A stretch of 64,000 nucleotides of DNA from Nitrososphaerota archaeon. GTDB lineage: Archaea; Thermoproteota; EX4484-205; JAAOZP01. The position numbers and the translations under genes were made by a program. Below are positions 1-64,000 of this stretch, one piece after another. Positions within the stretch are counted from its first letter, which is position 1. The number at the start of each line of letters is the position of its first letter. Under the pieces are notes generated by a model. It searched no databases. It had not been told where the DNA came from and saw only the letters and a program-made list of their open reading frames with translations. The stretch is taken from contig JAAOZP010000012.1 of the NCBI GenBank assembly GCA_011605725.1, positions 216,821 to 280,820 on the forward strand. Reading direction: 5' to 3'.

Positions 1-524
1 CTCCCATATGGCTCCACCATGTCGACGAACGTTAAGCTACCGGTCTTCTTCGCGGTTTTAAGAACCTCTCCAAGCCTTTCGTCGAATTCACCGCATAATC
101 CGGACGCGGCGTAGAAAATCCGTGGTTTAACCTCAAGCACCTTCTTGGAGACGAAATCCGGGTCGAGATGCAGGCTTGCACCCAGGTCCAGGTGGAACCT
201 CCTGTCCTCACCTTTAACCACAAGCGCAATGTTTTTAGTCGTCCCCGTTTCAGCCAGCTCCATCAAGTGTGTGATAACCCCCTTCTCCTCTAAAACGCTT
301 TTTATGAACCATCCGAAAACATCCCTGCCGATTGCCCCCACTATGCCGACAGAACCCTTTTCAAGGCCCAGCTGGATCAAATCTATGGAAACGTTGCAGG
401 GGTGGCCTCCAACAGTCAGCTTAACGCTTTTCTTAGCAAAAACTATGTGACCAGGATCCGCGATTTTAGGCAGTTCAGCCAGAATCATGTCGGCAACGAT
501 GAACCCTGAGGCGAGGACTTTCAT
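1..524 (-). CDS. PfkB-family carbohydrate kinase (3' end outside window)
   Basis: Manual translation from ATG at 524: MKVLASGFIVADMIL...VGGHPCNVSIDLIQLG...VGAIGRDVFG, matching the PfkB N-terminal motifs (GG..N, G.IG.D.FG). Open to the window edge. Confidence 0.85.
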   Translation of the reverse strand, partial: MKVLASGFIVADMILAELPKIADPGHIVFAKKSVKLTVGGHPCNVSIDLIQLGLEKGSVGIVGAIGRDVFGWFIKSVLEEKGVITHLMELAETGTTKNIALVVKGEDRRFHLDLGASLHLDPDFVSKKVLEVKPRIFYAASGLCGEFDERLGEVLKTAKKTGSLTFVDMVEPYG

Positions 525-568
525 CAAGACAGATCATGGTTAAGAGTTTTTAATCTTTTCTAAACTTC

Positions 569-1597
569 CTAAACCCATTTCCTGAGGGTAGTATCCTCTG
601 CAACAGACCTGTAGAAGCGCCTCATCCTTTCAATCAGCCTAGTAACCCTATCCCTGGAAAAACCTTTCTCAGAGTGAAGGAACTCCATCAACCATGCTTC
701 GTCAAGCCCCGAGTACTTGACGGAATACTCTTTTTTAACATCAGGCTGCATGAATACTTTTCTGACCTCAGCGTAATTCTCCGGAGCCTTTGGAAGAATG
801 CTTCTAGGGATTTCATCTATCCGCCCATACTTCTTAATAAGCTGCAGAGCCTTTTTAGGACCAATCCCCTTAACACCCTCGTTGAAATCAGTACCCACGA
901 GAATAGCCACATCCACCAGCTGCTCCCTAGTGATGCCCAGCCTACCTAAGGCCTCTCCAGCCTCTATAAGCTCAGGCTTCAAGACTTTTAAATAGCCCTT
1001 GCTCGGGTAGAACTCGGTGCTACGTATAGCCAGGTTTCTAACAAGCCTGGGAGAACCGTAGAGCAAGGTATCATAGTCCCTACCTGCCACAGCATACGCC
1101 TCCCCCCTTTGAACGATAAAGGCCGCCTGAGCCTCAGCATCAGAAGGAGCCTCGACAAACGGAAGGCCCATTGCAGAAAGCAGGATCTTAGCGTCCTCGA
1201 CCATCGCCGTCGTCAGCCTAGTGGAAGAAACAGCCTTGGAAAAGGCTTCTGCAAGCCTACCTTCTTTCAACGCTAGCCTCCACTCCGCCAAAGCCTTCTC
1301 CCTCCTGAGCTTCCTCTCCTCCAGCTCCCTCAGCTTAAGCTGAGCAGGCCTTCCGTCGAAGACGAATATGAACCTCATGCTGTAGTCACACAGTAGCCTT
1401 GTAACCCTGAAGGCGAAGCCTATCAGGTGAGAAGTAACGTTGCCCTCAGCATCCGTGAAGAACGTTCCGTCAGGCTTACGTATCAAAGCGAGAAACTGGT
1501 AGAGCATCTGGCTAGCGTCAACAGCGAAGCTTTTCCCTCTAAGGCTTTCAAGACTCGTCGGTTTCCTGCTGATTATGGGTGTTAAATTAACCCCCAT
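569..1597 (-). CDS. fen: Flap endonuclease 1
   Basis: MGVNL start, AVDA..LYQFL, FVFDG, APSDAEAQAA, DYDTLLYG, LVGTDFN and GIGPKKAL motifs; C-terminal PIP-like TTLRKWV. Confidence 0.97.
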   Translation of the reverse strand: MGVNLTPIISRKPTSLESLRGKSFAVDASQMLYQFLALIRKPDGTFFTDAEGNVTSHLIGFAFRVTRLLCDYSMRFIFVFDGRPAQLKLRELEERKLRREKALAEWRLALKEGRLAEAFSKAVSSTRLTTAMVEDAKILLSAMGLPFVEAPSDAEAQAAFIVQRGEAYAVAGRDYDTLLYGSPRLVRNLAIRSTEFYPSKGYLKVLKPELIEAGEALGRLGITREQLVDVAILVGTDFNEGVKGIGPKKALQLIKKYGRIDEIPRSILPKAPENYAEVRKVFMQPDVKKEYSVKYSGLDEAWLMEFLHSEKGFSRDRVTRLIERMRRFYRSVAEDTTLRKWV

Positions 1598-1680
1598 CCG
1601 AACCTACACCAAGTATTGCTAAAGTCCGAGTAACGTTTATGGTTTTCTGAACATATTCCTAATCTGAATAAAGGCTGTTC

Positions 1681-1689
1681 CGCGCGCGC
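1681..1689. repeat. (GC)n palindrome copy, CGCGCGCGC
   Basis: Seen directly; marks the 5' edge of a surface-protein remnant. Confidence 0.9.
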
Positions 1690-1977
1690 TCGGTGAACGT
1701 GTCTGGGTTGCTCAGCTTACTGGATGCGAAGTACGTGTTTAAACAGTGGGTCGGTTTCTTCAATTCTACGGAAAGCTCGGCGCGCGCGAGCCGAGGCTGG
1801 AGACGAGCCATGTACTCTGAGGACTACATGAGCATGATGATCACGGTGGCTGTTATGTCCCTAGTGATAATCGCAGCCATCGTCGTATTCTTATGTAGAA
1901 GAAGGAAAAAGATTCCTTCCCTGCCACCTTCGCCGCCTCCGCCAACTCCTCCGTCGCATTCCACATCTTTTACATAA
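1690..1977 (+). pseudogene. C-terminal remnant of a membrane-anchored surface protein (repeat fragment, TM helix, RRRKK, poly-Pro tail)
   Basis: GLLSLLDAKYVFKQWVG...YSEDY, then a hydrophobic helix, a basic patch and a Pro-rich tail. No N-terminus; begins at a GCGCGC site and contains a second one. Confidence 0.6.
1780..1788. repeat. (GC)n palindrome copy, GCGCGCGCG, within a CTCGG...CCGAG inverted repeat
   Basis: Seen directly. Confidence 0.9.
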
Positions 1978-2062
1978 ATATGTATTCCCCTCTTTTTCCC
2001 ATGTTTTAAGAACATAAGATTTATTAATTCGAAGAATGGTATTTATCCGGTAAATCTGAAAG

Positions 2063-2296
2063 ATGGCAGAAAGTCGAGTAGGTTCGAAAGGAGAGCTATT
2101 TCTACCTAAGAAGATTAGGGAAGAGCTAGGCCTTCACCCTCATACAAAAGTAATCTATAGGGTTGAGGGAAACAGGCTTGTGGTTGAACCAATTCCAAGC
2201 CTTGAGGAAGTGCTGAAGAAACAGCCATCTGTTGAGATCACCCTTGAAGAATTCCATGAATTCAGAAGGGAGCTGTCTAGGAGGGCAGAGTCTTGA
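2063..2296 (+). CDS. AbrB/MazE-family antitoxin (VapB-like)
   Basis: SRVGSKGELFLPKKIREELGL motif; overlaps the downstream PIN gene by 4 nt. Confidence 0.9.
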   Translation: MAESRVGSKGELFLPKKIREELGLHPHTKVIYRVEGNRLVVEPIPSLEEVLKKQPSVEITLEEFHEFRRELSRRAES

Positions 2297-2754
2297 AGAT
2301 ACTGTTAGATACGACGTATCTTCTACCAGCGATAGGCATCTCTCTTAAGGATTTTCCAAGAGACGTTTTAATTATGTTAAGGCGTAAAGGAAATCAGGTC
2401 TTTATAAGTGACATAAGTATCTTTGAGCTTTCAGCCAAAGGTGCTAAATACGTTAGTGCAAAGAAACTCTCTGCTGAAAGGGTGATTGAGGGCATAAGAG
2501 CCATAGTCTTCGATGAAAACATAGTTAAGATACCCATTCATGAAAGCAGGATTCTGCTCACGGCCTTAAGGATTAGGGATTGGCTCAGTGACTTTATAGA
2601 CTGTCTTATAATCTCATCAGCCCTAAATCAATGCGATGCCTTGATAAGTGAGGATACCGATATTCAAAGCCTAGAAGGAAACAGAGCGTTTCACGAATTG
2701 TTAGAAATGATAAATCCTAAATTTGAGATCCGTACACTAGCTGAAATCACTTAA
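2293..2754 (+). CDS. PIN-domain VapC-like toxin
   Basis: ILLDTTYL, SIFE, DFIDCLI and ISED acidic PIN residues; paired with the AbrB gene. Confidence 0.9.
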   Translation: MKILLDTTYLLPAIGISLKDFPRDVLIMLRRKGNQVFISDISIFELSAKGAKYVSAKKLSAERVIEGIRAIVFDENIVKIPIHESRILLTALRIRDWLSDFIDCLIISSALNQCDALISEDTDIQSLEGNRAFHELLEMINPKFEIRTLAEIT

Positions 2755-2979
2755 ATCATGTTGAAGCTCTTTTATTGTTATTGTATTTAGTGCACCGAGC
2801 GATCCTGCAACCTTCGTCTCTCTCCAGCTTCTAAATTCCACCAGCTCTCTCACGAAAAAGCCCTAGTATAAGTCAGCTCGGCCGATATTTGCCGCGCCCC
2901 TGGAAGCTGGACTTCGTTGTGCAGAAGAAGAAAATAACCTAATTTTCCATATTTTTCTCAGCTACCGGTAGGTTTCGCC

Positions 2980-3510
2980 TTATCCAGTGTATAAATCCGG
3001 GTGGAGCTTTCTTGCCATAGCGTATAGAAGAGTGTGTTCCCATGATTCTTGCCTATTTGTAAGCTCATTCGTCAATACTCCTACGGCCCCCATCTTTCTT
3101 TTGGTTCCACTTATGCCAGTAATTTCATCAATCACATCCCCCAGCTCCTTTCCACTCAGAACCTTTTTCACGACGACGTCTGGCAGCTCAATACCACCGC
3201 CACACCCAAGTGCCACTTCGCCTTCCACACCGGCAACAGCACACCAGCCGGTTAGAAAATATCTGCCAGCCCTTCTGGCAACTCCGCCCTCGAGACCAAC
3301 GCCAAGATCGGCTTCAGCTTTTACGATGGCCTCCTTGGCTCGGTATATCGCTCCCTCGGCACACTCCTCGTCCGTTAAAGGCGTGTGCGAAACCTTTGAC
3401 GCGACATCCACTGGAATGATCTCGACGTCGCCGTATATTCTTCTCATAATGTTTTCTGTTGCTTTTATTTTAACAGGATTTGTTGAGCCTACTGCAACTT
3501 TTATTACCAT
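2980..3510 (-). CDS. yjjX: Inosine/xanthosine triphosphatase (non-canonical purine NTPase)
   Basis: VAVGSTNPVKI, GA..RA, GVGLEGG, ELGDVID, GAVGVLT...R motifs. Confidence 0.92.
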   Translation of the reverse strand: MVIKVAVGSTNPVKIKATENIMRRIYGDVEIIPVDVASKVSHTPLTDEECAEGAIYRAKEAIVKAEADLGVGLEGGVARRAGRYFLTGWCAVAGVEGEVALGCGGGIELPDVVVKKVLSGKELGDVIDEITGISGTKRKMGAVGVLTNELTNRQESWEHTLLYAMARKLHPDLYTG

Positions 3511-3572
3511 CGGGCATGATTCCTGAAACAGTTTTAAAAGGCTTACGATTTAAGGAAAACTACATCGCATCA

Positions 3573-3653
3573 TTAGTTATTTCTAAGTTTCTCCGCCATC
3601 TCTTTCTCTTTTGACTTGAAAACTGCCTTGGCTCTGGAAGGCTTTACGGAAGC
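3573..3653 (-). pseudogene. Orphan C-terminal tail of an unknown gene
   Basis: Open frame ASVKPSRAKAVFKSKEKEMAEKLRNN* starting inside the AGCGCGCT site at 3651-3658. Short, so it could be chance. Confidence 0.35.
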
Positions 3654-3658
3654 GCGCT
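3651..3658. repeat. Palindrome copy AGCGCGCT
   Basis: Seen directly; junction between two gene remnants. Confidence 0.9.
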
Positions 3659-3690
3659 ATGGATGGAACCAGATAGGTTAATGTATCACG

Positions 3691-3850
3691 CTAGCCTTCA
3701 GGAAAAACATCCTTTGGAGGATTTACAACCGGTTGTATGACCATCTTCTTACCTTTTAACATCTCAATCTTTATCACCCGGCTTAAGACCATTCTTCTAT
3801 ATGCCTTTAGGGAAAACCATCTGTCCTTTCGTAGATACTTTTACTTCAGC
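3691..3850 (-). pseudogene. Degraded AbrB/MazE-family antitoxin
   Basis: AEVKVSTKGQMVFPKGI*KNGLKPGDK, then a frameshift to IEMLKGKKMVIQPV. Contains an internal stop. Confidence 0.75.
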
Positions 3851-3893
3851 AGTGCACTAAAGGTTAAATTTTAGGGTAGTTTACATACTACCG

Positions 3894-4490
3894 TTGGCTA
3901 GAGGACAAAGGCTCAGGACTCCTCTCGAAAAAGAGGAGGTTGCTCGGCTTAAGGCTGGGGACATCATATACGTAAGCGGAGAAGTGTTTACTAGCAGGGA
4001 TAGGACTCAGAAGTTGATACTGGAGAACCGGGATAAGTTGCCTTTTTCCCCTAAAGGCCTGTTAGAGTTCCACGCTGGCCCGATAGTTAGGAGAGAAGGT
4101 TCAGAATGGAAGGTTGTTTCAATCGGTCCCACTACAAGCTTCAGGATGGAGAACAGTGAATATGGTTTCATTAAAGAGACGGGGATTGCAGGCGTCATTG
4201 GAAAAGGCGGCATGGGAAGTAAAACCAGAGAAGCATGCAGGGAGTTTAAAGCCTTTTACGGAGTTCTTCCAGGTGGAGCTGCAGCTCTGATAGCCAAAAG
4301 CGTTAAACGCATAATTGGAGTTTACTGGCTTGAAGAGCTTAGTGTTCCCGAGGCCATGTGGCATCTCGAAGTCGAGAACCTTGGGCCGATAACAGTTGTT
4401 ATTGATTCTTTCGGAAATGACTTATACGAAGACCTAAGAAAAAGGATTGACGAAAACCTTTCAAGAACTTTGAAAAGCTTGGGGGAATAG
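3894..4490 (+). CDS. Fe-S fumarate hydratase/tartrate dehydratase, beta subunit
   Basis: LKAGDIIYVSG...RD, HAGP, GPTTSFRM, IGKGGM, PEAMW and IDSFGN motifs. Confidence 0.93.
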   Translation: MARGQRLRTPLEKEEVARLKAGDIIYVSGEVFTSRDRTQKLILENRDKLPFSPKGLLEFHAGPIVRREGSEWKVVSIGPTTSFRMENSEYGFIKETGIAGVIGKGGMGSKTREACREFKAFYGVLPGGAAALIAKSVKRIIGVYWLEELSVPEAMWHLEVENLGPITVVIDSFGNDLYEDLRKRIDENLSRTLKSLGE

Positions 4491-4494
4491 AGCT

Positions 4495-5367
4495 ATGGAA
4501 GGCGGAGACCTTAAAGACCATATTGTTGAAGCAATAAGACTCTGCGAAACATCTCTTCCAATCGACGTGAAGAACCGTTTGAAAAAAACATACGAGAATG
4601 AGGATAGAGAGGTTCCGAAGAAAATACTGGGTGCTCTGTTGAAAAATGTTGAAATTGCTGAAAAGGAGGGTAGACCGATATGTCAAGATACGGGCATATT
4701 AACCTTCTACGTTAAGAGAGGCGAATGGAAGGAGAATGAGCTACATAGAATCATCGTTGAAGCAGTTAAAGAAGCCAGTAGTAAAATACCGTTAAGGCCG
4801 AACGCCATAGACTTCCCGTCTAAGAAGAACTCTGGAAACAATACCGGAAGATTCATTCCATGGATTGTCTGGGAGCCAGGTGGAGAACATTTGGAAATAA
4901 CCATAATAGCTAAGGGCGGTGGCTCTGAGGCTGTTTCAAGCCTAAGAGTTTTACCGGCTACTGTTGAGGAAAAAGAGATTTTCCGAGCGGTGCTTGAAAG
5001 CGTTGCTCAAGCCGGGGCAAGACCATGTCCTCCGATTATTCTCGGAGTCGGAATCGGGCCTTCTTCGGAAATAGCTCTTGAACTGGCTAAGAAAGCTGTT
5101 TATCTGCGGCCTCTGGGAGAAAGGCATGAGGACAGTGTTATCGCAAGAATAGAGGAAGAACTCTTAAGAATGGTTAACCGTCTTGATATAGGTGTCCACG
5201 GCTTCGGAGGCTTAACGGCGATGGATGTTCATTTGGAGTATGCGTCCATTCATCCTTCATCCATGGTTGTTGGAGTCGTTGCAAGCTGCTGGGCATTGAG
5301 GAAAGCCACGCTGAAGGAATGCGGCGGTATTGTGAAGATTACAAGCCACAAGATGTATCTAACATGA
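4495..5367 (+). CDS. Fe-S fumarate hydratase/tartrate dehydratase, alpha subunit
   Basis: PICQDTG, PLRPN, KGGGSE, PCPP..GVGIG and SCWA motifs, with three Cys ligands. Confidence 0.93.
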
Positions 5368-5433
5368 TTATTATCTGAAGCGAACATTACTAGCGAAACG
5401 CTTTTATGCAAGATGTGGAAATCAGTTTGGAAT

Positions 5434-6336
5434 TCAGGTTTCAGATATTATCTTCCTGACGAATTCCACGTCTTTTTTCAAAACCGCTTTTCTTTCTTCC
5501 CCAACATATTTCCCCAGAGACTCGTCTTCAATCGTTAAATCACCAGCATACCCTGCTTTTCTTAAAACCTGAACTACTCTTTTCAAGTCGACATCTCCCT
5601 CGTAAAGAGGTACTCCGACCTGAGGATAATCTTCCCCGGGACGCCTCTGCTTCTCCCTTTTAGCTTCAGGATACTTCAGATTTTTAAGGTGAGTATGTTT
5701 AACTAGCTTCGCATATTTTTCTATGAGCTCATGAACCTTGCTCAACGGATAACCATACCAATAGAAGTTTCCAGTATCCAGCGTTATGCCTACTCTTTCA
5801 TCATCTATCTCTTTAAACGCGTAGTCTAAAAACCGCTCATCGTTGCTAACATAGCCATGGTTTTCAACAGCATAAGCTACCCTACTACCCTCTGTTTCCT
5901 TTAAGAGGCGTTTCATTATTTCAACAAAATGCTTAGCATACTCTTCAACAGGTTTCTCTTCTCTTATTTGCATATGCGAGTTTATTCTTATGATTTCAAC
6001 CCCGATTTCATCCGCAAGCTGCGTCGCCTTTCTAATGTAATCCAACTCCTCTTCAAGATTTTCGTTTGAAAAATCGTTCTCCAGCAATATTGTGCATGGT
6101 TTTAAACCTGTTTTTTTAGAAAAATCTAGAAATTGTCTTCTCTCATCAGCGTCTCTCAGGTTAAAACCTAGCTTAATTACATGATCCATATCTTCATACG
6201 TATTTTGAGTCAATGTTTTGTTGACATACATTTCATATCTGTCTAAACCTAAATCCTTCAGACCCTTAACCAGATCCTCATAACCGACCCATATTACCGT
6301 GAAATCCCTAACCGCGACGTACATTTTTGGCTTCAC
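5434..6336 (-). CDS. Sugar phosphate isomerase/epimerase (AP endonuclease family 2 TIM barrel)
   Basis: AVENHG, LDTGNFYW, HTHLK and LTIEDE metal-binding motifs. Confidence 0.88.
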   Translation of the reverse strand: MKPKMYVAVRDFTVIWVGYEDLVKGLKDLGLDRYEMYVNKTLTQNTYEDMDHVIKLGFNLRDADERRQFLDFSKKTGLKPCTILLENDFSNENLEEELDYIRKATQLADEIGVEIIRINSHMQIREEKPVEEYAKHFVEIMKRLLKETEGSRVAYAVENHGYVSNDERFLDYAFKEIDDERVGITLDTGNFYWYGYPLSKVHELIEKYAKLVKHTHLKNLKYPEAKREKQRRPGEDYPQVGVPLYEGDVDLKRVVQVLRKAGYAGDLTIEDESLGKYVGEERKAVLKKDVEFVRKIISET

Positions 6337-6361
6337 TGGTAGAAAGCATTTTACAAGGATT

Positions 6362-6371
6362 ATCGCGCACT
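6362..6371. repeat. Degenerate palindrome copy ATCGCGCACT at the nitroreductase TAG stop
   Basis: Exact reverse complement of the variant at 62033 (AGTGCGCGAT). Confidence 0.65.
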
Positions 6372-6888
6372 AGTTTTTTGATTTAAACCCATATTTTTCC
6401 CAATGCGTCACTTCTTCAAGCGGTCTTCTGTTTCTACTGGGCTTCTCATCAGGATAGCCGACTGAAACAGTGCATAGGACTCTAAGCCCCTCAGGTATTC
6501 CAAGTAGCTTCTTTATAGGTTCTTCAAAGGGAGTATTCAGCACACCCATCCAGCATGTCCCAAGCCCCATAGAATGGGCTGCAAGAAGGAAGTTTTGCAC
6601 GGAAACCGCAACATCCCCATGGTACCAGTTGCTGCTCCTCCCGGGGTCAGCTATGAAAACCACTACGACAGGACTGTCAGCCATGAATCTCCCGTACCTA
6701 TGTATTTCTGCAAGCTTCCTCCTGGTTTCTGGATTCTTCACCACTAGGAACTCCCATGGCTGGGAGTTGTTAGCCGATGGAGCCCATCTGGCTGCTTCAA
6801 GACACTCGATTATCTTCTCATCCTCCACCGGCGTCGACTTATACTTTCTAATGCTCCGCCTTGTTTTAATCGCTTCCATCACGTCCAT
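6370..6888 (-). CDS. Nitroreductase family protein
   Basis: RRSIRKY, APSANNSQPW, GLGTCW and GYP motifs. Confidence 0.95.
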   Translation of the reverse strand: MDVMEAIKTRRSIRKYKSTPVEDEKIIECLEAARWAPSANNSQPWEFLVVKNPETRRKLAEIHRYGRFMADSPVVVVFIADPGRSSNWYHGDVAVSVQNFLLAAHSMGLGTCWMGVLNTPFEEPIKKLLGIPEGLRVLCTVSVGYPDEKPSRNRRPLEEVTHWEKYGFKSKN

Positions 6889-7018
6889 CTTTAAACACCT
6901 AGGAAGATTTCACGAAACATCTTAATATGTTTTACTGTAATCGATAGGAATCATTATAACGTCAGAATCACAGTAATGAGGGGAAAACAGTAAACTAGAT
7001 TTGTAAACCAGAAAGTTT

Positions 7019-8236
7019 TTAAGACCCACCCGCTTCGGCCTCGAAGACCCAGCCATCAAGGTTTCTACAAATCAGCGTAAGTATTCGCATAGACTCCTCC
7101 GGTTTCATGGCGAGAAAAAGCGCGGCAACGTGCTTGCAAAACTGTTTTTGACCAATTCTTTTAACCCAGTCCTCACAGTAATGCTTCAGCCTCCTTTCAG
7201 AAAGACTTATCGCAACAGTATACTCCTTGATCCTGGCTTTAACATTCTCTTCTCCAGCCTCCTCGATAATCACTCTCCCAATCAGTTCCCTAGCCCTCTC
7301 CAGCCTACCGCCCTCCAAGAAGGCCGAGACCAGTTTCTCAACATCCTTCCCACCGGAAGAAAGAGCTGCTTCAACCCTGCTAACCGTCCTCCTTAAGCCC
7401 TCTTCTCTGAAGTAGCTGAGAATCTTGTTCAAAGCCTCTTCCTGAGGCTTCTCAGCAACCCCAATGATCTTCATCATTTGAAGCGCGTTCTTTACCGCAT
7501 AGCCTCTGAAATGGTTGTTAAAGTACACGTAAACCTTCTTAGCCCTGGAGGAAAGCTCCGTCAGCCTCCCCTTCCACTCCTCAAGCTCCTCAACCCTGTA
7601 ATCGTAATAGTACCATGGTTCTTTCCCCCTACCGTGAAACCTTACGTAGGAGAATTCGCTGGTAACTTTCAATAATGCAGGTAGAAGAGGCTCGTCGACA
7701 ACACAGTACCCCACGTTATTCTCAGCAAGGGTTTTGAAAGCCTCGTCATTCATCCAAGTCGGATGCCTGAATTCAACAGCAAAATCATAATCTTCAGGAA
7801 GACTTCTTAAGAATTCGTTGAAGCCTTTGAATGCTTGGGCAGGCTTTGGTGGAAGCTGGAGAAGCAGAGGTCCAAGCTTCCCACTTTCCTTGAGAGGAGT
7901 AAGTAAGCTTAAGAAGAGTTTTAAATCTCTCACAGCACCTTTTTCCAGATCCATTAGTTTCACATGGGTTACTGTTTTAGGAACTTTAAGGGAGAACGTG
8001 AAGCCTTTAGGCGAGGATCTTGCGAGAGCACGTATCAAGCCCGGATTAGGCTGTTTATAGAAGGAGGAATCTACTTCAACCGTTTTAAAAACACTCGCAT
8101 ACTGCTGAAACATCTTCTCACTACTCGTGTAGAACACGTTAAGCCAATCCTTATAGCTCCAGCCTGAAGTCCCTATAACGACGTTGTTCAAACCCCTTAA
8201 ACAACTTATCCACAAGTGATAAACTTTTAGTAGCAC
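7019..8236 (-). CDS. DUF72-domain protein with C-terminal SWIM-type Zn finger (true start probably about 15 codons downstream)
   Basis: IGTSGWSY, VEVDSSFY, AVEFRH, YVRFHGR and YFNNH (DUF72); C-terminal HYCEDW...FCKHVAA. Confidence 0.9.
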   Translation of the reverse strand: MLLKVYHLWISCLRGLNNVVIGTSGWSYKDWLNVFYTSSEKMFQQYASVFKTVEVDSSFYKQPNPGLIRALARSSPKGFTFSLKVPKTVTHVKLMDLEKGAVRDLKLFLSLLTPLKESGKLGPLLLQLPPKPAQAFKGFNEFLRSLPEDYDFAVEFRHPTWMNDEAFKTLAENNVGYCVVDEPLLPALLKVTSEFSYVRFHGRGKEPWYYYDYRVEELEEWKGRLTELSSRAKKVYVYFNNHFRGYAVKNALQMMKIIGVAEKPQEEALNKILSYFREEGLRRTVSRVEAALSSGGKDVEKLVSAFLEGGRLERARELIGRVIIEEAGEENVKARIKEYTVAISLSERRLKHYCEDWVKRIGQKQFCKHVAALFLAMKPEESMRILTLICRNLDGWVFEAEAGGS

Positions 8237-8375
8237 GAGTTATAATGCTTATAAGCAAGACGGGAGAATCAGGGAAAATGTCCGGGTTTACTCTAGAGCT
8301 ACAGGATTCCCTAATTCTTTTCTTCACACTTATAGGGTTCCTGCAACTATACTATCTCTCCTGCTACCTTTAAGC

Positions 8376-8385
8376 AGCGCGTGCT
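8376..8385. repeat. Palindrome copy with one mismatch, AGCGCGTGCT
   Basis: One C>T change from AGCGCGCGCT; intergenic. Confidence 0.75.
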
Positions 8386-8592
8386 TTTACCATCTATTAT
8401 CCTTTCGGCTTTATTGTCCACACGTCCTACTACGTAGCTGAGCTCCTTACACTTTGTCTTTACGTAGTACGAAACTAATAATCATAAATGCTATATTTAA
8501 TCAGTTGTACGCTTCTAGAAGAGGAAGAAGCATTTAACAGCTCTTAGAGAAAAAGTTATAAGCGTACAACTGATTAAAGAAACGGGTTAGGA

Positions 8593-9369
8593 TTGCTTTG
8601 GGAGTGTTTAACAAGCCCCGATATAAAGGAAGCAGCTGAGAAAAAACTTGTTGCAATTCTTCCAGTAGGCTCGATTGAAATACATGGGCCTCACATGCCG
8701 ACAGGAACAGACTCCATAACTATCCGCGAGATAACTAGGATGGCTGCTGAAAAAGAGCCGGCAGTAGTGCTGCCAACACTCTACTATGCTTATGTTCCTG
8801 AAAACCGACATTTCCCTGGAACAATATCGCTAAGCGCGAGGACAATACTCACTATTCTCGAGGAAATATGCGACGAGGTTGCGAGAAACGGTTTTAAAAA
8901 AATACTTATCGTAAACGGTCATGGGGGAAACAATAATCTTCTAAGGGTTTTCCTGAGGGAAAGCCTGCATAGGAAGAAGGACTATGTTATTTACGCGTTG
9001 ATCGAGCCATGGTCTTCGATAGAGGAGATTGCTGAGAAAATATGTGAAAGCAAGGTAACTGGTCATGCTTGCGAGCGTGAGACCAGCATGGGGTTATACT
9101 TGTTTGAAAACCTGATTAAGATGGAGAATGTTAAGCAGGAGGCGAAGACAGGGGGGACGAACCTCCCCGGCGTCGAAACACCTGTCGACTGGCAGGCTTA
9201 CGCGGTCCAGCTCTATCTCGGCGACCCAAGGCTGGCGACGAGGGAGAAGGGTAAAACATTGGTTGAGGGGATTGTTGATTTCGTAGCGGAAGCGATAAGA
9301 AGAATTAAACAGGATGAGAAGGTTCCGTTAATACTTGACGATTTCTACCGGAAGGCTTACGGACAGTAG
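8593..9369 (+). CDS. Creatininase/creatinine amidohydrolase family protein
   Basis: PVGSIEIHGPHMPTGTD, NGHGGN and HACERETS motifs. Confidence 0.93.
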   Translation: MLWECLTSPDIKEAAEKKLVAILPVGSIEIHGPHMPTGTDSITIREITRMAAEKEPAVVLPTLYYAYVPENRHFPGTISLSARTILTILEEICDEVARNGFKKILIVNGHGGNNNLLRVFLRESLHRKKDYVIYALIEPWSSIEEIAEKICESKVTGHACERETSMGLYLFENLIKMENVKQEAKTGGTNLPGVETPVDWQAYAVQLYLGDPRLATREKGKTLVEGIVDFVAEAIRRIKQDEKVPLILDDFYRKAYGQ

Positions 9370-9394
9370 GGAATACCGATTTAAAACTGGCTTG

Positions 9395-10516
9395 CTAGAA
9401 CCAGTCTGAGTGCCAGATGTGAGGATTTCCTGCTGGAAACAATATTTCCAGTGCTTTTTCAACCCTTCCCTCATGCTTCACAGTCTGATCTATCAGAGCG
9501 TTTCCAGGATGCCTGTATCCGAGGATAAGCTGCATTAATACCCATTGTGGGAGCTCAATCCAGTTCTCCGACAGGGCTTCTGAAAAAGAAACCCCGGAGT
9601 CGGAAACCTCAAGCGTGATTAAGCCTATGTCTGTCTTGAAAGAAATATGTGAGGGCAGTTCTCTAACACAAGCATTCCTCAAGCGGTCTTCAAACACGGG
9701 GGCGAGCTTTTCAAATGTCGATTTGAGATTAATGATTCTCCCCATGCCGTCGGAAGCATAGGGATAGTCAATGCTGATAGTGCAGCCGAGGCTTTTACAA
9801 AGCTCTGTGAAAGGATGGTCGAACGGGGCGTATACTTCAAGCTCAGCAGCCTTCTTCTGAAGAGCAGTATCGTACGCGAACCGGAGCACATGCTCGTATA
9901 GAGCAACGTCTACAGCACCAACCTCAGTTATCCTCATTACCCTCGGCCACCGGTCAGCAGCGCAGTAGGCAACTATTCTGCCATACTCGTCTTCGAAGAC
10001 TGTTCCGTCAGCAGGTATTCCCCACCAGCTTCCCTTTCTAAACCTAAACCATTCCCCCCTATACCTTTTTAAAGGACCCGTCCTACGCTCATTCGTAAAC
10101 TCGTAGATTTCCAAGACTGCGGAAGCGTCCTCCTTCACCATAGGGCGGGCGTTAAGCCCGGGCCTAGCCCTCTCAGCATTTCTAAGAGGCATTGTTATCT
10201 TGCAATTGGGAAGCGTCGAAGCATAGCCCCACCTAAAATAGTAATCAGGTATGCCGAAGAGCATTGATACATCATAGCCGTTTCTAATCATGTATTCGAT
10301 CGAAAACTCCATAACCTTTCTCGAATACCCCTTCATCCTGTGCTCCTCGAGTGTCCCAACCCCGCCGATCCCTCCAGTTTTCAAGAATACTTTCCCAACC
10401 TTTACTTCAAGATCGTTAATGGTGAGCCAGCTAACCGGCGATCCTCCCAGCTCATCTAGAAGAAGCTCAACCTTATGCGTCCTCGCCGAGTCGGTAACCC
10501 TTATCTCGCTTCCCAT
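9395..10516 (-). CDS. GNAT-family N-acetyltransferase, Eis-like with SCP2-like C-terminus
   Basis: IGGVGTLEEHRMKGY, LFGIPDYYFRWGY acetyl-CoA motif; C-terminal LILGY. Confidence 0.85.
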   Translation of the reverse strand: MGSEIRVTDSARTHKVELLLDELGGSPVSWLTINDLEVKVGKVFLKTGGIGGVGTLEEHRMKGYSRKVMEFSIEYMIRNGYDVSMLFGIPDYYFRWGYASTLPNCKITMPLRNAERARPGLNARPMVKEDASAVLEIYEFTNERRTGPLKRYRGEWFRFRKGSWWGIPADGTVFEDEYGRIVAYCAADRWPRVMRITEVGAVDVALYEHVLRFAYDTALQKKAAELEVYAPFDHPFTELCKSLGCTISIDYPYASDGMGRIINLKSTFEKLAPVFEDRLRNACVRELPSHISFKTDIGLITLEVSDSGVSFSEALSENWIELPQWVLMQLILGYRHPGNALIDQTVKHEGRVEKALEILFPAGNPHIWHSDWF

Positions 10517-10559
10517 GAAGCCCCTCTAGACACGAACTCTTAAAAAACTTAGCCCTCAA

Positions 10560-11558
10560 TCACTTAGACTCAATATAGTATAGATCCTGCCTCGGATCCC
10601 TTATTAAGGGTCTTTTCTTGACGAAATTGTTTCCGACAAGTATCGCGAGAGCATGGCGTACAGTCCTAGCAGGGAGCATCGTCTTCTTAACAATGTCTTT
10701 CTGAGTTAAAGCCCCCTCGTATTCAAGAACCTTCAAAATAAGTTTTGCACTCGGAGGCAGACTGCTTACGTCGAGAGACATGCGAGCCTTCTTCTCAAGC
10801 CTCCTTGCGAGAAGCGCTTCGCTAAGCCTTACGAAGCCTATGTCCTCACCTTTTTTAATAATAACCTTCTCAGTCACCCTCATTCTGTATCCACCGTCAA
10901 CGATGACTTCGCAAGCCGAGTTGCTGACTATGTCCCGGATCTCTATAAGGCTTTCAAGAGGAGTTACTAATGGCCTTCTAGTAAGATTTAAAGAGTTAAC
11001 TGGAACTATGCTTACAACCCTGGCCTGCGGATGAATTATCGGCCCCCCTGTTGAAAGAGCATAAGCTGTTGAACCTATGGGTGTGGAAACTATCAGGCCG
11101 TCGCCTATGTCCCTCCAGACGAACTCGCCGTCAACGTAAAGACTGTATTCAAGAATCGTGGCGCTTTTCCGCGGGAAGATTGCAAGCTCGTTAAGTGCAC
11201 ACGGTGTTTCAGCATCATCCACCATAGCCTTAAGCCTCGAAGAATACTCCACACTATATTCTCTTCTCAGAAAAGCCCTTAAAGCTTCGCCGAGCCTATC
11301 TAGCGTCGTCTCCATCAGGAAACTATTATTCTCAGTCTTGCTGACCCCTAGGATGAGGACATCCCTAGATTTAACATGATGCAACGCTTTCAAAACATCC
11401 TTATCCTCACCCAAGATGAGAAGGAGGCCCTCGTTAAGCTTCTCAAGTTCTTCAAGACGTTTGACTCGCGTAACCTCCACCCCGACGCGATTGACTGTTC
11501 TCAAGCATTCCTTTAGAAGACCACGCTCGAACCTTGCTGGAGCTAGCACTATGTTCAA
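10560..11558 (-). CDS. NAD kinase-family domain fused to a C-terminal winged HTH
   Basis: ALNE, GDGLIVSTPIGSTAYALSTGGP and VDG (NAD kinase); C-terminal LPPSAKLILKVLEYEGALTQKDI...LPARTVRHAL (wHTH). Confidence 0.9.
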   Translation of the reverse strand: MNIVLAPARFERGLLKECLRTVNRVGVEVTRVKRLEELEKLNEGLLLILGEDKDVLKALHHVKSRDVLILGVSKTENNSFLMETTLDRLGEALRAFLRREYSVEYSSRLKAMVDDAETPCALNELAIFPRKSATILEYSLYVDGEFVWRDIGDGLIVSTPIGSTAYALSTGGPIIHPQARVVSIVPVNSLNLTRRPLVTPLESLIEIRDIVSNSACEVIVDGGYRMRVTEKVIIKKGEDIGFVRLSEALLARRLEKKARMSLDVSSLPPSAKLILKVLEYEGALTQKDIVKKTMLPARTVRHALAILVGNNFVKKRPLIRDPRQDLYYIESK

Positions 11559-11592
11559 CTGGTTTCACCAGTGTATTAGAAGGACTATTTAT

Positions 11593-11614
11593 TGTTTTCA
11601 ACGGTTTAAAAACA
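11593..11614. promoter_or_regulatory. Imperfect palindrome, candidate operator in the divergent NADK-HTH/nadA spacer
   Basis: TGTTTTcAAcggtTTaAAAACA; a second palindrome GCAATtATTGC lies at 11651-11661. Confidence 0.35.
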
Positions 11615-11710
11615 TGTGGTCCTATTTTTGCCTTTAAACGAAATATTCATGCAATTATTGCCTAAACAGAACCACTTAAATAAGGGAGTTTAAGGCTTCA
11701 AGGGAAGCTG

Positions 11711-12646
11711 ATGGAAGACCTTAGCCGTAGAATACGTGAAAAAGCGAGGGAGACGGGAGCCGTAATACTAGCCCACAATTATCAGAGACCAGAGGTGCAG
11801 GACGTTGCTGATTTCGTCGGCGACAGTCTGGAACTCTCCATCAAGGCTATGGAGACCGATGCTAAAACGATAGTTTTCGCGGGCGTAGATTTCATGGTTG
11901 AGCAAGCAGCTTTTTTAAACCCCGGTAAGAAAGTGTTGACGCCTGAGCCAGGCTCCATCTGCCCGATGGCGTGGCAGCTTGACCCACCTGTGGTTGAAGA
12001 ATACCGTAGGAAAAACCCGGATGCGCCACTCGTGGTTTACGTGAATTCCTTCATCGAGGTCAAGTCTATGGCGGACTACGTGGTTACCAGCAGCAGCGCC
12101 TCAAAGCTAGTGTCTAAACTTGATTCAGAGAAGATTCTTTTTGGACCAGACAGAAACCTAGCATCATACGTTGCCGAAACAACCGGGAAGGAGGTTATCG
12201 CTGTCCCATTGAACAGCTACTGCCCGGTTCACGTAAACATCACGGCAGATAAAATATTGGCGGTTAAAAGGGGAGTGCCAGATGCGAAAGTACTTGCGCA
12301 CCCGGAGTGTCCACCTGAAACAAGGAGGCTTGCGGATTTCATAGGTAGTACGAGTCAAATAATAAGAGCGGTAGGAGAGATTAATGCGAAGCGTTTTATA
12401 ATAGGCACTGAGAATGGAGTGGTTTACAGAATATCAAAGCTTTATCCTGATAAGGAGGCTTATCCTGTTGGCGAAGACACAGTATGTCCTAACATGAAAA
12501 AGATAACGCTTGAAAAAGTATATAGGAGCCTAATCAGCGGCGAGACTGTTGTAAAGATCGATGAGAAACTTGCCGAGAAAGCGAGAAGAGTTCTTGAAAG
12601 AAGCTTTGCTCTCCTGGGGGTTGAAACACCTTGGTCGAGGAAGTAG
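11711..12646 (+). CDS. nadA: Quinolinate synthase
   Basis: LAHNYQ, GDSLELS, CPMA, YVNS, CPVH, HPEC, GSTS and CPNMK motifs. Confidence 0.97.
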   Translation: MEDLSRRIREKARETGAVILAHNYQRPEVQDVADFVGDSLELSIKAMETDAKTIVFAGVDFMVEQAAFLNPGKKVLTPEPGSICPMAWQLDPPVVEEYRRKNPDAPLVVYVNSFIEVKSMADYVVTSSSASKLVSKLDSEKILFGPDRNLASYVAETTGKEVIAVPLNSYCPVHVNITADKILAVKRGVPDAKVLAHPECPPETRRLADFIGSTSQIIRAVGEINAKRFIIGTENGVVYRISKLYPDKEAYPVGEDTVCPNMKKITLEKVYRSLISGETVVKIDEKLAEKARRVLERSFALLGVETPWSRK

Positions 12647-13485
12647 TTTTCAAAAAATTTATCGAGTGGCTATGTGAAGATGTCCCATACTGGGATGTGA
12701 CTTCTGAGATAATACCTCCAGAGGTAACATGTGAGGCGGTTGTAATAGCTAAGGAGAATGGTGTTGCAGCCTGCTGCGAGGATCTTGCTCTAATACTTGA
12801 GAAGATGGGTTTCACAGTTAGGGTTTTGAAGAAGAGTGGCGAGGAATTCAGAAAAATGGATCAAATAATGTGGATTAAAGGCAATATGCGTAGACTCATG
12901 GAGATTGAGAGACTATTATTAAACATTCTTTCACAAGCCTTCGGAGTGGCAACTTTAACTAGAGCCTTCGTCGAGAAAGCGAGAAGAATAAGCCCGAACG
13001 TGAAGATAGCCGCAACTAGAAAGGTTAAACCAGGCTTCCAGTATTTCGAGAAGAAAGCCATTGCAGCAGCCGGCGGGGATACTCATAGGCTGAATCTGTC
13101 GGATATGATTCTCATCAAGGAGAACCATCTAAAGTATTTTAACTCAGTTGGCGAGGCTGTGAAGAAGGCTAGGGAGATAGCAAGCTTCAGCAAGAAGATA
13201 GAAGTGGAGGTGGCTGAGGCTGAAGATGCTGTAGAGGCTGCTGAAGCCGGTGCAGACATAATCATGCTTGACAATTGCACCCCTGAAAGAGCAAGGAGAA
13301 CGATTGAAATGCTTAGAGAGAAAGGCTTGAGGGACAAGGTTCTAATAGAAGTCTCGGGTGGAGTGAAGCTTGAAAACCTTGAAGAATACGTTGAAACCGG
13401 CCCGGACATAATAAGCTCTGGAGAGTTAACGCATTCAGCAAAAGCTATAGATATCTCGCTTGAAGTTACGAGGGTGGAGAAATGA
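12631..13485 (+). CDS. nadC: Nicotinate-nucleotide pyrophosphorylase (carboxylating)
   Basis: ED...DVTS, ERLLLN, ATRK, HRLNLSD..LIKENH, IEVEV, IMLDN and SGG motifs. Confidence 0.97.
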   Translation: MVEEVVFKKFIEWLCEDVPYWDVTSEIIPPEVTCEAVVIAKENGVAACCEDLALILEKMGFTVRVLKKSGEEFRKMDQIMWIKGNMRRLMEIERLLLNILSQAFGVATLTRAFVEKARRISPNVKIAATRKVKPGFQYFEKKAIAAAGGDTHRLNLSDMILIKENHLKYFNSVGEAVKKAREIASFSKKIEVEVAEAEDAVEAAEAGADIIMLDNCTPERARRTIEMLREKGLRDKVLIEVSGGVKLENLEEYVETGPDIISSGELTHSAKAIDISLEVTRVEK

Positions 13486-14273
13486 AGAGAATAGGTTTGA
13501 TAGGGTGTGGCGCGATAGGCTCTCTCATAGCCACGGCTGTGGACGAGGGCAAGGTTAACGCAAAACTAGTTTACGTGTATGATTCTCGTAAAGAGGCTGC
13601 GATGAAGCTGGTTGAGAAGCTGAAGAACAAGCCGAAGATTCTGGATGGAATAGAGGAAATGTTGAAAGACAGGAGGGTAAAAATTATTGTCGAGGCTGCC
13701 AGCGACGAGGCTGTCCTAAAATATCTTAAACCCATTGTTGAGGCAGGTAAAGAGATGCTTGTGATGAGCATAGGTGGGCTCCTTTTCCCAGAGACGAGAA
13801 AAATATATGAGGAAAACGCTAGCAAGATACATGTTCCGGCTGGAGCAATCGCTGGACTGGATGCCATCCAAGCCATAAGCCTAGTCGGTGTTGACAGGGT
13901 TGTTCTAACCACAAGGAAGCCTCCTGAAGCATTAGCATACTCCAATTATTTTAAGGAGAAAGGGATTGAACTGGATAGGATCAAGGAGCCTACGCTAGTC
14001 TACGACGGGCCTGTTGAAGACGCTTTAATACATTTTCCCAGAAGCGTGAACGTGGCGGCAGCATTAGCCTTATACTCTAAATCCGGGGTTGAAGTTAGAA
14101 TAATAGCAGACCCGGCTAGGAAGGAGATATTGCATGAGATAGATGTCGAATCCAAGGTTTCCAACCTAAAGATACTGGTTGAAAACATCCCGCATCCAGA
14201 TAACCCTAGGACGAGCTATTTGGCAGCATTATCCTGCATTCAGAAACTTAAAGAGATTTGCGCTAAGCAGTAA
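13482..14273 (+). CDS. nadX: L-aspartate dehydrogenase
   Basis: GCGAIG, VEAAS, GAIAGLD, TRKPP, FP.SVNVAA and NPRTSYLA motifs; operonic with nadA and nadC. Confidence 0.95.
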   Translation: MKRIGLIGCGAIGSLIATAVDEGKVNAKLVYVYDSRKEAAMKLVEKLKNKPKILDGIEEMLKDRRVKIIVEAASDEAVLKYLKPIVEAGKEMLVMSIGGLLFPETRKIYEENASKIHVPAGAIAGLDAIQAISLVGVDRVVLTTRKPPEALAYSNYFKEKGIELDRIKEPTLVYDGPVEDALIHFPRSVNVAAALALYSKSGVEVRIIADPARKEILHEIDVESKVSNLKILVENIPHPDNPRTSYLAALSCIQKLKEICAKQ

Positions 14274-14479
14274 AATACGTTTAAACTCATGCAACAGGTG
14301 GAAAAATCTACATATAAAGCCTATTCAAATACTTGCATCGCAGCATTATTCAAACAATATGACGAGTAGATGAGCGGGGTTGAACGTCTGCGACTGGGCC
14401 AGAACGCTTCCAAGCCTGGGCGTCGAAAAGTTTATAACCATGTTTCTGAGAAGTCCTTCGAAGCCGAGAAGAGACAGTT

Positions 14480-16036
14480 ATGAGTAATAATGCGGTTAAA
14501 GTCTATGTTCTAGACCCTGCTTCAATACTTACCGGAGTAGCCGCTAGGGCGGTTGAAAACGGTGAGGTAGTTGGCAGGATAATAGTGCATAAGGCCATTG
14601 TGTCGGAGTTTGAAAGAAAAGCCAGAGTTGGAGATGAAACAGGGTTAAACGGTTTAAAATCGCTGAAGGATGCTGCTTCAGCGAAGCGGCTTAGTGTGGA
14701 ATTCATAGGCTCTTCAAACACTCCTGAAGAAGTTTCCACAGCATTGAGGGATCTAGCGATAAATATGAACGGCACACTTGTCTCATGCGACCCAGTTTTA
14801 ACGAAGACTGCGAAAGCAATGGGGATTGAGGCACTCTATCTTAGCCCGGTTGGAAAAGCTAAGCTTGAAGAATTCTTTAAACCAGGCATAATGTCTATAC
14901 ATCTCAAGGAGAATGTTGTTCCGAAGGCGAAGGAAGGAGTTCCAGGCAAATGGGTTTACAGGGATGTTGGGGAGAAGCCAATAAGCAAGTCTGAGCTTGA
15001 ATCAATAATAGCTGACATAATGGAGAGAGTCCAGTTTACAAACCAGGGTTTTGTGGAAATAGACAAGTCTGGCTCGACAATAATACAGCTTAAAGACCTT
15101 AGAATAGTCATAACTAGACCACCTTTCTCCGACGGACTTGAAATAACCGCTGTTAAACCGCTTGTCAAGAGAAGCCTTGAAGAATATAATTTGGCTGACA
15201 AGCTTGTTGAAAGGCTTAGGACTCAAGCTGAGGGAATACTAATAGCTGGAGCCCCTGGAATGGGAAAGTCGACTTTCGCCCAGGCTCTCGCAGAGTTCTA
15301 CAGGTCGATGAACAAGGTTGTTAAAACAATAGAGAGCCCGAGAGACCTTCAACTCCCTCCTGACGTGACACAGTATTCTAAGACTGCTGCCGAACCGAGT
15401 GAGCTCCACGACGTATTACTGTTAAGCAGACCGGACTACACGATATACGATGAGCTTAGAGACACTAACGACTTCAACATTTTCATAGATCTTAGGCTCG
15501 CAGGCATAGGGATGGTTGGCGTCATACATGCTACAACACCCATGGACGCTATTCAACGCTTCACCGGCAGGACTGATCTTGGACTCATACCCTCCATCAT
15601 AGACACAGTCATATTCATGAAGGAGGGAGAGGTTTCTAAAATATACACGCTTGAAACAGTCGTGAAAATACCTAAGGGGATGAGGAACGCAGACCTAGCT
15701 AGGCCGACGATAATCGTTAAAAACTTCTTAACGGGGGAGGTGGAGTACGAGCTTTATGTCTTCGGAGAGCAAACCTTCATAGTACCGGTTCGTAAGAAGA
15801 AGACAGGGTATGAGGAGAAGCTTAAGGAGGAGGTTCAGGCAATAGTGCATAACCAGATTTCAGACTTCGACATCAGGGTAGAGGGAGACAGGCTAATTCT
15901 CTATGCGAACAAGGAGGACATACCCATACTTGTAAAGAAGTACAATAAGAAGCTAAACAGGTTTGCAAAGAGGATAAACATGAATATTGAGATAAGCCCC
16001 CAGAGTAGGCGTGAAACCGGGAACAGAGAACAATAG
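14480..16036 (+). CDS. PINA-type ATPase (PIN + ATPase + KH-like); Holliday junction branch-migration family
   Basis: N-terminal PIN-like domain, RPPFSDGLEITAV, Walker A GAPGMGKST, ESPRDL, RPDYTIYDE, LRLAGIGMVGVIHA. Confidence 0.92.
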   Translation: MSNNAVKVYVLDPASILTGVAARAVENGEVVGRIIVHKAIVSEFERKARVGDETGLNGLKSLKDAASAKRLSVEFIGSSNTPEEVSTALRDLAINMNGTLVSCDPVLTKTAKAMGIEALYLSPVGKAKLEEFFKPGIMSIHLKENVVPKAKEGVPGKWVYRDVGEKPISKSELESIIADIMERVQFTNQGFVEIDKSGSTIIQLKDLRIVITRPPFSDGLEITAVKPLVKRSLEEYNLADKLVERLRTQAEGILIAGAPGMGKSTFAQALAEFYRSMNKVVKTIESPRDLQLPPDVTQYSKTAAEPSELHDVLLLSRPDYTIYDELRDTNDFNIFIDLRLAGIGMVGVIHATTPMDAIQRFTGRTDLGLIPSIIDTVIFMKEGEVSKIYTLETVVKIPKGMRNADLARPTIIVKNFLTGEVEYELYVFGEQTFIVPVRKKKTGYEEKLKEEVQAIVHNQISDFDIRVEGDRLILYANKEDIPILVKKYNKKLNRFAKRINMNIEISPQSRRETGNREQ

Positions 16037-16082
16037 TTTCAAGAAAGCTTCAGCCTAGAAACAACTTAAACCACGGTCTTTT

Positions 16083-16454
16083 CTAACGTATTACTCCACC
16101 AACAGCCCCACCGATTATTGACATTATTGATCCGAATGCCAGCGACACTATGATTGCTCCACCAGCAACAACGCCTCCTAGAAGACCCAGTAAACCGCCG
16201 AGAACCCCTCCAAGCAGGCCTCCGACTCCAACGAAGCCGATGACTAGAAGTATGGTTGCGATTATTCCGCCGAATACTCCTGCCAGAAGTCCAGCTAGAG
16301 CACCCCTACCGGCTCCACCCCCAGCTATTAAGCCGGCGATTAAGCCACCGATCAAAGAGCCGAAAACTGGAAAGCATACTCCTAAAAGAGAGTTTACTAT
16401 AAATCCTAAGAATGCTCCAAGCCACAGGTTTCCTTCCCTCCCCATACATACCAC
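16083..16454 (-). CDS. Small Gly-rich membrane protein (DUF5518-like)
   Basis: Multiple GxxxG transmembrane helices; P..GSLIGGLIAG motif. Confidence 0.75.
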   Translation of the reverse strand: MVCMGREGNLWLGAFLGFIVNSLLGVCFPVFGSLIGGLIAGLIAGGGAGRGALAGLLAGVFGGIIATILLVIGFVGVGGLLGGVLGGLLGLLGGVVAGGAIIVSLAFGSIMSIIGGAVGGVIR

Positions 16455-16484
16455 TGAGGAAGTTTAGCATTAGCTGTGATTTAA

Positions 16485-18350
16485 TCATTTCTTCTCAGCA
16501 ACAGGCTTCTTTCTGGCTAAGTATAAAGTAGCGAAGCATAAAACTGCTAAAGCAACAGCCATGAGGATAAGCATGAGCTTCGAGCTCAATCCTGATCCCT
16601 TTAGTATTACTGATTCATTTCTAATGAGGTTGACATTCCTGCTTTCGACAGAATTACTAACGGTGTAGTTTCCAGTGGGAATGTTTGAGAAAACGACATG
16701 GCCGTTGGCGTCGGTCTTTCCGTTTGCTTGAGAGGCCGATGAAGCTATACGGACATCGATGCCTCCCATGGGCTCTCCGAATTCGTTGACTACGTAAACG
16801 CTTAGGGAATACGTTTTCGTCTTTAATTCGATCATCAACGGATTACTTGTCAGCGGAAGCGGGAATTCAACGCTCATACCAGAGTTCAGGGAAATACTTT
16901 TATTCGTTACATGTAGAGAGCCCTTGAATACCTCAACGTCGTCCTTTTTCACCGAGACTTCATAATCCCCTAGAGCCAAGGTTGCCGTCAATTCGCCGGA
17001 TCCAGAAGCGATGACCTCTCCATCATGTTTCAATTCTACGACTCCATCCAGCAGCCCACCAGTTGAGTTAACAGCCCTGAGCGTCACCTTCCCAAGAACT
17101 ACCGCTATGCTGAAATTGCTCACCCTTGACAATCTCTTCCCGCTGGTCTCAAGCACCAGCACGTAGATTCCGGGCGACTCGGGCCTATAGCTTATCGTGA
17201 AGCTCCCGTTTGGAAACGGCCTTAGCCTAAGGACCTTGACTTCCCTCTCGCCTTGGTAGATGTGTAACGTCAACTCAGCGGTTTCTGGCTCCATAGTGCC
17301 GATGAGAACCCCATTAACGATTATTTCCCTCCCGATACTGACCACTGATTCTTCAATCCATGACCTTAAAGTACATACGCTCGGCACTACTGTCTGAAAC
17401 CTCCCGTACGCAACTGACCCAATGTAAGTGTCATTGCCAGGCCATTCGGCCTTTATGAAAACATCCCCGAAAACCCTCGGCTTCCAGACCATGGAGAAGA
17501 CTCCGGTGGTGGCTTTCAACTCGGCAAACAGTGTCCATGAGATGTTGTCAAGCGAATAGCATAACGAGACGTTTTTGGCGCTTGGAGGATAAAGGGTTCC
17601 GTTTATCTTAATATCCTCAGCTCCCGCAATAATCACGGCCGGGCTTACGGTTAAGTTAAGGATTGACACTCCTTTTACATGAAGAGCATACTCTGGTGTT
17701 GAAGCAGACTCGTACTCCGCATCCCTCGGGAAGTAGGCTGAAACCTTGTAGAGGCCCAGAAGCCTTGGCGTAAAATTGAACGAGAAGATTCCGTTAGAAG
17801 AAACCGATAATTGATACTCCTTCAAATCGCCTTTGGGATCCTTAACCTTAAAGTATACTGGTGAAACGCTGGGACTGACTTTCCCGGTTATCATGACGCT
17901 AGCGTTAACGACCGCCTCGCTTGGAACGTTGAGCTGAATGCTGACCGGCTTCTTTTCCGGCGGAGGTGGTGGGGGCGGGGGAGGCGCTGCGGAAAGATAA
18001 ACATTTATTAGTAAAGCTTCCCCATGTTGTGATGTTCCAGAGCTACTACCCGAGTAATCGCCCTTGGATGCGCTGACGGTCACTGTCACTGGAACTGCGT
18101 TGACATTTAACGTAGTATCGTAGTATCCATCGTTATCAGTTGTCCCTGACCAAGAATCCCCACCTCCGGAGACATGGACGGAAGCCCCTACTGCCTTGCT
18201 TCCATCGGGCATGTATACATACCCATACACAGGCACCGACACCCCTCCCCTTACCTTGATGGTATTTATCGCGATTGAGACGAATATTGAGATGAATACC
18301 AATGAGGAGACTAAATAGAATGAAAACCTTCTAATTTTATCTGCATACAT
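16485..18350 (-). CDS. Cell-surface protein with carboxypeptidase-regulatory-like/Ig-like domains, poly-Pro linker and C-terminal TM anchor
   Basis: N-terminal hydrophobic signal, GTTDNDGYY and KTDANGHVVF..GNY motifs, AAPPPPPPPPP linker, C-terminal TM followed by RKK. Overlaps the end of the C25 gene. ORF track starts at 18371. Confidence 0.8.
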   Translation of the reverse strand: MYADKIRRFSFYLVSSLVFISIFVSIAINTIKVRGGVSVPVYGYVYMPDGSKAVGASVHVSGGGDSWSGTTDNDGYYDTTLNVNAVPVTVTVSASKGDYSGSSSGTSQHGEALLINVYLSAAPPPPPPPPPEKKPVSIQLNVPSEAVVNASVMITGKVSPSVSPVYFKVKDPKGDLKEYQLSVSSNGIFSFNFTPRLLGLYKVSAYFPRDAEYESASTPEYALHVKGVSILNLTVSPAVIIAGAEDIKINGTLYPPSAKNVSLCYSLDNISWTLFAELKATTGVFSMVWKPRVFGDVFIKAEWPGNDTYIGSVAYGRFQTVVPSVCTLRSWIEESVVSIGREIIVNGVLIGTMEPETAELTLHIYQGEREVKVLRLRPFPNGSFTISYRPESPGIYVLVLETSGKRLSRVSNFSIAVVLGKVTLRAVNSTGGLLDGVVELKHDGEVIASGSGELTATLALGDYEVSVKKDDVEVFKGSLHVTNKSISLNSGMSVEFPLPLTSNPLMIELKTKTYSLSVYVVNEFGEPMGGIDVRIASSASQANGKTDANGHVVFSNIPTGNYTVSNSVESRNVNLIRNESVILKGSGLSSKLMLILMAVALAVLCFATLYLARKKPVAEKK

Positions 18351-21345
18351 CTGTTGTCTCAACCTCCACAAACTTCTTCGGAGAAGTTAGGAAAACGAAG
18401 TATCCGAAACCTTTCTCTATTTGGAAGTTTTTCGGTTTGGGGGCACTGGGCACATAACTTTCATATCTTTGGCTTGTCGAATTCCATCTGTCTATGTGAT
18501 TTACCACGTTAATCCCTATGGCTTCTGCCATATCCTTAGCGGAATATCCGGATGGAGGGTTGAAAATGAGGGCAATTAAATTATAATATTTCACTAGATC
18601 CCTCACATAAAACCTCACTAGGAGCCAATCGCTCGTTCCCTTAGTATCGTTAGTCCTTATGTAAATTTTATGGCATCCATCAGCATAGGTTGAACCGTTG
18701 AAGCTTATTCTGATGAACTCTATGCTTGAATCCCAAGAGCCGTCTATAGGATAAGGTATCACAACTGAGGAGTTAACGTCGTCAACCGCGTATCTTGCAC
18801 CAGTAATATTGTTGGGAGAAATTATTTTAACTGTTAGGTTAACTATGCCTGCTCGAACAGTACTGTTTAAAAGTATTAACGTTAAGTTTGCAACCTCGAC
18901 GGTGAAGTTGGCTGTTATCGCGCCTGGTCCGTTTATAGTAGCCATGGTATTCGGCGAATTGGGATTGGCTATTGTTATCTTCGGAGTACTGGAGAACCAG
19001 TTCCTGAAAACGCAGCCGAGACTAGGGGTGGCGGATATTTGGATTGTTAAACTCTCGTTATACCAACCTGATCCGGAGGGGGTTACAATGCCGTAGCCTG
19101 GCGGCTTAACGTCGAAGGTTACATTATACTGTTTTTTAAAGAAGGCTGCTACAGTGGTATTGTAGCTTGGAACAATATAGTTATGACTCTGTGCTCCGCC
19201 GCTGCTCCAACCATACCAAGCATACCTTGTCCAGTCATCTAAGTAGAATGGGGAAATCGCCTCTAACAGATGGATTGAGCCTGCTTCCCAGATGAATTTA
19301 GCGGGCGTCGTAACAGGCTGACCATCAACCTTGACCAAGCTCGATCCTTGAGGATTAGAGTCGATCGTGACTTCCGACATAGCGTTGAACAACGATACAC
19401 TCGGATCACCGTAAAGATTGAAGTCGAACAGATTCATCCACCAGACAGCATCGTTACTGGGAAGCAGGCTCTTAGCCTCATAGAGAGCAACCCCAGTACT
19501 AAGCCTATTCTTTAACAGTTTCTCGACATAGCGATAACCTATTTCAACATTATCTGCAAGCATCCTTGGCCTCCAGTATCCAACTATGTACCAGCTTACT
19601 CTCGAGGATGAAACTGTTGCTATTGCACCATTTTTAAGCAGAGAATAGCCAACGTTATTCCTGTCCTCTGGATACCCGTTGTTACAGGAGCATTGGAATG
19701 TGAGTGAAGGAGCTGAATCGTTAAGGCCAGGAGTATCAGAAGAGCTTAAAAACGATACCCAACTCATCTCGCTAGACTCCGGCACACCGTCACCATCGTC
19801 AAAACCCCAATATTTTCTATAGGTCCCTTGAGAGCTTCCGTGGCCAAACCAGAATACCACCCCATAACCCTTCTTCCACTCGTTAGCAACATTATCCCTT
19901 GTCAACGGTGCGGAGTAGTAGGGTGCAGTCTCAGGCACCGGGTCTCGACCAGCCCTTTCGTAAAGCACGTAGTGTGACCAGCCTGAGGGGAGAATGTTCT
20001 CAACTATGTATTTCGGCAGGTCTAATCCGTCAGTTCTTGGCCAGCCGGAATTGTCTTCATTCGCATAGTTGCTTATGGCTACTGGAAGCATTACCCTGTT
20101 TCTCCAATCTGTCCCTGAAAACACGTAATACATCGTCTTTCGAAGAATCCTATCTAGCGTAGCGTAATCGTTATCATAAACAGGTATTCTTCCCACATAC
20201 ACTTCCGGGGTGAAGTCTACTCCAGTATCTTGACCATACTCCCCGTAATAATTATCTCCATCAGTATTCCAGTTTCCAGTAAGGTCAGCGTAGAAATAGT
20301 CTGTAGGAGCTTCATTATAACCCTGAATCCCCGGCCAGCACATCATCATTGGAACATCGCCGTACGAGTCATATGGATCGCTCGGATCATCAGGATCAGG
20401 ATTACCTATGAGAAGAACATATGTAAACCCCAGTGTTAGATAATTATTCTTCAGCCAGTCCCTTATTTTTACTGCCCTCTGCTGGCCTGATGCCGACCCG
20501 TAATCATCTTCCGTAACCATTTTAACCTTGAAACCCTTAATACTCTGAAGATGGTTCACGAAATTGTTTAGCTCCCTGCTTCCCGTTTTTATAGCGTTTG
20601 TGGTGATTATAATATAATCGTATTGTGAGCCCAATGTTTGAAAAGACTGGGAATACCACTCTTTAGCATTGTTCCAGTTTACAAATTGTTTCTCAGCAAT
20701 TTTCTCAACCATCGTGTTTTTAACAATGACTACTCGTCGACCTGTAAGCCGATAGGTGATCTTGAAAGATACGTACCGATGTATCTTAAGCCTGCCTTTT
20801 AACGGGTTATACTGCACGGGGTTATAGTGTATCCTTGCGAAAACATATATTCCTCTGTTAGAAATCTGGAAAACCTCCACAACTTTCTCTGGATAATACT
20901 CCTCCACTTCATATACGAGAAGATTCTTACCATCACGTATCTTCTTGCCGGAACCCCATTCCAATTTTTCACCGCACGCTAAGGGTGGTGCCGGCATTAC
21001 TTCTGCAGTAACGTTAACCTCATAGTTTTCATCTCGTAGAACATCTATAGCCACAGTGCTCGTGTTTACATCTGGTGGAAGTAATACATCTAAAAACTTA
21101 GTAGGAAGCTCCGGGTTGCCGGGTTCCCCAGAACTGTCGAAACCATCAAGCTCAATCATAAGATAACCTTTATAATTGGAAATTTTTGGACTGCCGCAAC
21201 CTATGCTTAATTCTACTTCACCATACTGTGCCCCAGAAACCATTATAGTAGGCATCCACCTTACAGTGAAAACAGCCGAGAAACAGAATTCGATTAAAAT
21301 TAGAGTAGCAAGTAGCCCATTGCCCTCTACACGCCTATCCACCAA
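18337..21345 (-). CDS. Secreted C25-family (gingipain-like) cysteine peptidase with propeptide and C-terminal accessory domains
   Basis: Signal helix; propeptide GEPGNPELP; YIIIT, YVLLIG, TDYFYADL, EVYVGRIP; catalytic FGHGS and CSCNNG; LYGDP. Confidence 0.93.
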   Translation of the reverse strand: MVDRRVEGNGLLATLILIEFCFSAVFTVRWMPTIMVSGAQYGEVELSIGCGSPKISNYKGYLMIELDGFDSSGEPGNPELPTKFLDVLLPPDVNTSTVAIDVLRDENYEVNVTAEVMPAPPLACGEKLEWGSGKKIRDGKNLLVYEVEEYYPEKVVEVFQISNRGIYVFARIHYNPVQYNPLKGRLKIHRYVSFKITYRLTGRRVVIVKNTMVEKIAEKQFVNWNNAKEWYSQSFQTLGSQYDYIIITTNAIKTGSRELNNFVNHLQSIKGFKVKMVTEDDYGSASGQQRAVKIRDWLKNNYLTLGFTYVLLIGNPDPDDPSDPYDSYGDVPMMMCWPGIQGYNEAPTDYFYADLTGNWNTDGDNYYGEYGQDTGVDFTPEVYVGRIPVYDNDYATLDRILRKTMYYVFSGTDWRNRVMLPVAISNYANEDNSGWPRTDGLDLPKYIVENILPSGWSHYVLYERAGRDPVPETAPYYSAPLTRDNVANEWKKGYGVVFWFGHGSSQGTYRKYWGFDDGDGVPESSEMSWVSFLSSSDTPGLNDSAPSLTFQCSCNNGYPEDRNNVGYSLLKNGAIATVSSSRVSWYIVGYWRPRMLADNVEIGYRYVEKLLKNRLSTGVALYEAKSLLPSNDAVWWMNLFDFNLYGDPSVSLFNAMSEVTIDSNPQGSSLVKVDGQPVTTPAKFIWEAGSIHLLEAISPFYLDDWTRYAWYGWSSGGAQSHNYIVPSYNTTVAAFFKKQYNVTFDVKPPGYGIVTPSGSGWYNESLTIQISATPSLGCVFRNWFSSTPKITIANPNSPNTMATINGPGAITANFTVEVANLTLILLNSTVRAGIVNLTVKIISPNNITGARYAVDDVNSSVVIPYPIDGSWDSSIEFIRISFNGSTYADGCHKIYIRTNDTKGTSDWLLVRFYVRDLVKYYNLIALIFNPPSGYSAKDMAEAIGINVVNHIDRWNSTSQRYESYVPSAPKPKNFQIEKGFGYFVFLTSPKKFVEVETTDVCR

Positions 21346-21470
21346 TTCCCTTCCGCTTTTTATACCGCTACCAGCCGCATATAAAATTTTTTAATTAATT
21401 TTTTAAAAAGACATATAATTTAATACTAATCATTGAACCTCCTCTGACTAATCATCTGGTTCCCTAAGCA

Positions 21471-21971
21471 TCAATCTTTAGGGATCGAATCGACAATCAG
21501 TCTGGACCCATTAGGAGTTATTCTTTTCTCTCTGAAAAACCCTGCTGGGGCTTCAATAGCATACTTGAAACTCTCATTTGCACCGTAAAGCCTACTTGGA
21601 TCCGGATCCATCTGCATTATCTCTACTATCGTCCCGTCAGCCTTAATGAAAGCTATGTCTAGGCTTGCCTCAACATTACGCATATGGAATAAACTGTTAA
21701 CCTCGTTAGGGAAAACGAATAGTATGAGAGTCTTCTCCACAATGCTTCTGCTAATGTTCTGGAAGCCTGCTGCACGTTCATCCGGCTCATCCGCAACCTT
21801 AACCTCAAGCTCAAGAATCTGACCCTCGTCGTTAACAACCTTGATCCTTGCAGTACTCATTTTTTGAAACTCCTTGGTAACCCTTAAACCCTCATTATTG
21901 AAGAATATGAAAAAACAGAGTAAAACTGGAGCGGAAACCAGCAGGATTATGAGAATCTTTCCTCGTCCCAA
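21471..21971 (-). CDS. DUF192-domain exported protein
   Basis: N-terminal TM; VKVADEPDERAAG, LFVF, FHMRNV...LDIAFI and AIEAPAG motifs. Confidence 0.9.
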   Translation of the reverse strand: MGRGKILIILLVSAPVLLCFFIFFNNEGLRVTKEFQKMSTARIKVVNDEGQILELEVKVADEPDERAAGFQNISRSIVEKTLILFVFPNEVNSLFHMRNVEASLDIAFIKADGTIVEIMQMDPDPSRLYGANESFKYAIEAPAGFFREKRITPNGSRLIVDSIPKD

Positions 21972-22051
21972 GCTCTCCTATACTGTTTGAGGCGGCTGAA
22001 AAAGCTTTAGCACCTCTTTAACCAGAAGCCTAAAACTGTTTTTCAAGGAAT

Positions 22052-23314
22052 TCACCCTATCGGATTGCAAATCCTTCCAATGAAGAGAATAGCTCCTGTC
22101 TCCTTATCTTGAATTATGAAAATGAAGGGGCGGTCTGCCCTAAAGACCTTAGTCTCCGGTATAGCGGTTAGCCTCATGACTACAGCTGTTGCGGCTGCCA
22201 CTTCAGTTCCCTTCTCATCAACTTTAACATAGGCTTGGTGAACAACCTGGCTGATAAACAAGTCTCTTCCTCCAGTTATTCCTGAGAAGTCGGCTTCCCC
22301 GGTGAACGCAGTGGGCATACCCAGGCTGCTTAAAGTCTCTCGCATAAAATATTTGGTTTCAACCTCGAATTTCGGCAAGCAGATCTCGTCCAGCCTCTCC
22401 TCCCTCATTTGAGCCTTATACTCTTCAAGCTTCTCCGGCGTTAACGATGCTTCTGCAGACTTAATGTTTTCCGGCAGTATTATCAGCATCGAGACATTCT
22501 CACCCTTGTACGGCAGCTCTAAGATTTGCAAATTCCCAGTATCAACGTAGTTGAACCTTACTGTTTCATTTGGACGCATATGCATCATTTGAACCTTTAC
22601 GCTTACATTAGGAGCCACCCAGAAATCCTCTTCCACGGTTAGGGATTCGTTGAACGCTATCTTCCAATCGCCTTTGAAGTAGATAGCATTGGTCAGAACA
22701 AGTCGCGTAAGCTCGTCGAGAACACCAGGAGGGATCAAGTCTTTAATCTTATGATTCGTCTGCTCCTCTATGAAGACGTTGATTGTTTCACGCGATTTTT
22801 CAGATTCATGAATAAAGTCTAAGGTTGCAGCCTTCCCACCGTAATATTTTTCAACTGTATCCAAATATTCCTCGAGAAAAGAATAGTCCTTCTGAATCCA
22901 GAGCGCGTTTCCAGTCCTCAACTCATATTCTTCAGCAGCCCTATTAATACGGTTATAGAGCGCTGCGAAGTTCGGCCTTAACACACTGCTTTCCGGGAAG
23001 TTGAACACGTTTTCCATCTCCTCCGCGGTTTTTCCCCTCGCACCCTCGTACGTCATTGCCAGAGCAGAGAAGATGCTGTAAGGAGAGCAGATAACATTAC
23101 CTGTTTCGGTTTTAACTAACTCAGAATAAAGCTTGAAGGCAAATTGATTATTAGCCCTAACGACCTCCAGAATCCCCTGCGGCGTTGAACCAGCCTCGTT
23201 TGCCTGCGGAGGTCGAGTTGGAGAATACGGGTAGGGGAAGAACATTGCTGCGAGCGGAACCATAGTAATAATTAGGAGCACTACCCCAATCATCCGTAAT
23301 CTTCGTCTGTCCAT
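22052..23314 (-). CDS. Serpin with N-terminal signal/membrane anchor
   Basis: NNQFAFKLY, SPYSI..AL, GARGKT, NAIYFKGDW, LPKF, VDEKGTE hinge and FRADRPFIF signature. Confidence 0.97.
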   Translation of the reverse strand: MDRRRLRMIGVVLLIITMVPLAAMFFPYPYSPTRPPQANEAGSTPQGILEVVRANNQFAFKLYSELVKTETGNVICSPYSIFSALAMTYEGARGKTAEEMENVFNFPESSVLRPNFAALYNRINRAAEEYELRTGNALWIQKDYSFLEEYLDTVEKYYGGKAATLDFIHESEKSRETINVFIEEQTNHKIKDLIPPGVLDELTRLVLTNAIYFKGDWKIAFNESLTVEEDFWVAPNVSVKVQMMHMRPNETVRFNYVDTGNLQILELPYKGENVSMLIILPENIKSAEASLTPEKLEEYKAQMREERLDEICLPKFEVETKYFMRETLSSLGMPTAFTGEADFSGITGGRDLFISQVVHQAYVKVDEKGTEVAAATAVVMRLTAIPETKVFRADRPFIFIIQDKETGAILFIGRICNPIG

Positions 23315-23454
23315 TACTGAGGAAAACTCTTGACGAGATTAGTTAAACATTGTGTTGTTCGACTTTTTAGAAAAGACATCTTAAGGAAAGAGCATGCTGT
23401 ACAGTTTTTCGAACAGTTGTTTCAGAATATGAGAAACAAGAAAAATAACTTCTA

Positions 23455-24606
23455 TTAGAACGAGACCTCTATCTTTCTACCTGTTTCAGCTGACTTCAAT
23501 ATGGCGTCCATGATCACATTGTTTCTATACCCGTCTTCGAAAGTAGCTCCTAGTGGGGCAATATCCTCATCCTTAACAACCGCCTTGATGAAGTGGTATA
23601 TTTCATTTATGAAGGTATGCTCCCATCCTATTATGTGTCCAGACGGCCAGTATCTTTCTATGTAGGGCTGAGTCTTCTCAGTAACCAGAATAGTGTTCCA
23701 GCCGCCTATCGCCTTACCCTCCCATTCTTTCAGGTACAGTTTCAACTCGTTCAGCCGCTCCAAGTTGAACTCTATAGAACCCTTCTCCCCATTAATCTCG
23801 AAGTTGTTATAGTTCTTCCTACCAGTTGCGAACCTGGATGCTTCAAGAGTGCCTATTGCCCCATTATCAAGCTCTATAACAGCTTCAAACGCATCGTCAA
23901 CCGTTACCCTACCCTTCCTGCTAGGATCCTCAGGCAAAGGCCTCTCCTCGATGAACGTCTTAACCATGCCCATTACTGATTTAAACTCTCCTACGATAAA
24001 CCTTCCAAGGTCTATAATATGGCTCCCAAGATCGCCTAAAGGACCGCTTCCAGCCTCCTCCTTCTTAAGCCTCCAAACCAACGGGAAGTTCGGGTCAACA
24101 ATCCAGTCTTGAAGATACCTAGCCCTGAAATGGTATATTCTGCCAAGCAAGCCTGATTTAACTATATTTCTGGCAAGTTGAACCGCTGGGACAAACCTAT
24201 AGTTGAAAGCAACCATGGTTTTAACCCTAGCCCTCTTCGCAGCATCTCTTAGAATCCTCGCCTCTTCAGCATTTCTAGCGAGAGGCTTCTCACATAACAC
24301 ATGCTTACCCTTCTCGATAGCCTCAACCGTCGGCTCCACATGCATGTTGTTCGGAAGACAGTTATCGACCACCTCTATCTCAGGGTCTCCAACAGCTTTC
24401 CTCCAATCAGTAACGTACCTTCTAAATCCATAGTTTATAGCAGCCTCCTTAACTTTTTCCTCAGTCCTACCATATATCACAACCAAGTCAGGTATGGCTG
24501 GCGGAGGATAGAAGAAGTGAGGCATGCTTTTGAAACCATGAGAATGCGCCTTACCCATAAACGCATAACCCAGTAACGCCACCCCTATTTTGCGAGCAGC
24601 ACTCAT
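23455..24606 (-). CDS. Gfo/Idh/MocA oxidoreductase (levoglucosan/inositol dehydrogenase-like)
   Basis: GYAFMGKAH, CEKPLA, FNYR, YLQDW, DLGSHIID and GHIIGWEH motifs. Start placed at MSAARK (24606); ORF track extends to 24747. Confidence 0.93.
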   Translation of the reverse strand: MSAARKIGVALLGYAFMGKAHSHGFKSMPHFFYPPPAIPDLVVIYGRTEEKVKEAAINYGFRRYVTDWRKAVGDPEIEVVDNCLPNNMHVEPTVEAIEKGKHVLCEKPLARNAEEARILRDAAKRARVKTMVAFNYRFVPAVQLARNIVKSGLLGRIYHFRARYLQDWIVDPNFPLVWRLKKEEAGSGPLGDLGSHIIDLGRFIVGEFKSVMGMVKTFIEERPLPEDPSRKGRVTVDDAFEAVIELDNGAIGTLEASRFATGRKNYNNFEINGEKGSIEFNLERLNELKLYLKEWEGKAIGGWNTILVTEKTQPYIERYWPSGHIIGWEHTFINEIYHFIKAVVKDEDIAPLGATFEDGYRNNVIMDAILKSAETGRKIEVSF

Positions 24607-24732
24607 TTTTACATCATTTTTATTGAACAGAGACCTATAATTTAAGTGTTGTGGAAGTTTCTGGAACCCTATAGGAATGGATCCCTCCAGCAACATAGGA
24701 AAGTTAAGAAAAGCATAAAAGAAGTCTAAGGA

Positions 24733-25017
24733 AAATTCGCTCCTCACCCATTTTTTCCCCGGTCTTCGACCATTTGCTTAACCTCGCTTAAGCTCCCCTT
24801 CAATATAAATCTTCAGCGGAACGTTCTTGGCCTCGTGCAGCTCTATCGCAAGCCTCACATAGTCCTTAGCCCCTTCTCCCGTGAGACCTTTTCCTATGAA
24901 AAGACGTATCCCGATCTTCTTGCCATGCGATCTATGATAATATGATAATCCACATATGTGAAGAAATCCTCTATCTGCCCTAAATCTATCCCTAATCAGC
25001 TTGAAATTCGCTCCTCA
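24733..25017. repeat. 14-bp direct repeat AAATTCGCTCCTCA (24733-24746 and 25004-25017) flanking a gene remnant
   Basis: Identical 14-mers seen directly. Between them a minus-strand broken frame reads KKIGIRLFIGKGLTGEGAKDYVRLAIELHEAKNVPLKIYIEG. Confidence 0.6.
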
Positions 25018-25375
25018 TAAGGATTGGATGAATCTAATCATTGAGATACCACTAGAAACCACATTTCAGCATCATACTTTCCATGGATCCCGGCTACCGT
25101 AGCGACGGCAAGGCATGTCGTGCTCGAGAAACGTTTAATGCGAAGACTAAGGCAGGTTTAATCGAGTATGCACTGAAGGTTTTAACACGCATCCTCCGAT
25201 AACAATATGGAATAAAGGGTGAAGATGTTGAATAAAAACTCCAACGAGACGAAATTAGATAGCATCAAAACTTCTGCGGTAGTGGATATAGCACGCACAC
25301 TATTACTTAGCTAAGACTCTTTCTTCCGGTTTGAAAAGCTTAGGCTTCTTTATGATTTTTATAAACTGTTCTCGA

Positions 25376-25385
25376 AGCGCGCGCT
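25376..25385. repeat. Perfect palindrome AGCGCGCGCT
   Basis: Seen directly; upstream of the DUF3467-like gene. A decayed copy, AGCACGCACACT, lies at 25290-25301. Confidence 0.92.
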
Positions 25386-25477
25386 CTCACTTCTCTATGG
25401 CTTCTAGTATTATAACGTTCCCTGTAAGAATACGGATTATTGAAAATTCTTATAAGCCTCAATATTGTCGGATATAA

Positions 25478-25816
25478 GTGACGATGACCGAGATAAGAAT
25501 ACCGGTTAAGATTAAGTATGCTGAAGACTTCAGGAGAATATATGCGACAGGGGCTCTGGGCGGTTTTAATGGCTTCGACTTCAGGGTATCTTTCTTCAAC
25601 GATATTGTGAACCATCCTGAGGAGCCGACTCAACCCCCTACTGTTACGAGGGAGATTAAGGTTGAGGTAATCCTTACGCCAGTTGCGTTAAAACAGCTTA
25701 CTAAATGGTTGAATCAACACTTGAATGAGCTGGAGAAAATTATTGGAGAGATTAAGGATCAGTATCCACCTCAACCAAGCCAGCGTAGAGAGCCTCACTC
25801 AGGCTATTACGTTTAA
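25478..25816 (+). CDS. DUF3467-like small protein
   Basis: IYATGALGG...DFRVSF...VEVILTPVALKQL..WL pattern. Confidence 0.7.
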   Translation: MTMTEIRIPVKIKYAEDFRRIYATGALGGFNGFDFRVSFFNDIVNHPEEPTQPPTVTREIKVEVILTPVALKQLTKWLNQHLNELEKIIGEIKDQYPPQPSQRREPHSGYYV

Positions 25817-25829
25817 AGATAACGATGGA

Positions 25830-27176
25830 ATGGTAAAGATGAACGTTAATACAGCTAAACATGAAGGTGTCAGGCTTGGTATTCTAGGTGGCGGGCTCTC
25901 CGGAATGGCTTATGCCTACTTTTCCTCCCGAATTGGTTTCAACACTACTGTGCTGGAAAAAAACGTTGCTCCCGGTGGTTTGATGAGGAGCATTTTTGAG
26001 GAGGGGTTTACTTTCGACACTGGCGGTTCACACGTAATTTTCTCAAAAGACACTGATGTTCTAAGCTTTATGCTTAGCCTTTTAGGAAATAACAGGGTTG
26101 AGAACAAGAGGAATACTGCAATACTCTACAAAGGCAGGCTTGTAAAATATCCTTTTGAAAACGGCTTATCTGACTTACCGTTTCTGGAAAACCTTTCGTG
26201 TCTCCTGCATTTTCTCTATGCCAGGATGTGGAGAAAACGCAACGCTGGAAACCTTAGAGAATTTTTCTACAGTTCTCTGGGAAGAGCTATTTCCGAGAAA
26301 TACCTGATCCCATATAATGAGAAAATCTGGAAGATGAGCATAGATGACATGTCTCTCGGCTTCATAGGCAGAATCCCTAACCCTAGCGTAATGGATGTTG
26401 TCAAGGCTTCTCTTGGGATAGGTTCTGAGGGATACGTTCACCAGCTTTTCTTCCACTACCCTAGAAAGGGAGGGATCCAAGCACTCATAGAATCCTTGAG
26501 AGACAGGGTGCAAGGCGATGTTTTAACAGGCTTCGAGGTGAAGCGTGTCGAAAAAGAATCAGGTGAATGGGTTGTTTCAAACGGTAGTGTAGAGAAGGTT
26601 TTCGACCGAATCGTCTGTACAATTCCTTTACATGATGCTGCCAGAATATTCGATGTTCCCCAGGATGTGAAGAGGGATGTTGAGAGATTAAGGTTCAACT
26701 CTCTTGTGACGGTTGCAATAGGGCTGGAGGAGCTTAACGTTAAGGGTTTAAGCTGGATGTATATTCCTGACAGGGATATTCACCCGCATAGGGTTAGTTT
26801 TCCCTCCAACTTTAGCCCGGAAAACGCTCCTGAAGGCAGGTCGTCCATCCTTGCAGAGATAACTGTCAAGCCTGATGATCCTCTCCTTAAGACTAGTAGC
26901 GATGAGGTTGCGAGCATAGTGGTTGACGAGCTCGATAGGCTTAAGATTCTTTCTAAGGACAAGGTTATCTTTAAGAATGTTTTTCAACACAAGTATGCGT
27001 ATCCTATTCTAGATTCGAATTATCAAGAATGCGTTGAAAGAATAAGAGTCTTCTTTAACAGGATGGGTGTAGAGCTTGTTGGAAGATTTGCAGAGTTCAA
27101 GTATATTAACATGGACGACGCTATAAGAAACGTGGCAAACCATCTGGGCATACAGAGGATAAGCGAATATTCATAG
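25830..27176 (+). CDS. FAD-dependent oxidoreductase (UDP-galactopyranose mutase-like/protoporphyrinogen oxidase-like)
   Basis: ILGGGLSG, PGGLMRS, FDTGGSH, PYNEKIW, YAYP and GRFAEFKYINMD motifs. Start placed at ATG 25830; ORF track starts at 25725. Confidence 0.85.
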   Translation: MVKMNVNTAKHEGVRLGILGGGLSGMAYAYFSSRIGFNTTVLEKNVAPGGLMRSIFEEGFTFDTGGSHVIFSKDTDVLSFMLSLLGNNRVENKRNTAILYKGRLVKYPFENGLSDLPFLENLSCLLHFLYARMWRKRNAGNLREFFYSSLGRAISEKYLIPYNEKIWKMSIDDMSLGFIGRIPNPSVMDVVKASLGIGSEGYVHQLFFHYPRKGGIQALIESLRDRVQGDVLTGFEVKRVEKESGEWVVSNGSVEKVFDRIVCTIPLHDAARIFDVPQDVKRDVERLRFNSLVTVAIGLEELNVKGLSWMYIPDRDIHPHRVSFPSNFSPENAPEGRSSILAEITVKPDDPLLKTSSDEVASIVVDELDRLKILSKDKVIFKNVFQHKYAYPILDSNYQECVERIRVFFNRMGVELVGRFAEFKYINMDDAIRNVANHLGIQRISEYS

Positions 27177-27184
27177 CACGCACT
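27175..27184. repeat. Degenerate palindrome copy AGCACGCACT at a TAG stop
   Basis: Two G>A changes from the consensus; fills nearly the whole spacer between convergent genes. Confidence 0.65.
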
Positions 27185-27185
27185 G

Positions 27186-29375
27186 TTAACGTTTTTTCAG
27201 AATAATGCTTGCAACCTTATCTTTGAAAGGCGGTATTTCAACCACTAGCTTTCCATGAACCAGCCTAGCATTTAGATCAGCATCCTGACCGTCAACAGTG
27301 TAGAGTTTACATTCCACTTCACCAGTAAAGCTATAGAAATCAGCGTCAACCTCTATTAGAAAACAACTATTTTTCTCAGATCTGTAATCAATAATGTTTA
27401 TCAACAAGCTTCTTCCATCACAACCTTTAAACGCTTTCACAACCACCTTCTCAGAGTAACACTTTAACCCCAAGTCATCCATGAACCTTGAATCATACTG
27501 TAGCCATTTAATCCTCTTCCTGAGAGCTATCAGTCTCCTCACATACTCAGTTAACGGCTCACCCCTGTTAATCCTTGACCCCAGTGGAAGCGGTGTCACG
27601 TCGAACCTGAATCCGAGCAGGTATACCCTGTTTATAAGGTCTTCCAAGCCAACTTCACCACCCATGTCAGGGTAGTAGCACTTGCCTATCCATTCGACAG
27701 GCGGGTTAGCGAAGCCGTCAATTATAATATACTCTGGGAAACTGTATGCAAAAACTTCTGGGGCAGGATACATGGTTTGGCTTGAGAAACTAGTATAGAG
27801 ATGGAGACTACAGTACTGCCCCACTGAATCCCCGTTTCCCTCGATACATATGGAGAAGTCTTGGTTATGCTTCCTACCTTCTTCAGAGAGCCTCCGTATT
27901 GTCTTAACTCTTCCCTGAGCTGAACAACCATGATGCTTATGACCATGTGCAAAGTTGAAACAGTAGGAAACAGGTGGGGAAAAAGTTTGATCTATATAGG
28001 CGAAGTCTGCACCATACTCCTTCAAGTATTTTTCCACAACCCAGTGAACCAAGTAATTCTGCCATCCCTCAGAGTACGTGCACATTATTCTGAAACCATC
28101 GTTTTCGAATTCTCTTCCAGGATACTGCACGGTCACTGACCCGTCGAAATTGGTTTGAGCATAATTCCTGAACTCGCCCATCCAGTCCGGGATCTTCTCA
28201 GATTCAGGAATCCTGATGCGTCTCGCGGAAAGGTATTCTTTTACAAACGGCGAGAATGCTTGAATGTTGAAGTAGAAACCTACTGTACCACCTTTACTTT
28301 TAACCGAAGATATTGCTTTCTTAAGCTCTTCAACAGTCCCCAGTCTTGGATCAGGATAGTAGAACCTGTAGCAACACCCGTCTCCAACCATCTGACCCCA
28401 TAGCTGAACATGGTTTAACCCGAGATATTGAGCATCCCTGAAAAAATCTTCAATATCTTTAAATTTGAACTTTATCTCTCCCCCAGCCTTAAAATGCACA
28501 CCATACCATCCGTCGCTCCATTTCAGCTTTTCAGGAATATTGGGCTTTACCATCCAGGACTCAGCCCATTCCCTATATTTGTCAGCAGCCCAGTGCCAAT
28601 CTCCTTCATGCACCCCGATTACAAACGGGCTTGACCTCCAAGAGCTTCCAGCAGGAACATATGCATACTTCCTCATGCCAAGGTTCATCACTCCTCTTGA
28701 GCAGTCAGGAATCGATTCTAAGGCAGTAAGTATCAGCTCCTTATCATAACTGGCAATATAGAGGCCTGCTTTCTCATCATAAATATCCATCCACATCATT
28801 GAAGCAAAGCCGCCGTAAAGCAATGTTCTATGATAGGTCCCACATTTCTCGACAGGGTTCTTGATTTTCTCCCCGAAGCGATTTGGCCTAACCAGTATAT
28901 CGTCTTCACTAGAATCGCCTATGCATACTCCTTTTAACTGTGGAAAGCCTACTCCGACAACATCGTCTGAACAACCTGGATTAAGAGTGTTGTCCACCTC
29001 AACATCACAGCTTATAAGCTGACTTTCACCCTCAAGCATAAAACTGCATTTAACATCTACTGACTCTATCCTATGGAGGATCTCTACTGAAGAACGTGAA
29101 CCATCCTTGCTTAAACGGATTCCCCTCAGGGTCTCAGGTCCAGATGAAACAACTCTAAACGGCTCATCGTCATTCGCATAGACTGATGATTTCTTTCCCT
29201 TCTGAAGAAGCCAAATGTAAACCAGCTGGTCGGCGGAATGTTTTAGATATGTGGTTGAAACCGTCTTGTTAAGGATCTGTCTTATCCCTCCGCTTTCAGT
29301 GCTGAACACCACCTCAACCTTACTGTTGCTTAGAATTAAATCATGATCCTCCTTTTCATCATACGATGAAACCAT
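27186..29375 (-). CDS. Putative glycoside hydrolase (DUF6259-like; GH36-like architecture)
   Basis: N-terminal beta-sandwich, HEGDWHWAADKYREW, YPDPRLG and YIDQ...CF...HGH TIM-barrel motifs. Confidence 0.7.
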   Translation of the reverse strand: MVSSYDEKEDHDLILSNSKVEVVFSTESGGIRQILNKTVSTTYLKHSADQLVYIWLLQKGKKSSVYANDDEPFRVVSSGPETLRGIRLSKDGSRSSVEILHRIESVDVKCSFMLEGESQLISCDVEVDNTLNPGCSDDVVGVGFPQLKGVCIGDSSEDDILVRPNRFGEKIKNPVEKCGTYHRTLLYGGFASMMWMDIYDEKAGLYIASYDKELILTALESIPDCSRGVMNLGMRKYAYVPAGSSWRSSPFVIGVHEGDWHWAADKYREWAESWMVKPNIPEKLKWSDGWYGVHFKAGGEIKFKFKDIEDFFRDAQYLGLNHVQLWGQMVGDGCCYRFYYPDPRLGTVEELKKAISSVKSKGGTVGFYFNIQAFSPFVKEYLSARRIRIPESEKIPDWMGEFRNYAQTNFDGSVTVQYPGREFENDGFRIMCTYSEGWQNYLVHWVVEKYLKEYGADFAYIDQTFSPPVSYCFNFAHGHKHHGCSAQGRVKTIRRLSEEGRKHNQDFSICIEGNGDSVGQYCSLHLYTSFSSQTMYPAPEVFAYSFPEYIIIDGFANPPVEWIGKCYYPDMGGEVGLEDLINRVYLLGFRFDVTPLPLGSRINRGEPLTEYVRRLIALRKRIKWLQYDSRFMDDLGLKCYSEKVVVKAFKGCDGRSLLINIIDYRSEKNSCFLIEVDADFYSFTGEVECKLYTVDGQDADLNARLVHGKLVVEIPPFKDKVASIILKKR

Positions 29376-29472
29376 GCTTCTTTAAAAAGCCGTCAAGCAT
29401 AAATGTTTTTCCCGGCTGCCGAAAACACGCTAAATTTTTAAGCCCATTGAGAAGAAAACAATAGGTTGAATA

Positions 29473-30240
29473 TTGAAGATAGATTGTCATTCCCACATTA
29501 ACGGCAGGTTCTTTAAATGGGGAGTGGAGTTGAAAAATCTTGTAGAGGCTGCTGATAAACTCCGTATCGATAAACTGTGCTGCTCAATACCCTTCGTTGA
29601 AGGCATGCCTACACCTAGCGAGTTTAAAACCTGTAATGACGAGATGGTTAGAGCGATGAAGGAATACCCTGGCAAGATTCTCGGTTACTGTTTCGTTAAC
29701 CCCGGTTATCAACAGGAATCTCTTGAAGAGGTTGAGAAGAGGGTTCTGGAAGAAGGGATGATCGGCGTAAAACTGTACAACCAGTATAAATGTTCCGATC
29801 CAATTGTTTTCCCAATTGTTAAGAAGACTGTAGAGCTTAAGGTTCCAATCCTGCAGCATGCAGGACATCTTACAGATCCTGCTGAAGCCTCCAGGCAGCC
29901 AAATATTTCTGATGCTCGCGACATCTCCTACTTGGCCTCTCTGTTTCCGGAAGCAGTGATAATAGAGGCTCATCTTGGTGGAGGAGGAGACTGGGAGTGG
30001 GCTTTGAAGATTTTGAGAAACACTCGTAACGTTTACGTTGATACGAGCGGCAGCGTAATAGATTGCGGGATGATAGAGAAAGCAGTTAAACTCTTAGGTG
30101 CGGAAAGACTGCTGTTCGGCACTGATTTAAGCATGGAAGAAGGAGTTGGTAAAATATTGGACGCTGAAATAAGTGAGCACGATAGGAGCCTCATATTTGG
30201 GGAAAACATGCGGCAGATCCTAGAGGCGAGGTTCAGATGA
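29473..30240 (+). CDS. Amidohydrolase family 2 protein
   Basis: IDCHSH, GVKLY, LQHAG, AHLGGG, VDTSGS and LFGTD motifs. Confidence 0.92.
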   Translation: MKIDCHSHINGRFFKWGVELKNLVEAADKLRIDKLCCSIPFVEGMPTPSEFKTCNDEMVRAMKEYPGKILGYCFVNPGYQQESLEEVEKRVLEEGMIGVKLYNQYKCSDPIVFPIVKKTVELKVPILQHAGHLTDPAEASRQPNISDARDISYLASLFPEAVIIEAHLGGGGDWEWALKILRNTRNVYVDTSGSVIDCGMIEKAVKLLGAERLLFGTDLSMEEGVGKILDAEISEHDRSLIFGENMRQILEARFR

Positions 30241-31040
30241 TTATAGACTTCAACACGTATCTTGGGCAGTGGCCATTCAGAAGGCTTTGCGCTAGAACAG
30301 CGTTAGAAGCCTTAAAGTGGATGGATAAGAATAGGATAAGCATTGCAGTAGTCTCATCCCTCAACTCTGTGCTCTACATGGATCCGCACGATGGGAATTA
30401 TGAACTCTTAGAGGAGGTTGAACAATACGGTGAAAGATTTGTTCCGCTTGCTGTTGTTAACCCCAAATACCCGGGTTGGGAGAACGAGTTAGAGGAATGC
30501 ATTAGCCTCGGTTTCAGAGGGTTGAGGCTATACCCGCAGTACCATAACTATTTGTTAACGGATGAAGATTGTTTAAGACTTGTTAAAAAAGCCTCTGAGA
30601 AGAATCTTGTCGTCTCGATACCGGTTAGGCTTAGAGACGGTAGGGGGCGTCATTGGATGGATTTGGCGAGAGATATTAGTCTAGACGAGTTAAAACAGCT
30701 TGCGGAGAAATCTCCGGAAACGAAGATAGTGGTTCTAGAGGCAAGGGGGGTTGTCGACACCCCATTAATCAATTATTCCAACGTGTATTTCGAAATATCT
30801 AGGATGAATGCTGCTTTCGGCGAGATTGACAGGTTGATTGAACAGGCCGGTGATTCTAGGGTGGTTTTCGGATCCGGATTTCCATTGAAATACTTGCAGA
30901 GTGCCATCTTAAAAACTAAACTTATTAAGAAGCCGAGGGAAACCATTGAGAAAATACTATGGAGGAATGCGTGCAGCCTCCTGGGCTTAGATCAAAAAGA
31001 ACTCCGGTTAGGATCTATTGAAAACATGTTCCTTCCGTAG
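30237..31040 (+). CDS. Amidohydrolase family 2 protein with degenerate metal site
   Basis: IDFNTYLGQWPFR, RLYPQYH, FEIS and VFGSGFP; HxH replaced by NxY. Confidence 0.85.
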   Translation: MIIDFNTYLGQWPFRRLCARTALEALKWMDKNRISIAVVSSLNSVLYMDPHDGNYELLEEVEQYGERFVPLAVVNPKYPGWENELEECISLGFRGLRLYPQYHNYLLTDEDCLRLVKKASEKNLVVSIPVRLRDGRGRHWMDLARDISLDELKQLAEKSPETKIVVLEARGVVDTPLINYSNVYFEISRMNAAFGEIDRLIEQAGDSRVVFGSGFPLKYLQSAILKTKLIKKPRETIEKILWRNACSLLGLDQKELRLGSIENMFLP

Positions 31041-31530
31041 TATGTTAGAAGAGTGCCTATAGCCTCACCAGCCCCCACGTTCGAAGAGACTACAGGCGTA
31101 GCCATAATCCCAATATCGCTGCGAGCAATGTTTCCTGTTGCAGCACTCATGCATTCCCAGACGCTTGGATGTTTCAGGAGAAATCTTACGGTCGAGTTTT
31201 TCACAGCCTTTAAAAGATCAGGATAGTAGTTGAACGCTGCAGCCATTGCTAGAGAGCATGATTTTGCCCATACTGGGCCTCTCCAATAAACATCTTCCTC
31301 AAAACCAGGTTGGCTGGGAGCGAGAGTATAAACCCCGTAGTCCCCGATCAGTCTGAGAAAATTCTTTCTAGCTTGCCGAGCCTTCTCGGGATCAACTAGT
31401 CCGTATGCAAATGGGAAAAGCCCATCCACACCTATCCTAGTGTCTAGAGAACCATCCTGGTGGAGTACACCGTACCAGTGTAAGTCTTCATCCCAAAGGA
31501 TTCGATTCATGGCCCGCCTAGTTTCCTCAG
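30992..31530 (-). pseudogene. C-terminal fragment of a GH63/MGH1-like (alpha/alpha)6 glycoside hydrolase
   Basis: AEETRRAMNRILWDE...YWRGPVW...WECM..TG; the frame begins in the GCGCGCGCG run. Confidence 0.75.
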
Positions 31531-31538
31531 CGCGCGCG
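31530..31538. repeat. (GC)n palindrome copy at the hydrolase breakpoint
   Basis: AGCGCGCGCGA seen directly. Confidence 0.92.
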
Positions 31539-31824
31539 ACGGTTGATACTTCATCGTCCTGAAATGGAAAACGTTTCTAGACAGCCTCCTGCCTGACAAG
31601 TCTGGGAAACTGTATTCTCCGAATTTTAAAGCAGCGACTGGAGCTTCTTCATAAGTTGTTTCCTCCCTGTTGTCAAGGAACCAGTCGGTAGAACCGAAGT
31701 CAGAAGGATATGCAAACGAAATAGAGAAGTCATCCTCCTTCACAAGGATAGCAGTACACCGGGGCAGCTTCTCATTAAAACTATCTTTCACTAGATTCCA
31801 AACATCCTGCCTTCTCGATAACAT
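31531..31824 (-). pseudogene. N-terminal fragment, probably of the same hydrolase, joined out of frame at the palindrome
   Basis: ORF has a normal start and an upstream TATA-like sequence, and stops shortly after the GC run (SRALRKLGGP*). Confidence 0.55.
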
Positions 31825-31923
31825 TACCTGAATAATAAAGCCAGCTTAGTATTAAGGCTTATTTTAAGAATTATTAACAAATCTTTAAATAATGCTTACA
31901 AAGACTTTTTAAGAGGGCGAACA

Positions 31924-33138
31924 TTGGCAAAAGTTTCAGTTGTAAAGATTCCGCGAAAATGTTTCGACGAAGATGTATTCAATGGCGTGGAGCATAGCAT
32001 AGAGCTACTAGGGGGACCGGAGGCATTTGCAAAAAGTGGTGACAAGGTGGTTGTGAAACCTAACGTTTTAAACGCTAGTGACGTTGAGACAACAGACCCC
32101 CGCGTAATATATGCTGTTTCGAAAATATTTAGGAATATTGGATGCGACGTAATCATTGGTGAGAACCCGCTTGTTGGAACAATATCCAGCGAGGTCTTTG
32201 AAAAGATGCGGATGAGAGAAATCGCTGAGAAGGCTGGAGTCAGATTTGTCGATTTCCGTAAGGATGAGCAGGTAACTGTAGATGTTCCAAACGCAAGAGG
32301 CTGCCACACGTTAAGAATAGCTAAAACAGTAATGGATGCTGACCTCATAATTAGTCTACCAGTTATGAAGCATCATGGATTATGCAACGTTACGCTGGGA
32401 TTGAAAAACATGTGGGGCGTTATAGGACCATCTCAACGGCGACTCGGCCACCTTAACAGTCTTAATTGGACGCTTGCAGAGTTAAACAGAATCCTACGAG
32501 TGAGACTAACTGTTATAGATGGTTTAATAGGAGTTGGCTACAGTGAGGCTTTCCCACTGGGGCTTATAATAGCTGGCGATGATCCTGTTGCAACAGACGC
32601 CGTAGCCTGCCTTAGAATGGGTTTCAATCCAATGAATATCGAGCATATTCGTTATGCTCACGAGCTCGGATTGGGAGAGATAGACCCACAGAAAATAGAA
32701 CTGACGGGAATAACGCTTGACCAGCTTGTTAGAGATGGAAAAGCTGCGAGAAAAATGTTTGTAATGCCTCTTGCGAAGCCTGCGAGGCTTCTTAAAAAGG
32801 CTAGGAACGTTAAGCTAGTTCAGGGGGATGTCTGCTCCGGCTGTGAGAAAAAGCTCTCAATAGCGATAAAAAAGATTGGCGTAAGGCAGATTGCTGAAGG
32901 TCCTAGAATGGCGATCGTTATTGGCAGGGGTGCTAAGCCTTTAGCTGGACGTATAAACATTATCATAGGCAGGTGTCTCCAAGAATACAGAGACAAAGGG
33001 ATCTTTGTAGATTATTGTCCAGCCTATGATTCGGATATACAGCAGGCTATTGAAGTTGCTCTCGGAAAACGAGAGAAAATCACATATCTCTGGGACGAGC
33101 TTGAGCAGAAGATGGAGAAGGGATTACCCGGAGCCTGA
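31924..33138 (+). CDS. DUF362-domain protein with C-terminal Cys-containing extension
   Basis: VVKPN, TDP, LPVMKHH..VTLGLKN, D.VATD; C-terminal CSGC, IGRC and CP. Confidence 0.88.
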   Translation: MAKVSVVKIPRKCFDEDVFNGVEHSIELLGGPEAFAKSGDKVVVKPNVLNASDVETTDPRVIYAVSKIFRNIGCDVIIGENPLVGTISSEVFEKMRMREIAEKAGVRFVDFRKDEQVTVDVPNARGCHTLRIAKTVMDADLIISLPVMKHHGLCNVTLGLKNMWGVIGPSQRRLGHLNSLNWTLAELNRILRVRLTVIDGLIGVGYSEAFPLGLIIAGDDPVATDAVACLRMGFNPMNIEHIRYAHELGLGEIDPQKIELTGITLDQLVRDGKAARKMFVMPLAKPARLLKKARNVKLVQGDVCSGCEKKLSIAIKKIGVRQIAEGPRMAIVIGRGAKPLAGRINIIIGRCLQEYRDKGIFVDYCPAYDSDIQQAIEVALGKREKITYLWDELEQKMEKGLPGA

Positions 33139-33155
33139 GTGGTTTAAAGGGATTA

Positions 33156-33165
33156 AGCGCGTGCT
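33156..33165. repeat. Palindrome copy with one mismatch, AGCGCGTGCT(A)
   Basis: Seen directly; intergenic between convergent genes. Confidence 0.75.
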
Positions 33166-33219
33166 AAACTGAGTAGAACAGGTTCCAATAGTATGTTTTG
33201 GCGATTGAGACTACTGTCC

Positions 33220-34496
33220 TTAGGAAGACTCATCACGGGCCCCCTTCGATGACCTAAGGCAGTCAATAATCGCTTGAAATATTTGGTCTCCAGCATCTGG
33301 TGTTACTCTGCTCCAGCGTGCAAGCCTGGTTTCATAAGACCCTTTTTCAAAAGCTGCCTTATCAGGAATATATCCAACATAATCCTCCGAGTATGCGGAG
33401 ATTATTGTAGACCCATATCTCATTGTATTCGCCTCCTTATTTATCTTCAACCAGAATTCGACGAACAGTTCCCCGGGAACAGATATGAATGCGACCTCGC
33501 TCCCCAGAGTCAGAGTCTGAACCAGCGTTTCAACCGCTCTCTTACTCTCCTTCGCAATTTCATACTCCTCATCAGCATAGAGAAGACTTGTGGCACACAT
33601 TTGATCGTCCAACTTACTCTTACAAAGCTCATACTGCTCTAAGAATCTTCTCCTCGCCACTTCGAAGGGAGGCGGTCCCTAAGCTTCAACCTTACGATTC
33701 TATTCTGAACACTTATCCCATCGGGGACAAGTTCAACGGTGTTTCTCACCGCATCCATTAACGCGTGTTCCATACTTAAGCCCATTTTCGACATGAACCC
33801 CCTGCCCTTCTCCACAGGGTCAATATCTCCTGCCGATCCGGTTGTGAAAAAGACTTCAAAACCGTTTCTAAGCATCCTGGCGTAAAGTTCGCCAGGGTAG
33901 TCTGCGGAAACACCAAGATCAGTATTGCATACAGGGTGGCAGCAATAATTCGTCAAAACAATGTTAGAATCTCTATTTCTGATAAGCATGAAAGGCATGC
34001 GTTCATCGACAACATCATTCTTATACGTCCTATTGTAGGTTAAGCCCAAGACCTGAGTCATTCCGAGCCTAATGGAGGCGGGTATAGAGTTTTCACATGC
34101 TTCAGCCGCGGCTTCGACAATGCTCCCCATGAAGAAGCCCTCCCATTGTTTAAAAACCCTTTTCTCTTGACTCGTATATGGAAAAGTGTTTGGCCACATT
34201 GGAGTTATTGTCTCAGGCCCCGAGTGAGTATGCGTTGTTGTTAAAAATATTCGGGTTGAACTTATCCCAACCTTCTCTTGAATAATCCTCTTGACGCTGT
34301 CTGCAAAGTCCCTGTAAACTCCAAGCACATCGCAATGTATTAGAAGCACGGCTTCACCACGCGACTCCATATGTATAACGCTGACCATAAGAGGATCATG
34401 GATTGATTTAGAAGGACGGCCTAATCTATGCGCATAACCACCCAGCCTCAACCCTATGGGAGGCGTCACATCCCTCTTCGCATAACCAATCTTCAT
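33220..34496 (-). pseudogene. Neutral/alkaline ceramidase-family hydrolase split by a frameshift near 33675
   Basis: DVTPP..GY, HDPL, THTHSGP, CHP and SADYPG in 33639-34496; PGELF and YVGYIP...YE in 33220-33660. The frames join as LKLR/PPPFEVARRRF. Confidence 0.8.
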
Positions 34497-34666
34497 ACCT
34501 ATACGCCCTCTGGAAACGAGCCTCAACCGATTTTCAGCTTCGCAACATATTAAGTTTTTCGCGAAACATCATTTCCCCATCTTTTTGAAATCCTGATCAC
34601 TATCAGAAGAAAGGTCTTAAAAAGTCGTCCAGCTAAGAACGCGTGTTGTTGAACCAGCCTGCTACT

Positions 34667-35986
34667 TTAGTCGAGCTCTCTGATCTGCCGTTTCCTAGCG
34701 CCTCTAAGCCTCAATCCGTATTGAATCGTTAGAAGCTTCTCCGGCGTGAGCAACATACTGGTAGCGTAGAGGACGAGGACCGTTAAGGCTGCGGAATACG
34801 GTATCCCGAGAATAGTTTCTAAAGGCACTGACGTCATCATGTCTCTAGCTATCATTATTGGGTATGATGTTGGTAAAGCATATACTAGAAGCTGGAGAGC
34901 TAGAGGCAGCGTGCCTAGGTCCCCGTACATCATAAGGAAAGAGGGAACCATTATTGGGACTATTACTACTACCAGAAGAGAGTTCGCCATCCTGACATCG
35001 CTGCTTAGCGCTCCAATCGCCACGCCGAGAGAAGTTACGAAAAGTATTGCAAGTATCAGGCTGACGGCGAGAAGTATAAAGCTTTCTGGCGGTGGCGAAG
35101 GAAGTAATTGGGAAATGTTTCCAATGGGAAAGCCGAAACCTTGCATTGAAAGCATATTGTTAAAGTATAGGATGAACCCGCCTGTAAACAGGATGCTTCC
35201 AATCACAGCCAAGATGGAAGAGCCAAGCAGCTTTGCCAGCAGAATTTCATAGCGTGTCACTGGAAAGGTTAACAGCGTCTCCAACGTTTTCTCCTCGTTC
35301 TCAACCGCGGTTGCGGTAGCGGCGAACTGAACAACGGTAATCGATAAAATTAAAAGCAGCAGTGGAATCATAATACTGTATCCCATTAGGAGTTGATTGA
35401 AAAATATTTGAGGAGGAACTTCAATTATTTTGTCCTTAAGTATTGAACGGGCTGAAATATTGAACGGGTCTCGAACAACATCCGGAGAAATATTCGGATT
35501 AAGCTTCGACACTAACATGTTGCTGAAAAATTTCGAAGATAAGGTTAACATTCCCTCGATAGACGTGTAAACTCCTATTGAAGCTAGGCTCACGCTCTCC
35601 ATTACCACATACACCTCAATGCTTGCCTTCCTGTAGTTAACTAGATCATTCTCAAACCCTTTTCTTATAACTAGCAAGGCTTTTGAACCGAGGTTTCTCG
35701 CTTCACCGATCGCAACCTCCAAGTCAGGAACATCTATTTTTACAATATCTGCACCTAGGCTGACGGACAGGTTTAAGAGGGTGTTGCTTAACGCAGTCTT
35801 ATCACAGTCAAGCACAGCTATCTTCACACTCCTAGCGCCGGCTTCGATAGAGCTGCTCATCGAGGTTGAAATCAGGAAGCCGAGCAGCGGCATCAGTATC
35901 ACTGGTATTACAAGGCCTATGTATATCCTAGGGTCTCTCAGAAGATCCTTAACCTCCTTCTCAACCAGTGGAAAAAGCCTCCTCAT
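34667..35986 (-). CDS. ABC-2 type permease (NatB-like)
   Basis: KEVKDLLRD, large extracytoplasmic loop, ENEEKTLETLLTFPVTR..ILLAK, multiple TMs. Confidence 0.92.
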   Translation of the reverse strand: MRRLFPLVEKEVKDLLRDPRIYIGLVIPVILMPLLGFLISTSMSSSIEAGARSVKIAVLDCDKTALSNTLLNLSVSLGADIVKIDVPDLEVAIGEARNLGSKALLVIRKGFENDLVNYRKASIEVYVVMESVSLASIGVYTSIEGMLTLSSKFFSNMLVSKLNPNISPDVVRDPFNISARSILKDKIIEVPPQIFFNQLLMGYSIMIPLLLLILSITVVQFAATATAVENEEKTLETLLTFPVTRYEILLAKLLGSSILAVIGSILFTGGFILYFNNMLSMQGFGFPIGNISQLLPSPPPESFILLAVSLILAILFVTSLGVAIGALSSDVRMANSLLVVVIVPIMVPSFLMMYGDLGTLPLALQLLVYALPTSYPIMIARDMMTSVPLETILGIPYSAALTVLVLYATSMLLTPEKLLTIQYGLRLRGARKRQIRELD

Positions 35987-36714
35987 CTACTGGCCACCTC
36001 GATAAAAGCCTCTTCCAGATTCGAAGCTCCAAGCTCATTTTTAATCTTCTTCGGCTCTCCTTCAAAAAGAACGTGACCCCGATGTATGAAAGCAACTCTG
36101 GTACACAGGTATTCTACTTCAAGCATATTATGGCTCGAAAGAACTATCGTTCCCCCCTCTTTGACATGTCTGCTTATAACCTCCCTTATGTGCTTCGCAT
36201 GGAAAACATCTAAGCCTGAAGTAGGCTCGTCTAAAATCGCCAGCTTCGGCCTCGTCATCAATGCTCTAGCTATCTGGAGCCTCCTCTTCATACCCTTGCT
36301 GTAAGTCTTCATCCTATCATCCACCCTTTCACCAAGTCCTGAGATGCTTATTGCCTCCTCAACAGCCCTGGATGCTTCAACATTTGAATCAAAATATATT
36401 CTTGCAACTATAGACAAGTATTCGCGTCCACTCAGGTTTCTATACGTGCCAGCATCTTCAGCCAAGTATGAGATTAAAGGCCTGATTTTACTAGCTTCTT
36501 TAACAGCATCATAGCCAAGTATTTCGACGTAGCCTCTTGTCGGCAGAAGCAGTGCCGCCATTATTCTGAGAATAGTTGTCTTGCCCGCGCCGTTCGGCCC
36601 TATTAACCCATATATTTCACCTTTCTCAATCTGTAGCGAAACCCCGTCGACAGCCACTAGATCCCCGAAGCGTTTAACAAGGTTTCTGACTACAACTATG
36701 CTTCCAGCCCTCAC
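35983..36714 (-). CDS. ABC transporter ATP-binding protein (NatA-like)
   Basis: GPNGAGKTT, YSKGM, ILDEPTSGLD and SSH motifs. Confidence 0.96.
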   Translation of the reverse strand: MRAGSIVVVRNLVKRFGDLVAVDGVSLQIEKGEIYGLIGPNGAGKTTILRIMAALLLPTRGYVEILGYDAVKEASKIRPLISYLAEDAGTYRNLSGREYLSIVARIYFDSNVEASRAVEEAISISGLGERVDDRMKTYSKGMKRRLQIARALMTRPKLAILDEPTSGLDVFHAKHIREVISRHVKEGGTIVLSSHNMLEVEYLCTRVAFIHRGHVLFEGEPKKIKNELGASNLEEAFIEVASR

Positions 36715-36788
36715 CGTGAACTCGTCCTATCGTAAGAAGGAAACTATTTAATTCTTATGTGGAAGGATACGGAGGCTGTTCAAAAGGT

Positions 36789-36796
36789 AGCGCGCG
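36789..36796. repeat. Palindrome copy AGCGCGCG within AGGT...ACCT
   Basis: Seen directly; in a divergent spacer. Confidence 0.88.
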
Positions 36797-36865
36797 ACCT
36801 CAGATTCCAGGTGCAAACAACCTCTAAGAAAGGTTTAATAGCATGCGAGTAACTAAACATTAAGA

Positions 36866-37297
36866 ATGAGCGAATTACGGTATTATAGAGACTTCTCTTT
36901 AATCATGATGAGCCGGATTCTTGAGAAAGAATTTGGGAAGGAGGCACTGGACGTTTTGATAGACTGGAGGAATAGGAGGATCGAGGAGGAATGGAGAAAG
37001 CGAAGCCTAGAGGCGAAGGACAGGACTCCCAGATACTTTCTAACATTGTTCAGCAAGGAGGCTCATGAATTTGAAGTCTTAGAAGAAAGCGAGAAAGCTT
37101 TGGAAGTTATCGTTAAGAAGTGTATTCATGCGGAAATCTTTAAAAAGTTTAACGCAACAGACATTGGGGAAAAACTTATCTGCAGCGGGGATCATTATGT
37201 TGTAAAAGGATTCAATCATGGGATAGAACTTGTTAGAGATAAGCTTTTAATGAGAGGAGACGACTGTTGCCATTTCCTTTTTAGGTTGAAAAAATAA
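36866..37297 (+). CDS. L-2-amino-thiazoline-4-carboxylic acid hydrolase-family (ATC hydrolase-like) protein
   Basis: VKKCIHAE, ICSGD and LMRGDDCCHF Cys pattern. Confidence 0.8.
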   Translation: MSELRYYRDFSLIMMSRILEKEFGKEALDVLIDWRNRRIEEEWRKRSLEAKDRTPRYFLTLFSKEAHEFEVLEESEKALEVIVKKCIHAEIFKKFNATDIGEKLICSGDHYVVKGFNHGIELVRDKLLMRGDDCCHFLFRLKK

Positions 37298-37341
37298 TGA
37301 TTCTGAAAAAACTTATAAAGCGATTGCAGTCGACCGTTCAC

Positions 37342-38211
37342 ATGGTTTACAAAATAGGAATAGTTGGATCAGACAATTCCCACGCGATTACTTTTTCACA
37401 GATTGCAAACGGAATAGACCAGGAAAATTACGTCCCGGGTTTTCGAGTAACCTATCTCTTCGGGTTCGACGAAACTAGAAATAGAGAGGTTGCGGAGAAA
37501 GGCGGTATTGAAAAAATTGTTTCAGATATAAATGAGATGATTGGAAACATTGATATCGCGTTTATTGAATTTAGACACGGCGGGCTACATTTGGAATACG
37601 CTAAGCCATTCATAGAAAACAGGATTCCGGTTTTCGTGGATAAGCCGCTAGCAGCCACGGTAGCGGACGCTGTAAAAATCATCGAGTTAGCGAAGGAGAA
37701 ACAGACTCTTCTAACGAGCTTTTCAACCCTGAGGTTTACGGATGCTGTGCAAGACCTCAAAAAAATTTTTAGAAACGAGGAGCCGGTTTTCCTAAGCGTA
37801 CTAGGCCCGGGAGACCTTGAAAGCGAGTATGGCGGATTAATCTTCTACGGGGTGCATTGCACAGAGATTTTTAATGAGGTTGCGGGAACCGGAGTGAGAG
37901 AGGTCTATGCAACCATGAAGAATAAAAACATAATCGCGACGCTGATTCATGAGAAGTTGATTGGAACAATAAAGATCGCTCCTGAAATGCCCTATGTTTT
38001 TTCACTAGAAGGCCTAACTAAGAAAACCCATTTCTCAGCCAAGGTCGACTATAAGGATTGCTACAAGAAGGGGATGATGAAGATCAAGGAGATGCTTGAC
38101 AACAAGCAGTGGATTCTTTCAGGAGAAGAGATGCTTGAGCCAGTAGCAATCGTTAAAGCAATTGAGGAAAGCATTAGGGAATCGTCCAGAAAACCTGTCT
38201 TACAGCCTTAA
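37342..38211 (+). CDS. Gfo/Idh/MocA oxidoreductase
   Basis: IGIVGSDNSHA, FVDKPLA, SFSTLRF and FYGVH motifs. ORF track starts at 37297. Confidence 0.88.
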   Translation: MVYKIGIVGSDNSHAITFSQIANGIDQENYVPGFRVTYLFGFDETRNREVAEKGGIEKIVSDINEMIGNIDIAFIEFRHGGLHLEYAKPFIENRIPVFVDKPLAATVADAVKIIELAKEKQTLLTSFSTLRFTDAVQDLKKIFRNEEPVFLSVLGPGDLESEYGGLIFYGVHCTEIFNEVAGTGVREVYATMKNKNIIATLIHEKLIGTIKIAPEMPYVFSLEGLTKKTHFSAKVDYKDCYKKGMMKIKEMLDNKQWILSGEEMLEPVAIVKAIEESIRESSRKPVLQP

Positions 38212-38783
38212 CCCATTTTAACGCTTATCGAGACTCCTGCCCCAGTAGGTACTATGGCGGTTCTCCATATTCCATCAGAAGCCTCGTTTAGAAAATCCGC
38301 TATGGCCCCATACGGATGCTTAACGTTATGTGCGATTATCACTCCGCCTGTAAGGATCCTGCTCTTAATTAGGTTGAAAAACTCTAAGTATTGTTCTTTT
38401 TCAATATCCATGAAGACTAGATTCAGCCCAGTAACTTTCCCGACATACTTCAACGCATCTCCATTAACCGGTGTGATCAGATGCTCCAAACGATACTTGG
38501 CAACAAGCTCCTTGAGCCTTCTGAATCGTCGAATATTCTTCTCAACAGCATAGACATTACCATCAACCCCTGACTCTAAAATAGCTTTAGCAATCCATAC
38601 CGTTGAAAAACCTACGCCCGCACCAGCGTCCATGGCTTTCAAACATCCAAACCGTGTAGCCGTCAGAAAGGCTGTTGAGAAAAGCACGTAACCATCCTCC
38701 ATCCCTATCGCGGGAACCCCTAGGTCCTTAGAAGCATCGTGAGCCTCCAGAATAATATGGTTCCAAGCGTAATCTTCCCGCAT
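38208..38783 (-). CDS. SAM-dependent O-methyltransferase (Methyltransf_3-like)
   Basis: DAGAGVGFSTVWIA, GDAL, VFMDIEK.QY and GGVIIAHN motifs. Confidence 0.88.
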   Translation of the reverse strand: MREDYAWNHIILEAHDASKDLGVPAIGMEDGYVLFSTAFLTATRFGCLKAMDAGAGVGFSTVWIAKAILESGVDGNVYAVEKNIRRFRRLKELVAKYRLEHLITPVNGDALKYVGKVTGLNLVFMDIEKEQYLEFFNLIKSRILTGGVIIAHNVKHPYGAIADFLNEASDGIWRTAIVPTGAGVSISVKMG

Positions 38784-38839
38784 TGCTGCTCAGCATAGTC
38801 CATGGTTTAAACCTATAAACTTAGCGGAGGACTCGCAGA

Positions 38840-39211
38840 TTAATGTTTATGACGAGCCTGACGACAACCTTCAGTCAACTCTTCAAGCTCATCTTTAACA
38901 CAGGATGAAACCAGGTCTCTGACAATGTTTGAATTAGCTTTTAAGACAGCTATCTTCGCCTGCTGGAATATGGCCAGTGCCCTCGGCCCCATTCCGTAGG
39001 CGATTACTGCGTCAGGCTTAAGTTGCAGAATACGGTCAGCAGGCCGTCCTGTTCCTCCGAAATGTTCACCCTCATTGCGCACAGTCTCCTGCTTCAGGAT
39101 TTTACCCTCCTCATCCAGCTCAAAGACCATGAAGAAGGGAGCTCTGCCGAAATGTTCGGATAAGCGTGAATCCAAGCCACGATCATCCTCCACAGGCATT
39201 ATAATCCTCAT
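38840..39211 (-). CDS. NifB/NifX-family Fe-Mo cofactor-binding domain protein
   Basis: SEHFGRAPFF and GMGPRA motifs. Confidence 0.9.
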   Translation of the reverse strand: MRIIMPVEDDRGLDSRLSEHFGRAPFFMVFELDEEGKILKQETVRNEGEHFGGTGRPADRILQLKPDAVIAYGMGPRALAIFQQAKIAVLKANSNIVRDLVSSCVKDELEELTEGCRQARHKH

Positions 39212-39366
39212 TCCGAATCACCCCAGCTTAGATACTTGCACAATACACGATGTATATACGTCTTACTGTTAACTGACCATTCCCTAGGGTTTTCACCGAT
39301 TCTCCTGTTGGACTCCTTATCAGATCTCAGTCTTGAACAACCTCTATTCCCTTTTTCAAGTAACAC

Positions 39367-39810
39367 TTATTCTAGACAATTACTTAACTCCTTAAGCCTC
39401 TTGTTTACGTAAACGAGCTCCTCCTGGATAAGCCTCCTCTGTTCTTCAAGAAAAAGCCTCTCACGCTCCCTGTTTCCGGGAGTGAAGCAAACAGCATTGG
39501 CCCGGGCATCCATGCTCACCGCGGAGCCCGTGGAAACCATGGGCATATCCTTCAGAAGTGCTGAAAATATGACGCCAGTAGGCGGTGCCAGCCACCAGAA
39601 CCTGCCTGGCACATTATCACTCCCCTACTCACTGGCTTCCTTTACCGCTTTCTTCAAACCGTTTTATAACGGCTTCCAGCTGAGACTCCAAGATCTTGAC
39701 GAGTGAAGGCGGCATGCCTCCGGGAGCTGCCCAAACCATCTCGGATAGAAGCCGAACCTGACGCACCGGGGAGTCTGGTTAAGTAGGGAAGATTCCTGCG
39801 CCTCCATTTT
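39367..39810 (-). pseudogene. Two degraded DUF5320-like genes
   Basis: Broken frames WRRRNLPYLTRLPG/VRFGFYPRW...LESQLEAVIKRFEE and ICPWFPRAPR*AWMPG...ERLFLEEQRRLIQEEL, with stops and frameshifts. Confidence 0.6.
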
Positions 39811-39888
39811 TGTGATTATGCATATTTTACATGAATAACGAGACTATGCACAAATATATAAATATTGCGGCTCGGAAGCTAATGAGCA

Positions 39889-40224
39889 ATGTATAGGAGG
39901 AGACACAGGCACGGTCAAAGAGGAAGAATGCCCAAACCAGTATGGCTGGGGGTTATTCCACCGATTACCGGACTAGACCCCGTTGGGACACAGGGAAAAC
40001 CTGATCCTGTCTACTTAGAGCCTGATGAACTTGAAGCCATGAGGCTCGTTGACCTAGAGGGGCTTTCGCAGGAGGAGGCAGGAGAGAGAATGGGGGTCTC
40101 AAGAGGAACCGTATGGAGGCTTTTGCAGAGTGCTAGGAGAAAGACTGCTCAAGCGCTCAGCGAAGGCAGGCCGATACGCATAGGGACGCCTCTTCAACAA
40201 ACTTGTTTAGAGGAAAACGCTTGA
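39889..40224 (+). CDS. DUF134-family HTH DNA-binding protein
   Basis: RGR.PK, ELEAMRLVDLEGLSQEEAGERMGVSRGT..R.L.SAR.K.A.AL.EG. Confidence 0.93.
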   Translation: MYRRRHRHGQRGRMPKPVWLGVIPPITGLDPVGTQGKPDPVYLEPDELEAMRLVDLEGLSQEEAGERMGVSRGTVWRLLQSARRKTAQALSEGRPIRIGTPLQQTCLEENA

Positions 40225-40264
40225 CTGCGGCAAAACGTTACACCCTGTTTTCAAACAACTCTAA

Positions 40265-41398
40265 CTATCTGAACACTCTTTTCCATTCGTCAAGAATTTC
40301 GCGTGCAGTTTTAAAGCTATCCACACCTATAGAGAATATGACTCCGGTTTTATCTTCAAGAGAACTAGACACTCGCTTAACCCAGGACTCTGGCTTCTCG
40401 CCTTCCTGGGGACCATCAGTCCACACTAGGCATACGCGCCTACTTTGAAACAATTCTACTGTTTCTTTTAAGCTGTAGAACTTGGAAGGACTTCCAAAGA
40501 AGAATGCTTTAAAGACCCTGCTTGACAAGATTGGTTCAAGAACCTGTCTGCCGTCTGAAGCCTCGCTGCAGCAGAAGTGACCCATGCCTCCATCAAACGG
40601 TTTCAGCGAGAACTCGTTAACGGGGATGCAGAACTTTCTGTATTGAGCCGGGTTCATCATGACAGCAACGTCTTCGCATAGTCTAACACCGCCTTTATCC
40701 ATCCACACGTTAGGCGTTCCGTGAAAACCCTGGTTAAGAGGCTCGTTGACGATTTTCTTCTGTTCAAGTGAGAAGTCAACATACACTTCGGCAACCCTCT
40801 TAAGGAGCTCTATCGCAAAATCCGGGTGACGGTAGAAGTCGCTCAGCAGCTTCGGTCCTCTGAGAAGGTAGGCTATGTCTAACGGACCCTGAGTGTCGCA
40901 CAAGTATACTCTTACCCCTGTCCCATCAAGTTTTTTAACGAAATATTCTTCTGTTTCGATAACGCGTGTCATCAAGCTTTGACGAGACCAAGGGTCCTTC
41001 AGCTCCCCAAGCTCTGGAGGATCCTTTTTTAAAATGGGCTCTTTAACCCACGGCATCTGGTCGGAGCCAGGATGCACAACTACCTCGCTTCCGAAGCCAT
41101 TCGGCACTATGCCCACACCATAATTAGCTCTTACACATGGCATGCCATCATCCTGTAAGAGTGCATGAGAATACACTGAAGCCAGTTGCGATACGAGCAT
41201 CTTATCCATATCGTAATACGTCTCGAAATACTTAAAGATGGGCCATGATTCCGGCGGAGGACAGTTGATGATTAAGGGAGGGCTTTCTACCTGTTTAAAG
41301 TTCCATGCTGCAGCAATCCTGCTTTTTGCTTCTTCTACTCTCCTAAGATCTAATTTAGAGCTTACCTTTTTAACCCATTTTTCTACATCAATGTTCAA
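40265..41398 (-). CDS. Uroporphyrinogen decarboxylase-superfamily (MtaA/CmuA-like) protein
   Basis: DTQGPLDIAYLLRG, CED...MM.P..Y..F..P and HFC motifs. Confidence 0.75.
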   Translation of the reverse strand: MNIDVEKWVKKVSSKLDLRRVEEAKSRIAAAWNFKQVESPPLIINCPPPESWPIFKYFETYYDMDKMLVSQLASVYSHALLQDDGMPCVRANYGVGIVPNGFGSEVVVHPGSDQMPWVKEPILKKDPPELGELKDPWSRQSLMTRVIETEEYFVKKLDGTGVRVYLCDTQGPLDIAYLLRGPKLLSDFYRHPDFAIELLKRVAEVYVDFSLEQKKIVNEPLNQGFHGTPNVWMDKGGVRLCEDVAVMMNPAQYRKFCIPVNEFSLKPFDGGMGHFCCSEASDGRQVLEPILSSRVFKAFFFGSPSKFYSLKETVELFQSRRVCLVWTDGPQEGEKPESWVKRVSSSLEDKTGVIFSIGVDSFKTAREILDEWKRVFR

Positions 41399-41482
41399 GG
41401 CAGACAGAAAAAAACTTTAGACGTTATTTAAGCTTTAAGACTAGGAAAAATTTATATTGTTTAAGCTTTAAGCAATAGAATC

Positions 41483-42232
41483 ATGAGTATCTTAAAGATT
41501 GGTGCTCAGTTAATCATCTGGGGGACGAAACCAAGCGAGAACCTTGATAGCGTTCTCACAGAAGTAAAAGAAGCAGGATATGAGGGAATAGAAACCTCCC
41601 CCGAGATAGTTTCTAAAGACATCATTAAAACGAAGAGGCTTCTGCGTGAAAATAGTTTAAGACTAGTCGCGTTACACATGGGTGTTGGAGACATCAGTCA
41701 GGTTGAACAAGCAGCAAAGCTTTTAGAGGAACTTGATGGAGAATACTTGACTTTCAGCGGTCCTGGTGGGAAAGGCTCAGAGGAGGATTATTTAAAGTGT
41801 GCAGAATTTTTAAATAAGGCGGGGAAGATCTGCAGGGAACACGGGATTAAAACCTGCTACCATAACCATGGGCACGAGATAGCTAATGATCAAAGAGGCA
41901 TTGGACTGATCATGCATAACACTGAACCAGAGCTGGTCGGACTTTGCGTCGACACCTACTGGGTTAAATTCGGAGGAGCAGATCCACTTGAGTTCATCAA
42001 GGCTAATAGGGAAAGAATTGTTTATCTGCATTTAAAAGACGGTTCAGAGGAAGACATGAGGAACAGAAGATTCTCTGAACTTGGAAGAGGATCTGTTAAT
42101 TTCCCCGCTATACTCAGTTTCGTAACTCAGCTTGGCTTAAAATGGGTTGTCGTTGAACAAGATTGGACTCGTGGAGATCCTTTTAAAAGCATGTCTGAGA
42201 GCAGGAGCTATCTTAGGAAAATCGGATATTAG
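41483..42232 (+). CDS. Sugar phosphate isomerase/epimerase (IolE-like)
   Basis: YHNHGHE, VDTYW, LHLKD, ELGRG.V.F and VVEQD motifs. Confidence 0.9.
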   Translation: MSILKIGAQLIIWGTKPSENLDSVLTEVKEAGYEGIETSPEIVSKDIIKTKRLLRENSLRLVALHMGVGDISQVEQAAKLLEELDGEYLTFSGPGGKGSEEDYLKCAEFLNKAGKICREHGIKTCYHNHGHEIANDQRGIGLIMHNTEPELVGLCVDTYWVKFGGADPLEFIKANRERIVYLHLKDGSEEDMRNRRFSELGRGSVNFPAILSFVTQLGLKWVVVEQDWTRGDPFKSMSESRSYLRKIGY

Positions 42233-42310
42233 CCGTAGGCCTGCATGAGGGTGCCGAAATAATACGTGGGTAAAAACATAAATATGCTTTCACGGTTTCA
42301 CGAGGAGAGA

Positions 42311-43069
42311 ATGATAAAGATCGGTTGTGCAGCATACTCCTACAGGGATTATCTTAAGGATGGGAGAATGAGCTATGAGGATTTCATTGAGGAAGCCTAT
42401 AAAATTGGTCTAGACGGGGTGGAGATGACGCTTTACTGGCTTCCTTCAAAAGAGCCCGCATACCTTAGAAACCTTAAGAGGATCGCGCTTTCACAAGGAC
42501 TCTACATTTCATGCGCTGGAATCTCAACCAACTTTTGCAGCCCAGATCCTCTTGAAAGAGAAAGAATGATTAGGGCTGTTGAAGAAGGGTTGAGAATTGC
42601 CCGTGAGCTCGGTGCCCCTGCTTTACGGGTTTTCGGCGGCTATGTGCCGGAAGGGTATTCAGAGAAGCAAGCGGCGCAGTGGGTGGTGGAAGCCTTAAGC
42701 AGATGCATAACCTATGCAGAGGAAAACGGTGTTGTAATAGCTTTGGAGAATCATGGGGGTGTTACGACTAGGGCGGATAATGTAGTGAGAATAGTGGAGA
42801 GCGTTGATTCACCGTGGTTAAGGGTCAATCTAGACCTTGGCAACTATAAGGAGTCAACGTATGAGGATATCGCAAAGACCATTCCATACACAGTACATAT
42901 TCATGGTAAAGTAAGTGTCTCGGGAAACACTAAGGTGGACTATGAGAAAATAAAGAGGATCCTCGTAGAAAATGGTTACAACGGGTTCATCTCCATAGAG
43001 TATGAGGAGAAAGAGGATCCCAAAATAGGAGTTCCTGAGTTTGCAAAATATCTTTTAAGGCTGTTTTAG
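42311..43069 (+). CDS. Sugar phosphate isomerase/epimerase
   Basis: AYSYR, RVFGG, LENHGG, NLDLGN and SIEYE motifs. ORF track starts at 42266. Confidence 0.9.
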   Translation: MIKIGCAAYSYRDYLKDGRMSYEDFIEEAYKIGLDGVEMTLYWLPSKEPAYLRNLKRIALSQGLYISCAGISTNFCSPDPLERERMIRAVEEGLRIARELGAPALRVFGGYVPEGYSEKQAAQWVVEALSRCITYAEENGVVIALENHGGVTTRADNVVRIVESVDSPWLRVNLDLGNYKESTYEDIAKTIPYTVHIHGKVSVSGNTKVDYEKIKRILVENGYNGFISIEYEEKEDPKIGVPEFAKYLLRLF

Positions 43070-43088
43070 GTTGTCGGAGGAGGTTTTT

Positions 43089-44150
43089 ATGAGCAGCCGG
43101 GTGAAGGTGGGGATCTCTGGACTTGGAAGAAGCGGGTGGGATATTCATGCTGATGCGCTTGAGAAATGCTCCAGCATGTATAAAGTTGTTGCAGTCTTTG
43201 ATCCTCTTGAGGAGAGAAGGAAGGAAGCTGTTAACAGGTTCGGTTGCAAAGCATATACTGATTTTAGCTCACTCGTAAAAGATGAAGATGTGGAACTAGT
43301 AGTTGTAGCAACACCGAGCCACCTTCATGCTTCTCAAACAATAGAAGCGTTGGAATCCGGCAAAAATGTTGTATGCGAGAAACCGATGGCAACAAGTCTT
43401 GGTGAAGTAGACGAGATGATAAGGGCTGCAAAGGAGGCTAGAAGAATCTTAACGGTTTTCCAGAACAAGAGATACACTCCAGACTTTCTAAAGGTTAGGG
43501 AGATAGTTAGGTCCGGTAAGCTTGGACGCCTAGTGCTTGTAAAAATATATTTACACTCTTTCGGAAGACGTTGGGATTGGCAGACTTTGAAAAGGTTTGG
43601 AGGAGGAGAACTAAACAATAATGCTTCTCATCTTATAGATCAGGCAGTTCAACTCGTTGGGGAGGAGGTTGAAGTACTTTTCTGCGATTTACAGAGGACC
43701 CTAACTTTAGGTGACGCGGAGGACCATGTTAAAATAATCCTCGGAGGACCAGGTTCCACAAAGATTGATATTGAGGTTACTCGTGCATGTGCCTACCCTC
43801 AGAACTATTGGCTTATAATGGGGACTCAAGGAGGCCTCTTCGGAAATGGGAATTCAGTGAGATGGAAGTATTTTGACCCTAAGGACCTTCCTCCAAGGCA
43901 GGTTGAAACCAGACCTACCCCAGACCGTAGCTACAATTGGGAGGAAATACCTTGGAAAGAAGAAGAATGGTTTCTGGATGAGAATGCTAAGCGGGGAGAA
44001 ATCCTGTTTTACGAGGAACTTTATAAAACGCTACGTGAAGGAGCACCCCTAGCTGTTACTCCTGAAAGTGTTCGTAAAGTTATGTATATAATTGAAAAGT
44101 GCCGCGAGCAGTATGAAAACACGTGGTTGGCTGAATACCCCAAAAAATAA
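43089..44150 (+). CDS. Gfo/Idh/MocA oxidoreductase
   Basis: GLGRSGWDIH, CEKPMA, FQNKRY, RRWDWQT..FGGG.L.N..SH.IDQ. ORF track starts at 43071. Confidence 0.92.
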   Translation: MSSRVKVGISGLGRSGWDIHADALEKCSSMYKVVAVFDPLEERRKEAVNRFGCKAYTDFSSLVKDEDVELVVVATPSHLHASQTIEALESGKNVVCEKPMATSLGEVDEMIRAAKEARRILTVFQNKRYTPDFLKVREIVRSGKLGRLVLVKIYLHSFGRRWDWQTLKRFGGGELNNNASHLIDQAVQLVGEEVEVLFCDLQRTLTLGDAEDHVKIILGGPGSTKIDIEVTRACAYPQNYWLIMGTQGGLFGNGNSVRWKYFDPKDLPPRQVETRPTPDRSYNWEEIPWKEEEWFLDENAKRGEILFYEELYKTLREGAPLAVTPESVRKVMYIIEKCREQYENTWLAEYPKK

Positions 44151-44185
44151 ATAGGAGCTTAAACCATCTTCCTCTTCACATAGAA

Positions 44186-45022
44186 ATGATGGTCACATCA
44201 GCTGGAGTACGGCGACCCCTGGACCTCTCCAGGATCGTAATAGACCTGGAGCAGAAAACTTACTTCATCACTCTTAACATATCCAATAAGAGCGGTGCAC
44301 TGGCATCCTTCCTTTCAATACTTAAAAAACACAATTTAAATCTGATCGGAATTATCAGTGAAACCATCTCTCGCAAAGAAGAAATCGAGATTTCGATGTT
44401 TTTAGAGGCCCCGGTGAAAATGGGGCGAGAAGAGCTTGAGAAGCTTCTTACAGAAGAAATAGCCAAGGAAAAAATAGATGTTGTAAGAGGGATAAAGATA
44501 TTTGAACATTTAGAAGGCTATGATGCAGATGTTTACCACTTCCCCCTTACCATGGGAGATATGAGAGCAGTAATTTTCCCTATGAACGTTCTAGAGAGCC
44601 TTATAGCAGGTATTAGAAAAACCTTTGACACCCCGGTTGTTCAAACAATGCTGTGGTACCAAGGGAGGGAGATCGGCAAAAATATGTTAGAATTATGTAG
44701 AGAAAAATATGGAGTAACAGGTATAAGGGCTTTAGAATTTCTTAAGACAAGAGCCTTGATACTTGGATGGGCTCTTATAGAAACCTCTGAATTTGATGAA
44801 AAAATGAAGAAAGCAAGAATTAGAGTTTTTGAGAACTGGGAGTGCCTCATGTTCAAAGACAGTAATGTACCACAGAGTCATTTCTTAAGAGGCTTTTTAG
44901 CAGGTTTCTTCAGCTCCCTCTTCGAGGTGGAGGTAGAGGTTTCGGAAGCGGCCTGCATATCAAAAGGGGATCCTTATTGCGAATTCGTCGTGCAGAAGAA
45001 GGGGGAAACGGTTAAATCGTAG
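44186..45022 (+). CDS. ACT + V4R (4VR) ligand-binding domain protein
   Basis: N-terminal NKSGALASFLSILKKHNLNL (ACT-like); C-terminal LGW, WEC, HFLRGFLAG and E..CISKGDPYCEF (V4R). Confidence 0.82.
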   Translation: MMVTSAGVRRPLDLSRIVIDLEQKTYFITLNISNKSGALASFLSILKKHNLNLIGIISETISRKEEIEISMFLEAPVKMGREELEKLLTEEIAKEKIDVVRGIKIFEHLEGYDADVYHFPLTMGDMRAVIFPMNVLESLIAGIRKTFDTPVVQTMLWYQGREIGKNMLELCREKYGVTGIRALEFLKTRALILGWALIETSEFDEKMKKARIRVFENWECLMFKDSNVPQSHFLRGFLAGFFSSLFEVEVEVSEAACISKGDPYCEFVVQKKGETVKS

Positions 45023-45029
45023 AAAACGT

Positions 45030-45037
45030 CGCGCGCT
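45030..45037. repeat. Palindrome copy CGCGCGCT
   Basis: Seen directly; just after the stop codon of the V4R gene. Confidence 0.88.
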
Positions 45038-45117
45038 TATCAGATTATCGTTTCAAGCATAAGGCTAAACTTAGAGAATGATATTGGCGGTTATGCCGCA
45101 TGCCCAGCTGCTCAGCG

Positions 45118-45876
45118 TCAATCTTTTAAGCAGTTCCTAATCCTGTGCAGGACCTCGGTGGCAGCCATCCTCATAAACCCTAGGTCGCTGCCCACGTTTA
45201 CCAGTCTGAAACCCAGTCCTATATGTTCCTCAGCATCTTTAGGATTGGACGCTATCCCAGGACATACTTTGGTTCCAACATGCGTCTTGACCACGTACCT
45301 TATTGCCTCAACGACTTCCGGGTCATTAGGATTACCCAAGTGGCCTAGGGAAGCCGATAAGTCTGCTGGCCCAACTATCGTGCCGTCTACGCCAGGAGTG
45401 GAGATTATCTCCCTAAGATTTTTCAAAGCATCGCTCGTCTCTATTTGAACAACAACCACCACTTTCTCGTTAGCCTCTTTAACATACTCGGCGAAACCCC
45501 TATACCATACTGGCCTCCTGGGACCACATCCCCTAACCCCCTCCGGAGGATACTTGCAGGCCGCCACCGCTCTCCTAGCCTCATCCCTATTGTTGACCCA
45601 TGGAACTATAACTCCTGTAGGACCTAGGTCAAGAGCCCTCTTTATGTAGACAGGGTCATTCCAAGGAACCCTGATCAGGGTTGCGGCTTCAGACCTGTTG
45701 ACGGCTTGAAGTATTGTTTGAACATTCTTGTAATCAAGAGGACAGTGCTCCATGTCTATCCAGAACCAGTCGAACCCTAAAGTACTCATGAGCTCCGCAA
45801 CATCAGGCTCAGGAGTCTCTATCATTGAGCCTATCAAAACTTCTCCATTCTTCATCCTCTCCTTAAAGCTACTCAT
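45118..45876 (-). CDS. HpcH/HpaI-family aldolase
   Basis: IDMEH, RVP, ALDLG, YPPEGVRG, QIET and GPADLS motifs. Confidence 0.94.
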   Translation of the reverse strand: MSSFKERMKNGEVLIGSMIETPEPDVAELMSTLGFDWFWIDMEHCPLDYKNVQTILQAVNRSEAATLIRVPWNDPVYIKRALDLGPTGVIVPWVNNRDEARRAVAACKYPPEGVRGCGPRRPVWYRGFAEYVKEANEKVVVVVQIETSDALKNLREIISTPGVDGTIVGPADLSASLGHLGNPNDPEVVEAIRYVVKTHVGTKVCPGIASNPKDAEEHIGLGFRLVNVGSDLGFMRMAATEVLHRIRNCLKD

Positions 45877-45944
45877 ACCTAATCGTGTAAGCCCAGCTTA
45901 CGGCTCCTAAAAGCTTTTTTACTTGCGGTTAAACGTGGAAAACC

Positions 45945-47102
45945 GTGGACCCGGTGACGCCTAGAGAAAGGTTTCTCAAAGTAGCCCTGTTTAAAAGCCC
46001 CGACAAGATACCGCTCTGGGGCGTTGGGAGCGTTAGGCCAGCCACGCTGAGAAGCTGGATTAAGCAGGGTCTTCCGGAAAACTCTGATCTCGCTGAATAC
46101 CTGGGCGCTAAGGGCTGCGAGGTAGGAGCCATTAGCGTATCATCCTACCCGAGTGAGGGATTTGAATGGAAGCCTGATCCAAGTTTGATCGATCTAGGGC
46201 CAAGGCCGGCGTTCGAGTACAGGATAATAAGGGAGGATGAGAGACGCAGGATTTGGGTTGACAGCTTGGGTATAACGCAGATAGGGTTTCAGGAAGACTG
46301 GAGAAACGGTTGGAGCGGCTTTGCGACGAGAAGCTGGGTCGACTTCCCAGTTAAGAATCGTGAAGACTTTCTGAGGATTAAGAAGCGTTACAACCCTAGG
46401 GATGCTGAGAGATATCCGAGGAATTGGGATTCGCTGGTTAAGAAATACGCGAATAGGGACTACCCGTTATGCGTGAACATTAGGGGGCCCTTCTGGTGGA
46501 CTAGAGACATGGTTGGCTTGAAAGGGATTGCGCTTGGGATCCACAGGTATCCTGAGCTGATAAAGGAAATCATGGATTTCTGCGCAGAGTTTCAAACAGG
46601 AGTCTTGCACAGGGCTTTGGATGATTTAGACGTAGACTTCGTGATCATAAGTGAAGACATGGCTTACAAGAACGGGCCGATGATAGGGCCTGAAGCCGTG
46701 AAAGAATTCATGAGCACAGCCTACCACGAAATAGCTAAGTTCTTCCGAGAACATGGTGTTAAAATCCTAATAGTTGATAGTGACGGAAACGTTGATCTCC
46801 TAATACCTATTTGGCTCAAGCTAGGTTTAAACGGTGTAATGCCGTGTGAAGTAGCAGCAGGCATGGATGTTGTTAAGCTCGGTGAGAAATACCCGGACTT
46901 AATCATGATAGGCGGGATAGATAAGAGGGAGCTTGCTAAAGATAAAGAATCTGTGAAGAAGGAGGTTGAATACAGGGTTCCCCCGCTCGTGAAGAGAGGA
47001 GGATACTTCCCCGGGGTTGACCATGCTGTGCCTGCCGACGTGCCCCTTGAAAACTACAAGTATTTCGTTTCGCTTTTAAAGAATCACTGTGGATGGCAGT
47101 AA
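45945..47102 (+). CDS. Uroporphyrinogen decarboxylase-superfamily protein
   Basis: EDMAYKNGPMI.P, DSDG, P.EVAAGMD, GGIDK and DH.VP motifs. Confidence 0.85.
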   Translation: MDPVTPRERFLKVALFKSPDKIPLWGVGSVRPATLRSWIKQGLPENSDLAEYLGAKGCEVGAISVSSYPSEGFEWKPDPSLIDLGPRPAFEYRIIREDERRRIWVDSLGITQIGFQEDWRNGWSGFATRSWVDFPVKNREDFLRIKKRYNPRDAERYPRNWDSLVKKYANRDYPLCVNIRGPFWWTRDMVGLKGIALGIHRYPELIKEIMDFCAEFQTGVLHRALDDLDVDFVIISEDMAYKNGPMIGPEAVKEFMSTAYHEIAKFFREHGVKILIVDSDGNVDLLIPIWLKLGLNGVMPCEVAAGMDVVKLGEKYPDLIMIGGIDKRELAKDKESVKKEVEYRVPPLVKRGGYFPGVDHAVPADVPLENYKYFVSLLKNHCGWQ

Positions 47103-47257
47103 TTTTAGTCATCCGCGAATTAGATTTTTACGTGTCAATGGCTCAATCTATTTTGGATGCGCAGCGAGAAGCCTCTTCAAATATTTTGTATTGCAGCCAT
47201 TCCTGTAAAAACTGGCCGTAATTGGGAGGTGAACCGGAATCCTGATTGCCAACAGTA

Positions 47258-48619
47258 TCACAGGTAGGCCCCCTGCTTGATCAAGGCTTCTCTAAGCTCT
47301 TTTCCGTCAAGCTGCCTCGGACTTATCGCCTTCTTAATGCAGAGAGCAGCAGCCACTCCTGCTGCCTGCCCTATTGCCCTCATGTTCGGCTGAATCCTTA
47401 CTGCACCGTGTGCTTCGAAAGACGCTGAGAGCGCCCTGCATGCAACGATCAGGTTCTCAACCCTCACAGGAATAAGCGACCTATACGGTATCTCATGGTA
47501 TTCCCCGGGGCCCAGTTTTCTCTCTCCCGGCAGGCGGCCGGTCGGCAAGTGTATGTCGATCGGATACCTGTTTCTCGAAACAGCATCCTCAAACTTCTTA
47601 GCGTTGAAATAGTCCTGCGCGGAAAGAACATACTCGCCAATTATTCTTCGAGACTCCCTTACGCCAACCATAGGAGCAGTCATGACTATGTAGGATTTTT
47701 CAAAACCAGGTATCTTCCTCCTTAGGAACTTGAAAAGCCGGCTTATCCTCCTCCTACCCTGTATCACCGCCTCCGTGAGATGGTCAGCGTTAAATCCCTT
47801 GAGGTTGCCCATTATTCTTGGACAGTTGAACACGATGACTCCCGGCATTCCCGGAACACTGAACGCCTGGAAATAAGCTATGTCTGAAGCCTCCAGAATT
47901 CCTTCTTCAACACCTTCTTTAAAATACTTTTCAAGCGGCCATCCTTCACCCGGGACCATCGCGAACTCTATTAGCGGCGGATCCACATAGCTCCTGCTGT
48001 CATTTTCAATGAGGAAAAAAGCAAGTTTCTCTATGTCGACGTTTCCCACCATGAATCTTAGCGACATCGGTTGGCTAACCCCGTCCTCCTTCCTCCCGGA
48101 TTCAAATGGAACTCCTGCTAGCGCAGCCACATCCCCGTCTCCAGTAGAGTCTATGACGATTTTCGAGAAAACAGCTTGTCTACCGGACTTGTTAACCACC
48201 ACTATTCCCTTGAGTTCATCACCCTCCATTATAACGTCCTCCACAAGCGTGAAGTAGAGGATTTTACCGCCAGCTTCCAGGACCATTTCCTCCAATACGA
48301 ACTTTAAGGCCTCAGGGTTAAACCAACCCTCATTACCGTTTCTATCTATGGCTGCGCAACCCATTTCTAGAAGACGCTGCTGTATCTCCCGGCTTATCCC
48401 CCTGACAAGCGGCTTCCCACATACGTGGTTAGGCATCATCGGCACCACCAGTGCCGCCGACCCGCTTCCACCTAGGAAGCCGAATTGCTCGACCAAAAGG
48501 GTTTTCACACCGTTTCTCGCAGCAGCTATTGCAGCCACAGCTCCAGCAGTACCTCCACCTGCAACAACCACGTCGAAACACCCGTATGGGTTAAGACGTC
48601 TAGCCTCCTCCAGATTCAT
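47258..48619 (-). CDS. FAD-dependent oxidoreductase (FAD_oxidored family)
   Basis: GGGTAG..AA..AAR.G, IDSTGDGD, GVRESRRI.G.Y, IDIH, IPYRSL and GQAAG motifs. Confidence 0.92.
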   Translation of the reverse strand: MNLEEARRLNPYGCFDVVVAGGGTAGAVAAIAAARNGVKTLLVEQFGFLGGSGSAALVVPMMPNHVCGKPLVRGISREIQQRLLEMGCAAIDRNGNEGWFNPEALKFVLEEMVLEAGGKILYFTLVEDVIMEGDELKGIVVVNKSGRQAVFSKIVIDSTGDGDVAALAGVPFESGRKEDGVSQPMSLRFMVGNVDIEKLAFFLIENDSRSYVDPPLIEFAMVPGEGWPLEKYFKEGVEEGILEASDIAYFQAFSVPGMPGVIVFNCPRIMGNLKGFNADHLTEAVIQGRRRISRLFKFLRRKIPGFEKSYIVMTAPMVGVRESRRIIGEYVLSAQDYFNAKKFEDAVSRNRYPIDIHLPTGRLPGERKLGPGEYHEIPYRSLIPVRVENLIVACRALSASFEAHGAVRIQPNMRAIGQAAGVAAALCIKKAISPRQLDGKELREALIKQGAYL

Positions 48620-48699
48620 CCCTACTATTTAAGTTAAAAGAATATTTTAACCTAACTTGAAAGTGGTGGGCGACAGACATGCGCGAGGCCGATAAGTAT

Positions 48700-49779
48700 T
48701 TAGAATCTTGAAAACACTTCCTTCACCGCGTCTCTCAGCTCGGGATGCTGCAACGGGTATAGGAAGAGGCAAACTCCGTTCGAGCCTTTTTCCAAAGCTA
48801 TGTTTACAGCCTCATCCACATCCCTCCTGCTTCTTAAGAACTCGAACTGTATTCCAGCGACTATCGTTTTACCGCATGAAACACCCTCCATAACTGCCTC
48901 CCCAATCCATCTTATGTTTTTCCTATAGTATTCATGATATATCATCGGTTCGAAACTGTCAAGCGGCCATTCACACCATTTCTGGAACACAATCCTGTAC
49001 GCGTATCCTGGCGTAGCGAAAACAGCGGCTGAAGTCTCAATAGTATTATCATATTTTTTCACAGTCCTATGGAAGTTTGCAACTAGTTCAGTAATCCTCT
49101 CAGCTCTCCACGCATGCCACTCATACCATTTTCTCGACCCGAACCTGATTTCTAAAGGATCTACGCCGAAATCCTTCTTAAACCCGTTTCTACATTTTTC
49201 ACAGTAGCAGAAGTCAAACTTCCCCCTGTAAACATCCATCTCTCTTTCTAACCCGTATCTTTCTCTTAATCCTTCAGGAAGGAAAAGATCTGGAAGCCTA
49301 ATATAGTCTAGATGAATACCATCCAAGTCATAAGTCTCCATAAGCTCCTGAATCGTCCCGATGAAGTAACTCTTAACCTCATCGTTCGACGGACAGAGCC
49401 ATTTATAGTCCTCCACGTAAGGCGGGTTATCAACACAACTTTTACCCTCTCTGCTGACTACAAACCAGTCTTTCCTTTTGGTAGTAAGATCTTTATTCGG
49501 CTTGTTTAAAGCAACCACCCAAGCGTGAACCTTCAACCCGCTTCTCTTCGCCTCCTTAATAAGGTCTCCTATCAAGCTTTTTTCAGCAACCCCCTTTGCA
49601 ACAACTGAAAACTTAGCTGGGTAAAGGGCTCCCTCGCCATCTATGCTCAGCAGAAAAATTTCGTCAGCACCCATTTCCACTATTTCTCTAATATGCTTTT
49701 CAGGGTTCTGTGCAATAGGTCTCGGATTTACCCAGAACGCTTTTTTATAGCCGCTCGTCATAATGCCTACCATAGGCAA
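48700..49779 (-). CDS. Glycosyl hydrolase-like family 10 (GHL10) protein
   Basis: KVHAW, WLCPS, DGIHLDYIR, FCYC..C and PMIY motifs. Confidence 0.85.
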   Translation of the reverse strand: MPMVGIMTSGYKKAFWVNPRPIAQNPEKHIREIVEMGADEIFLLSIDGEGALYPAKFSVVAKGVAEKSLIGDLIKEAKRSGLKVHAWVVALNKPNKDLTTKRKDWFVVSREGKSCVDNPPYVEDYKWLCPSNDEVKSYFIGTIQELMETYDLDGIHLDYIRLPDLFLPEGLRERYGLEREMDVYRGKFDFCYCEKCRNGFKKDFGVDPLEIRFGSRKWYEWHAWRAERITELVANFHRTVKKYDNTIETSAAVFATPGYAYRIVFQKWCEWPLDSFEPMIYHEYYRKNIRWIGEAVMEGVSCGKTIVAGIQFEFLRSRRDVDEAVNIALEKGSNGVCLFLYPLQHPELRDAVKEVFSRF

Positions 49780-49924
49780 TGTTTTTATAAACCTTTATCA
49801 TTGGTTGAAAAAGATGCTTGAAACACTATGTTAAACAGATTACTAATGTATTTCTCAGAAAAACCGCGTTTTTTCTCAACAACCCATTTTTAAATACTGG
49901 TTTTTATTCACTAAGCAAGCAGGA

Positions 49925-50644
49925 TTGGAAAATAAGAAAATATCCGTAGTGGTGCCAACGTTTAACGAGGAGAAGTATGTGGAAAAACTACTCACAACTC
50001 TAAGCCGGCAAACCATACCCAGGTCGGATTACGAGATAATCATTGTAGACGGTGGGAGCAGAGACAGAACTCTGGATATATGTAGAAAGTATGCTGATAA
50101 AATAGTGATGCAGAAGACTCCCACGGTTGGAGGAGCGAGGAACGATGGAGTGAAACATGCTGAGGCAGAACTGGTTTTCACAACCGACGCTGACTGCATG
50201 GTCACGTCGAACTTGCTTGAGAGAATAATCCATGACTTTAACACCCATCCAGATGTTGTAATGGTGTATGGCGTAGTGACCCCGATAGAAAGGGGTTTTA
50301 AAAATACTTTCCTAATAGAGTTGAACAATGTTTTTGTGAAAATCCTTTACAGGTTGAAGATTTACCTGAGTGTTGGTGCCAACGCTGCTTTTAGAAAAAG
50401 GCATTTCATAACTATGAGGGGGTTCCCGGCGGTTGGTGCAGGAGACGACTATGGACTTCAATTTCGAATGAGGAAAATCGGGAGAATAATGTTCGATGGG
50501 GAACTTAGAGTATACTTCTCCATGAGAAGATATGAGAAGTATGGTTTTGGCAGAAGCTTCTATGAATGGCTTTACAACGTTTTCAGCGAAATTCTCAAAA
50601 GAAGAGTTCCGCCTGAAAAAAGATACTATAGAAAGTTGTATTAA
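49925..50644 (+). CDS. GT2-family glycosyltransferase
   Basis: VVVPTFNEE, VDGGSRD, ARNDG, DAD and S.RRY motifs. Confidence 0.93.
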   Translation: MENKKISVVVPTFNEEKYVEKLLTTLSRQTIPRSDYEIIIVDGGSRDRTLDICRKYADKIVMQKTPTVGGARNDGVKHAEAELVFTTDADCMVTSNLLERIIHDFNTHPDVVMVYGVVTPIERGFKNTFLIELNNVFVKILYRLKIYLSVGANAAFRKRHFITMRGFPAVGAGDDYGLQFRMRKIGRIMFDGELRVYFSMRRYEKYGFGRSFYEWLYNVFSEILKRRVPPEKRYYRKLY

Positions 50645-50793
50645 TTTCATAAATCTTATCCTAAGGAAATGAAAGGGAGATTAGGAAAACGTCATTTAAG
50701 AATTGAAAACAGCCAGGAGCGATAGCATTAATGTTTGAAAAAGCCGTTGACTTAAAACATGCATTGCTTTTTTAGAAAGCTTTTTAACCACTC

Positions 50794-51168
50794 ATGTTGA
50801 ATATTCCCGCTATGCTGCCGACAGACGTTCCAGTAGTCCTCTTCAGCACAACACAATCAATAACGTTATTCTGGGCAATGGATAAGGCTACCAGAATAGT
50901 TCTAAAAATAGTTAAAAACAAGAATTACGAGTTTTCAATAATGGGGCTTAGAATACATCATTGGGTGATCGGGGCAATAGTTACTGTACTCGGCATATTA
51001 ATCTTCTCAGCCCAGAACCTGGTGATGCTCATATATGAAACTGGTTTAGCCAGTATCCCTTGGAAGCTTGGTTCAAGCACCGTAACGGTTGGATTCCGGA
51101 TTTTCCTCGATGATTTAAAGGATTTGAAAAGGCAGCTTAAGAGCTTTATCGGGACGATAAAGAGATAA
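50794..51168 (+). CDS. Hypothetical membrane protein (RIHHW motif)
   Basis: Hydrophobic segments with GLRIHHW..G and a C-terminal DD.KD. Confidence 0.65.
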   Translation: MLNIPAMLPTDVPVVLFSTTQSITLFWAMDKATRIVLKIVKNKNYEFSIMGLRIHHWVIGAIVTVLGILIFSAQNLVMLIYETGLASIPWKLGSSTVTVGFRIFLDDLKDLKRQLKSFIGTIKR

Positions 51169-51196
51169 ATCGGACCATGCTCCGAGTATTTTAGGG

Positions 51197-52162
51197 TTGA
51201 GCATAGTGCTCGGAGTGGACCTTGGAGCATCCAAGGTCAGGGTTGCCCTATCCGACCTGAACGGGAAGATCCTCCTGAAAAAATCCGAGAGGACGACTGG
51301 CACAACAGGAATAGATATTGTGAACCAGATTGTTGAAATGAGTAGAAATACCCTCAGCTCTCTGGGGCTTACGGATGAAAGCTTGAAAGCAGTCGGAGTC
51401 GGGTCAATAGGTCCGCTTGACTTAAAAAAAGGGTTAATCGTTAATCCTCCCAATCTGAGAGTAGGCGTAATTCCTATCGTGGAAGGTATTGAAAAACATT
51501 TTAACGTGCCCGTTAGACTTCTGAACGATTGCGTCGCAGCTGTGCTAGGAGAGAAAAGATTTGGAGCCGGTAGGAACCTCGAAAACATCGTTTACGTGAC
51601 GATAAGCACAGGCATAGGTGGCGGAGCAATAGTTGACGGACATCTCCTGCTCGGGAAAGATGGGAACGCGCATGAGGTTGGCCACATAGTGGTAGATAAG
51701 GATGGACTTATTGAATGCGGGTGTGGAAAACGTGGACATTGGGAAGCATATTGCAGTGGTAGTGGAATGGTGAAATATGCTGGGCTTCTCTTAAAAGAAT
51801 GGGGTGTGGATCCAAATAAGAGTTCCCTTAAAAAATATTTTCAAGAAGATTTTTCAAAGGCCACTTCAAAAATTCTTTTTGATGCCGCCAAAGAAGGCGA
51901 TGCATTGGCGCTAAGGATCATTGAGAAAACCGGGTTACTTAATGCAATCGGCTTCGCTAACATAATAAACGCGTATGATCCTGAACTGATAACAGTCGGC
52001 GGCTCAGTTGCTCTTTTCAACAGCGAACTCATACTTGATCCGGTGAAGAAAAATGTTTCAAAGTATGCCATGAACAGATTACCGGAGATAACGATAACCC
52101 CGCTTGGAGAAGACGTGGTTCTTTACGGCGCCTTGGCTGCTGCATTAGAACAAGTCGTTTAG
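51197..52162 (+). CDS. ROK-family sugar kinase
   Basis: GVDLGAS, NDC.AA, STGIGGG, EVGH, CGCG..GH.E and GGSV motifs. Confidence 0.94.
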   Translation: MSIVLGVDLGASKVRVALSDLNGKILLKKSERTTGTTGIDIVNQIVEMSRNTLSSLGLTDESLKAVGVGSIGPLDLKKGLIVNPPNLRVGVIPIVEGIEKHFNVPVRLLNDCVAAVLGEKRFGAGRNLENIVYVTISTGIGGGAIVDGHLLLGKDGNAHEVGHIVVDKDGLIECGCGKRGHWEAYCSGSGMVKYAGLLLKEWGVDPNKSSLKKYFQEDFSKATSKILFDAAKEGDALALRIIEKTGLLNAIGFANIINAYDPELITVGGSVALFNSELILDPVKKNVSKYAMNRLPEITITPLGEDVVLYGALAAALEQVV

Positions 52163-53673
52163 CCAAGCTTTTTCGCTAAAAACTGTCTTAAAATAGTTTT
52201 AAACATTTCACGAGACTTCTGATCTATTAGAAACAGGGTGCCGAAATAAACAATCATGCCCACTACGATGACTGGCATCAAGGATGTTAATACAATAATT
52301 ATCTGCTGGCTCTTAGCTGATTCAGGATAAAGCAATAGGAGTATGCTTGACATAACTATTCCAGAGACAAACAGTTTAAATACTCTTCTTAAATCCAGAC
52401 TGAAGTCGACAAGTCGTCTGGAGAGCCGCAAATAGTAAAACATTATAAAAATGTTAACAACAAGGTAGCATAAAGCTGCAGATATAGAGAATAATACCAG
52501 TGGACTCCTTAAATCATTCAATATCTTGGTTACAATCGCGATTGCTGTTACGTAAACAATTGAACCAAAAAAGTCAACAAGAGGGATTCTTATGAGGTAT
52601 GAGTGAAACAGTTTTTCCCACGATGCATCCTCATTAACATCAACCTTTTCAACGCCCAGTATGACTGTTGAGAAAAAACTTTTCATCACACCGATTGCAT
52701 AGCATAAAGCCATTACTCTAAGAACATTATGTACAGGCGCATAGCCCTCTCTTAAAAGATATAACATGGGCTCTGCAAGAACCAACTGTCCAAGGGTCAT
52801 AGGTATTAGGAAGAGCAATACGAGCTCCAGCGACTCCTCAACGTCACTACCAGTCCCGCCGGCCAGCAGTTTCGGGTATAGTCCTGTCGCCAGAGAACCT
52901 GCGAAAAGTATCACCCCAGCAAAAATGTTTGCAGCCCTGATGTATGCTACTGGAAGCAGGGATCCTGTCAAAAATGTTAAGACGAGAGCATCCTGAGAAT
53001 ACACTATTCCGGGAGCGACCGCCGTAAGAGGTATCCAGCCCATTTTAAACCATCGACCCACCTCATTTAGTAGGAGCGAACCCTTAAGATGTTTTGACAA
53101 CCTTAACGAGTAATACAGTGCTTGAATGATTAGAGCCAAGTCTATTGAAAGAACAGCCCCGAAAAGAGATAGCCTGAAGTAGCCCACTAGCGTTACACCA
53201 ATAATCACCTTGGAAATTTCGAAGAGAATGACCCCGTATCCTACTATATGGGGTTCAACCCCGTAGCACACAGACTCCAAGCTTGACGTGTGATACATCG
53301 CTATGATCCACACTATGAATGCGAGTATTGTCGACGGGTCGACATTTACGCTTGATGCGAAAACCGGAGACAAGAGGGTGAAGAATATTGCTGAAACCAG
53401 TGAAACCATGCTGTTGAACAAGACTCCTGATTTCGCAACAGGTTTTCCCCTTCCTGTAAGCCTTGTAAGCCAGTAGTTCGCAATACTTGAAGGTAGTGTG
53501 AAATAGCTCAACAGGCTTGCGTAGAACTGCCAAGTTCCAAACAGCTCTTCAGTAAGCCTCCTAGTTACAAGCATTGTAAACAATAAGCCTGTGAAGACTG
53601 AAATCATCCTCGATGCGAAATTGACCAATCCAGAGTATTTCAGCCTAATGCTGCTCACATCGGTTTCAAACAA
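52159..53673 (-). CDS. MOP-superfamily oligosaccharide flippase-like membrane protein
   Basis: About 12-14 hydrophobic segments; TRRL..E.FG.W N-terminal pattern. Confidence 0.75.
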   Translation of the reverse strand: MFETDVSSIRLKYSGLVNFASRMISVFTGLLFTMLVTRRLTEELFGTWQFYASLLSYFTLPSSIANYWLTRLTGRGKPVAKSGVLFNSMVSLVSAIFFTLLSPVFASSVNVDPSTILAFIVWIIAMYHTSSLESVCYGVEPHIVGYGVILFEISKVIIGVTLVGYFRLSLFGAVLSIDLALIIQALYYSLRLSKHLKGSLLLNEVGRWFKMGWIPLTAVAPGIVYSQDALVLTFLTGSLLPVAYIRAANIFAGVILFAGSLATGLYPKLLAGGTGSDVEESLELVLLFLIPMTLGQLVLAEPMLYLLREGYAPVHNVLRVMALCYAIGVMKSFFSTVILGVEKVDVNEDASWEKLFHSYLIRIPLVDFFGSIVYVTAIAIVTKILNDLRSPLVLFSISAALCYLVVNIFIMFYYLRLSRRLVDFSLDLRRVFKLFVSGIVMSSILLLLYPESAKSQQIIIVLTSLMPVIVVGMIVYFGTLFLIDQKSREMFKTILRQFLAKKLG

Positions 53674-53889
53674 CCTATACGTATTTAAAAACTATTCTGA
53701 ACCCTCTCAACTATTGTCTGGATGCTTGCATTCCTATGGGCTTATCCCTCGGATTAAGTGATCTGCACCAGCATCGGCCGTTATGTTTTTCACACTAATC
53801 CCTGTTTTCTACTCTGGTTTCACAGAGTAAACCCTTGTTAAAAAGCAAACCTTCCATGTGTTTGTTTTCTAAAACTCCCCGACAGATGT

Positions 53890-54705
53890 TCAATAGCAGA
53901 AAACCAGTTCTAAACCGATTTTTTTAGAGGCTTCAAAGACTTTCTTCTTAACTTCATCATAATAAGAGGATTCTGAAAAAAATATTCTCCTCCATTCATC
54001 ATACAGCTCCGGGTATTTTTTCGAAACAACTTTTGAAACCATACTCCAAACCATCGGCCTTAGGTTGAGCTTGTCAACATAAACATAGTCTGCTCCCGCC
54101 TTCCTAAACCTTGTTAAAGAAACTTCTAGATCGGCTTCTGAAAGAAAGGGAAGTATGGGTCCGAAGAAAACATATGTTCTTAAACCGCTGTCTTTAGCAA
54201 GCCTGACTGCTTCAAGCCTCTCCTCGGAACTTGGCGAAGCGGGTTCGAAAACCCTTCGAACCTCTTCATTCAAAGTAACTACTGTAACCCCAACCTCGTT
54301 AAGCCTGTTCCTCTTCAAAACATCCAGGTCTCTCGCAACAAGGTTCGACTTTGTTTGAACGATCACTGGAAAACCTTTTTCAACAAGCACTTCAAGAATT
54401 CTCCTCGTTAACTCGTATTTCTTTTCAACAGGCTGATAAGGGTCGGTGAGGGAGCTTAAGTATACCTTTCCAACTCTCTTATTCTCAACCTCCCTTAAAA
54501 GAACATTTATAGCATTAGTTTTAACGTCGAGAAACTCACCCCACTCCTCTCTCCTTCTTCTGAACCTGAAAGTTATTCCTGCAGCATAGCAGTACCTACA
54601 CCCATGCTGGCATCCTACATAGGGGTTTACGCAGTAGTCTGCAATCGCACTCTTATTCAGAAGCGTCTTGCACTCTATTTCCCTAATCTTCACGGGACTA
54701 TTCAA
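53890..54705 (-). CDS. Radical SAM protein, spore photoproduct lyase-like
   Basis: NPYVGCQHGCRYCYA, TDPYQP, TKS..RD and EP motifs. Confidence 0.92.
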   Translation of the reverse strand: MNSPVKIREIECKTLLNKSAIADYCVNPYVGCQHGCRYCYAAGITFRFRRRREEWGEFLDVKTNAINVLLREVENKRVGKVYLSSLTDPYQPVEKKYELTRRILEVLVEKGFPVIVQTKSNLVARDLDVLKRNRLNEVGVTVVTLNEEVRRVFEPASPSSEERLEAVRLAKDSGLRTYVFFGPILPFLSEADLEVSLTRFRKAGADYVYVDKLNLRPMVWSMVSKVVSKKYPELYDEWRRIFFSESSYYDEVKKKVFEASKKIGLELVFCY

Positions 54706-54751
54706 AGCCTTTTTCTAAATCTTAAGCTTTTTATGGAAAAAGCCGACCGAC

Positions 54752-55822
54752 TCATTCGGGAATCGGGTTTTTACCGAGGAAATCTGGGTCGAGGACCCTG
54801 CCTGCAAGAAGGTTTAAACCCAGAATCCTTGTCAACGCGAATGAAACCGGCATTCTCCTCATTAGGTTAAAAAGAATCCTCATACGGAGCCCTTTTTCCA
54901 ACGCTCCTCCGATGGTTCTCCTCCAGACAGAATCATATGTTTCAGCCAAGAAGCCCCCGTCGAAAAGGTTTCTTTCAAGAGCAGTTATGCAAGAATCGCC
55001 AGCTATTCTGCTGCAGATCCTACTGTAGACAAGACCGCCTAACGAGAAGGGTTTAACTTGGCATGCGGCATCCCCGACCAGTATAACCCTGCTGGCTGAA
55101 GTCTTACTCATCAAGCCAAATCTTATCGAGTCCCCTACAACCCTAGCTTCCACACGCCTCATGCCAAGCCTCTTCAAAAGTAACCTGAATCTCGGCCAAG
55201 GATTATCACTCGTTAAAAGCCCAACTCTAGCCCTGCTCCTGCTTAATGGTATGATCCAGGCGAAAACTTCATTGGAAAACTCTGGTTCAAACCTCAGCTC
55301 AACAACATGCTGTTCGAAAACACCCTTAGCAACGCATTGAAGCGCGAAGAGAAGGTTACCAGGCTGTTTCAAACCAGTTAGTCTTGCGACAATAGAGTTA
55401 GGCCCGTCGGCCCCGACTAGGATTCTTCCAGAGTAATGATTCCCCATACTTGTGACCACGCATCCTTCCTTTAGCCCTATGACCCTCTCGCCGAGCCTAA
55501 TCTCAGCACCTTCCGCCAGAGCGTTTTCAGCAAGATGCTTATCGTAGCCAGCCCTGTCTATCACAAGCATGTCCTTCTTAGAGTAGACTTCAAAACTCTT
55601 ATTTCCAAGGCAGAACCTAGCAGTATCAACCCTGTTTAAAACAAGTTTTTGAGGAAGCTTGCCTATCCTCCAACTGACTAGCCCCGCGCACTGTTCAGGC
55701 CTGCCTATCTCCCTATGCTCCTCAAGAATTATGGTTTTAAACCCCCTCTTAGAAATGAAGGATCCTGTTGAAAGACCTGAGGGCCCGCCCCCAACTATAA
55801 GAGCATCGCAACCAATCCTCAT
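54752..55822 (-). CDS. Geranylgeranyl reductase-family FAD oxidoreductase
   Basis: GGGPSG, IG.P.QCAGLVS, GADG, FAWIIP and GDAA.QVKP..GG motifs. Confidence 0.88.
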   Translation of the reverse strand: MRIGCDALIVGGGPSGLSTGSFISKRGFKTIILEEHREIGRPEQCAGLVSWRIGKLPQKLVLNRVDTARFCLGNKSFEVYSKKDMLVIDRAGYDKHLAENALAEGAEIRLGERVIGLKEGCVVTSMGNHYSGRILVGADGPNSIVARLTGLKQPGNLLFALQCVAKGVFEQHVVELRFEPEFSNEVFAWIIPLSRSRARVGLLTSDNPWPRFRLLLKRLGMRRVEARVVGDSIRFGLMSKTSASRVILVGDAACQVKPFSLGGLVYSRICSRIAGDSCITALERNLFDGGFLAETYDSVWRRTIGGALEKGLRMRILFNLMRRMPVSFALTRILGLNLLAGRVLDPDFLGKNPIPE

Positions 55823-55831
55823 TAACTCTCC

Positions 55832-56041
55832 TCATTCCTCTGTAACTAGCCCTTTATCCTTAAGTCTTTTCAAAACTACGTCTAGCTCCCACAAGTGGCA
55901 AGGGATGGACCTCCATATTTTAGACGTGGACACACGTTTCTCACTCTTCAGCATCTCATAGACTTTTCTCTCAAGCTCTTCAAGATCAGTTTTTTCAAGC
56001 AAGTATTCATGGGGACCAAGGACAACCCATTCTTCAACCAT
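55832..56041 (-). CDS. Small hypothetical protein, probable winged HTH
   Basis: Co-oriented with the GGR-like gene; S.IW...CHLWE...LKRL..KGLV pattern. Confidence 0.65.
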   Translation of the reverse strand: MVEEWVVLGPHEYLLEKTDLEELERKVYEMLKSEKRVSTSKIWRSIPCHLWELDVVLKRLKDKGLVTEE

Positions 56042-56140
56042 CCTGGGATTTCAGGTGAGAGGGCGATATATTGGCTTTATGCTCAAGCAATCATAGCGCG
56101 TAGAATAGCTTAAATATAGGAGGGCTGTCAACGAGCTACA

Positions 56141-57331
56141 GTGATGACGGGAAAAGTTGTTTCAACATACTCAGGCGGCTTGGATTCCACACTGATAACT
56201 ATATTGTTGAAAGAGAAGTATGGCTATGACGAAGTAATTCCTGTTCTTGTCGACGTGGGTCAGGGAGAAGGGGAGATCAGAATCGCGTATGAAAGAGCTG
56301 AGAAGCTGGGTTTAAAGATACGTTTTATAGATGCTAAGCATGAGTTCGCCACTGAATACATATTCAGATGCATTAAGGCTAACGGGAGCTACGGGGGCTA
56401 CCCGGTTGGAACCTCTATGACCAGAGTCCTGATCGCTTCTAAGGCTGCTGAAATAGCTAAGAAAGAGGGTGCTGAGGCTGTTGCACACGGTTGCACAGGT
56501 AAGGGTAACGACCAGTTCAGAATGGAGGTTGCAGTTAAATACGTAGATCCAAACCTTAAGGTGATAGCGCCGGTTAGAGAGCTAAATCTCTCAAGATTCG
56601 AAGAGGAGGAGCTTCTTAGAAAACATGGTATTGAGCCTAAGAAGCCTAAGGGAAAGCTAGGTGGAGACGTGAACATGTGGTCGCACTCTATCGGAAGCGG
56701 ACAGGTTGAAGATCTTTACACGCAGTATCCTGAAGACTATATTTGGGCTGTTCATCCGGAGAAGGCTCCGGACAATCCGCAGAAAATTCAAATAACTTAT
56801 GAGAAGGGTGTGCCAGTCGAGGTAGACGGGATAAGAGACCCGGTTGAAATAATATTCTACCTTAACAGGATTGGTGGGCAACATGGTGTGGGGAGAATAG
56901 ATATAATCGAGGACGGGATACTGGGTCTAAAATCAAGAGAGCTTTACGAGGCTCCGGCTGCAACAATACTCTTAAGCACTCATGCAAACCTTGAACAGTT
57001 AACCCTTACGAAGGAGCAGTTGAGAGTGAAAAGGGAGATAGACAAGATTTGGGCTGAAATAGTTTACCATGGAATGTGGTTCCACCCGTTGAGGAGGGAT
57101 CTTGATGCTTTCATAGATTCTACGCAGAAATATGTTTCAGGTAGGCTTGACGTGAAGCTTTACAAGGGGAACGTGGAGGTTGTTGGAAGGGAATCTAAAT
57201 ACAGCCTTTTCTCGCCTGAACTAAGGTCTGTTAAAAAGGCTGGTTTTGATCAGAGGGATGCTACTGGGGCTGTTAAGCTCTATGCTTTACCCTACCAACT
57301 TTACAGCAAGAGGGAATATGAAGAAGAATAG
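56141..57331 (+). CDS. argG: Argininosuccinate synthase
   Basis: YSGGLDS, HGCTGKGNDQFR, N.W..S, KSRELYEAP and LYKG motifs. Confidence 0.97.
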   Translation: MMTGKVVSTYSGGLDSTLITILLKEKYGYDEVIPVLVDVGQGEGEIRIAYERAEKLGLKIRFIDAKHEFATEYIFRCIKANGSYGGYPVGTSMTRVLIASKAAEIAKKEGAEAVAHGCTGKGNDQFRMEVAVKYVDPNLKVIAPVRELNLSRFEEEELLRKHGIEPKKPKGKLGGDVNMWSHSIGSGQVEDLYTQYPEDYIWAVHPEKAPDNPQKIQITYEKGVPVEVDGIRDPVEIIFYLNRIGGQHGVGRIDIIEDGILGLKSRELYEAPAATILLSTHANLEQLTLTKEQLRVKREIDKIWAEIVYHGMWFHPLRRDLDAFIDSTQKYVSGRLDVKLYKGNVEVVGRESKYSLFSPELRSVKKAGFDQRDATGAVKLYALPYQLYSKREYEEE

Positions 57332-57339
57332 CGCGCGCT
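57330..57339. repeat. Perfect palindrome AGCGCGCGCT overlapping the argG TAG stop
   Basis: Seen directly: ...GAA TAG CGCGCGCT. Confidence 0.92.
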
Positions 57340-57438
57340 GAATTAACCTTTTTAAGAATCGGGTGCTAGTTTACTGCTAAATAGGGCTGTCTACCTGGGG
57401 AAACTGTTTTTAGGAAGCCTTGAATAATCTAATCCGCT

Positions 57439-58635
57439 ATGAGCCAGGAAACAGTTGAAGCCTACTCTAGACAATGGATTGCAGTATTCGTGATAGCAGG
57501 CCTGGTAACTGCTGGACTAATAGTGTCTTTCCTCCTTCTTTATTCAGAGTTAGTCCAGCTTAACGAGAGGTTTGAAAACCTAGAGTTAGCAGTAAAGCAG
57601 TTAAGCGACGATGTTAATAGGATTAAGAGTATTCAGGCGAGTCCAAGCATAGTTTACCTTAACACGAGCTTCACCAACCTCTATGAGAAAACTATCAGAG
57701 GCATTGTGATGGTAACGGGGTTAACTCAGTCCCTAGGGGGAGACATGGGTCTCGGCTCAGGTTTCGTGGTTAAATATCGCTCATCATACTATATTTTGAC
57801 AAACTACCACGTGGTGAGAAACGTGAATAATCTTACAGTGACCTTTTTCAACGGGGAAAGCTATCCTGCTAAGATAGTGGGCACCGACCCTTATAGCGAC
57901 CTAGCCGTTTTAAATAGCACTGCTCCATCGGAGCTTTACTATCCTTTAAACATGACTTTCAGCAGCACTCTAAGGGTTGGAGACATAGTGATAGCAATAG
58001 GTAACCCCTTTGGGTTAACAGGCACCATGACGACAGGTGTTGTAAGCCAGCTTGGCCGGACGATAACGAGCGAGTTCACAGGAGGCTATGCTATAGCGAA
58101 CATTATTCAGACAAGTGCGCCGATAAACCCTGGTAATTCAGGAGGACCATTGCTTAACGTTAAGGGGGAGGTAGTTGGGATGAACACTGCCATAGTAAGG
58201 GATAGTCAAGGCGTTGGTTTCGCAATCCCGTCTAACACGATTCTGAGAGAACTGCCATTCCTAGTGGAGACGGGTGGCTACGACATGCATCCGTGGCTTG
58301 GCTTAAAAGGAATTAACGTGAACTATTATATAGCTAAAGCAGCTGGTTTAAACGTTACTTACGGCTGGCTTATTCAGGAAGTTATTCCCGGAGGCCCTTC
58401 AGATAAGGCGGGTCTGAAAGGAGGGTCAAAAACAATGACTGTCCTAGGAACCGAGATAAAGGTTGGTGGAGACCTGATAATTTCTATAGATGAACATCCT
58501 GTTAAGGATAGTGACGACATAGCTAGGGTGCTAGCGGAATACGCTTACCCTGGAAAGACGGTTAACCTGACGATTATCAGAGAAGGCCGGAAGCTGGTTA
58601 TCCCAGTAATCCTCGGGAAAAGGCCTCCGCCTTAA
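57439..58635 (+). CDS. HtrA/DegP-like membrane-anchored serine protease with PDZ domain
   Basis: N-terminal TM and coiled coil; TNYHV, SDLAV and GNSGGP catalytic triad; PDZ domain. Confidence 0.95.
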   Translation: MSQETVEAYSRQWIAVFVIAGLVTAGLIVSFLLLYSELVQLNERFENLELAVKQLSDDVNRIKSIQASPSIVYLNTSFTNLYEKTIRGIVMVTGLTQSLGGDMGLGSGFVVKYRSSYYILTNYHVVRNVNNLTVTFFNGESYPAKIVGTDPYSDLAVLNSTAPSELYYPLNMTFSSTLRVGDIVIAIGNPFGLTGTMTTGVVSQLGRTITSEFTGGYAIANIIQTSAPINPGNSGGPLLNVKGEVVGMNTAIVRDSQGVGFAIPSNTILRELPFLVETGGYDMHPWLGLKGINVNYYIAKAAGLNVTYGWLIQEVIPGGPSDKAGLKGGSKTMTVLGTEIKVGGDLIISIDEHPVKDSDDIARVLAEYAYPGKTVNLTIIREGRKLVIPVILGKRPPP

Positions 58636-58641
58636 AACAGT

Positions 58642-59790
58642 TTATTCTATAGTCTTGCTCCACATTTCTTTAGCAAGCCTACCTTCATACTTCATCAGGC
58701 TAAGCCTCTCCCTTGCGTCTTCACGCCTAACACTATGCTTCTCAAGAAACCTCTTAACCTTCTCCACCAGAATCTCCTTTATCTCTCCGCTCAGCATCCT
58801 TCCCGACGAGTACTCCTCACGGATCCTCATGAGCTTCTCATCGTCCTCCTCAAAGAAGAAGTGGAGCCACTGGTATGGCACGTCTACATCCGGGTTTCCA
58901 CCGAGCCTCCTGTGTTCCTCAACAGTTGGCTGTCCTCCTGAAAAAGCCTGAAATATTTTTCTCCGAATACTCTTCTCATCCTCGTTAAGGTAGATAGCAC
59001 TCTCTGGTTGAGAAGCGCTCATCTTGCCAGAGGGCCCGGTTAAGGGAGGGAGAAACTTGCAGTGGATAGCTGCAGTCTTATGATAGCCGAAGCTTTCAGC
59101 AATATCCCTCTGAATCCTCCAATATGGATCCTGGTCTATCGCAGCCGGTATTAAACACCGTCTCTTCTCGAAGAAAGTCACGCATATTTGGAAAGCAGGG
59201 TAGAAAATCATGCCTATGTTCGTGCTCGCGTCAAAGCCGAAAACAGCTCTGACCCAGCTGAAATTAACCTTCTTAGCAATCTTCAGAACCATAGGATACA
59301 TGTTACGTACATACTCCATATCTTGAAATATGAAAGTCCTGTCAGGGTCAAACCCTACTGCAGCAATATCAAGCGCGTTCTCATAGGACCATCTTCTGAC
59401 ATCCTCGATAGTAAGATTCCTGCTTTCCTCAAGGAATTTCTCGTCATCCGTCAGCTCAATGTAAACGTTGCATCCAAACCTGTCTTGAAGCCATTTAGTG
59501 AAGTAGAATGGAATAATGTGTCCCAGGGTCATGGGTCCGCTTGGCCCCCTGCCAGTGTAGAGGAAGAACCCCCTCCCAGCCTCATAATCATCCAGAACCT
59601 TGTCTAGATCCCTGTGGGAGAAGAAGATGCCTCTCCTAAGGAGAAGATGGTCTTCTCCAGCTAGTTTAACAAGCCTGTTTTTAAGCTCTGAAGTAAGAGG
59701 CTCAGTCCCAAATTCCCTTATCAGCTTCTCATAGTCTACAACGCCTTCTACAGTCCAAGGAGTAACCTTGAACTCGTCCTGCTGCACCAT
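58642..59790 (-). CDS. trpS: Tryptophan--tRNA ligase (archaeal/eukaryal type)
   Basis: VTPW, YTGRGPSG.MTLGH, IDQDPYWR, KMSAS and AFSGG motifs. Start placed at MVQQDEF; ORF track extends to 59847. Confidence 0.97.
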   Translation of the reverse strand: MVQQDEFKVTPWTVEGVVDYEKLIREFGTEPLTSELKNRLVKLAGEDHLLLRRGIFFSHRDLDKVLDDYEAGRGFFLYTGRGPSGPMTLGHIIPFYFTKWLQDRFGCNVYIELTDDEKFLEESRNLTIEDVRRWSYENALDIAAVGFDPDRTFIFQDMEYVRNMYPMVLKIAKKVNFSWVRAVFGFDASTNIGMIFYPAFQICVTFFEKRRCLIPAAIDQDPYWRIQRDIAESFGYHKTAAIHCKFLPPLTGPSGKMSASQPESAIYLNEDEKSIRRKIFQAFSGGQPTVEEHRRLGGNPDVDVPYQWLHFFFEEDDEKLMRIREEYSSGRMLSGEIKEILVEKVKRFLEKHSVRREDARERLSLMKYEGRLAKEMWSKTIE

Positions 59791-59935
59791 TTCCGCCAGA
59801 AAAGCCTCGTTAAGACTTTTTAAAGCTTGAATTAAATCCCCGGCCACGGCTAAATTAATTGGCTAAACACCCTTTTGAACAATATTTATTCACTATCCAA
59901 AATGTTTTTTAACAACAGAATCCGTTTCGAGAGGG

Positions 59936-60337
59936 ATGAAGTATAGGCTTATGGACCTGCTTGCCTGCCCTATTGATAAGAATTTCCCCTTGAAACTAAT
60001 AGTTCTTCAAGAAGAAGAGAGAAGCATTGAGTTTAAGCATGAGAACGTAGTGTGTGAGCTATACTGTGGTCTAAAGGCAGCCTATGTTAAAGACACTATC
60101 CTCAGCGCCGAGGTTTGTAACAGATGCATGAAGATGGAGATACTAAACGGTGTTTTAATATGCTCCAAGTGCAACAGGTGGTACCCGATCGTGGACGAAA
60201 TTCCACAGCTTCTACCCGACGAATTGAGAGAGAAGGATGAAGACCTCTCCTTCTTAAAAAGGTATGCTGAAAAGATTCCTAAAAACATACTTGAGGAAGG
60301 GAAGCCTTTTAACATCGTGACGACAACCGAACGCTAA
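59936..60337 (+). CDS. Trm112-family methyltransferase activator
   Basis: LMDLLACP.DK.FPL...G.L.C..C.RWYPI.DEIP.LLPD. Confidence 0.92.
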   Translation: MKYRLMDLLACPIDKNFPLKLIVLQEEERSIEFKHENVVCELYCGLKAAYVKDTILSAEVCNRCMKMEILNGVLICSKCNRWYPIVDEIPQLLPDELREKDEDLSFLKRYAEKIPKNILEEGKPFNIVTTTER

Positions 60338-60458
60338 ACTTCTCTGAGCCGCATCCCAGACACACATAAATGCTTGTGGCTGGAGAAAGAACCGCTAAGC
60401 ATTAGAAGACCTTAAACATGCGGAGGCTAAGCTTATTCTTTTTCATCCAAGTGGGCTG

Positions 60459-61163
60459 CTAAATATTTCTAATCTCACAGACTTCGAATAAAAGCTTTAT
60501 TTCGTCACGTATTTTTTCAAGCTCACCCGCCTGATAAACCTGTTTCTCCAGAAAAGATTTATCAAGGGTTTTAGTCGGTTTAAATTGTTGAATAAAGAAC
60601 CTTTTCGCGCCTTTAAGCCACTCGGCTATAGCCAAAATATCCTCCTTTGCAAGGAGCTCAGGAACAACTGTTGTCCTAAACTCATGCTCTGGAAAAGCCT
60701 TAACCATATTCACGCTTTCAGCAATCTTGTTTAAATCAACCTTCACCCTTACCACGCTCTCGTATTTTTCTAACGGTGCTTTAACATCCATAGCAATGTA
60801 GTCGACAAGCTTCTCCCTTACGAGTGTGCTCAACATCTCAGGATTCGTCCCATTTGTATCCAGTTTAACAGAATACCCTAGGTTCCTAATCCTCTTGACG
60901 AAGGCTGGAAGATCATTGTGAAGAGTCGGTTCTCCACCAGTTATGCACACACCTTCGAGAAAACCTTTTCTCTCAACAAGAAAGCGAAACACGTCTTCCT
61001 CAGGAATAGGCGGAGTTCCGTCATCCGTGACTAGCTCCGGATTATGGCAGTAGGGGCAACGGAAGTTGCAGCCGAACGTGAATAGTGTGCATGCAACTTT
61101 ACCCGGGTAATCTATCAGACTCAGTTTCTGTATTCCCTTTATTATCAAGCCCTGACCGCACAA
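60459..61163 (-). CDS. nrdG: Anaerobic ribonucleotide reductase activating protein (radical SAM)
   Basis: SLIDYPG, GCNFRCPYCHN, TGGEPT, KLDTNG, MDVKA and EFRTT motifs. Confidence 0.92.
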   Translation of the reverse strand: MCGQGLIIKGIQKLSLIDYPGKVACTLFTFGCNFRCPYCHNPELVTDDGTPPIPEEDVFRFLVERKGFLEGVCITGGEPTLHNDLPAFVKRIRNLGYSVKLDTNGTNPEMLSTLVREKLVDYIAMDVKAPLEKYESVVRVKVDLNKIAESVNMVKAFPEHEFRTTVVPELLAKEDILAIAEWLKGAKRFFIQQFKPTKTLDKSFLEKQVYQAGELEKIRDEIKLLFEVCEIRNI

Positions 61164-61213
61164 GTTTCAAAAGGGAGATTTAAGGTTTATTCTGAAAGAG
61201 ATCAAAGGCTCTT

Positions 61214-61226
61214 CGCACGCGCGCTA
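61214..61226. repeat. Palindrome copy CGCACGCGCGCTA
   Basis: Seen directly; at the 5' breakpoint of an ATPase remnant. Confidence 0.88.
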
Positions 61227-61640
61227 TCAATGGAAATAGCAGCGAGCTTGAGGGGGGAAGGACACTATCATATTATATTTATCCGTTCAGCTTTAAGGAG
61301 TTCCTGAGGGCCAAGGGATTCAAAATAGGAAAACATCTTTCATCTTCATAGAAATCCATATCTCTGAATCTTCTTCAGAAGTATATAAGGGGGAGCTATC
61401 CTGAGGCGGTACTCTTCGAAGAGGAGAAAGAGAAAATATGAAAGAGATATTTGACGTTACGATTTATAGGGATATTATAAAGAGGTTTAAGGTTAAGAAC
61501 ATAAGAACTCTGAGATTGCTGGTTAAAGGTCTGATGTCTTCCACACACTTTTCAATCCATAAGTTTTACAACTATCTCAAGTCCCTAGGAATAAGGGTTG
61601 CAAAAATACTATTTACAACTATGTAGAGCATTTTTTAGAC
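61224..61640 (+). pseudogene. Internal fragment of an AAA/DUF4143-family ATPase
   Basis: LSMEIAASLRG/RTLSYYIYPFSFKEFL...GSYPEAV...IYRDII.RF...FSIHKFYNYLKSLG..V.K/NTIYNY, with stops and frameshifts. Confidence 0.85.
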
Positions 61641-61749
61641 TCGCCCTCAACTCCCTGGCCTCATGCTGAAGCTAAACTCAGCCCCGCACCGTGCGGCACG
61701 TTGTATAGGCCGCTCAGCCCATGCTCTATTATGTGCGTAGCCCAGTCCT

Positions 61750-62030
61750 CAATCTCCATAGCCAGGAGGAGTTCTGTCCTACTCCAGAGCTGCCATCCGA
61801 AGAAGGCTCTCTCGGGATGAGGCATCATGCCCGTCACGCTACCCTTCTTATTACATATTCCAGCAATATCGTATGTTGAGCCATTCGGGTTGTACGGGTA
61901 CCGGCTGTTAGCGTCATCCCCGCTAGGAAGAACGTATCTGAAGACAATCGCCTGTTCTCTATAAGTCCTTCCAAGGTATCTTCAGATGCTAGAAACCGTC
62001 ATTCAGCATGCTTATCGCAATTTCTATGAT
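61750..62030 (-). pseudogene. purQ: C-terminal fragment of phosphoribosylformylglycinamidine synthase subunit PurQ
   Basis: IVFRY...[33 protein letters not shown], preceded by a broken (S)HAE-G-RF motif. Confidence 0.88.
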
Positions 62031-62032
62031 TT

Positions 62033-62042
62033 AGTGCGCGAT
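62033..62042. repeat. Degenerate palindrome copy AGTGCGCGAT
   Basis: At the 5' truncation point of the purQ fragment, just downstream of the ATPase gene. Confidence 0.65.
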
Positions 62043-62059
62043 GCTTGCGGTATAACTCA

Positions 62060-63316
62060 CTATATATCAATACTTGCCAGAAAGAGGGGCACCTCTAATC
62101 TAGTCAATACTAAAACGTCCTTAAGATGCTTCGGCTTAATCCAGCTTCCGAAACCTGTCTTAACCTCTATTCCAAACTGCCTATGATTGATTATGGCAAC
62201 GACATCAACCTCCGTTTTATTCCTCCAATAGAAGACGGGATACTTCCTAGCTAAATGAGCGGCTACCACTGATTCAAGCTTATCGTCTTCAATCGGCTTC
62301 ATATTCACCAATTCGCAAACAGTGTCGTAGAGAAATGGATCCGTTACATGTATCTTCTTATTCTTCCTATAGATGATCTTAGAATCAACGTCTAGGAAGT
62401 TGAGTATTTTAACTACGAACAGTTTTTCAAGATCCTCAACGTAAGCCTGCGTCGTATGAGGAGAGGATACTGATGTCTCTCTTGATATGCTCAGCCAACT
62501 TATTGGAGCCAGCCTAGCACCCACTACGTAGGCGAGAATTTCCTTCATATAAGCTTCGTTTCTACCTAATTTCGCAAAGTCGTTTCTCAACCAGTCTATG
62601 TATGTTTTCCTAGTCTCGAAAGATATTCTGCCCCTAGTATGCATCTCCTCTATAGGGAGTGGGAACCCGCCGGTTAGCAAGTACTTGTTGAAAAACTCGT
62701 TAAGGAGATCCTGGTGCACTCTGTTAGTTCTCATCGAGTATTCTATTTGAGCAAGGCCTCCCCTTGCTGTTTCCAGATTGCTCAAAGCTTTCAAGTATTG
62801 AGAAAAGCTCAATGGATGGAAAACAATATCTCTCCCCCTACCCCTCCTCCCAGGGAAATACTCTTTCTGTTTCAATATCTCCAAGCTGGCGGACCCGCTG
62901 ACCACGATAACATCATTTCTGAAAACACCCTGGTCGATACGTATCTTAAGGGCCCTATGCCATTCTTCAACGAAAGTAATCTCGTCCAGGACGATGAAAG
63001 AAGATTTTATCCCGCTACCGTTCCTAAAGCCAACGTAGTTATCTAAAACCTCTCCGAGCTCTTTAAAACTCGTAAGCTCTTCGCAAGAGAAGTAAAAAAT
63101 CGCCCTCGGATCAACCCTCGGAATGAGAAACTTGTTAATCCATATCTTTAAAGCCGTGGTCTTACCCACCTGTCTCGGCCCAACCAGGAAGTTTAAGGAA
63201 AAAGGCTCGAAAGAAAACTGCTCAACCACCGGAGGAACCCACTTAACCCCTTTTTTCTCCCACTCCTCGAAAGTCCTATCGGATTCCCGATACCACCAAG
63301 GGTTCTGCGATTCCAT
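62060..63316 (-). CDS. AAA-family ATPase with DUF4143/PD-(D/E)XK-like C-terminus
   Basis: QNPWW, GPRQVGKTT, LDEI, SGSA, GRRG, GGFP, KK....DP and EVD...IEVK motifs. Confidence 0.93.
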   Translation of the reverse strand: MESQNPWWYRESDRTFEEWEKKGVKWVPPVVEQFSFEPFSLNFLVGPRQVGKTTALKIWINKFLIPRVDPRAIFYFSCEELTSFKELGEVLDNYVGFRNGSGIKSSFIVLDEITFVEEWHRALKIRIDQGVFRNDVIVVSGSASLEILKQKEYFPGRRGRGRDIVFHPLSFSQYLKALSNLETARGGLAQIEYSMRTNRVHQDLLNEFFNKYLLTGGFPLPIEEMHTRGRISFETRKTYIDWLRNDFAKLGRNEAYMKEILAYVVGARLAPISWLSISRETSVSSPHTTQAYVEDLEKLFVVKILNFLDVDSKIIYRKNKKIHVTDPFLYDTVCELVNMKPIEDDKLESVVAAHLARKYPVFYWRNKTEVDVVAIINHRQFGIEVKTGFGSWIKPKHLKDVLVLTRLEVPLFLASIDI

Positions 63317-63379
63317 TGCAATCTTATTGCAAATGATTATTTATAAACTTTTGCATCATAAATGCAATAATTTACTGCA
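63317..63379. promoter_or_regulatory. Five TGCA boxes around the TATA-like element of the ATPase promoter
   Basis: TGCA at 63317, 63328, 63352, 63363 and 63376, flanking TTTATAAA at about 63340. Confidence 0.5.
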
Positions 63380-63385
63380 CATGCT

Positions 63386-63395
63386 AGCGCGCGCT
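63386..63395. repeat. Perfect palindrome AGCGCGCGCT
   Basis: Seen directly; between the ATPase promoter and the end of the upstream gene. Confidence 0.92.
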
Positions 63396-63410
63396 TCCTT
63401 ACGCTCAGCT

Positions 63411-64000
63411 TTAGACTTTAGTATAGAGCTCGATGTTTAGTTCTTTCGCCGCATTTACGGCTTCCTCGTCAGCATAAGGAGTTACTAGCATGACTCTGGC
63501 AGGGGTTTTTCCAGTTTTCTTCTCATAGAAATCAGCTTTTGCTCTCAACAACGAGATATCAGACCTTCTGGCATGGGAAGTTACTTCCACCAGTATGACC
63601 TTCTCATCGTGTACGACGACATCTACTTCAACATCACTCGGGTAGCTGTATACTATGCCTTCTCCATCATACTCCCTCCACTTCTCAACCTTAAACCCAA
63701 GTTCTTTCTCTAAGAGGCCTTTTATTCCTTCTCTGAATGCTTGTTCGCTTATTATCCCCCATCTTGCTCCAATGGCTGTAATATGTCTCTCCATGATTGC
63801 AAAGCCGCGGTTCATATCTTCCCTTAACTTAATAATTTCCATGCTTAGTTCCTCAAACCTCCTATCGTGCTCAGCAAACCTTTCGAAGATCTCTTCAAAC
63901 TTCTTATCGTGTTCAGCCAGTCTCTCCAGGATTTCGTTGAACTTCCTATCGTGCTCAGCAAACCTTTCGAAGATCTCTTCAAACTTCTTATCGTGTTCAG
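63411..64000 (-). CDS. Coiled-coil-repeat protein with C-terminal PD-(D/E)XK-like domain (DUF3782-like); 5' end outside window
   Basis: Frame is open to the window edge: EHDKKFEEIFERFA repeats, then AIGARWG..SE.AFR.G, EVDVV...LVEVTS. Confidence 0.88.
   Translation of the reverse strand, partial: EHDKKFEEIFERFAEHDRKFNEILERLAEHDKKFEEIFERFAEHDRRFEELSMEIIKLREDMNRGFAIMERHITAIGARWGIISEQAFREGIKGLLEKELGFKVEKWREYDGEGIVYSYPSDVEVDVVVHDEKVILVEVTSHARRSDISLLRAKADFYEKKTGKTPARVMLVTPYADEEAVNAAKELNIELYTKV
63861..64000. repeat. Intragenic tandem repeat, 42-bp units with an 84-bp higher-order period
   Basis: 63861-63916 is identical to 63945-64000. Confidence 0.92.

Follow-up and report, generated by a model that had tools for sequence, protein, structure and literature searches.

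The window, a 64,000-nucleotide stretch of a Ca. Brockarchaeota genome (G000, 93% complete), is about 85% coding and contains 16 overlapping matches to GCGCGC that resolve into exactly 10 runs, at the places given by an earlier sequence-only reading to within one position. Nine of these runs lie outside called genes (100 amino acids or longer) and the tenth overlaps the argG stop codon, in agreement with that reading's statement that none sits inside an intact coding sequence. The three perfect 10-mers it reported are copies of AGCGCGCGCT, at 25376, 57330 and 63386. The sites, and two places where the window keeps a parental state, are as follows.

1681..1690, unstranded: scar; 7 non-parental bases stand for a 5.65-kb segment of G002
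1780..1788, unstranded: scar in a gene remnant; 7 bases for 23 bp of G002
3651..3659, unstranded: scar; the aligned block ends here and unrelated sequence follows in G002
19062..19246, unstranded: parental unscarred state, 185 bp within an intact 1002-aa gene (18337-21345); L210 has (GC)6T
25376..25385, unstranded: perfect 10-mer scar; the 341-bp patch around it stands where G002 has 8.4 kb
27175..27184, unstranded: near-copy, probably an old scar, common to G002; outgroups have longer, different sequence
31529..31538, unstranded: scar; GCGCGC in place of 1164 bp of G002, G007, G010 and L209
33156..33165, unstranded: near-copy scar differing by a single transition; G002, G008 and G016 are longer here by about 1.45 kb
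34638..34647, unstranded: decayed near-copy, probably an old scar; G007, G008 and L211 are longer here by about 0.95 kb
36788..36796, unstranded: scar; five relatives have a longer, dissimilar spacer
39307..39525, unstranded: parental unscarred state, 219 bp; G002 has AGCGC instead
45030..45038, unstranded: scar; 10 bases for 201 bp of G002
57329..57339, unstranded: perfect scar covering the argG stop codon; no syntenic relative has it
61218..61226, unstranded: scar at the left edge of an ATPase-like remnant of about 550 bp that is missing in L001, L003 and L005
63385..63395, unstranded: perfect scar, read from the window sequence alone, without an aligned relative

The 1164-bp long form at 31529..31538 is the ancestral state, and strain L210 has an intermediate allele at this site, 90 bp long, which itself contains a scar. 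In syntenic relatives the argG spacer is a few bases shorter than the scarred form. Among the near-copies that had been listed alongside the perfect sites, those at 33156, 34638, 27175 and 6362 do sit where relatives have longer, different sequence, but at 56095 the difference consists of point changes in place, within a promoter region that still aligns. The idea that pairs of sites bracket self-contained modules proved mostly wrong: the order of argG, the oxidoreductase, the ceramidase-like gene and the ABC pair is the same in relatives, and most of the supposed shuffled cassettes are resident genes that lost their neighbours by deletion.

Across G000, no hexamer is more over-represented than GCGCGC (z=20.9, maximal-order Markov model), and AGCGCGCGCT occurs about 100-fold above an order-3 model. 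Of the 88 copies of this 10-mer, 79 lie in intergenic DNA, 3 at the edge of a gene and 6 within called coding sequences, in a genome that is 84.5% coding; the count against a Markov background that the sequence-only reading had suggested thus finds the motif over-represented and mainly intergenic. These Markov tests rule out a composition artefact. A terminator or transcription-factor site is likewise ruled out, since the copies in G000 show no bias toward convergent or divergent genes and no flank conservation beyond T-A. A predicted excess of T-runs beyond TA was not seen in G000.

Relatives and a near-identical strain show the GC palindrome being newly written where DNA was deleted or captured; the parental ends of such joints do not have it. 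Ten of 21 clean indels contain filler and in seven of these ten the filler carries the motif, against a chance background of about 1% per 18 nt. The remaining 14 clean indels are unscarred: 11 are microhomology or direct-repeat joints and 3 have other filler. The scar route is therefore one of at least two joining routes. A strain contig, L210 (99.6-100% identical), has a new scar within a coding sequence at a place that is unscarred in the window, and in X9, a run from another sample's assembly, (GC)5T stands for 335 bp. Because new joints recur in independent assemblies, the scars are not assembly chimeras. Copied fragments carry the motif at both ends whereas their sources lack it. Relative to related genomes the motif lies at synteny breakpoints, the comparison proposed at the outset, and is not kept at orthologous sites. 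Its suspected tie to gene loss and capture therefore stands, and so does its description as a scar of joining; it is not a recombination site, as the parental ends are without it. A transposon excision footprint fits poorly: the joints have lost host DNA, their flanks show no conservation, and a captured fragment has a scar at each end. On both sides the scars show TA-GC polarity, and they have often been cut back in register with the parental end, which is what primer extension would predict. Scar runs vary by 2 bases within populations through slippage, and their length variation is therefore no proof of realignment.

The likely writer is encoded elsewhere in G000, not in the window. It is a stand-alone PriS-like primase-polymerase of the archaeo-eukaryotic primase (AEP) type, P0001 (G000:C7:378918-379793). 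The family, about 260-280 aa long and without PriL, has invariant DxD, SGxxGxH and third Asp (motifs I-III), a PriS fold and structural similarity to PriS and LigD polymerase domains. Against replicative PriS models it scores 37-55 bits where the cut-offs are 143-577, so it is not the replicative PriS, and the canonical PriS is encoded separately in G000. Within the family, G242 and L336 belong to a second subfamily. A second AEP is present only in motif-bearing Brockarchaeota. The gene is patchy, its neighbours are mobile and defence-type, and PADLOC gave no match for the locus; we found no conserved effector neighbour. In G000 dinB adjoins the AEP-RNA cassette, and the linkage of dinB and radA to the AEP is not kept outside Brockarchaeota. 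A radA paralogue was rejected as a partner, being AEP-linked only in Brockarchaeota, with matches in Bathyarchaeia that are ordinary radA. At 1e-15 there is no family match in 17 of 21 motif-rich Bathyarchaeia, four of which hold short broken remnants, and in the single-contig G113 no AEP gene was detected and the RNA copy is truncated. The cassette appears to have been gained and lost repeatedly, with scars outlasting it.

None of the other candidate factors tracks the motif. A reverse transcriptase was rejected as the writer (no PF00078, RVT_1, in 17 genomes). ATP-dependent ligase is present in two copies in motif-positive and motif-negative genomes alike; Ku was not found in G000, G016, G113 and G127 and is present in G043; and extra AEPs in G113, G137, G300 and G181 do not track the motif. 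No further candidate emerged when 813 kb of G113 was compared with G000.

The 3′ end of the AEP gene family is spanned by a conserved RNA-like element of about 90 nt, an overlap seen in two archaeal classes. It consists of a covarying stem (90.6% paired, double changes in 9 of 11 pairs, G-U tolerated), a pseudoknot (own versus swapped partners, p<1e-4) and K-turn boxes. The best copy in G000 is at C12:18842-18929; this genome has a decayed element behind the intact AEP and a good element behind a broken AEP gene. An Rfam covariance-model search gave no match at E<=1, and neither PADLOC nor the open-access literature searched gave an account of the element, which we take to be previously undescribed. 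A covariance model of the element gave new matches only in motif-rich Bathyarchaeia and in 0 of 34 motif-free genomes, absences that are weak because the searches scored 58-117 of several hundred candidates per genome. Many scarred genomes have element copies without a detectable intact AEP; most solo copies are truncated, and several truncated ones start exactly at a scar (L347, L352, L389, L393 and L394). The window stretch, searched among RNA runs, was in none.

Just before an A-run the element has an unpaired segment, GCGCUA, whose reverse complement is TAGCGC, the outer half of the scar. In Brockarchaeota and Bathyarchaeia the two change together: GCATA goes with (ATGC)n, AGCTA with (TAGC)n and GCGCGTA with TACGCG. 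On 7 of 7 contigs with AEP and RNA the predicted scar type is the commonest (44 of 64 sites; exact p=1/1260, to be read with the genomes being related and not independent), and contigs with a non-self-complementary template copy have 0-1 scar site. TACGCG scars number 75 in G043 versus 5 in G000, TTGGCG scars are enriched where a matching template exists (p=0.001), and TATGCATGCA, a prediction written down beforehand, occurs 91 times in G118 against 0 for the control. Template-based prediction failed in G169 and in G182 (4 sites), and a blind test starting from TTGCGC scars gave no matching template among the candidates scored. The template A-B-A′ patterns GC-GC, AU-GC-AU and UA-GC-UA give periods of 2, 4 and 4, as in the scars. 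The best-matched AEP-RNA pairs are L337, L164, L333, L138 (G006) and L272 (G043). In full-length elements the segment is only 1.5-2 repeats long and stands at one fixed position, also on the scar-free contigs L334 and L335.

On these sequence comparisons, we propose that the palindrome is probably joint filler written by a telomerase-like ribonucleoprotein of the PriS-like AEP and the ~90-nt RNA. The element would be transcribed and bound by the AEP (and by L7Ae at the K-turn boxes), and a free DNA 3′ end would base-pair with 1-4 nucleotides of the template (in this lineage GCGCUA) and be extended to TAGCGC. Realignment could lengthen the tail, with period 2 for GC-GC and period 4 for AU-GC-AU or UA-GC-UA. 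Since the repeats are self-complementary, any two tailed ends could anneal, to be filled and ligated by host enzymes into (T)A(GC)nT(A). Because ends would be joined without homology, joining would delete DNA and capture 50-200 bp fragments or whole genes, and we suggest that the intergenic bias of scars arises because selection purges joints inside genes. We lean toward the broader view that a primase fold independently evolved RNA-templated repeat addition, its programmable self-complementary tails acting as universal sticky ends for homology-free joining, so that deletions and gene captures in Brockarchaeota and Bathyarchaeia bear a readable mark particular to the lineage. Telomerase-like chemistry would then have arisen twice, the second time on a scaffold that is not a reverse transcriptase; archaea without Ku would have an end-joining route whose filler is fixed and RNA-encoded; and the scar would date and attribute rearrangements in uncultured genomes. 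An enzyme of about 270 aa with an RNA of about 90 nt and an exchangeable template is small, and could become a programmable end-tailing or ligation tool.

Several known systems resemble the proposed one in part. Archaeal box C/D and H/ACA guide RNAs carry K-turn/K-loop-forming boxes, and the element shares with them CUGA and RUGAUGA-like boxes capable of such turns; it differs in its D-C-linker-stem-D-C box order, its long-range pseudoknot and its fusion to a primase gene. With telomerase (TERT and TR) and DRT10 it has in common a short template inside a structured RNA with stem and pseudoknot (bioRxiv 10.1101/2025.10.16.682844), the A-B-A′ realignment pattern, and a repeat sequence that tracks the template across homologues. 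However, the candidate catalyst here has an archaeo-eukaryotic primase fold rather than that of a reverse transcriptase, and the product is self-complementary and found in chromosome joints, whereas theirs is telomeric or a protein-primed free cDNA; unlike DRT10, the AEP-RNA locus has no SLATT effector. Archaeal PriSL carries out microhomology end joining with annealing via 2-4 GC pairs (PMC12019639). PriSL joining and end joining by LigD or Prim-PolD resemble the proposed route in placing a primase-family polymerase at breaks, in terminal transfer and in annealing via 2-4 GC pairs. The AEP is nevertheless a separate family, without PriL and with an attached RNA; its filler is fixed and lineage-specific, not an indel of 1-2 bases; and, in contrast to Ku/LigD joining, Ku was not found in G000.

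The same AEP and RNA might instead make a free repeat oligonucleotide, primed de novo, that host end joining (PriSL, ligase) captures, leaving scars as a by-product. AEPs can begin synthesis de novo, and the product could be anti-viral, as in DRT10, or an element's primer. All the template-scar covariation fits equally, PriSL anneals ends with 2-4 GC pairs in common (PMC12019639), and the patchy AEP gene lies among mobile and defence-type neighbours. We consider this unlikely, however, as the TA-GC polarity on both sides and the in-register cut-back suit primer extension and the locus offers neither a PADLOC match nor a conserved effector; even so, the AEP-RNA pair would have no counterpart in the databases (Rfam, PADLOC) and open-access literature searched. 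It is quite improbable that the RNA serves as template for another polymerase (host PriSL, PolY/DinB or an undetected reverse transcriptase), with the AEP an accessory or passenger. The scarred genomes with RNA copies and no detectable intact AEP, and dinB beside the cassette in G000, would suit that arrangement, but in two archaeal classes the RNA and the 3′ end of the AEP gene overlap, the AEP shows no variation in its catalytic motifs, RVT_1 is absent from the 17 genomes, solo RNAs are mostly truncated, and the linkage to dinB and radA is lost outside Brockarchaeota.

Causality could also run the other way, with an unknown process making the scars and the matching segment itself a scar, as the truncated copies that start at a scar might suggest, or the element could act as single-stranded DNA, for which primases that recognise DNA hairpins (RepB′-ssiA) are a precedent. 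Both seem very doubtful: the segment keeps its position in full-length copies, also on scar-free contigs, G-U pairs and C/D-like boxes indicate RNA, and the switch of sequence between lineages would still need explaining. Least credible by far is the sequence-only reading's own proposal, HIP1-like site-specific recombination between pre-existing copies that shuffles cassettes. Cyanobacterial HIP1 is, like the motif here, a short, highly iterated palindrome that is patchy among relatives, but it is conserved between genomes, coding and non-coding, and tied to methyltransferases (PMC5861425, PMC4390886). The present motif is over-represented as that likeness implies, yet it is unconserved in place, excluded from genes, variable in length and born at joints, with no C5 methyltransferase found (PF00145, searched in G000, G016 and G113). 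Parental ends lack it even inside intact genes, the bracketed genes are syntenic in relatives, and tyrosine recombinases (integrases), the recombinase class searched, do not track the motif. One of the 21 clean indels does join two copies of an 11-bp motif-containing repeat by deletion, and secondary recombination between existing scars may occur.

The GC-rich palindrome A(GC)nT is written at DNA joints. In the window, 85% of which is coding, we reproduced the positions that the sequence-only reading gave for all ten runs of GCGCGC and for the three that are perfect 10-mers (AGCGCGCGCT); nine runs lie outside genes, and the tenth overlaps the argG stop. The host is a Ca. Brockarchaeota from a hot spring, and its ArgG shares 94-97% identity with those of named MAGs. 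In its 2.23 Mb genome (G000) GCGCGC is the top hexamer relative to expectation and the 10-mer lies about 100-fold above it, with 79 of 88 copies intergenic and no conserved flank beyond the adjoining T-A. The family comprises 59 copies with n=3, 88 with n=4, 20 with n=5 and 2 with n=6; runs slip by two, and 10-mer counts per genome span 0 to 118 within the genus.

Four window runs are listed here against G002, the closest genome, whose best blocks show about 90-95% identity.

Scars at window joints relative to G002
1681: 7 new bases in place of 5.65 kb
31530: 6 new bases in place of 1164 bp
45030: scar in place of 201 bp
1780: scar in place of 23 bp

In this comparison the parental ends lack the motif on both sides of all four joints, and the scarred allele at 31530 is derived, since three further relatives have the long form. 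Across 757 kb of G002 we found 21 clean indels: ten contain filler, which carries the motif in seven (one within an intact G000 gene), and 11 are microhomology or direct-repeat joints without filler. In non-genic DNA the motif has a background frequency of about 1% per 18 nt. In a second in-gene case 19 bp are replaced by 9. In L210, a contig from a strain that matches the window at 99.6-100% identity, (GC)6T stands for 185 bp (19062-19246) of a 1002-aa gene, and another sample has (GC)5T in place of 335 bp of the same contig. The motif also borders 50-200 bp copies dispersed in G000 whose source sequences have no bordering motif. Scarless microhomology joining operates alongside scar formation. 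Strain contig L210 lacks 70 bp (window 17883-17952) inside the gene at 16485-18371, a microhomology joint without filler. The segment at 24747-25017, flanked by a 14-bp direct repeat, is cleanly missing in G002 (257 bp, no scar) and resembles a precise insertion or a repeat-mediated deletion.

The motif had been read as a HIP1-like site that brackets gene modules. The bracketed modules are mostly resident genes that lost neighbours and the motif is new at the joints, which rules out, as the principal route, recombination between HIP1-like sites that were already in place; the scar motif is not HIP1. A search of G000 for a C5 methyltransferase found none, and the occurrence of integrases is unrelated to that of the motif. 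Neither a reverse transcriptase nor Ku was found in G000, and the distribution of ligases does not follow the motif. Two full ATP-dependent DNA ligases are present in all five Brockarchaeota tested, with or without scars (in G000 on contigs C9 and C4; loci L125, L120).

Within the genus the motif is tracked by a second, stand-alone primase, whose gene is intact in G000, G002, G006 and G016. In G007, G008 and G012 the gene is broken, and searches of the seven motif-free genomes and of G009, G010 and G013 did not detect it. The family (82 homologues) keeps DxD, SGxxGxH, a third Asp and a Cys/His knuckle, and its fold is like that of PriS, with scores far under the PriS cut-offs; it is an AEP, yet neither replicative PriS nor Ku-LigD. 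Among 301 Bathyarchaeia-class genomes 21 are motif-rich; only four of these have a family match at 1e-15, a further four retain short remnants interrupted by stops, and a search of motif-rich G113 found none, so the protein alone is a weak marker of scars. Several genomes contain repeated cassette fragments, which suggest that the cassette is acquired, disrupts itself and then disappears, its scars staying behind.

Only in Brockarchaeota does the primase gene overlap a radA paralogue. At L128:5495-10751 (G000, contig C7) tfb is divergent from dinB, after which come the radA paralogue, the primase and a HEPN-nucleotidyltransferase pair, with a near-copy of the motif (C-box side) directly ahead of the dinB start; five other Brockarchaeota keep the radA-primase overlap, and in G002 we saw no dinB link. 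A second primase subfamily (N-terminal WxRLWxKQF; L336, L278 in G242, L285 in G170) accompanies TTGCGCGCGC-type runs (86 in G242 vs 30 in the control), its RNA being found only on L336. A further small family of stand-alone primases (~255 aa; L274:52-819 in G246, L184 in G140) is without the RNA element and, as far as seen, unconnected with scars.

In both classes, Brockarchaeota and Bathyarchaeia, the 3' end of the primase gene passes into a conserved RNA-like element: a 5' strand with a terminal CUGA box, a hairpin, a RUGAUGA-like box, a short unpaired linker with terminal UAAAA, and a stem that bears another box pair and an apical loop. In an alignment of related sequences fitted to the structure, pairing in the stem reaches 90.6%; 9 of 11 pairs show double-sided changes, and G-U is tolerated. 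A pseudoknot is predicted between 5' strand and apical loop, and each strand's own loop beats swapped loops (p<1e-4, 14 distinct 5' strands). The element has no Rfam match, and our literature search found no paper on it. With a model based on the gene-linked copies, new ones turned up only in motif-rich Bathyarchaeia (0 of 34 motif-free genomes); a Brockarchaeota model matches strongly in G000, G002, G006, G009, G010 and G016, and only near noise level in motif-free genomes. The best G000 copy lies behind a broken gene fragment (C12); on C7, where the gene is intact, the copy that follows it has decayed. Scarred genomes also hold up to five dispersed solo copies each (L339-L361, L362-L387), often 5'-truncated, many of which start exactly at a scar.

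In Brockarchaeota the linker reads GCGCUA, and copying it gives TAGCGC, half a scar. With the RNA masked, the scar type predicted from the linker is the commonest on all seven gene-plus-RNA contigs or loci (44 of 64 sites; exact permutation p=1/1260); runs on L336 and G043 had been seen ahead of the template, and types on L337, L164 and L338 were counted only once it had been read.

Predicted and commonest scar type
L337: (ATGC)n, 10 sites in 7 kb
L164, L338: (TAGC)n
L333, L166: AGCGC
L336: TTGCGC
G043: TACGC

On L334 and L335, where the template copy is not self-complementary, there are 0 and 1 site, respectively. Genome-wide, TACGCGCGCG occurs 75 times in G043 vs 5 in G000; GCGCUA copies in G043 and G127 explain the TAG-type scars there, and TTGGCGCGCG is enriched in the two genomes that carry a GCGCCAA copy (p=0.001). 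A prediction recorded in advance was borne out by the counts of TATGCATGCA: 91 in G118 (control 0), where two sites beside truncated RNA copies had already been seen, and 20 in G159 (control 2), compared with 2-4 in G113, G000 and G182. Other predictions failed: G169 and G182 do not show the predicted scar, and G000 has no excess of T-runs upstream of TA. In 18 TTGCGC-rich genomes that were searched blind, no template matched. Most clean indels lack the motif and runs slip by two, points that weigh against a dedicated route but do not account for scar sequences that match an RNA template. Two scar types occur together in G113 (C1:1-813000, L293-L332; 141 TAGCGCGCGC and 72 TAGCTAGCTA in 813 kb), which suggests successive cassettes with different templates.

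The data show filler newly written at joints, a structured element that is conserved and fused to a primase gene, and scars that agree with the template. We envision an RNP that would pair a DNA 3' end with the template's UA(AAA) end, copy 4-6 template bases and realign on an A-B-A' pattern of the kind reported for DRT10 and telomerase. Released tails would anneal with each other, and host polymerase and ligase would complete the joint; archaeal PriSL anneals ends via 2-4 GC pairs (PMC12019639). Judged from sequence, this route, from templated tailing to host sealing, is probably the correct one. In its main rival the same RNP would make free repeat DNA, and breaks would capture this product. 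The tailing system would resemble telomerase and DRT10 in its way of working, but is not a member of either, because no reverse transcriptase is involved.

Outside the window, a 10-mer set around GTAGAATCTCAAAGGAG occurs in about 90 copies in G000, as a CRISPR repeat array would produce.
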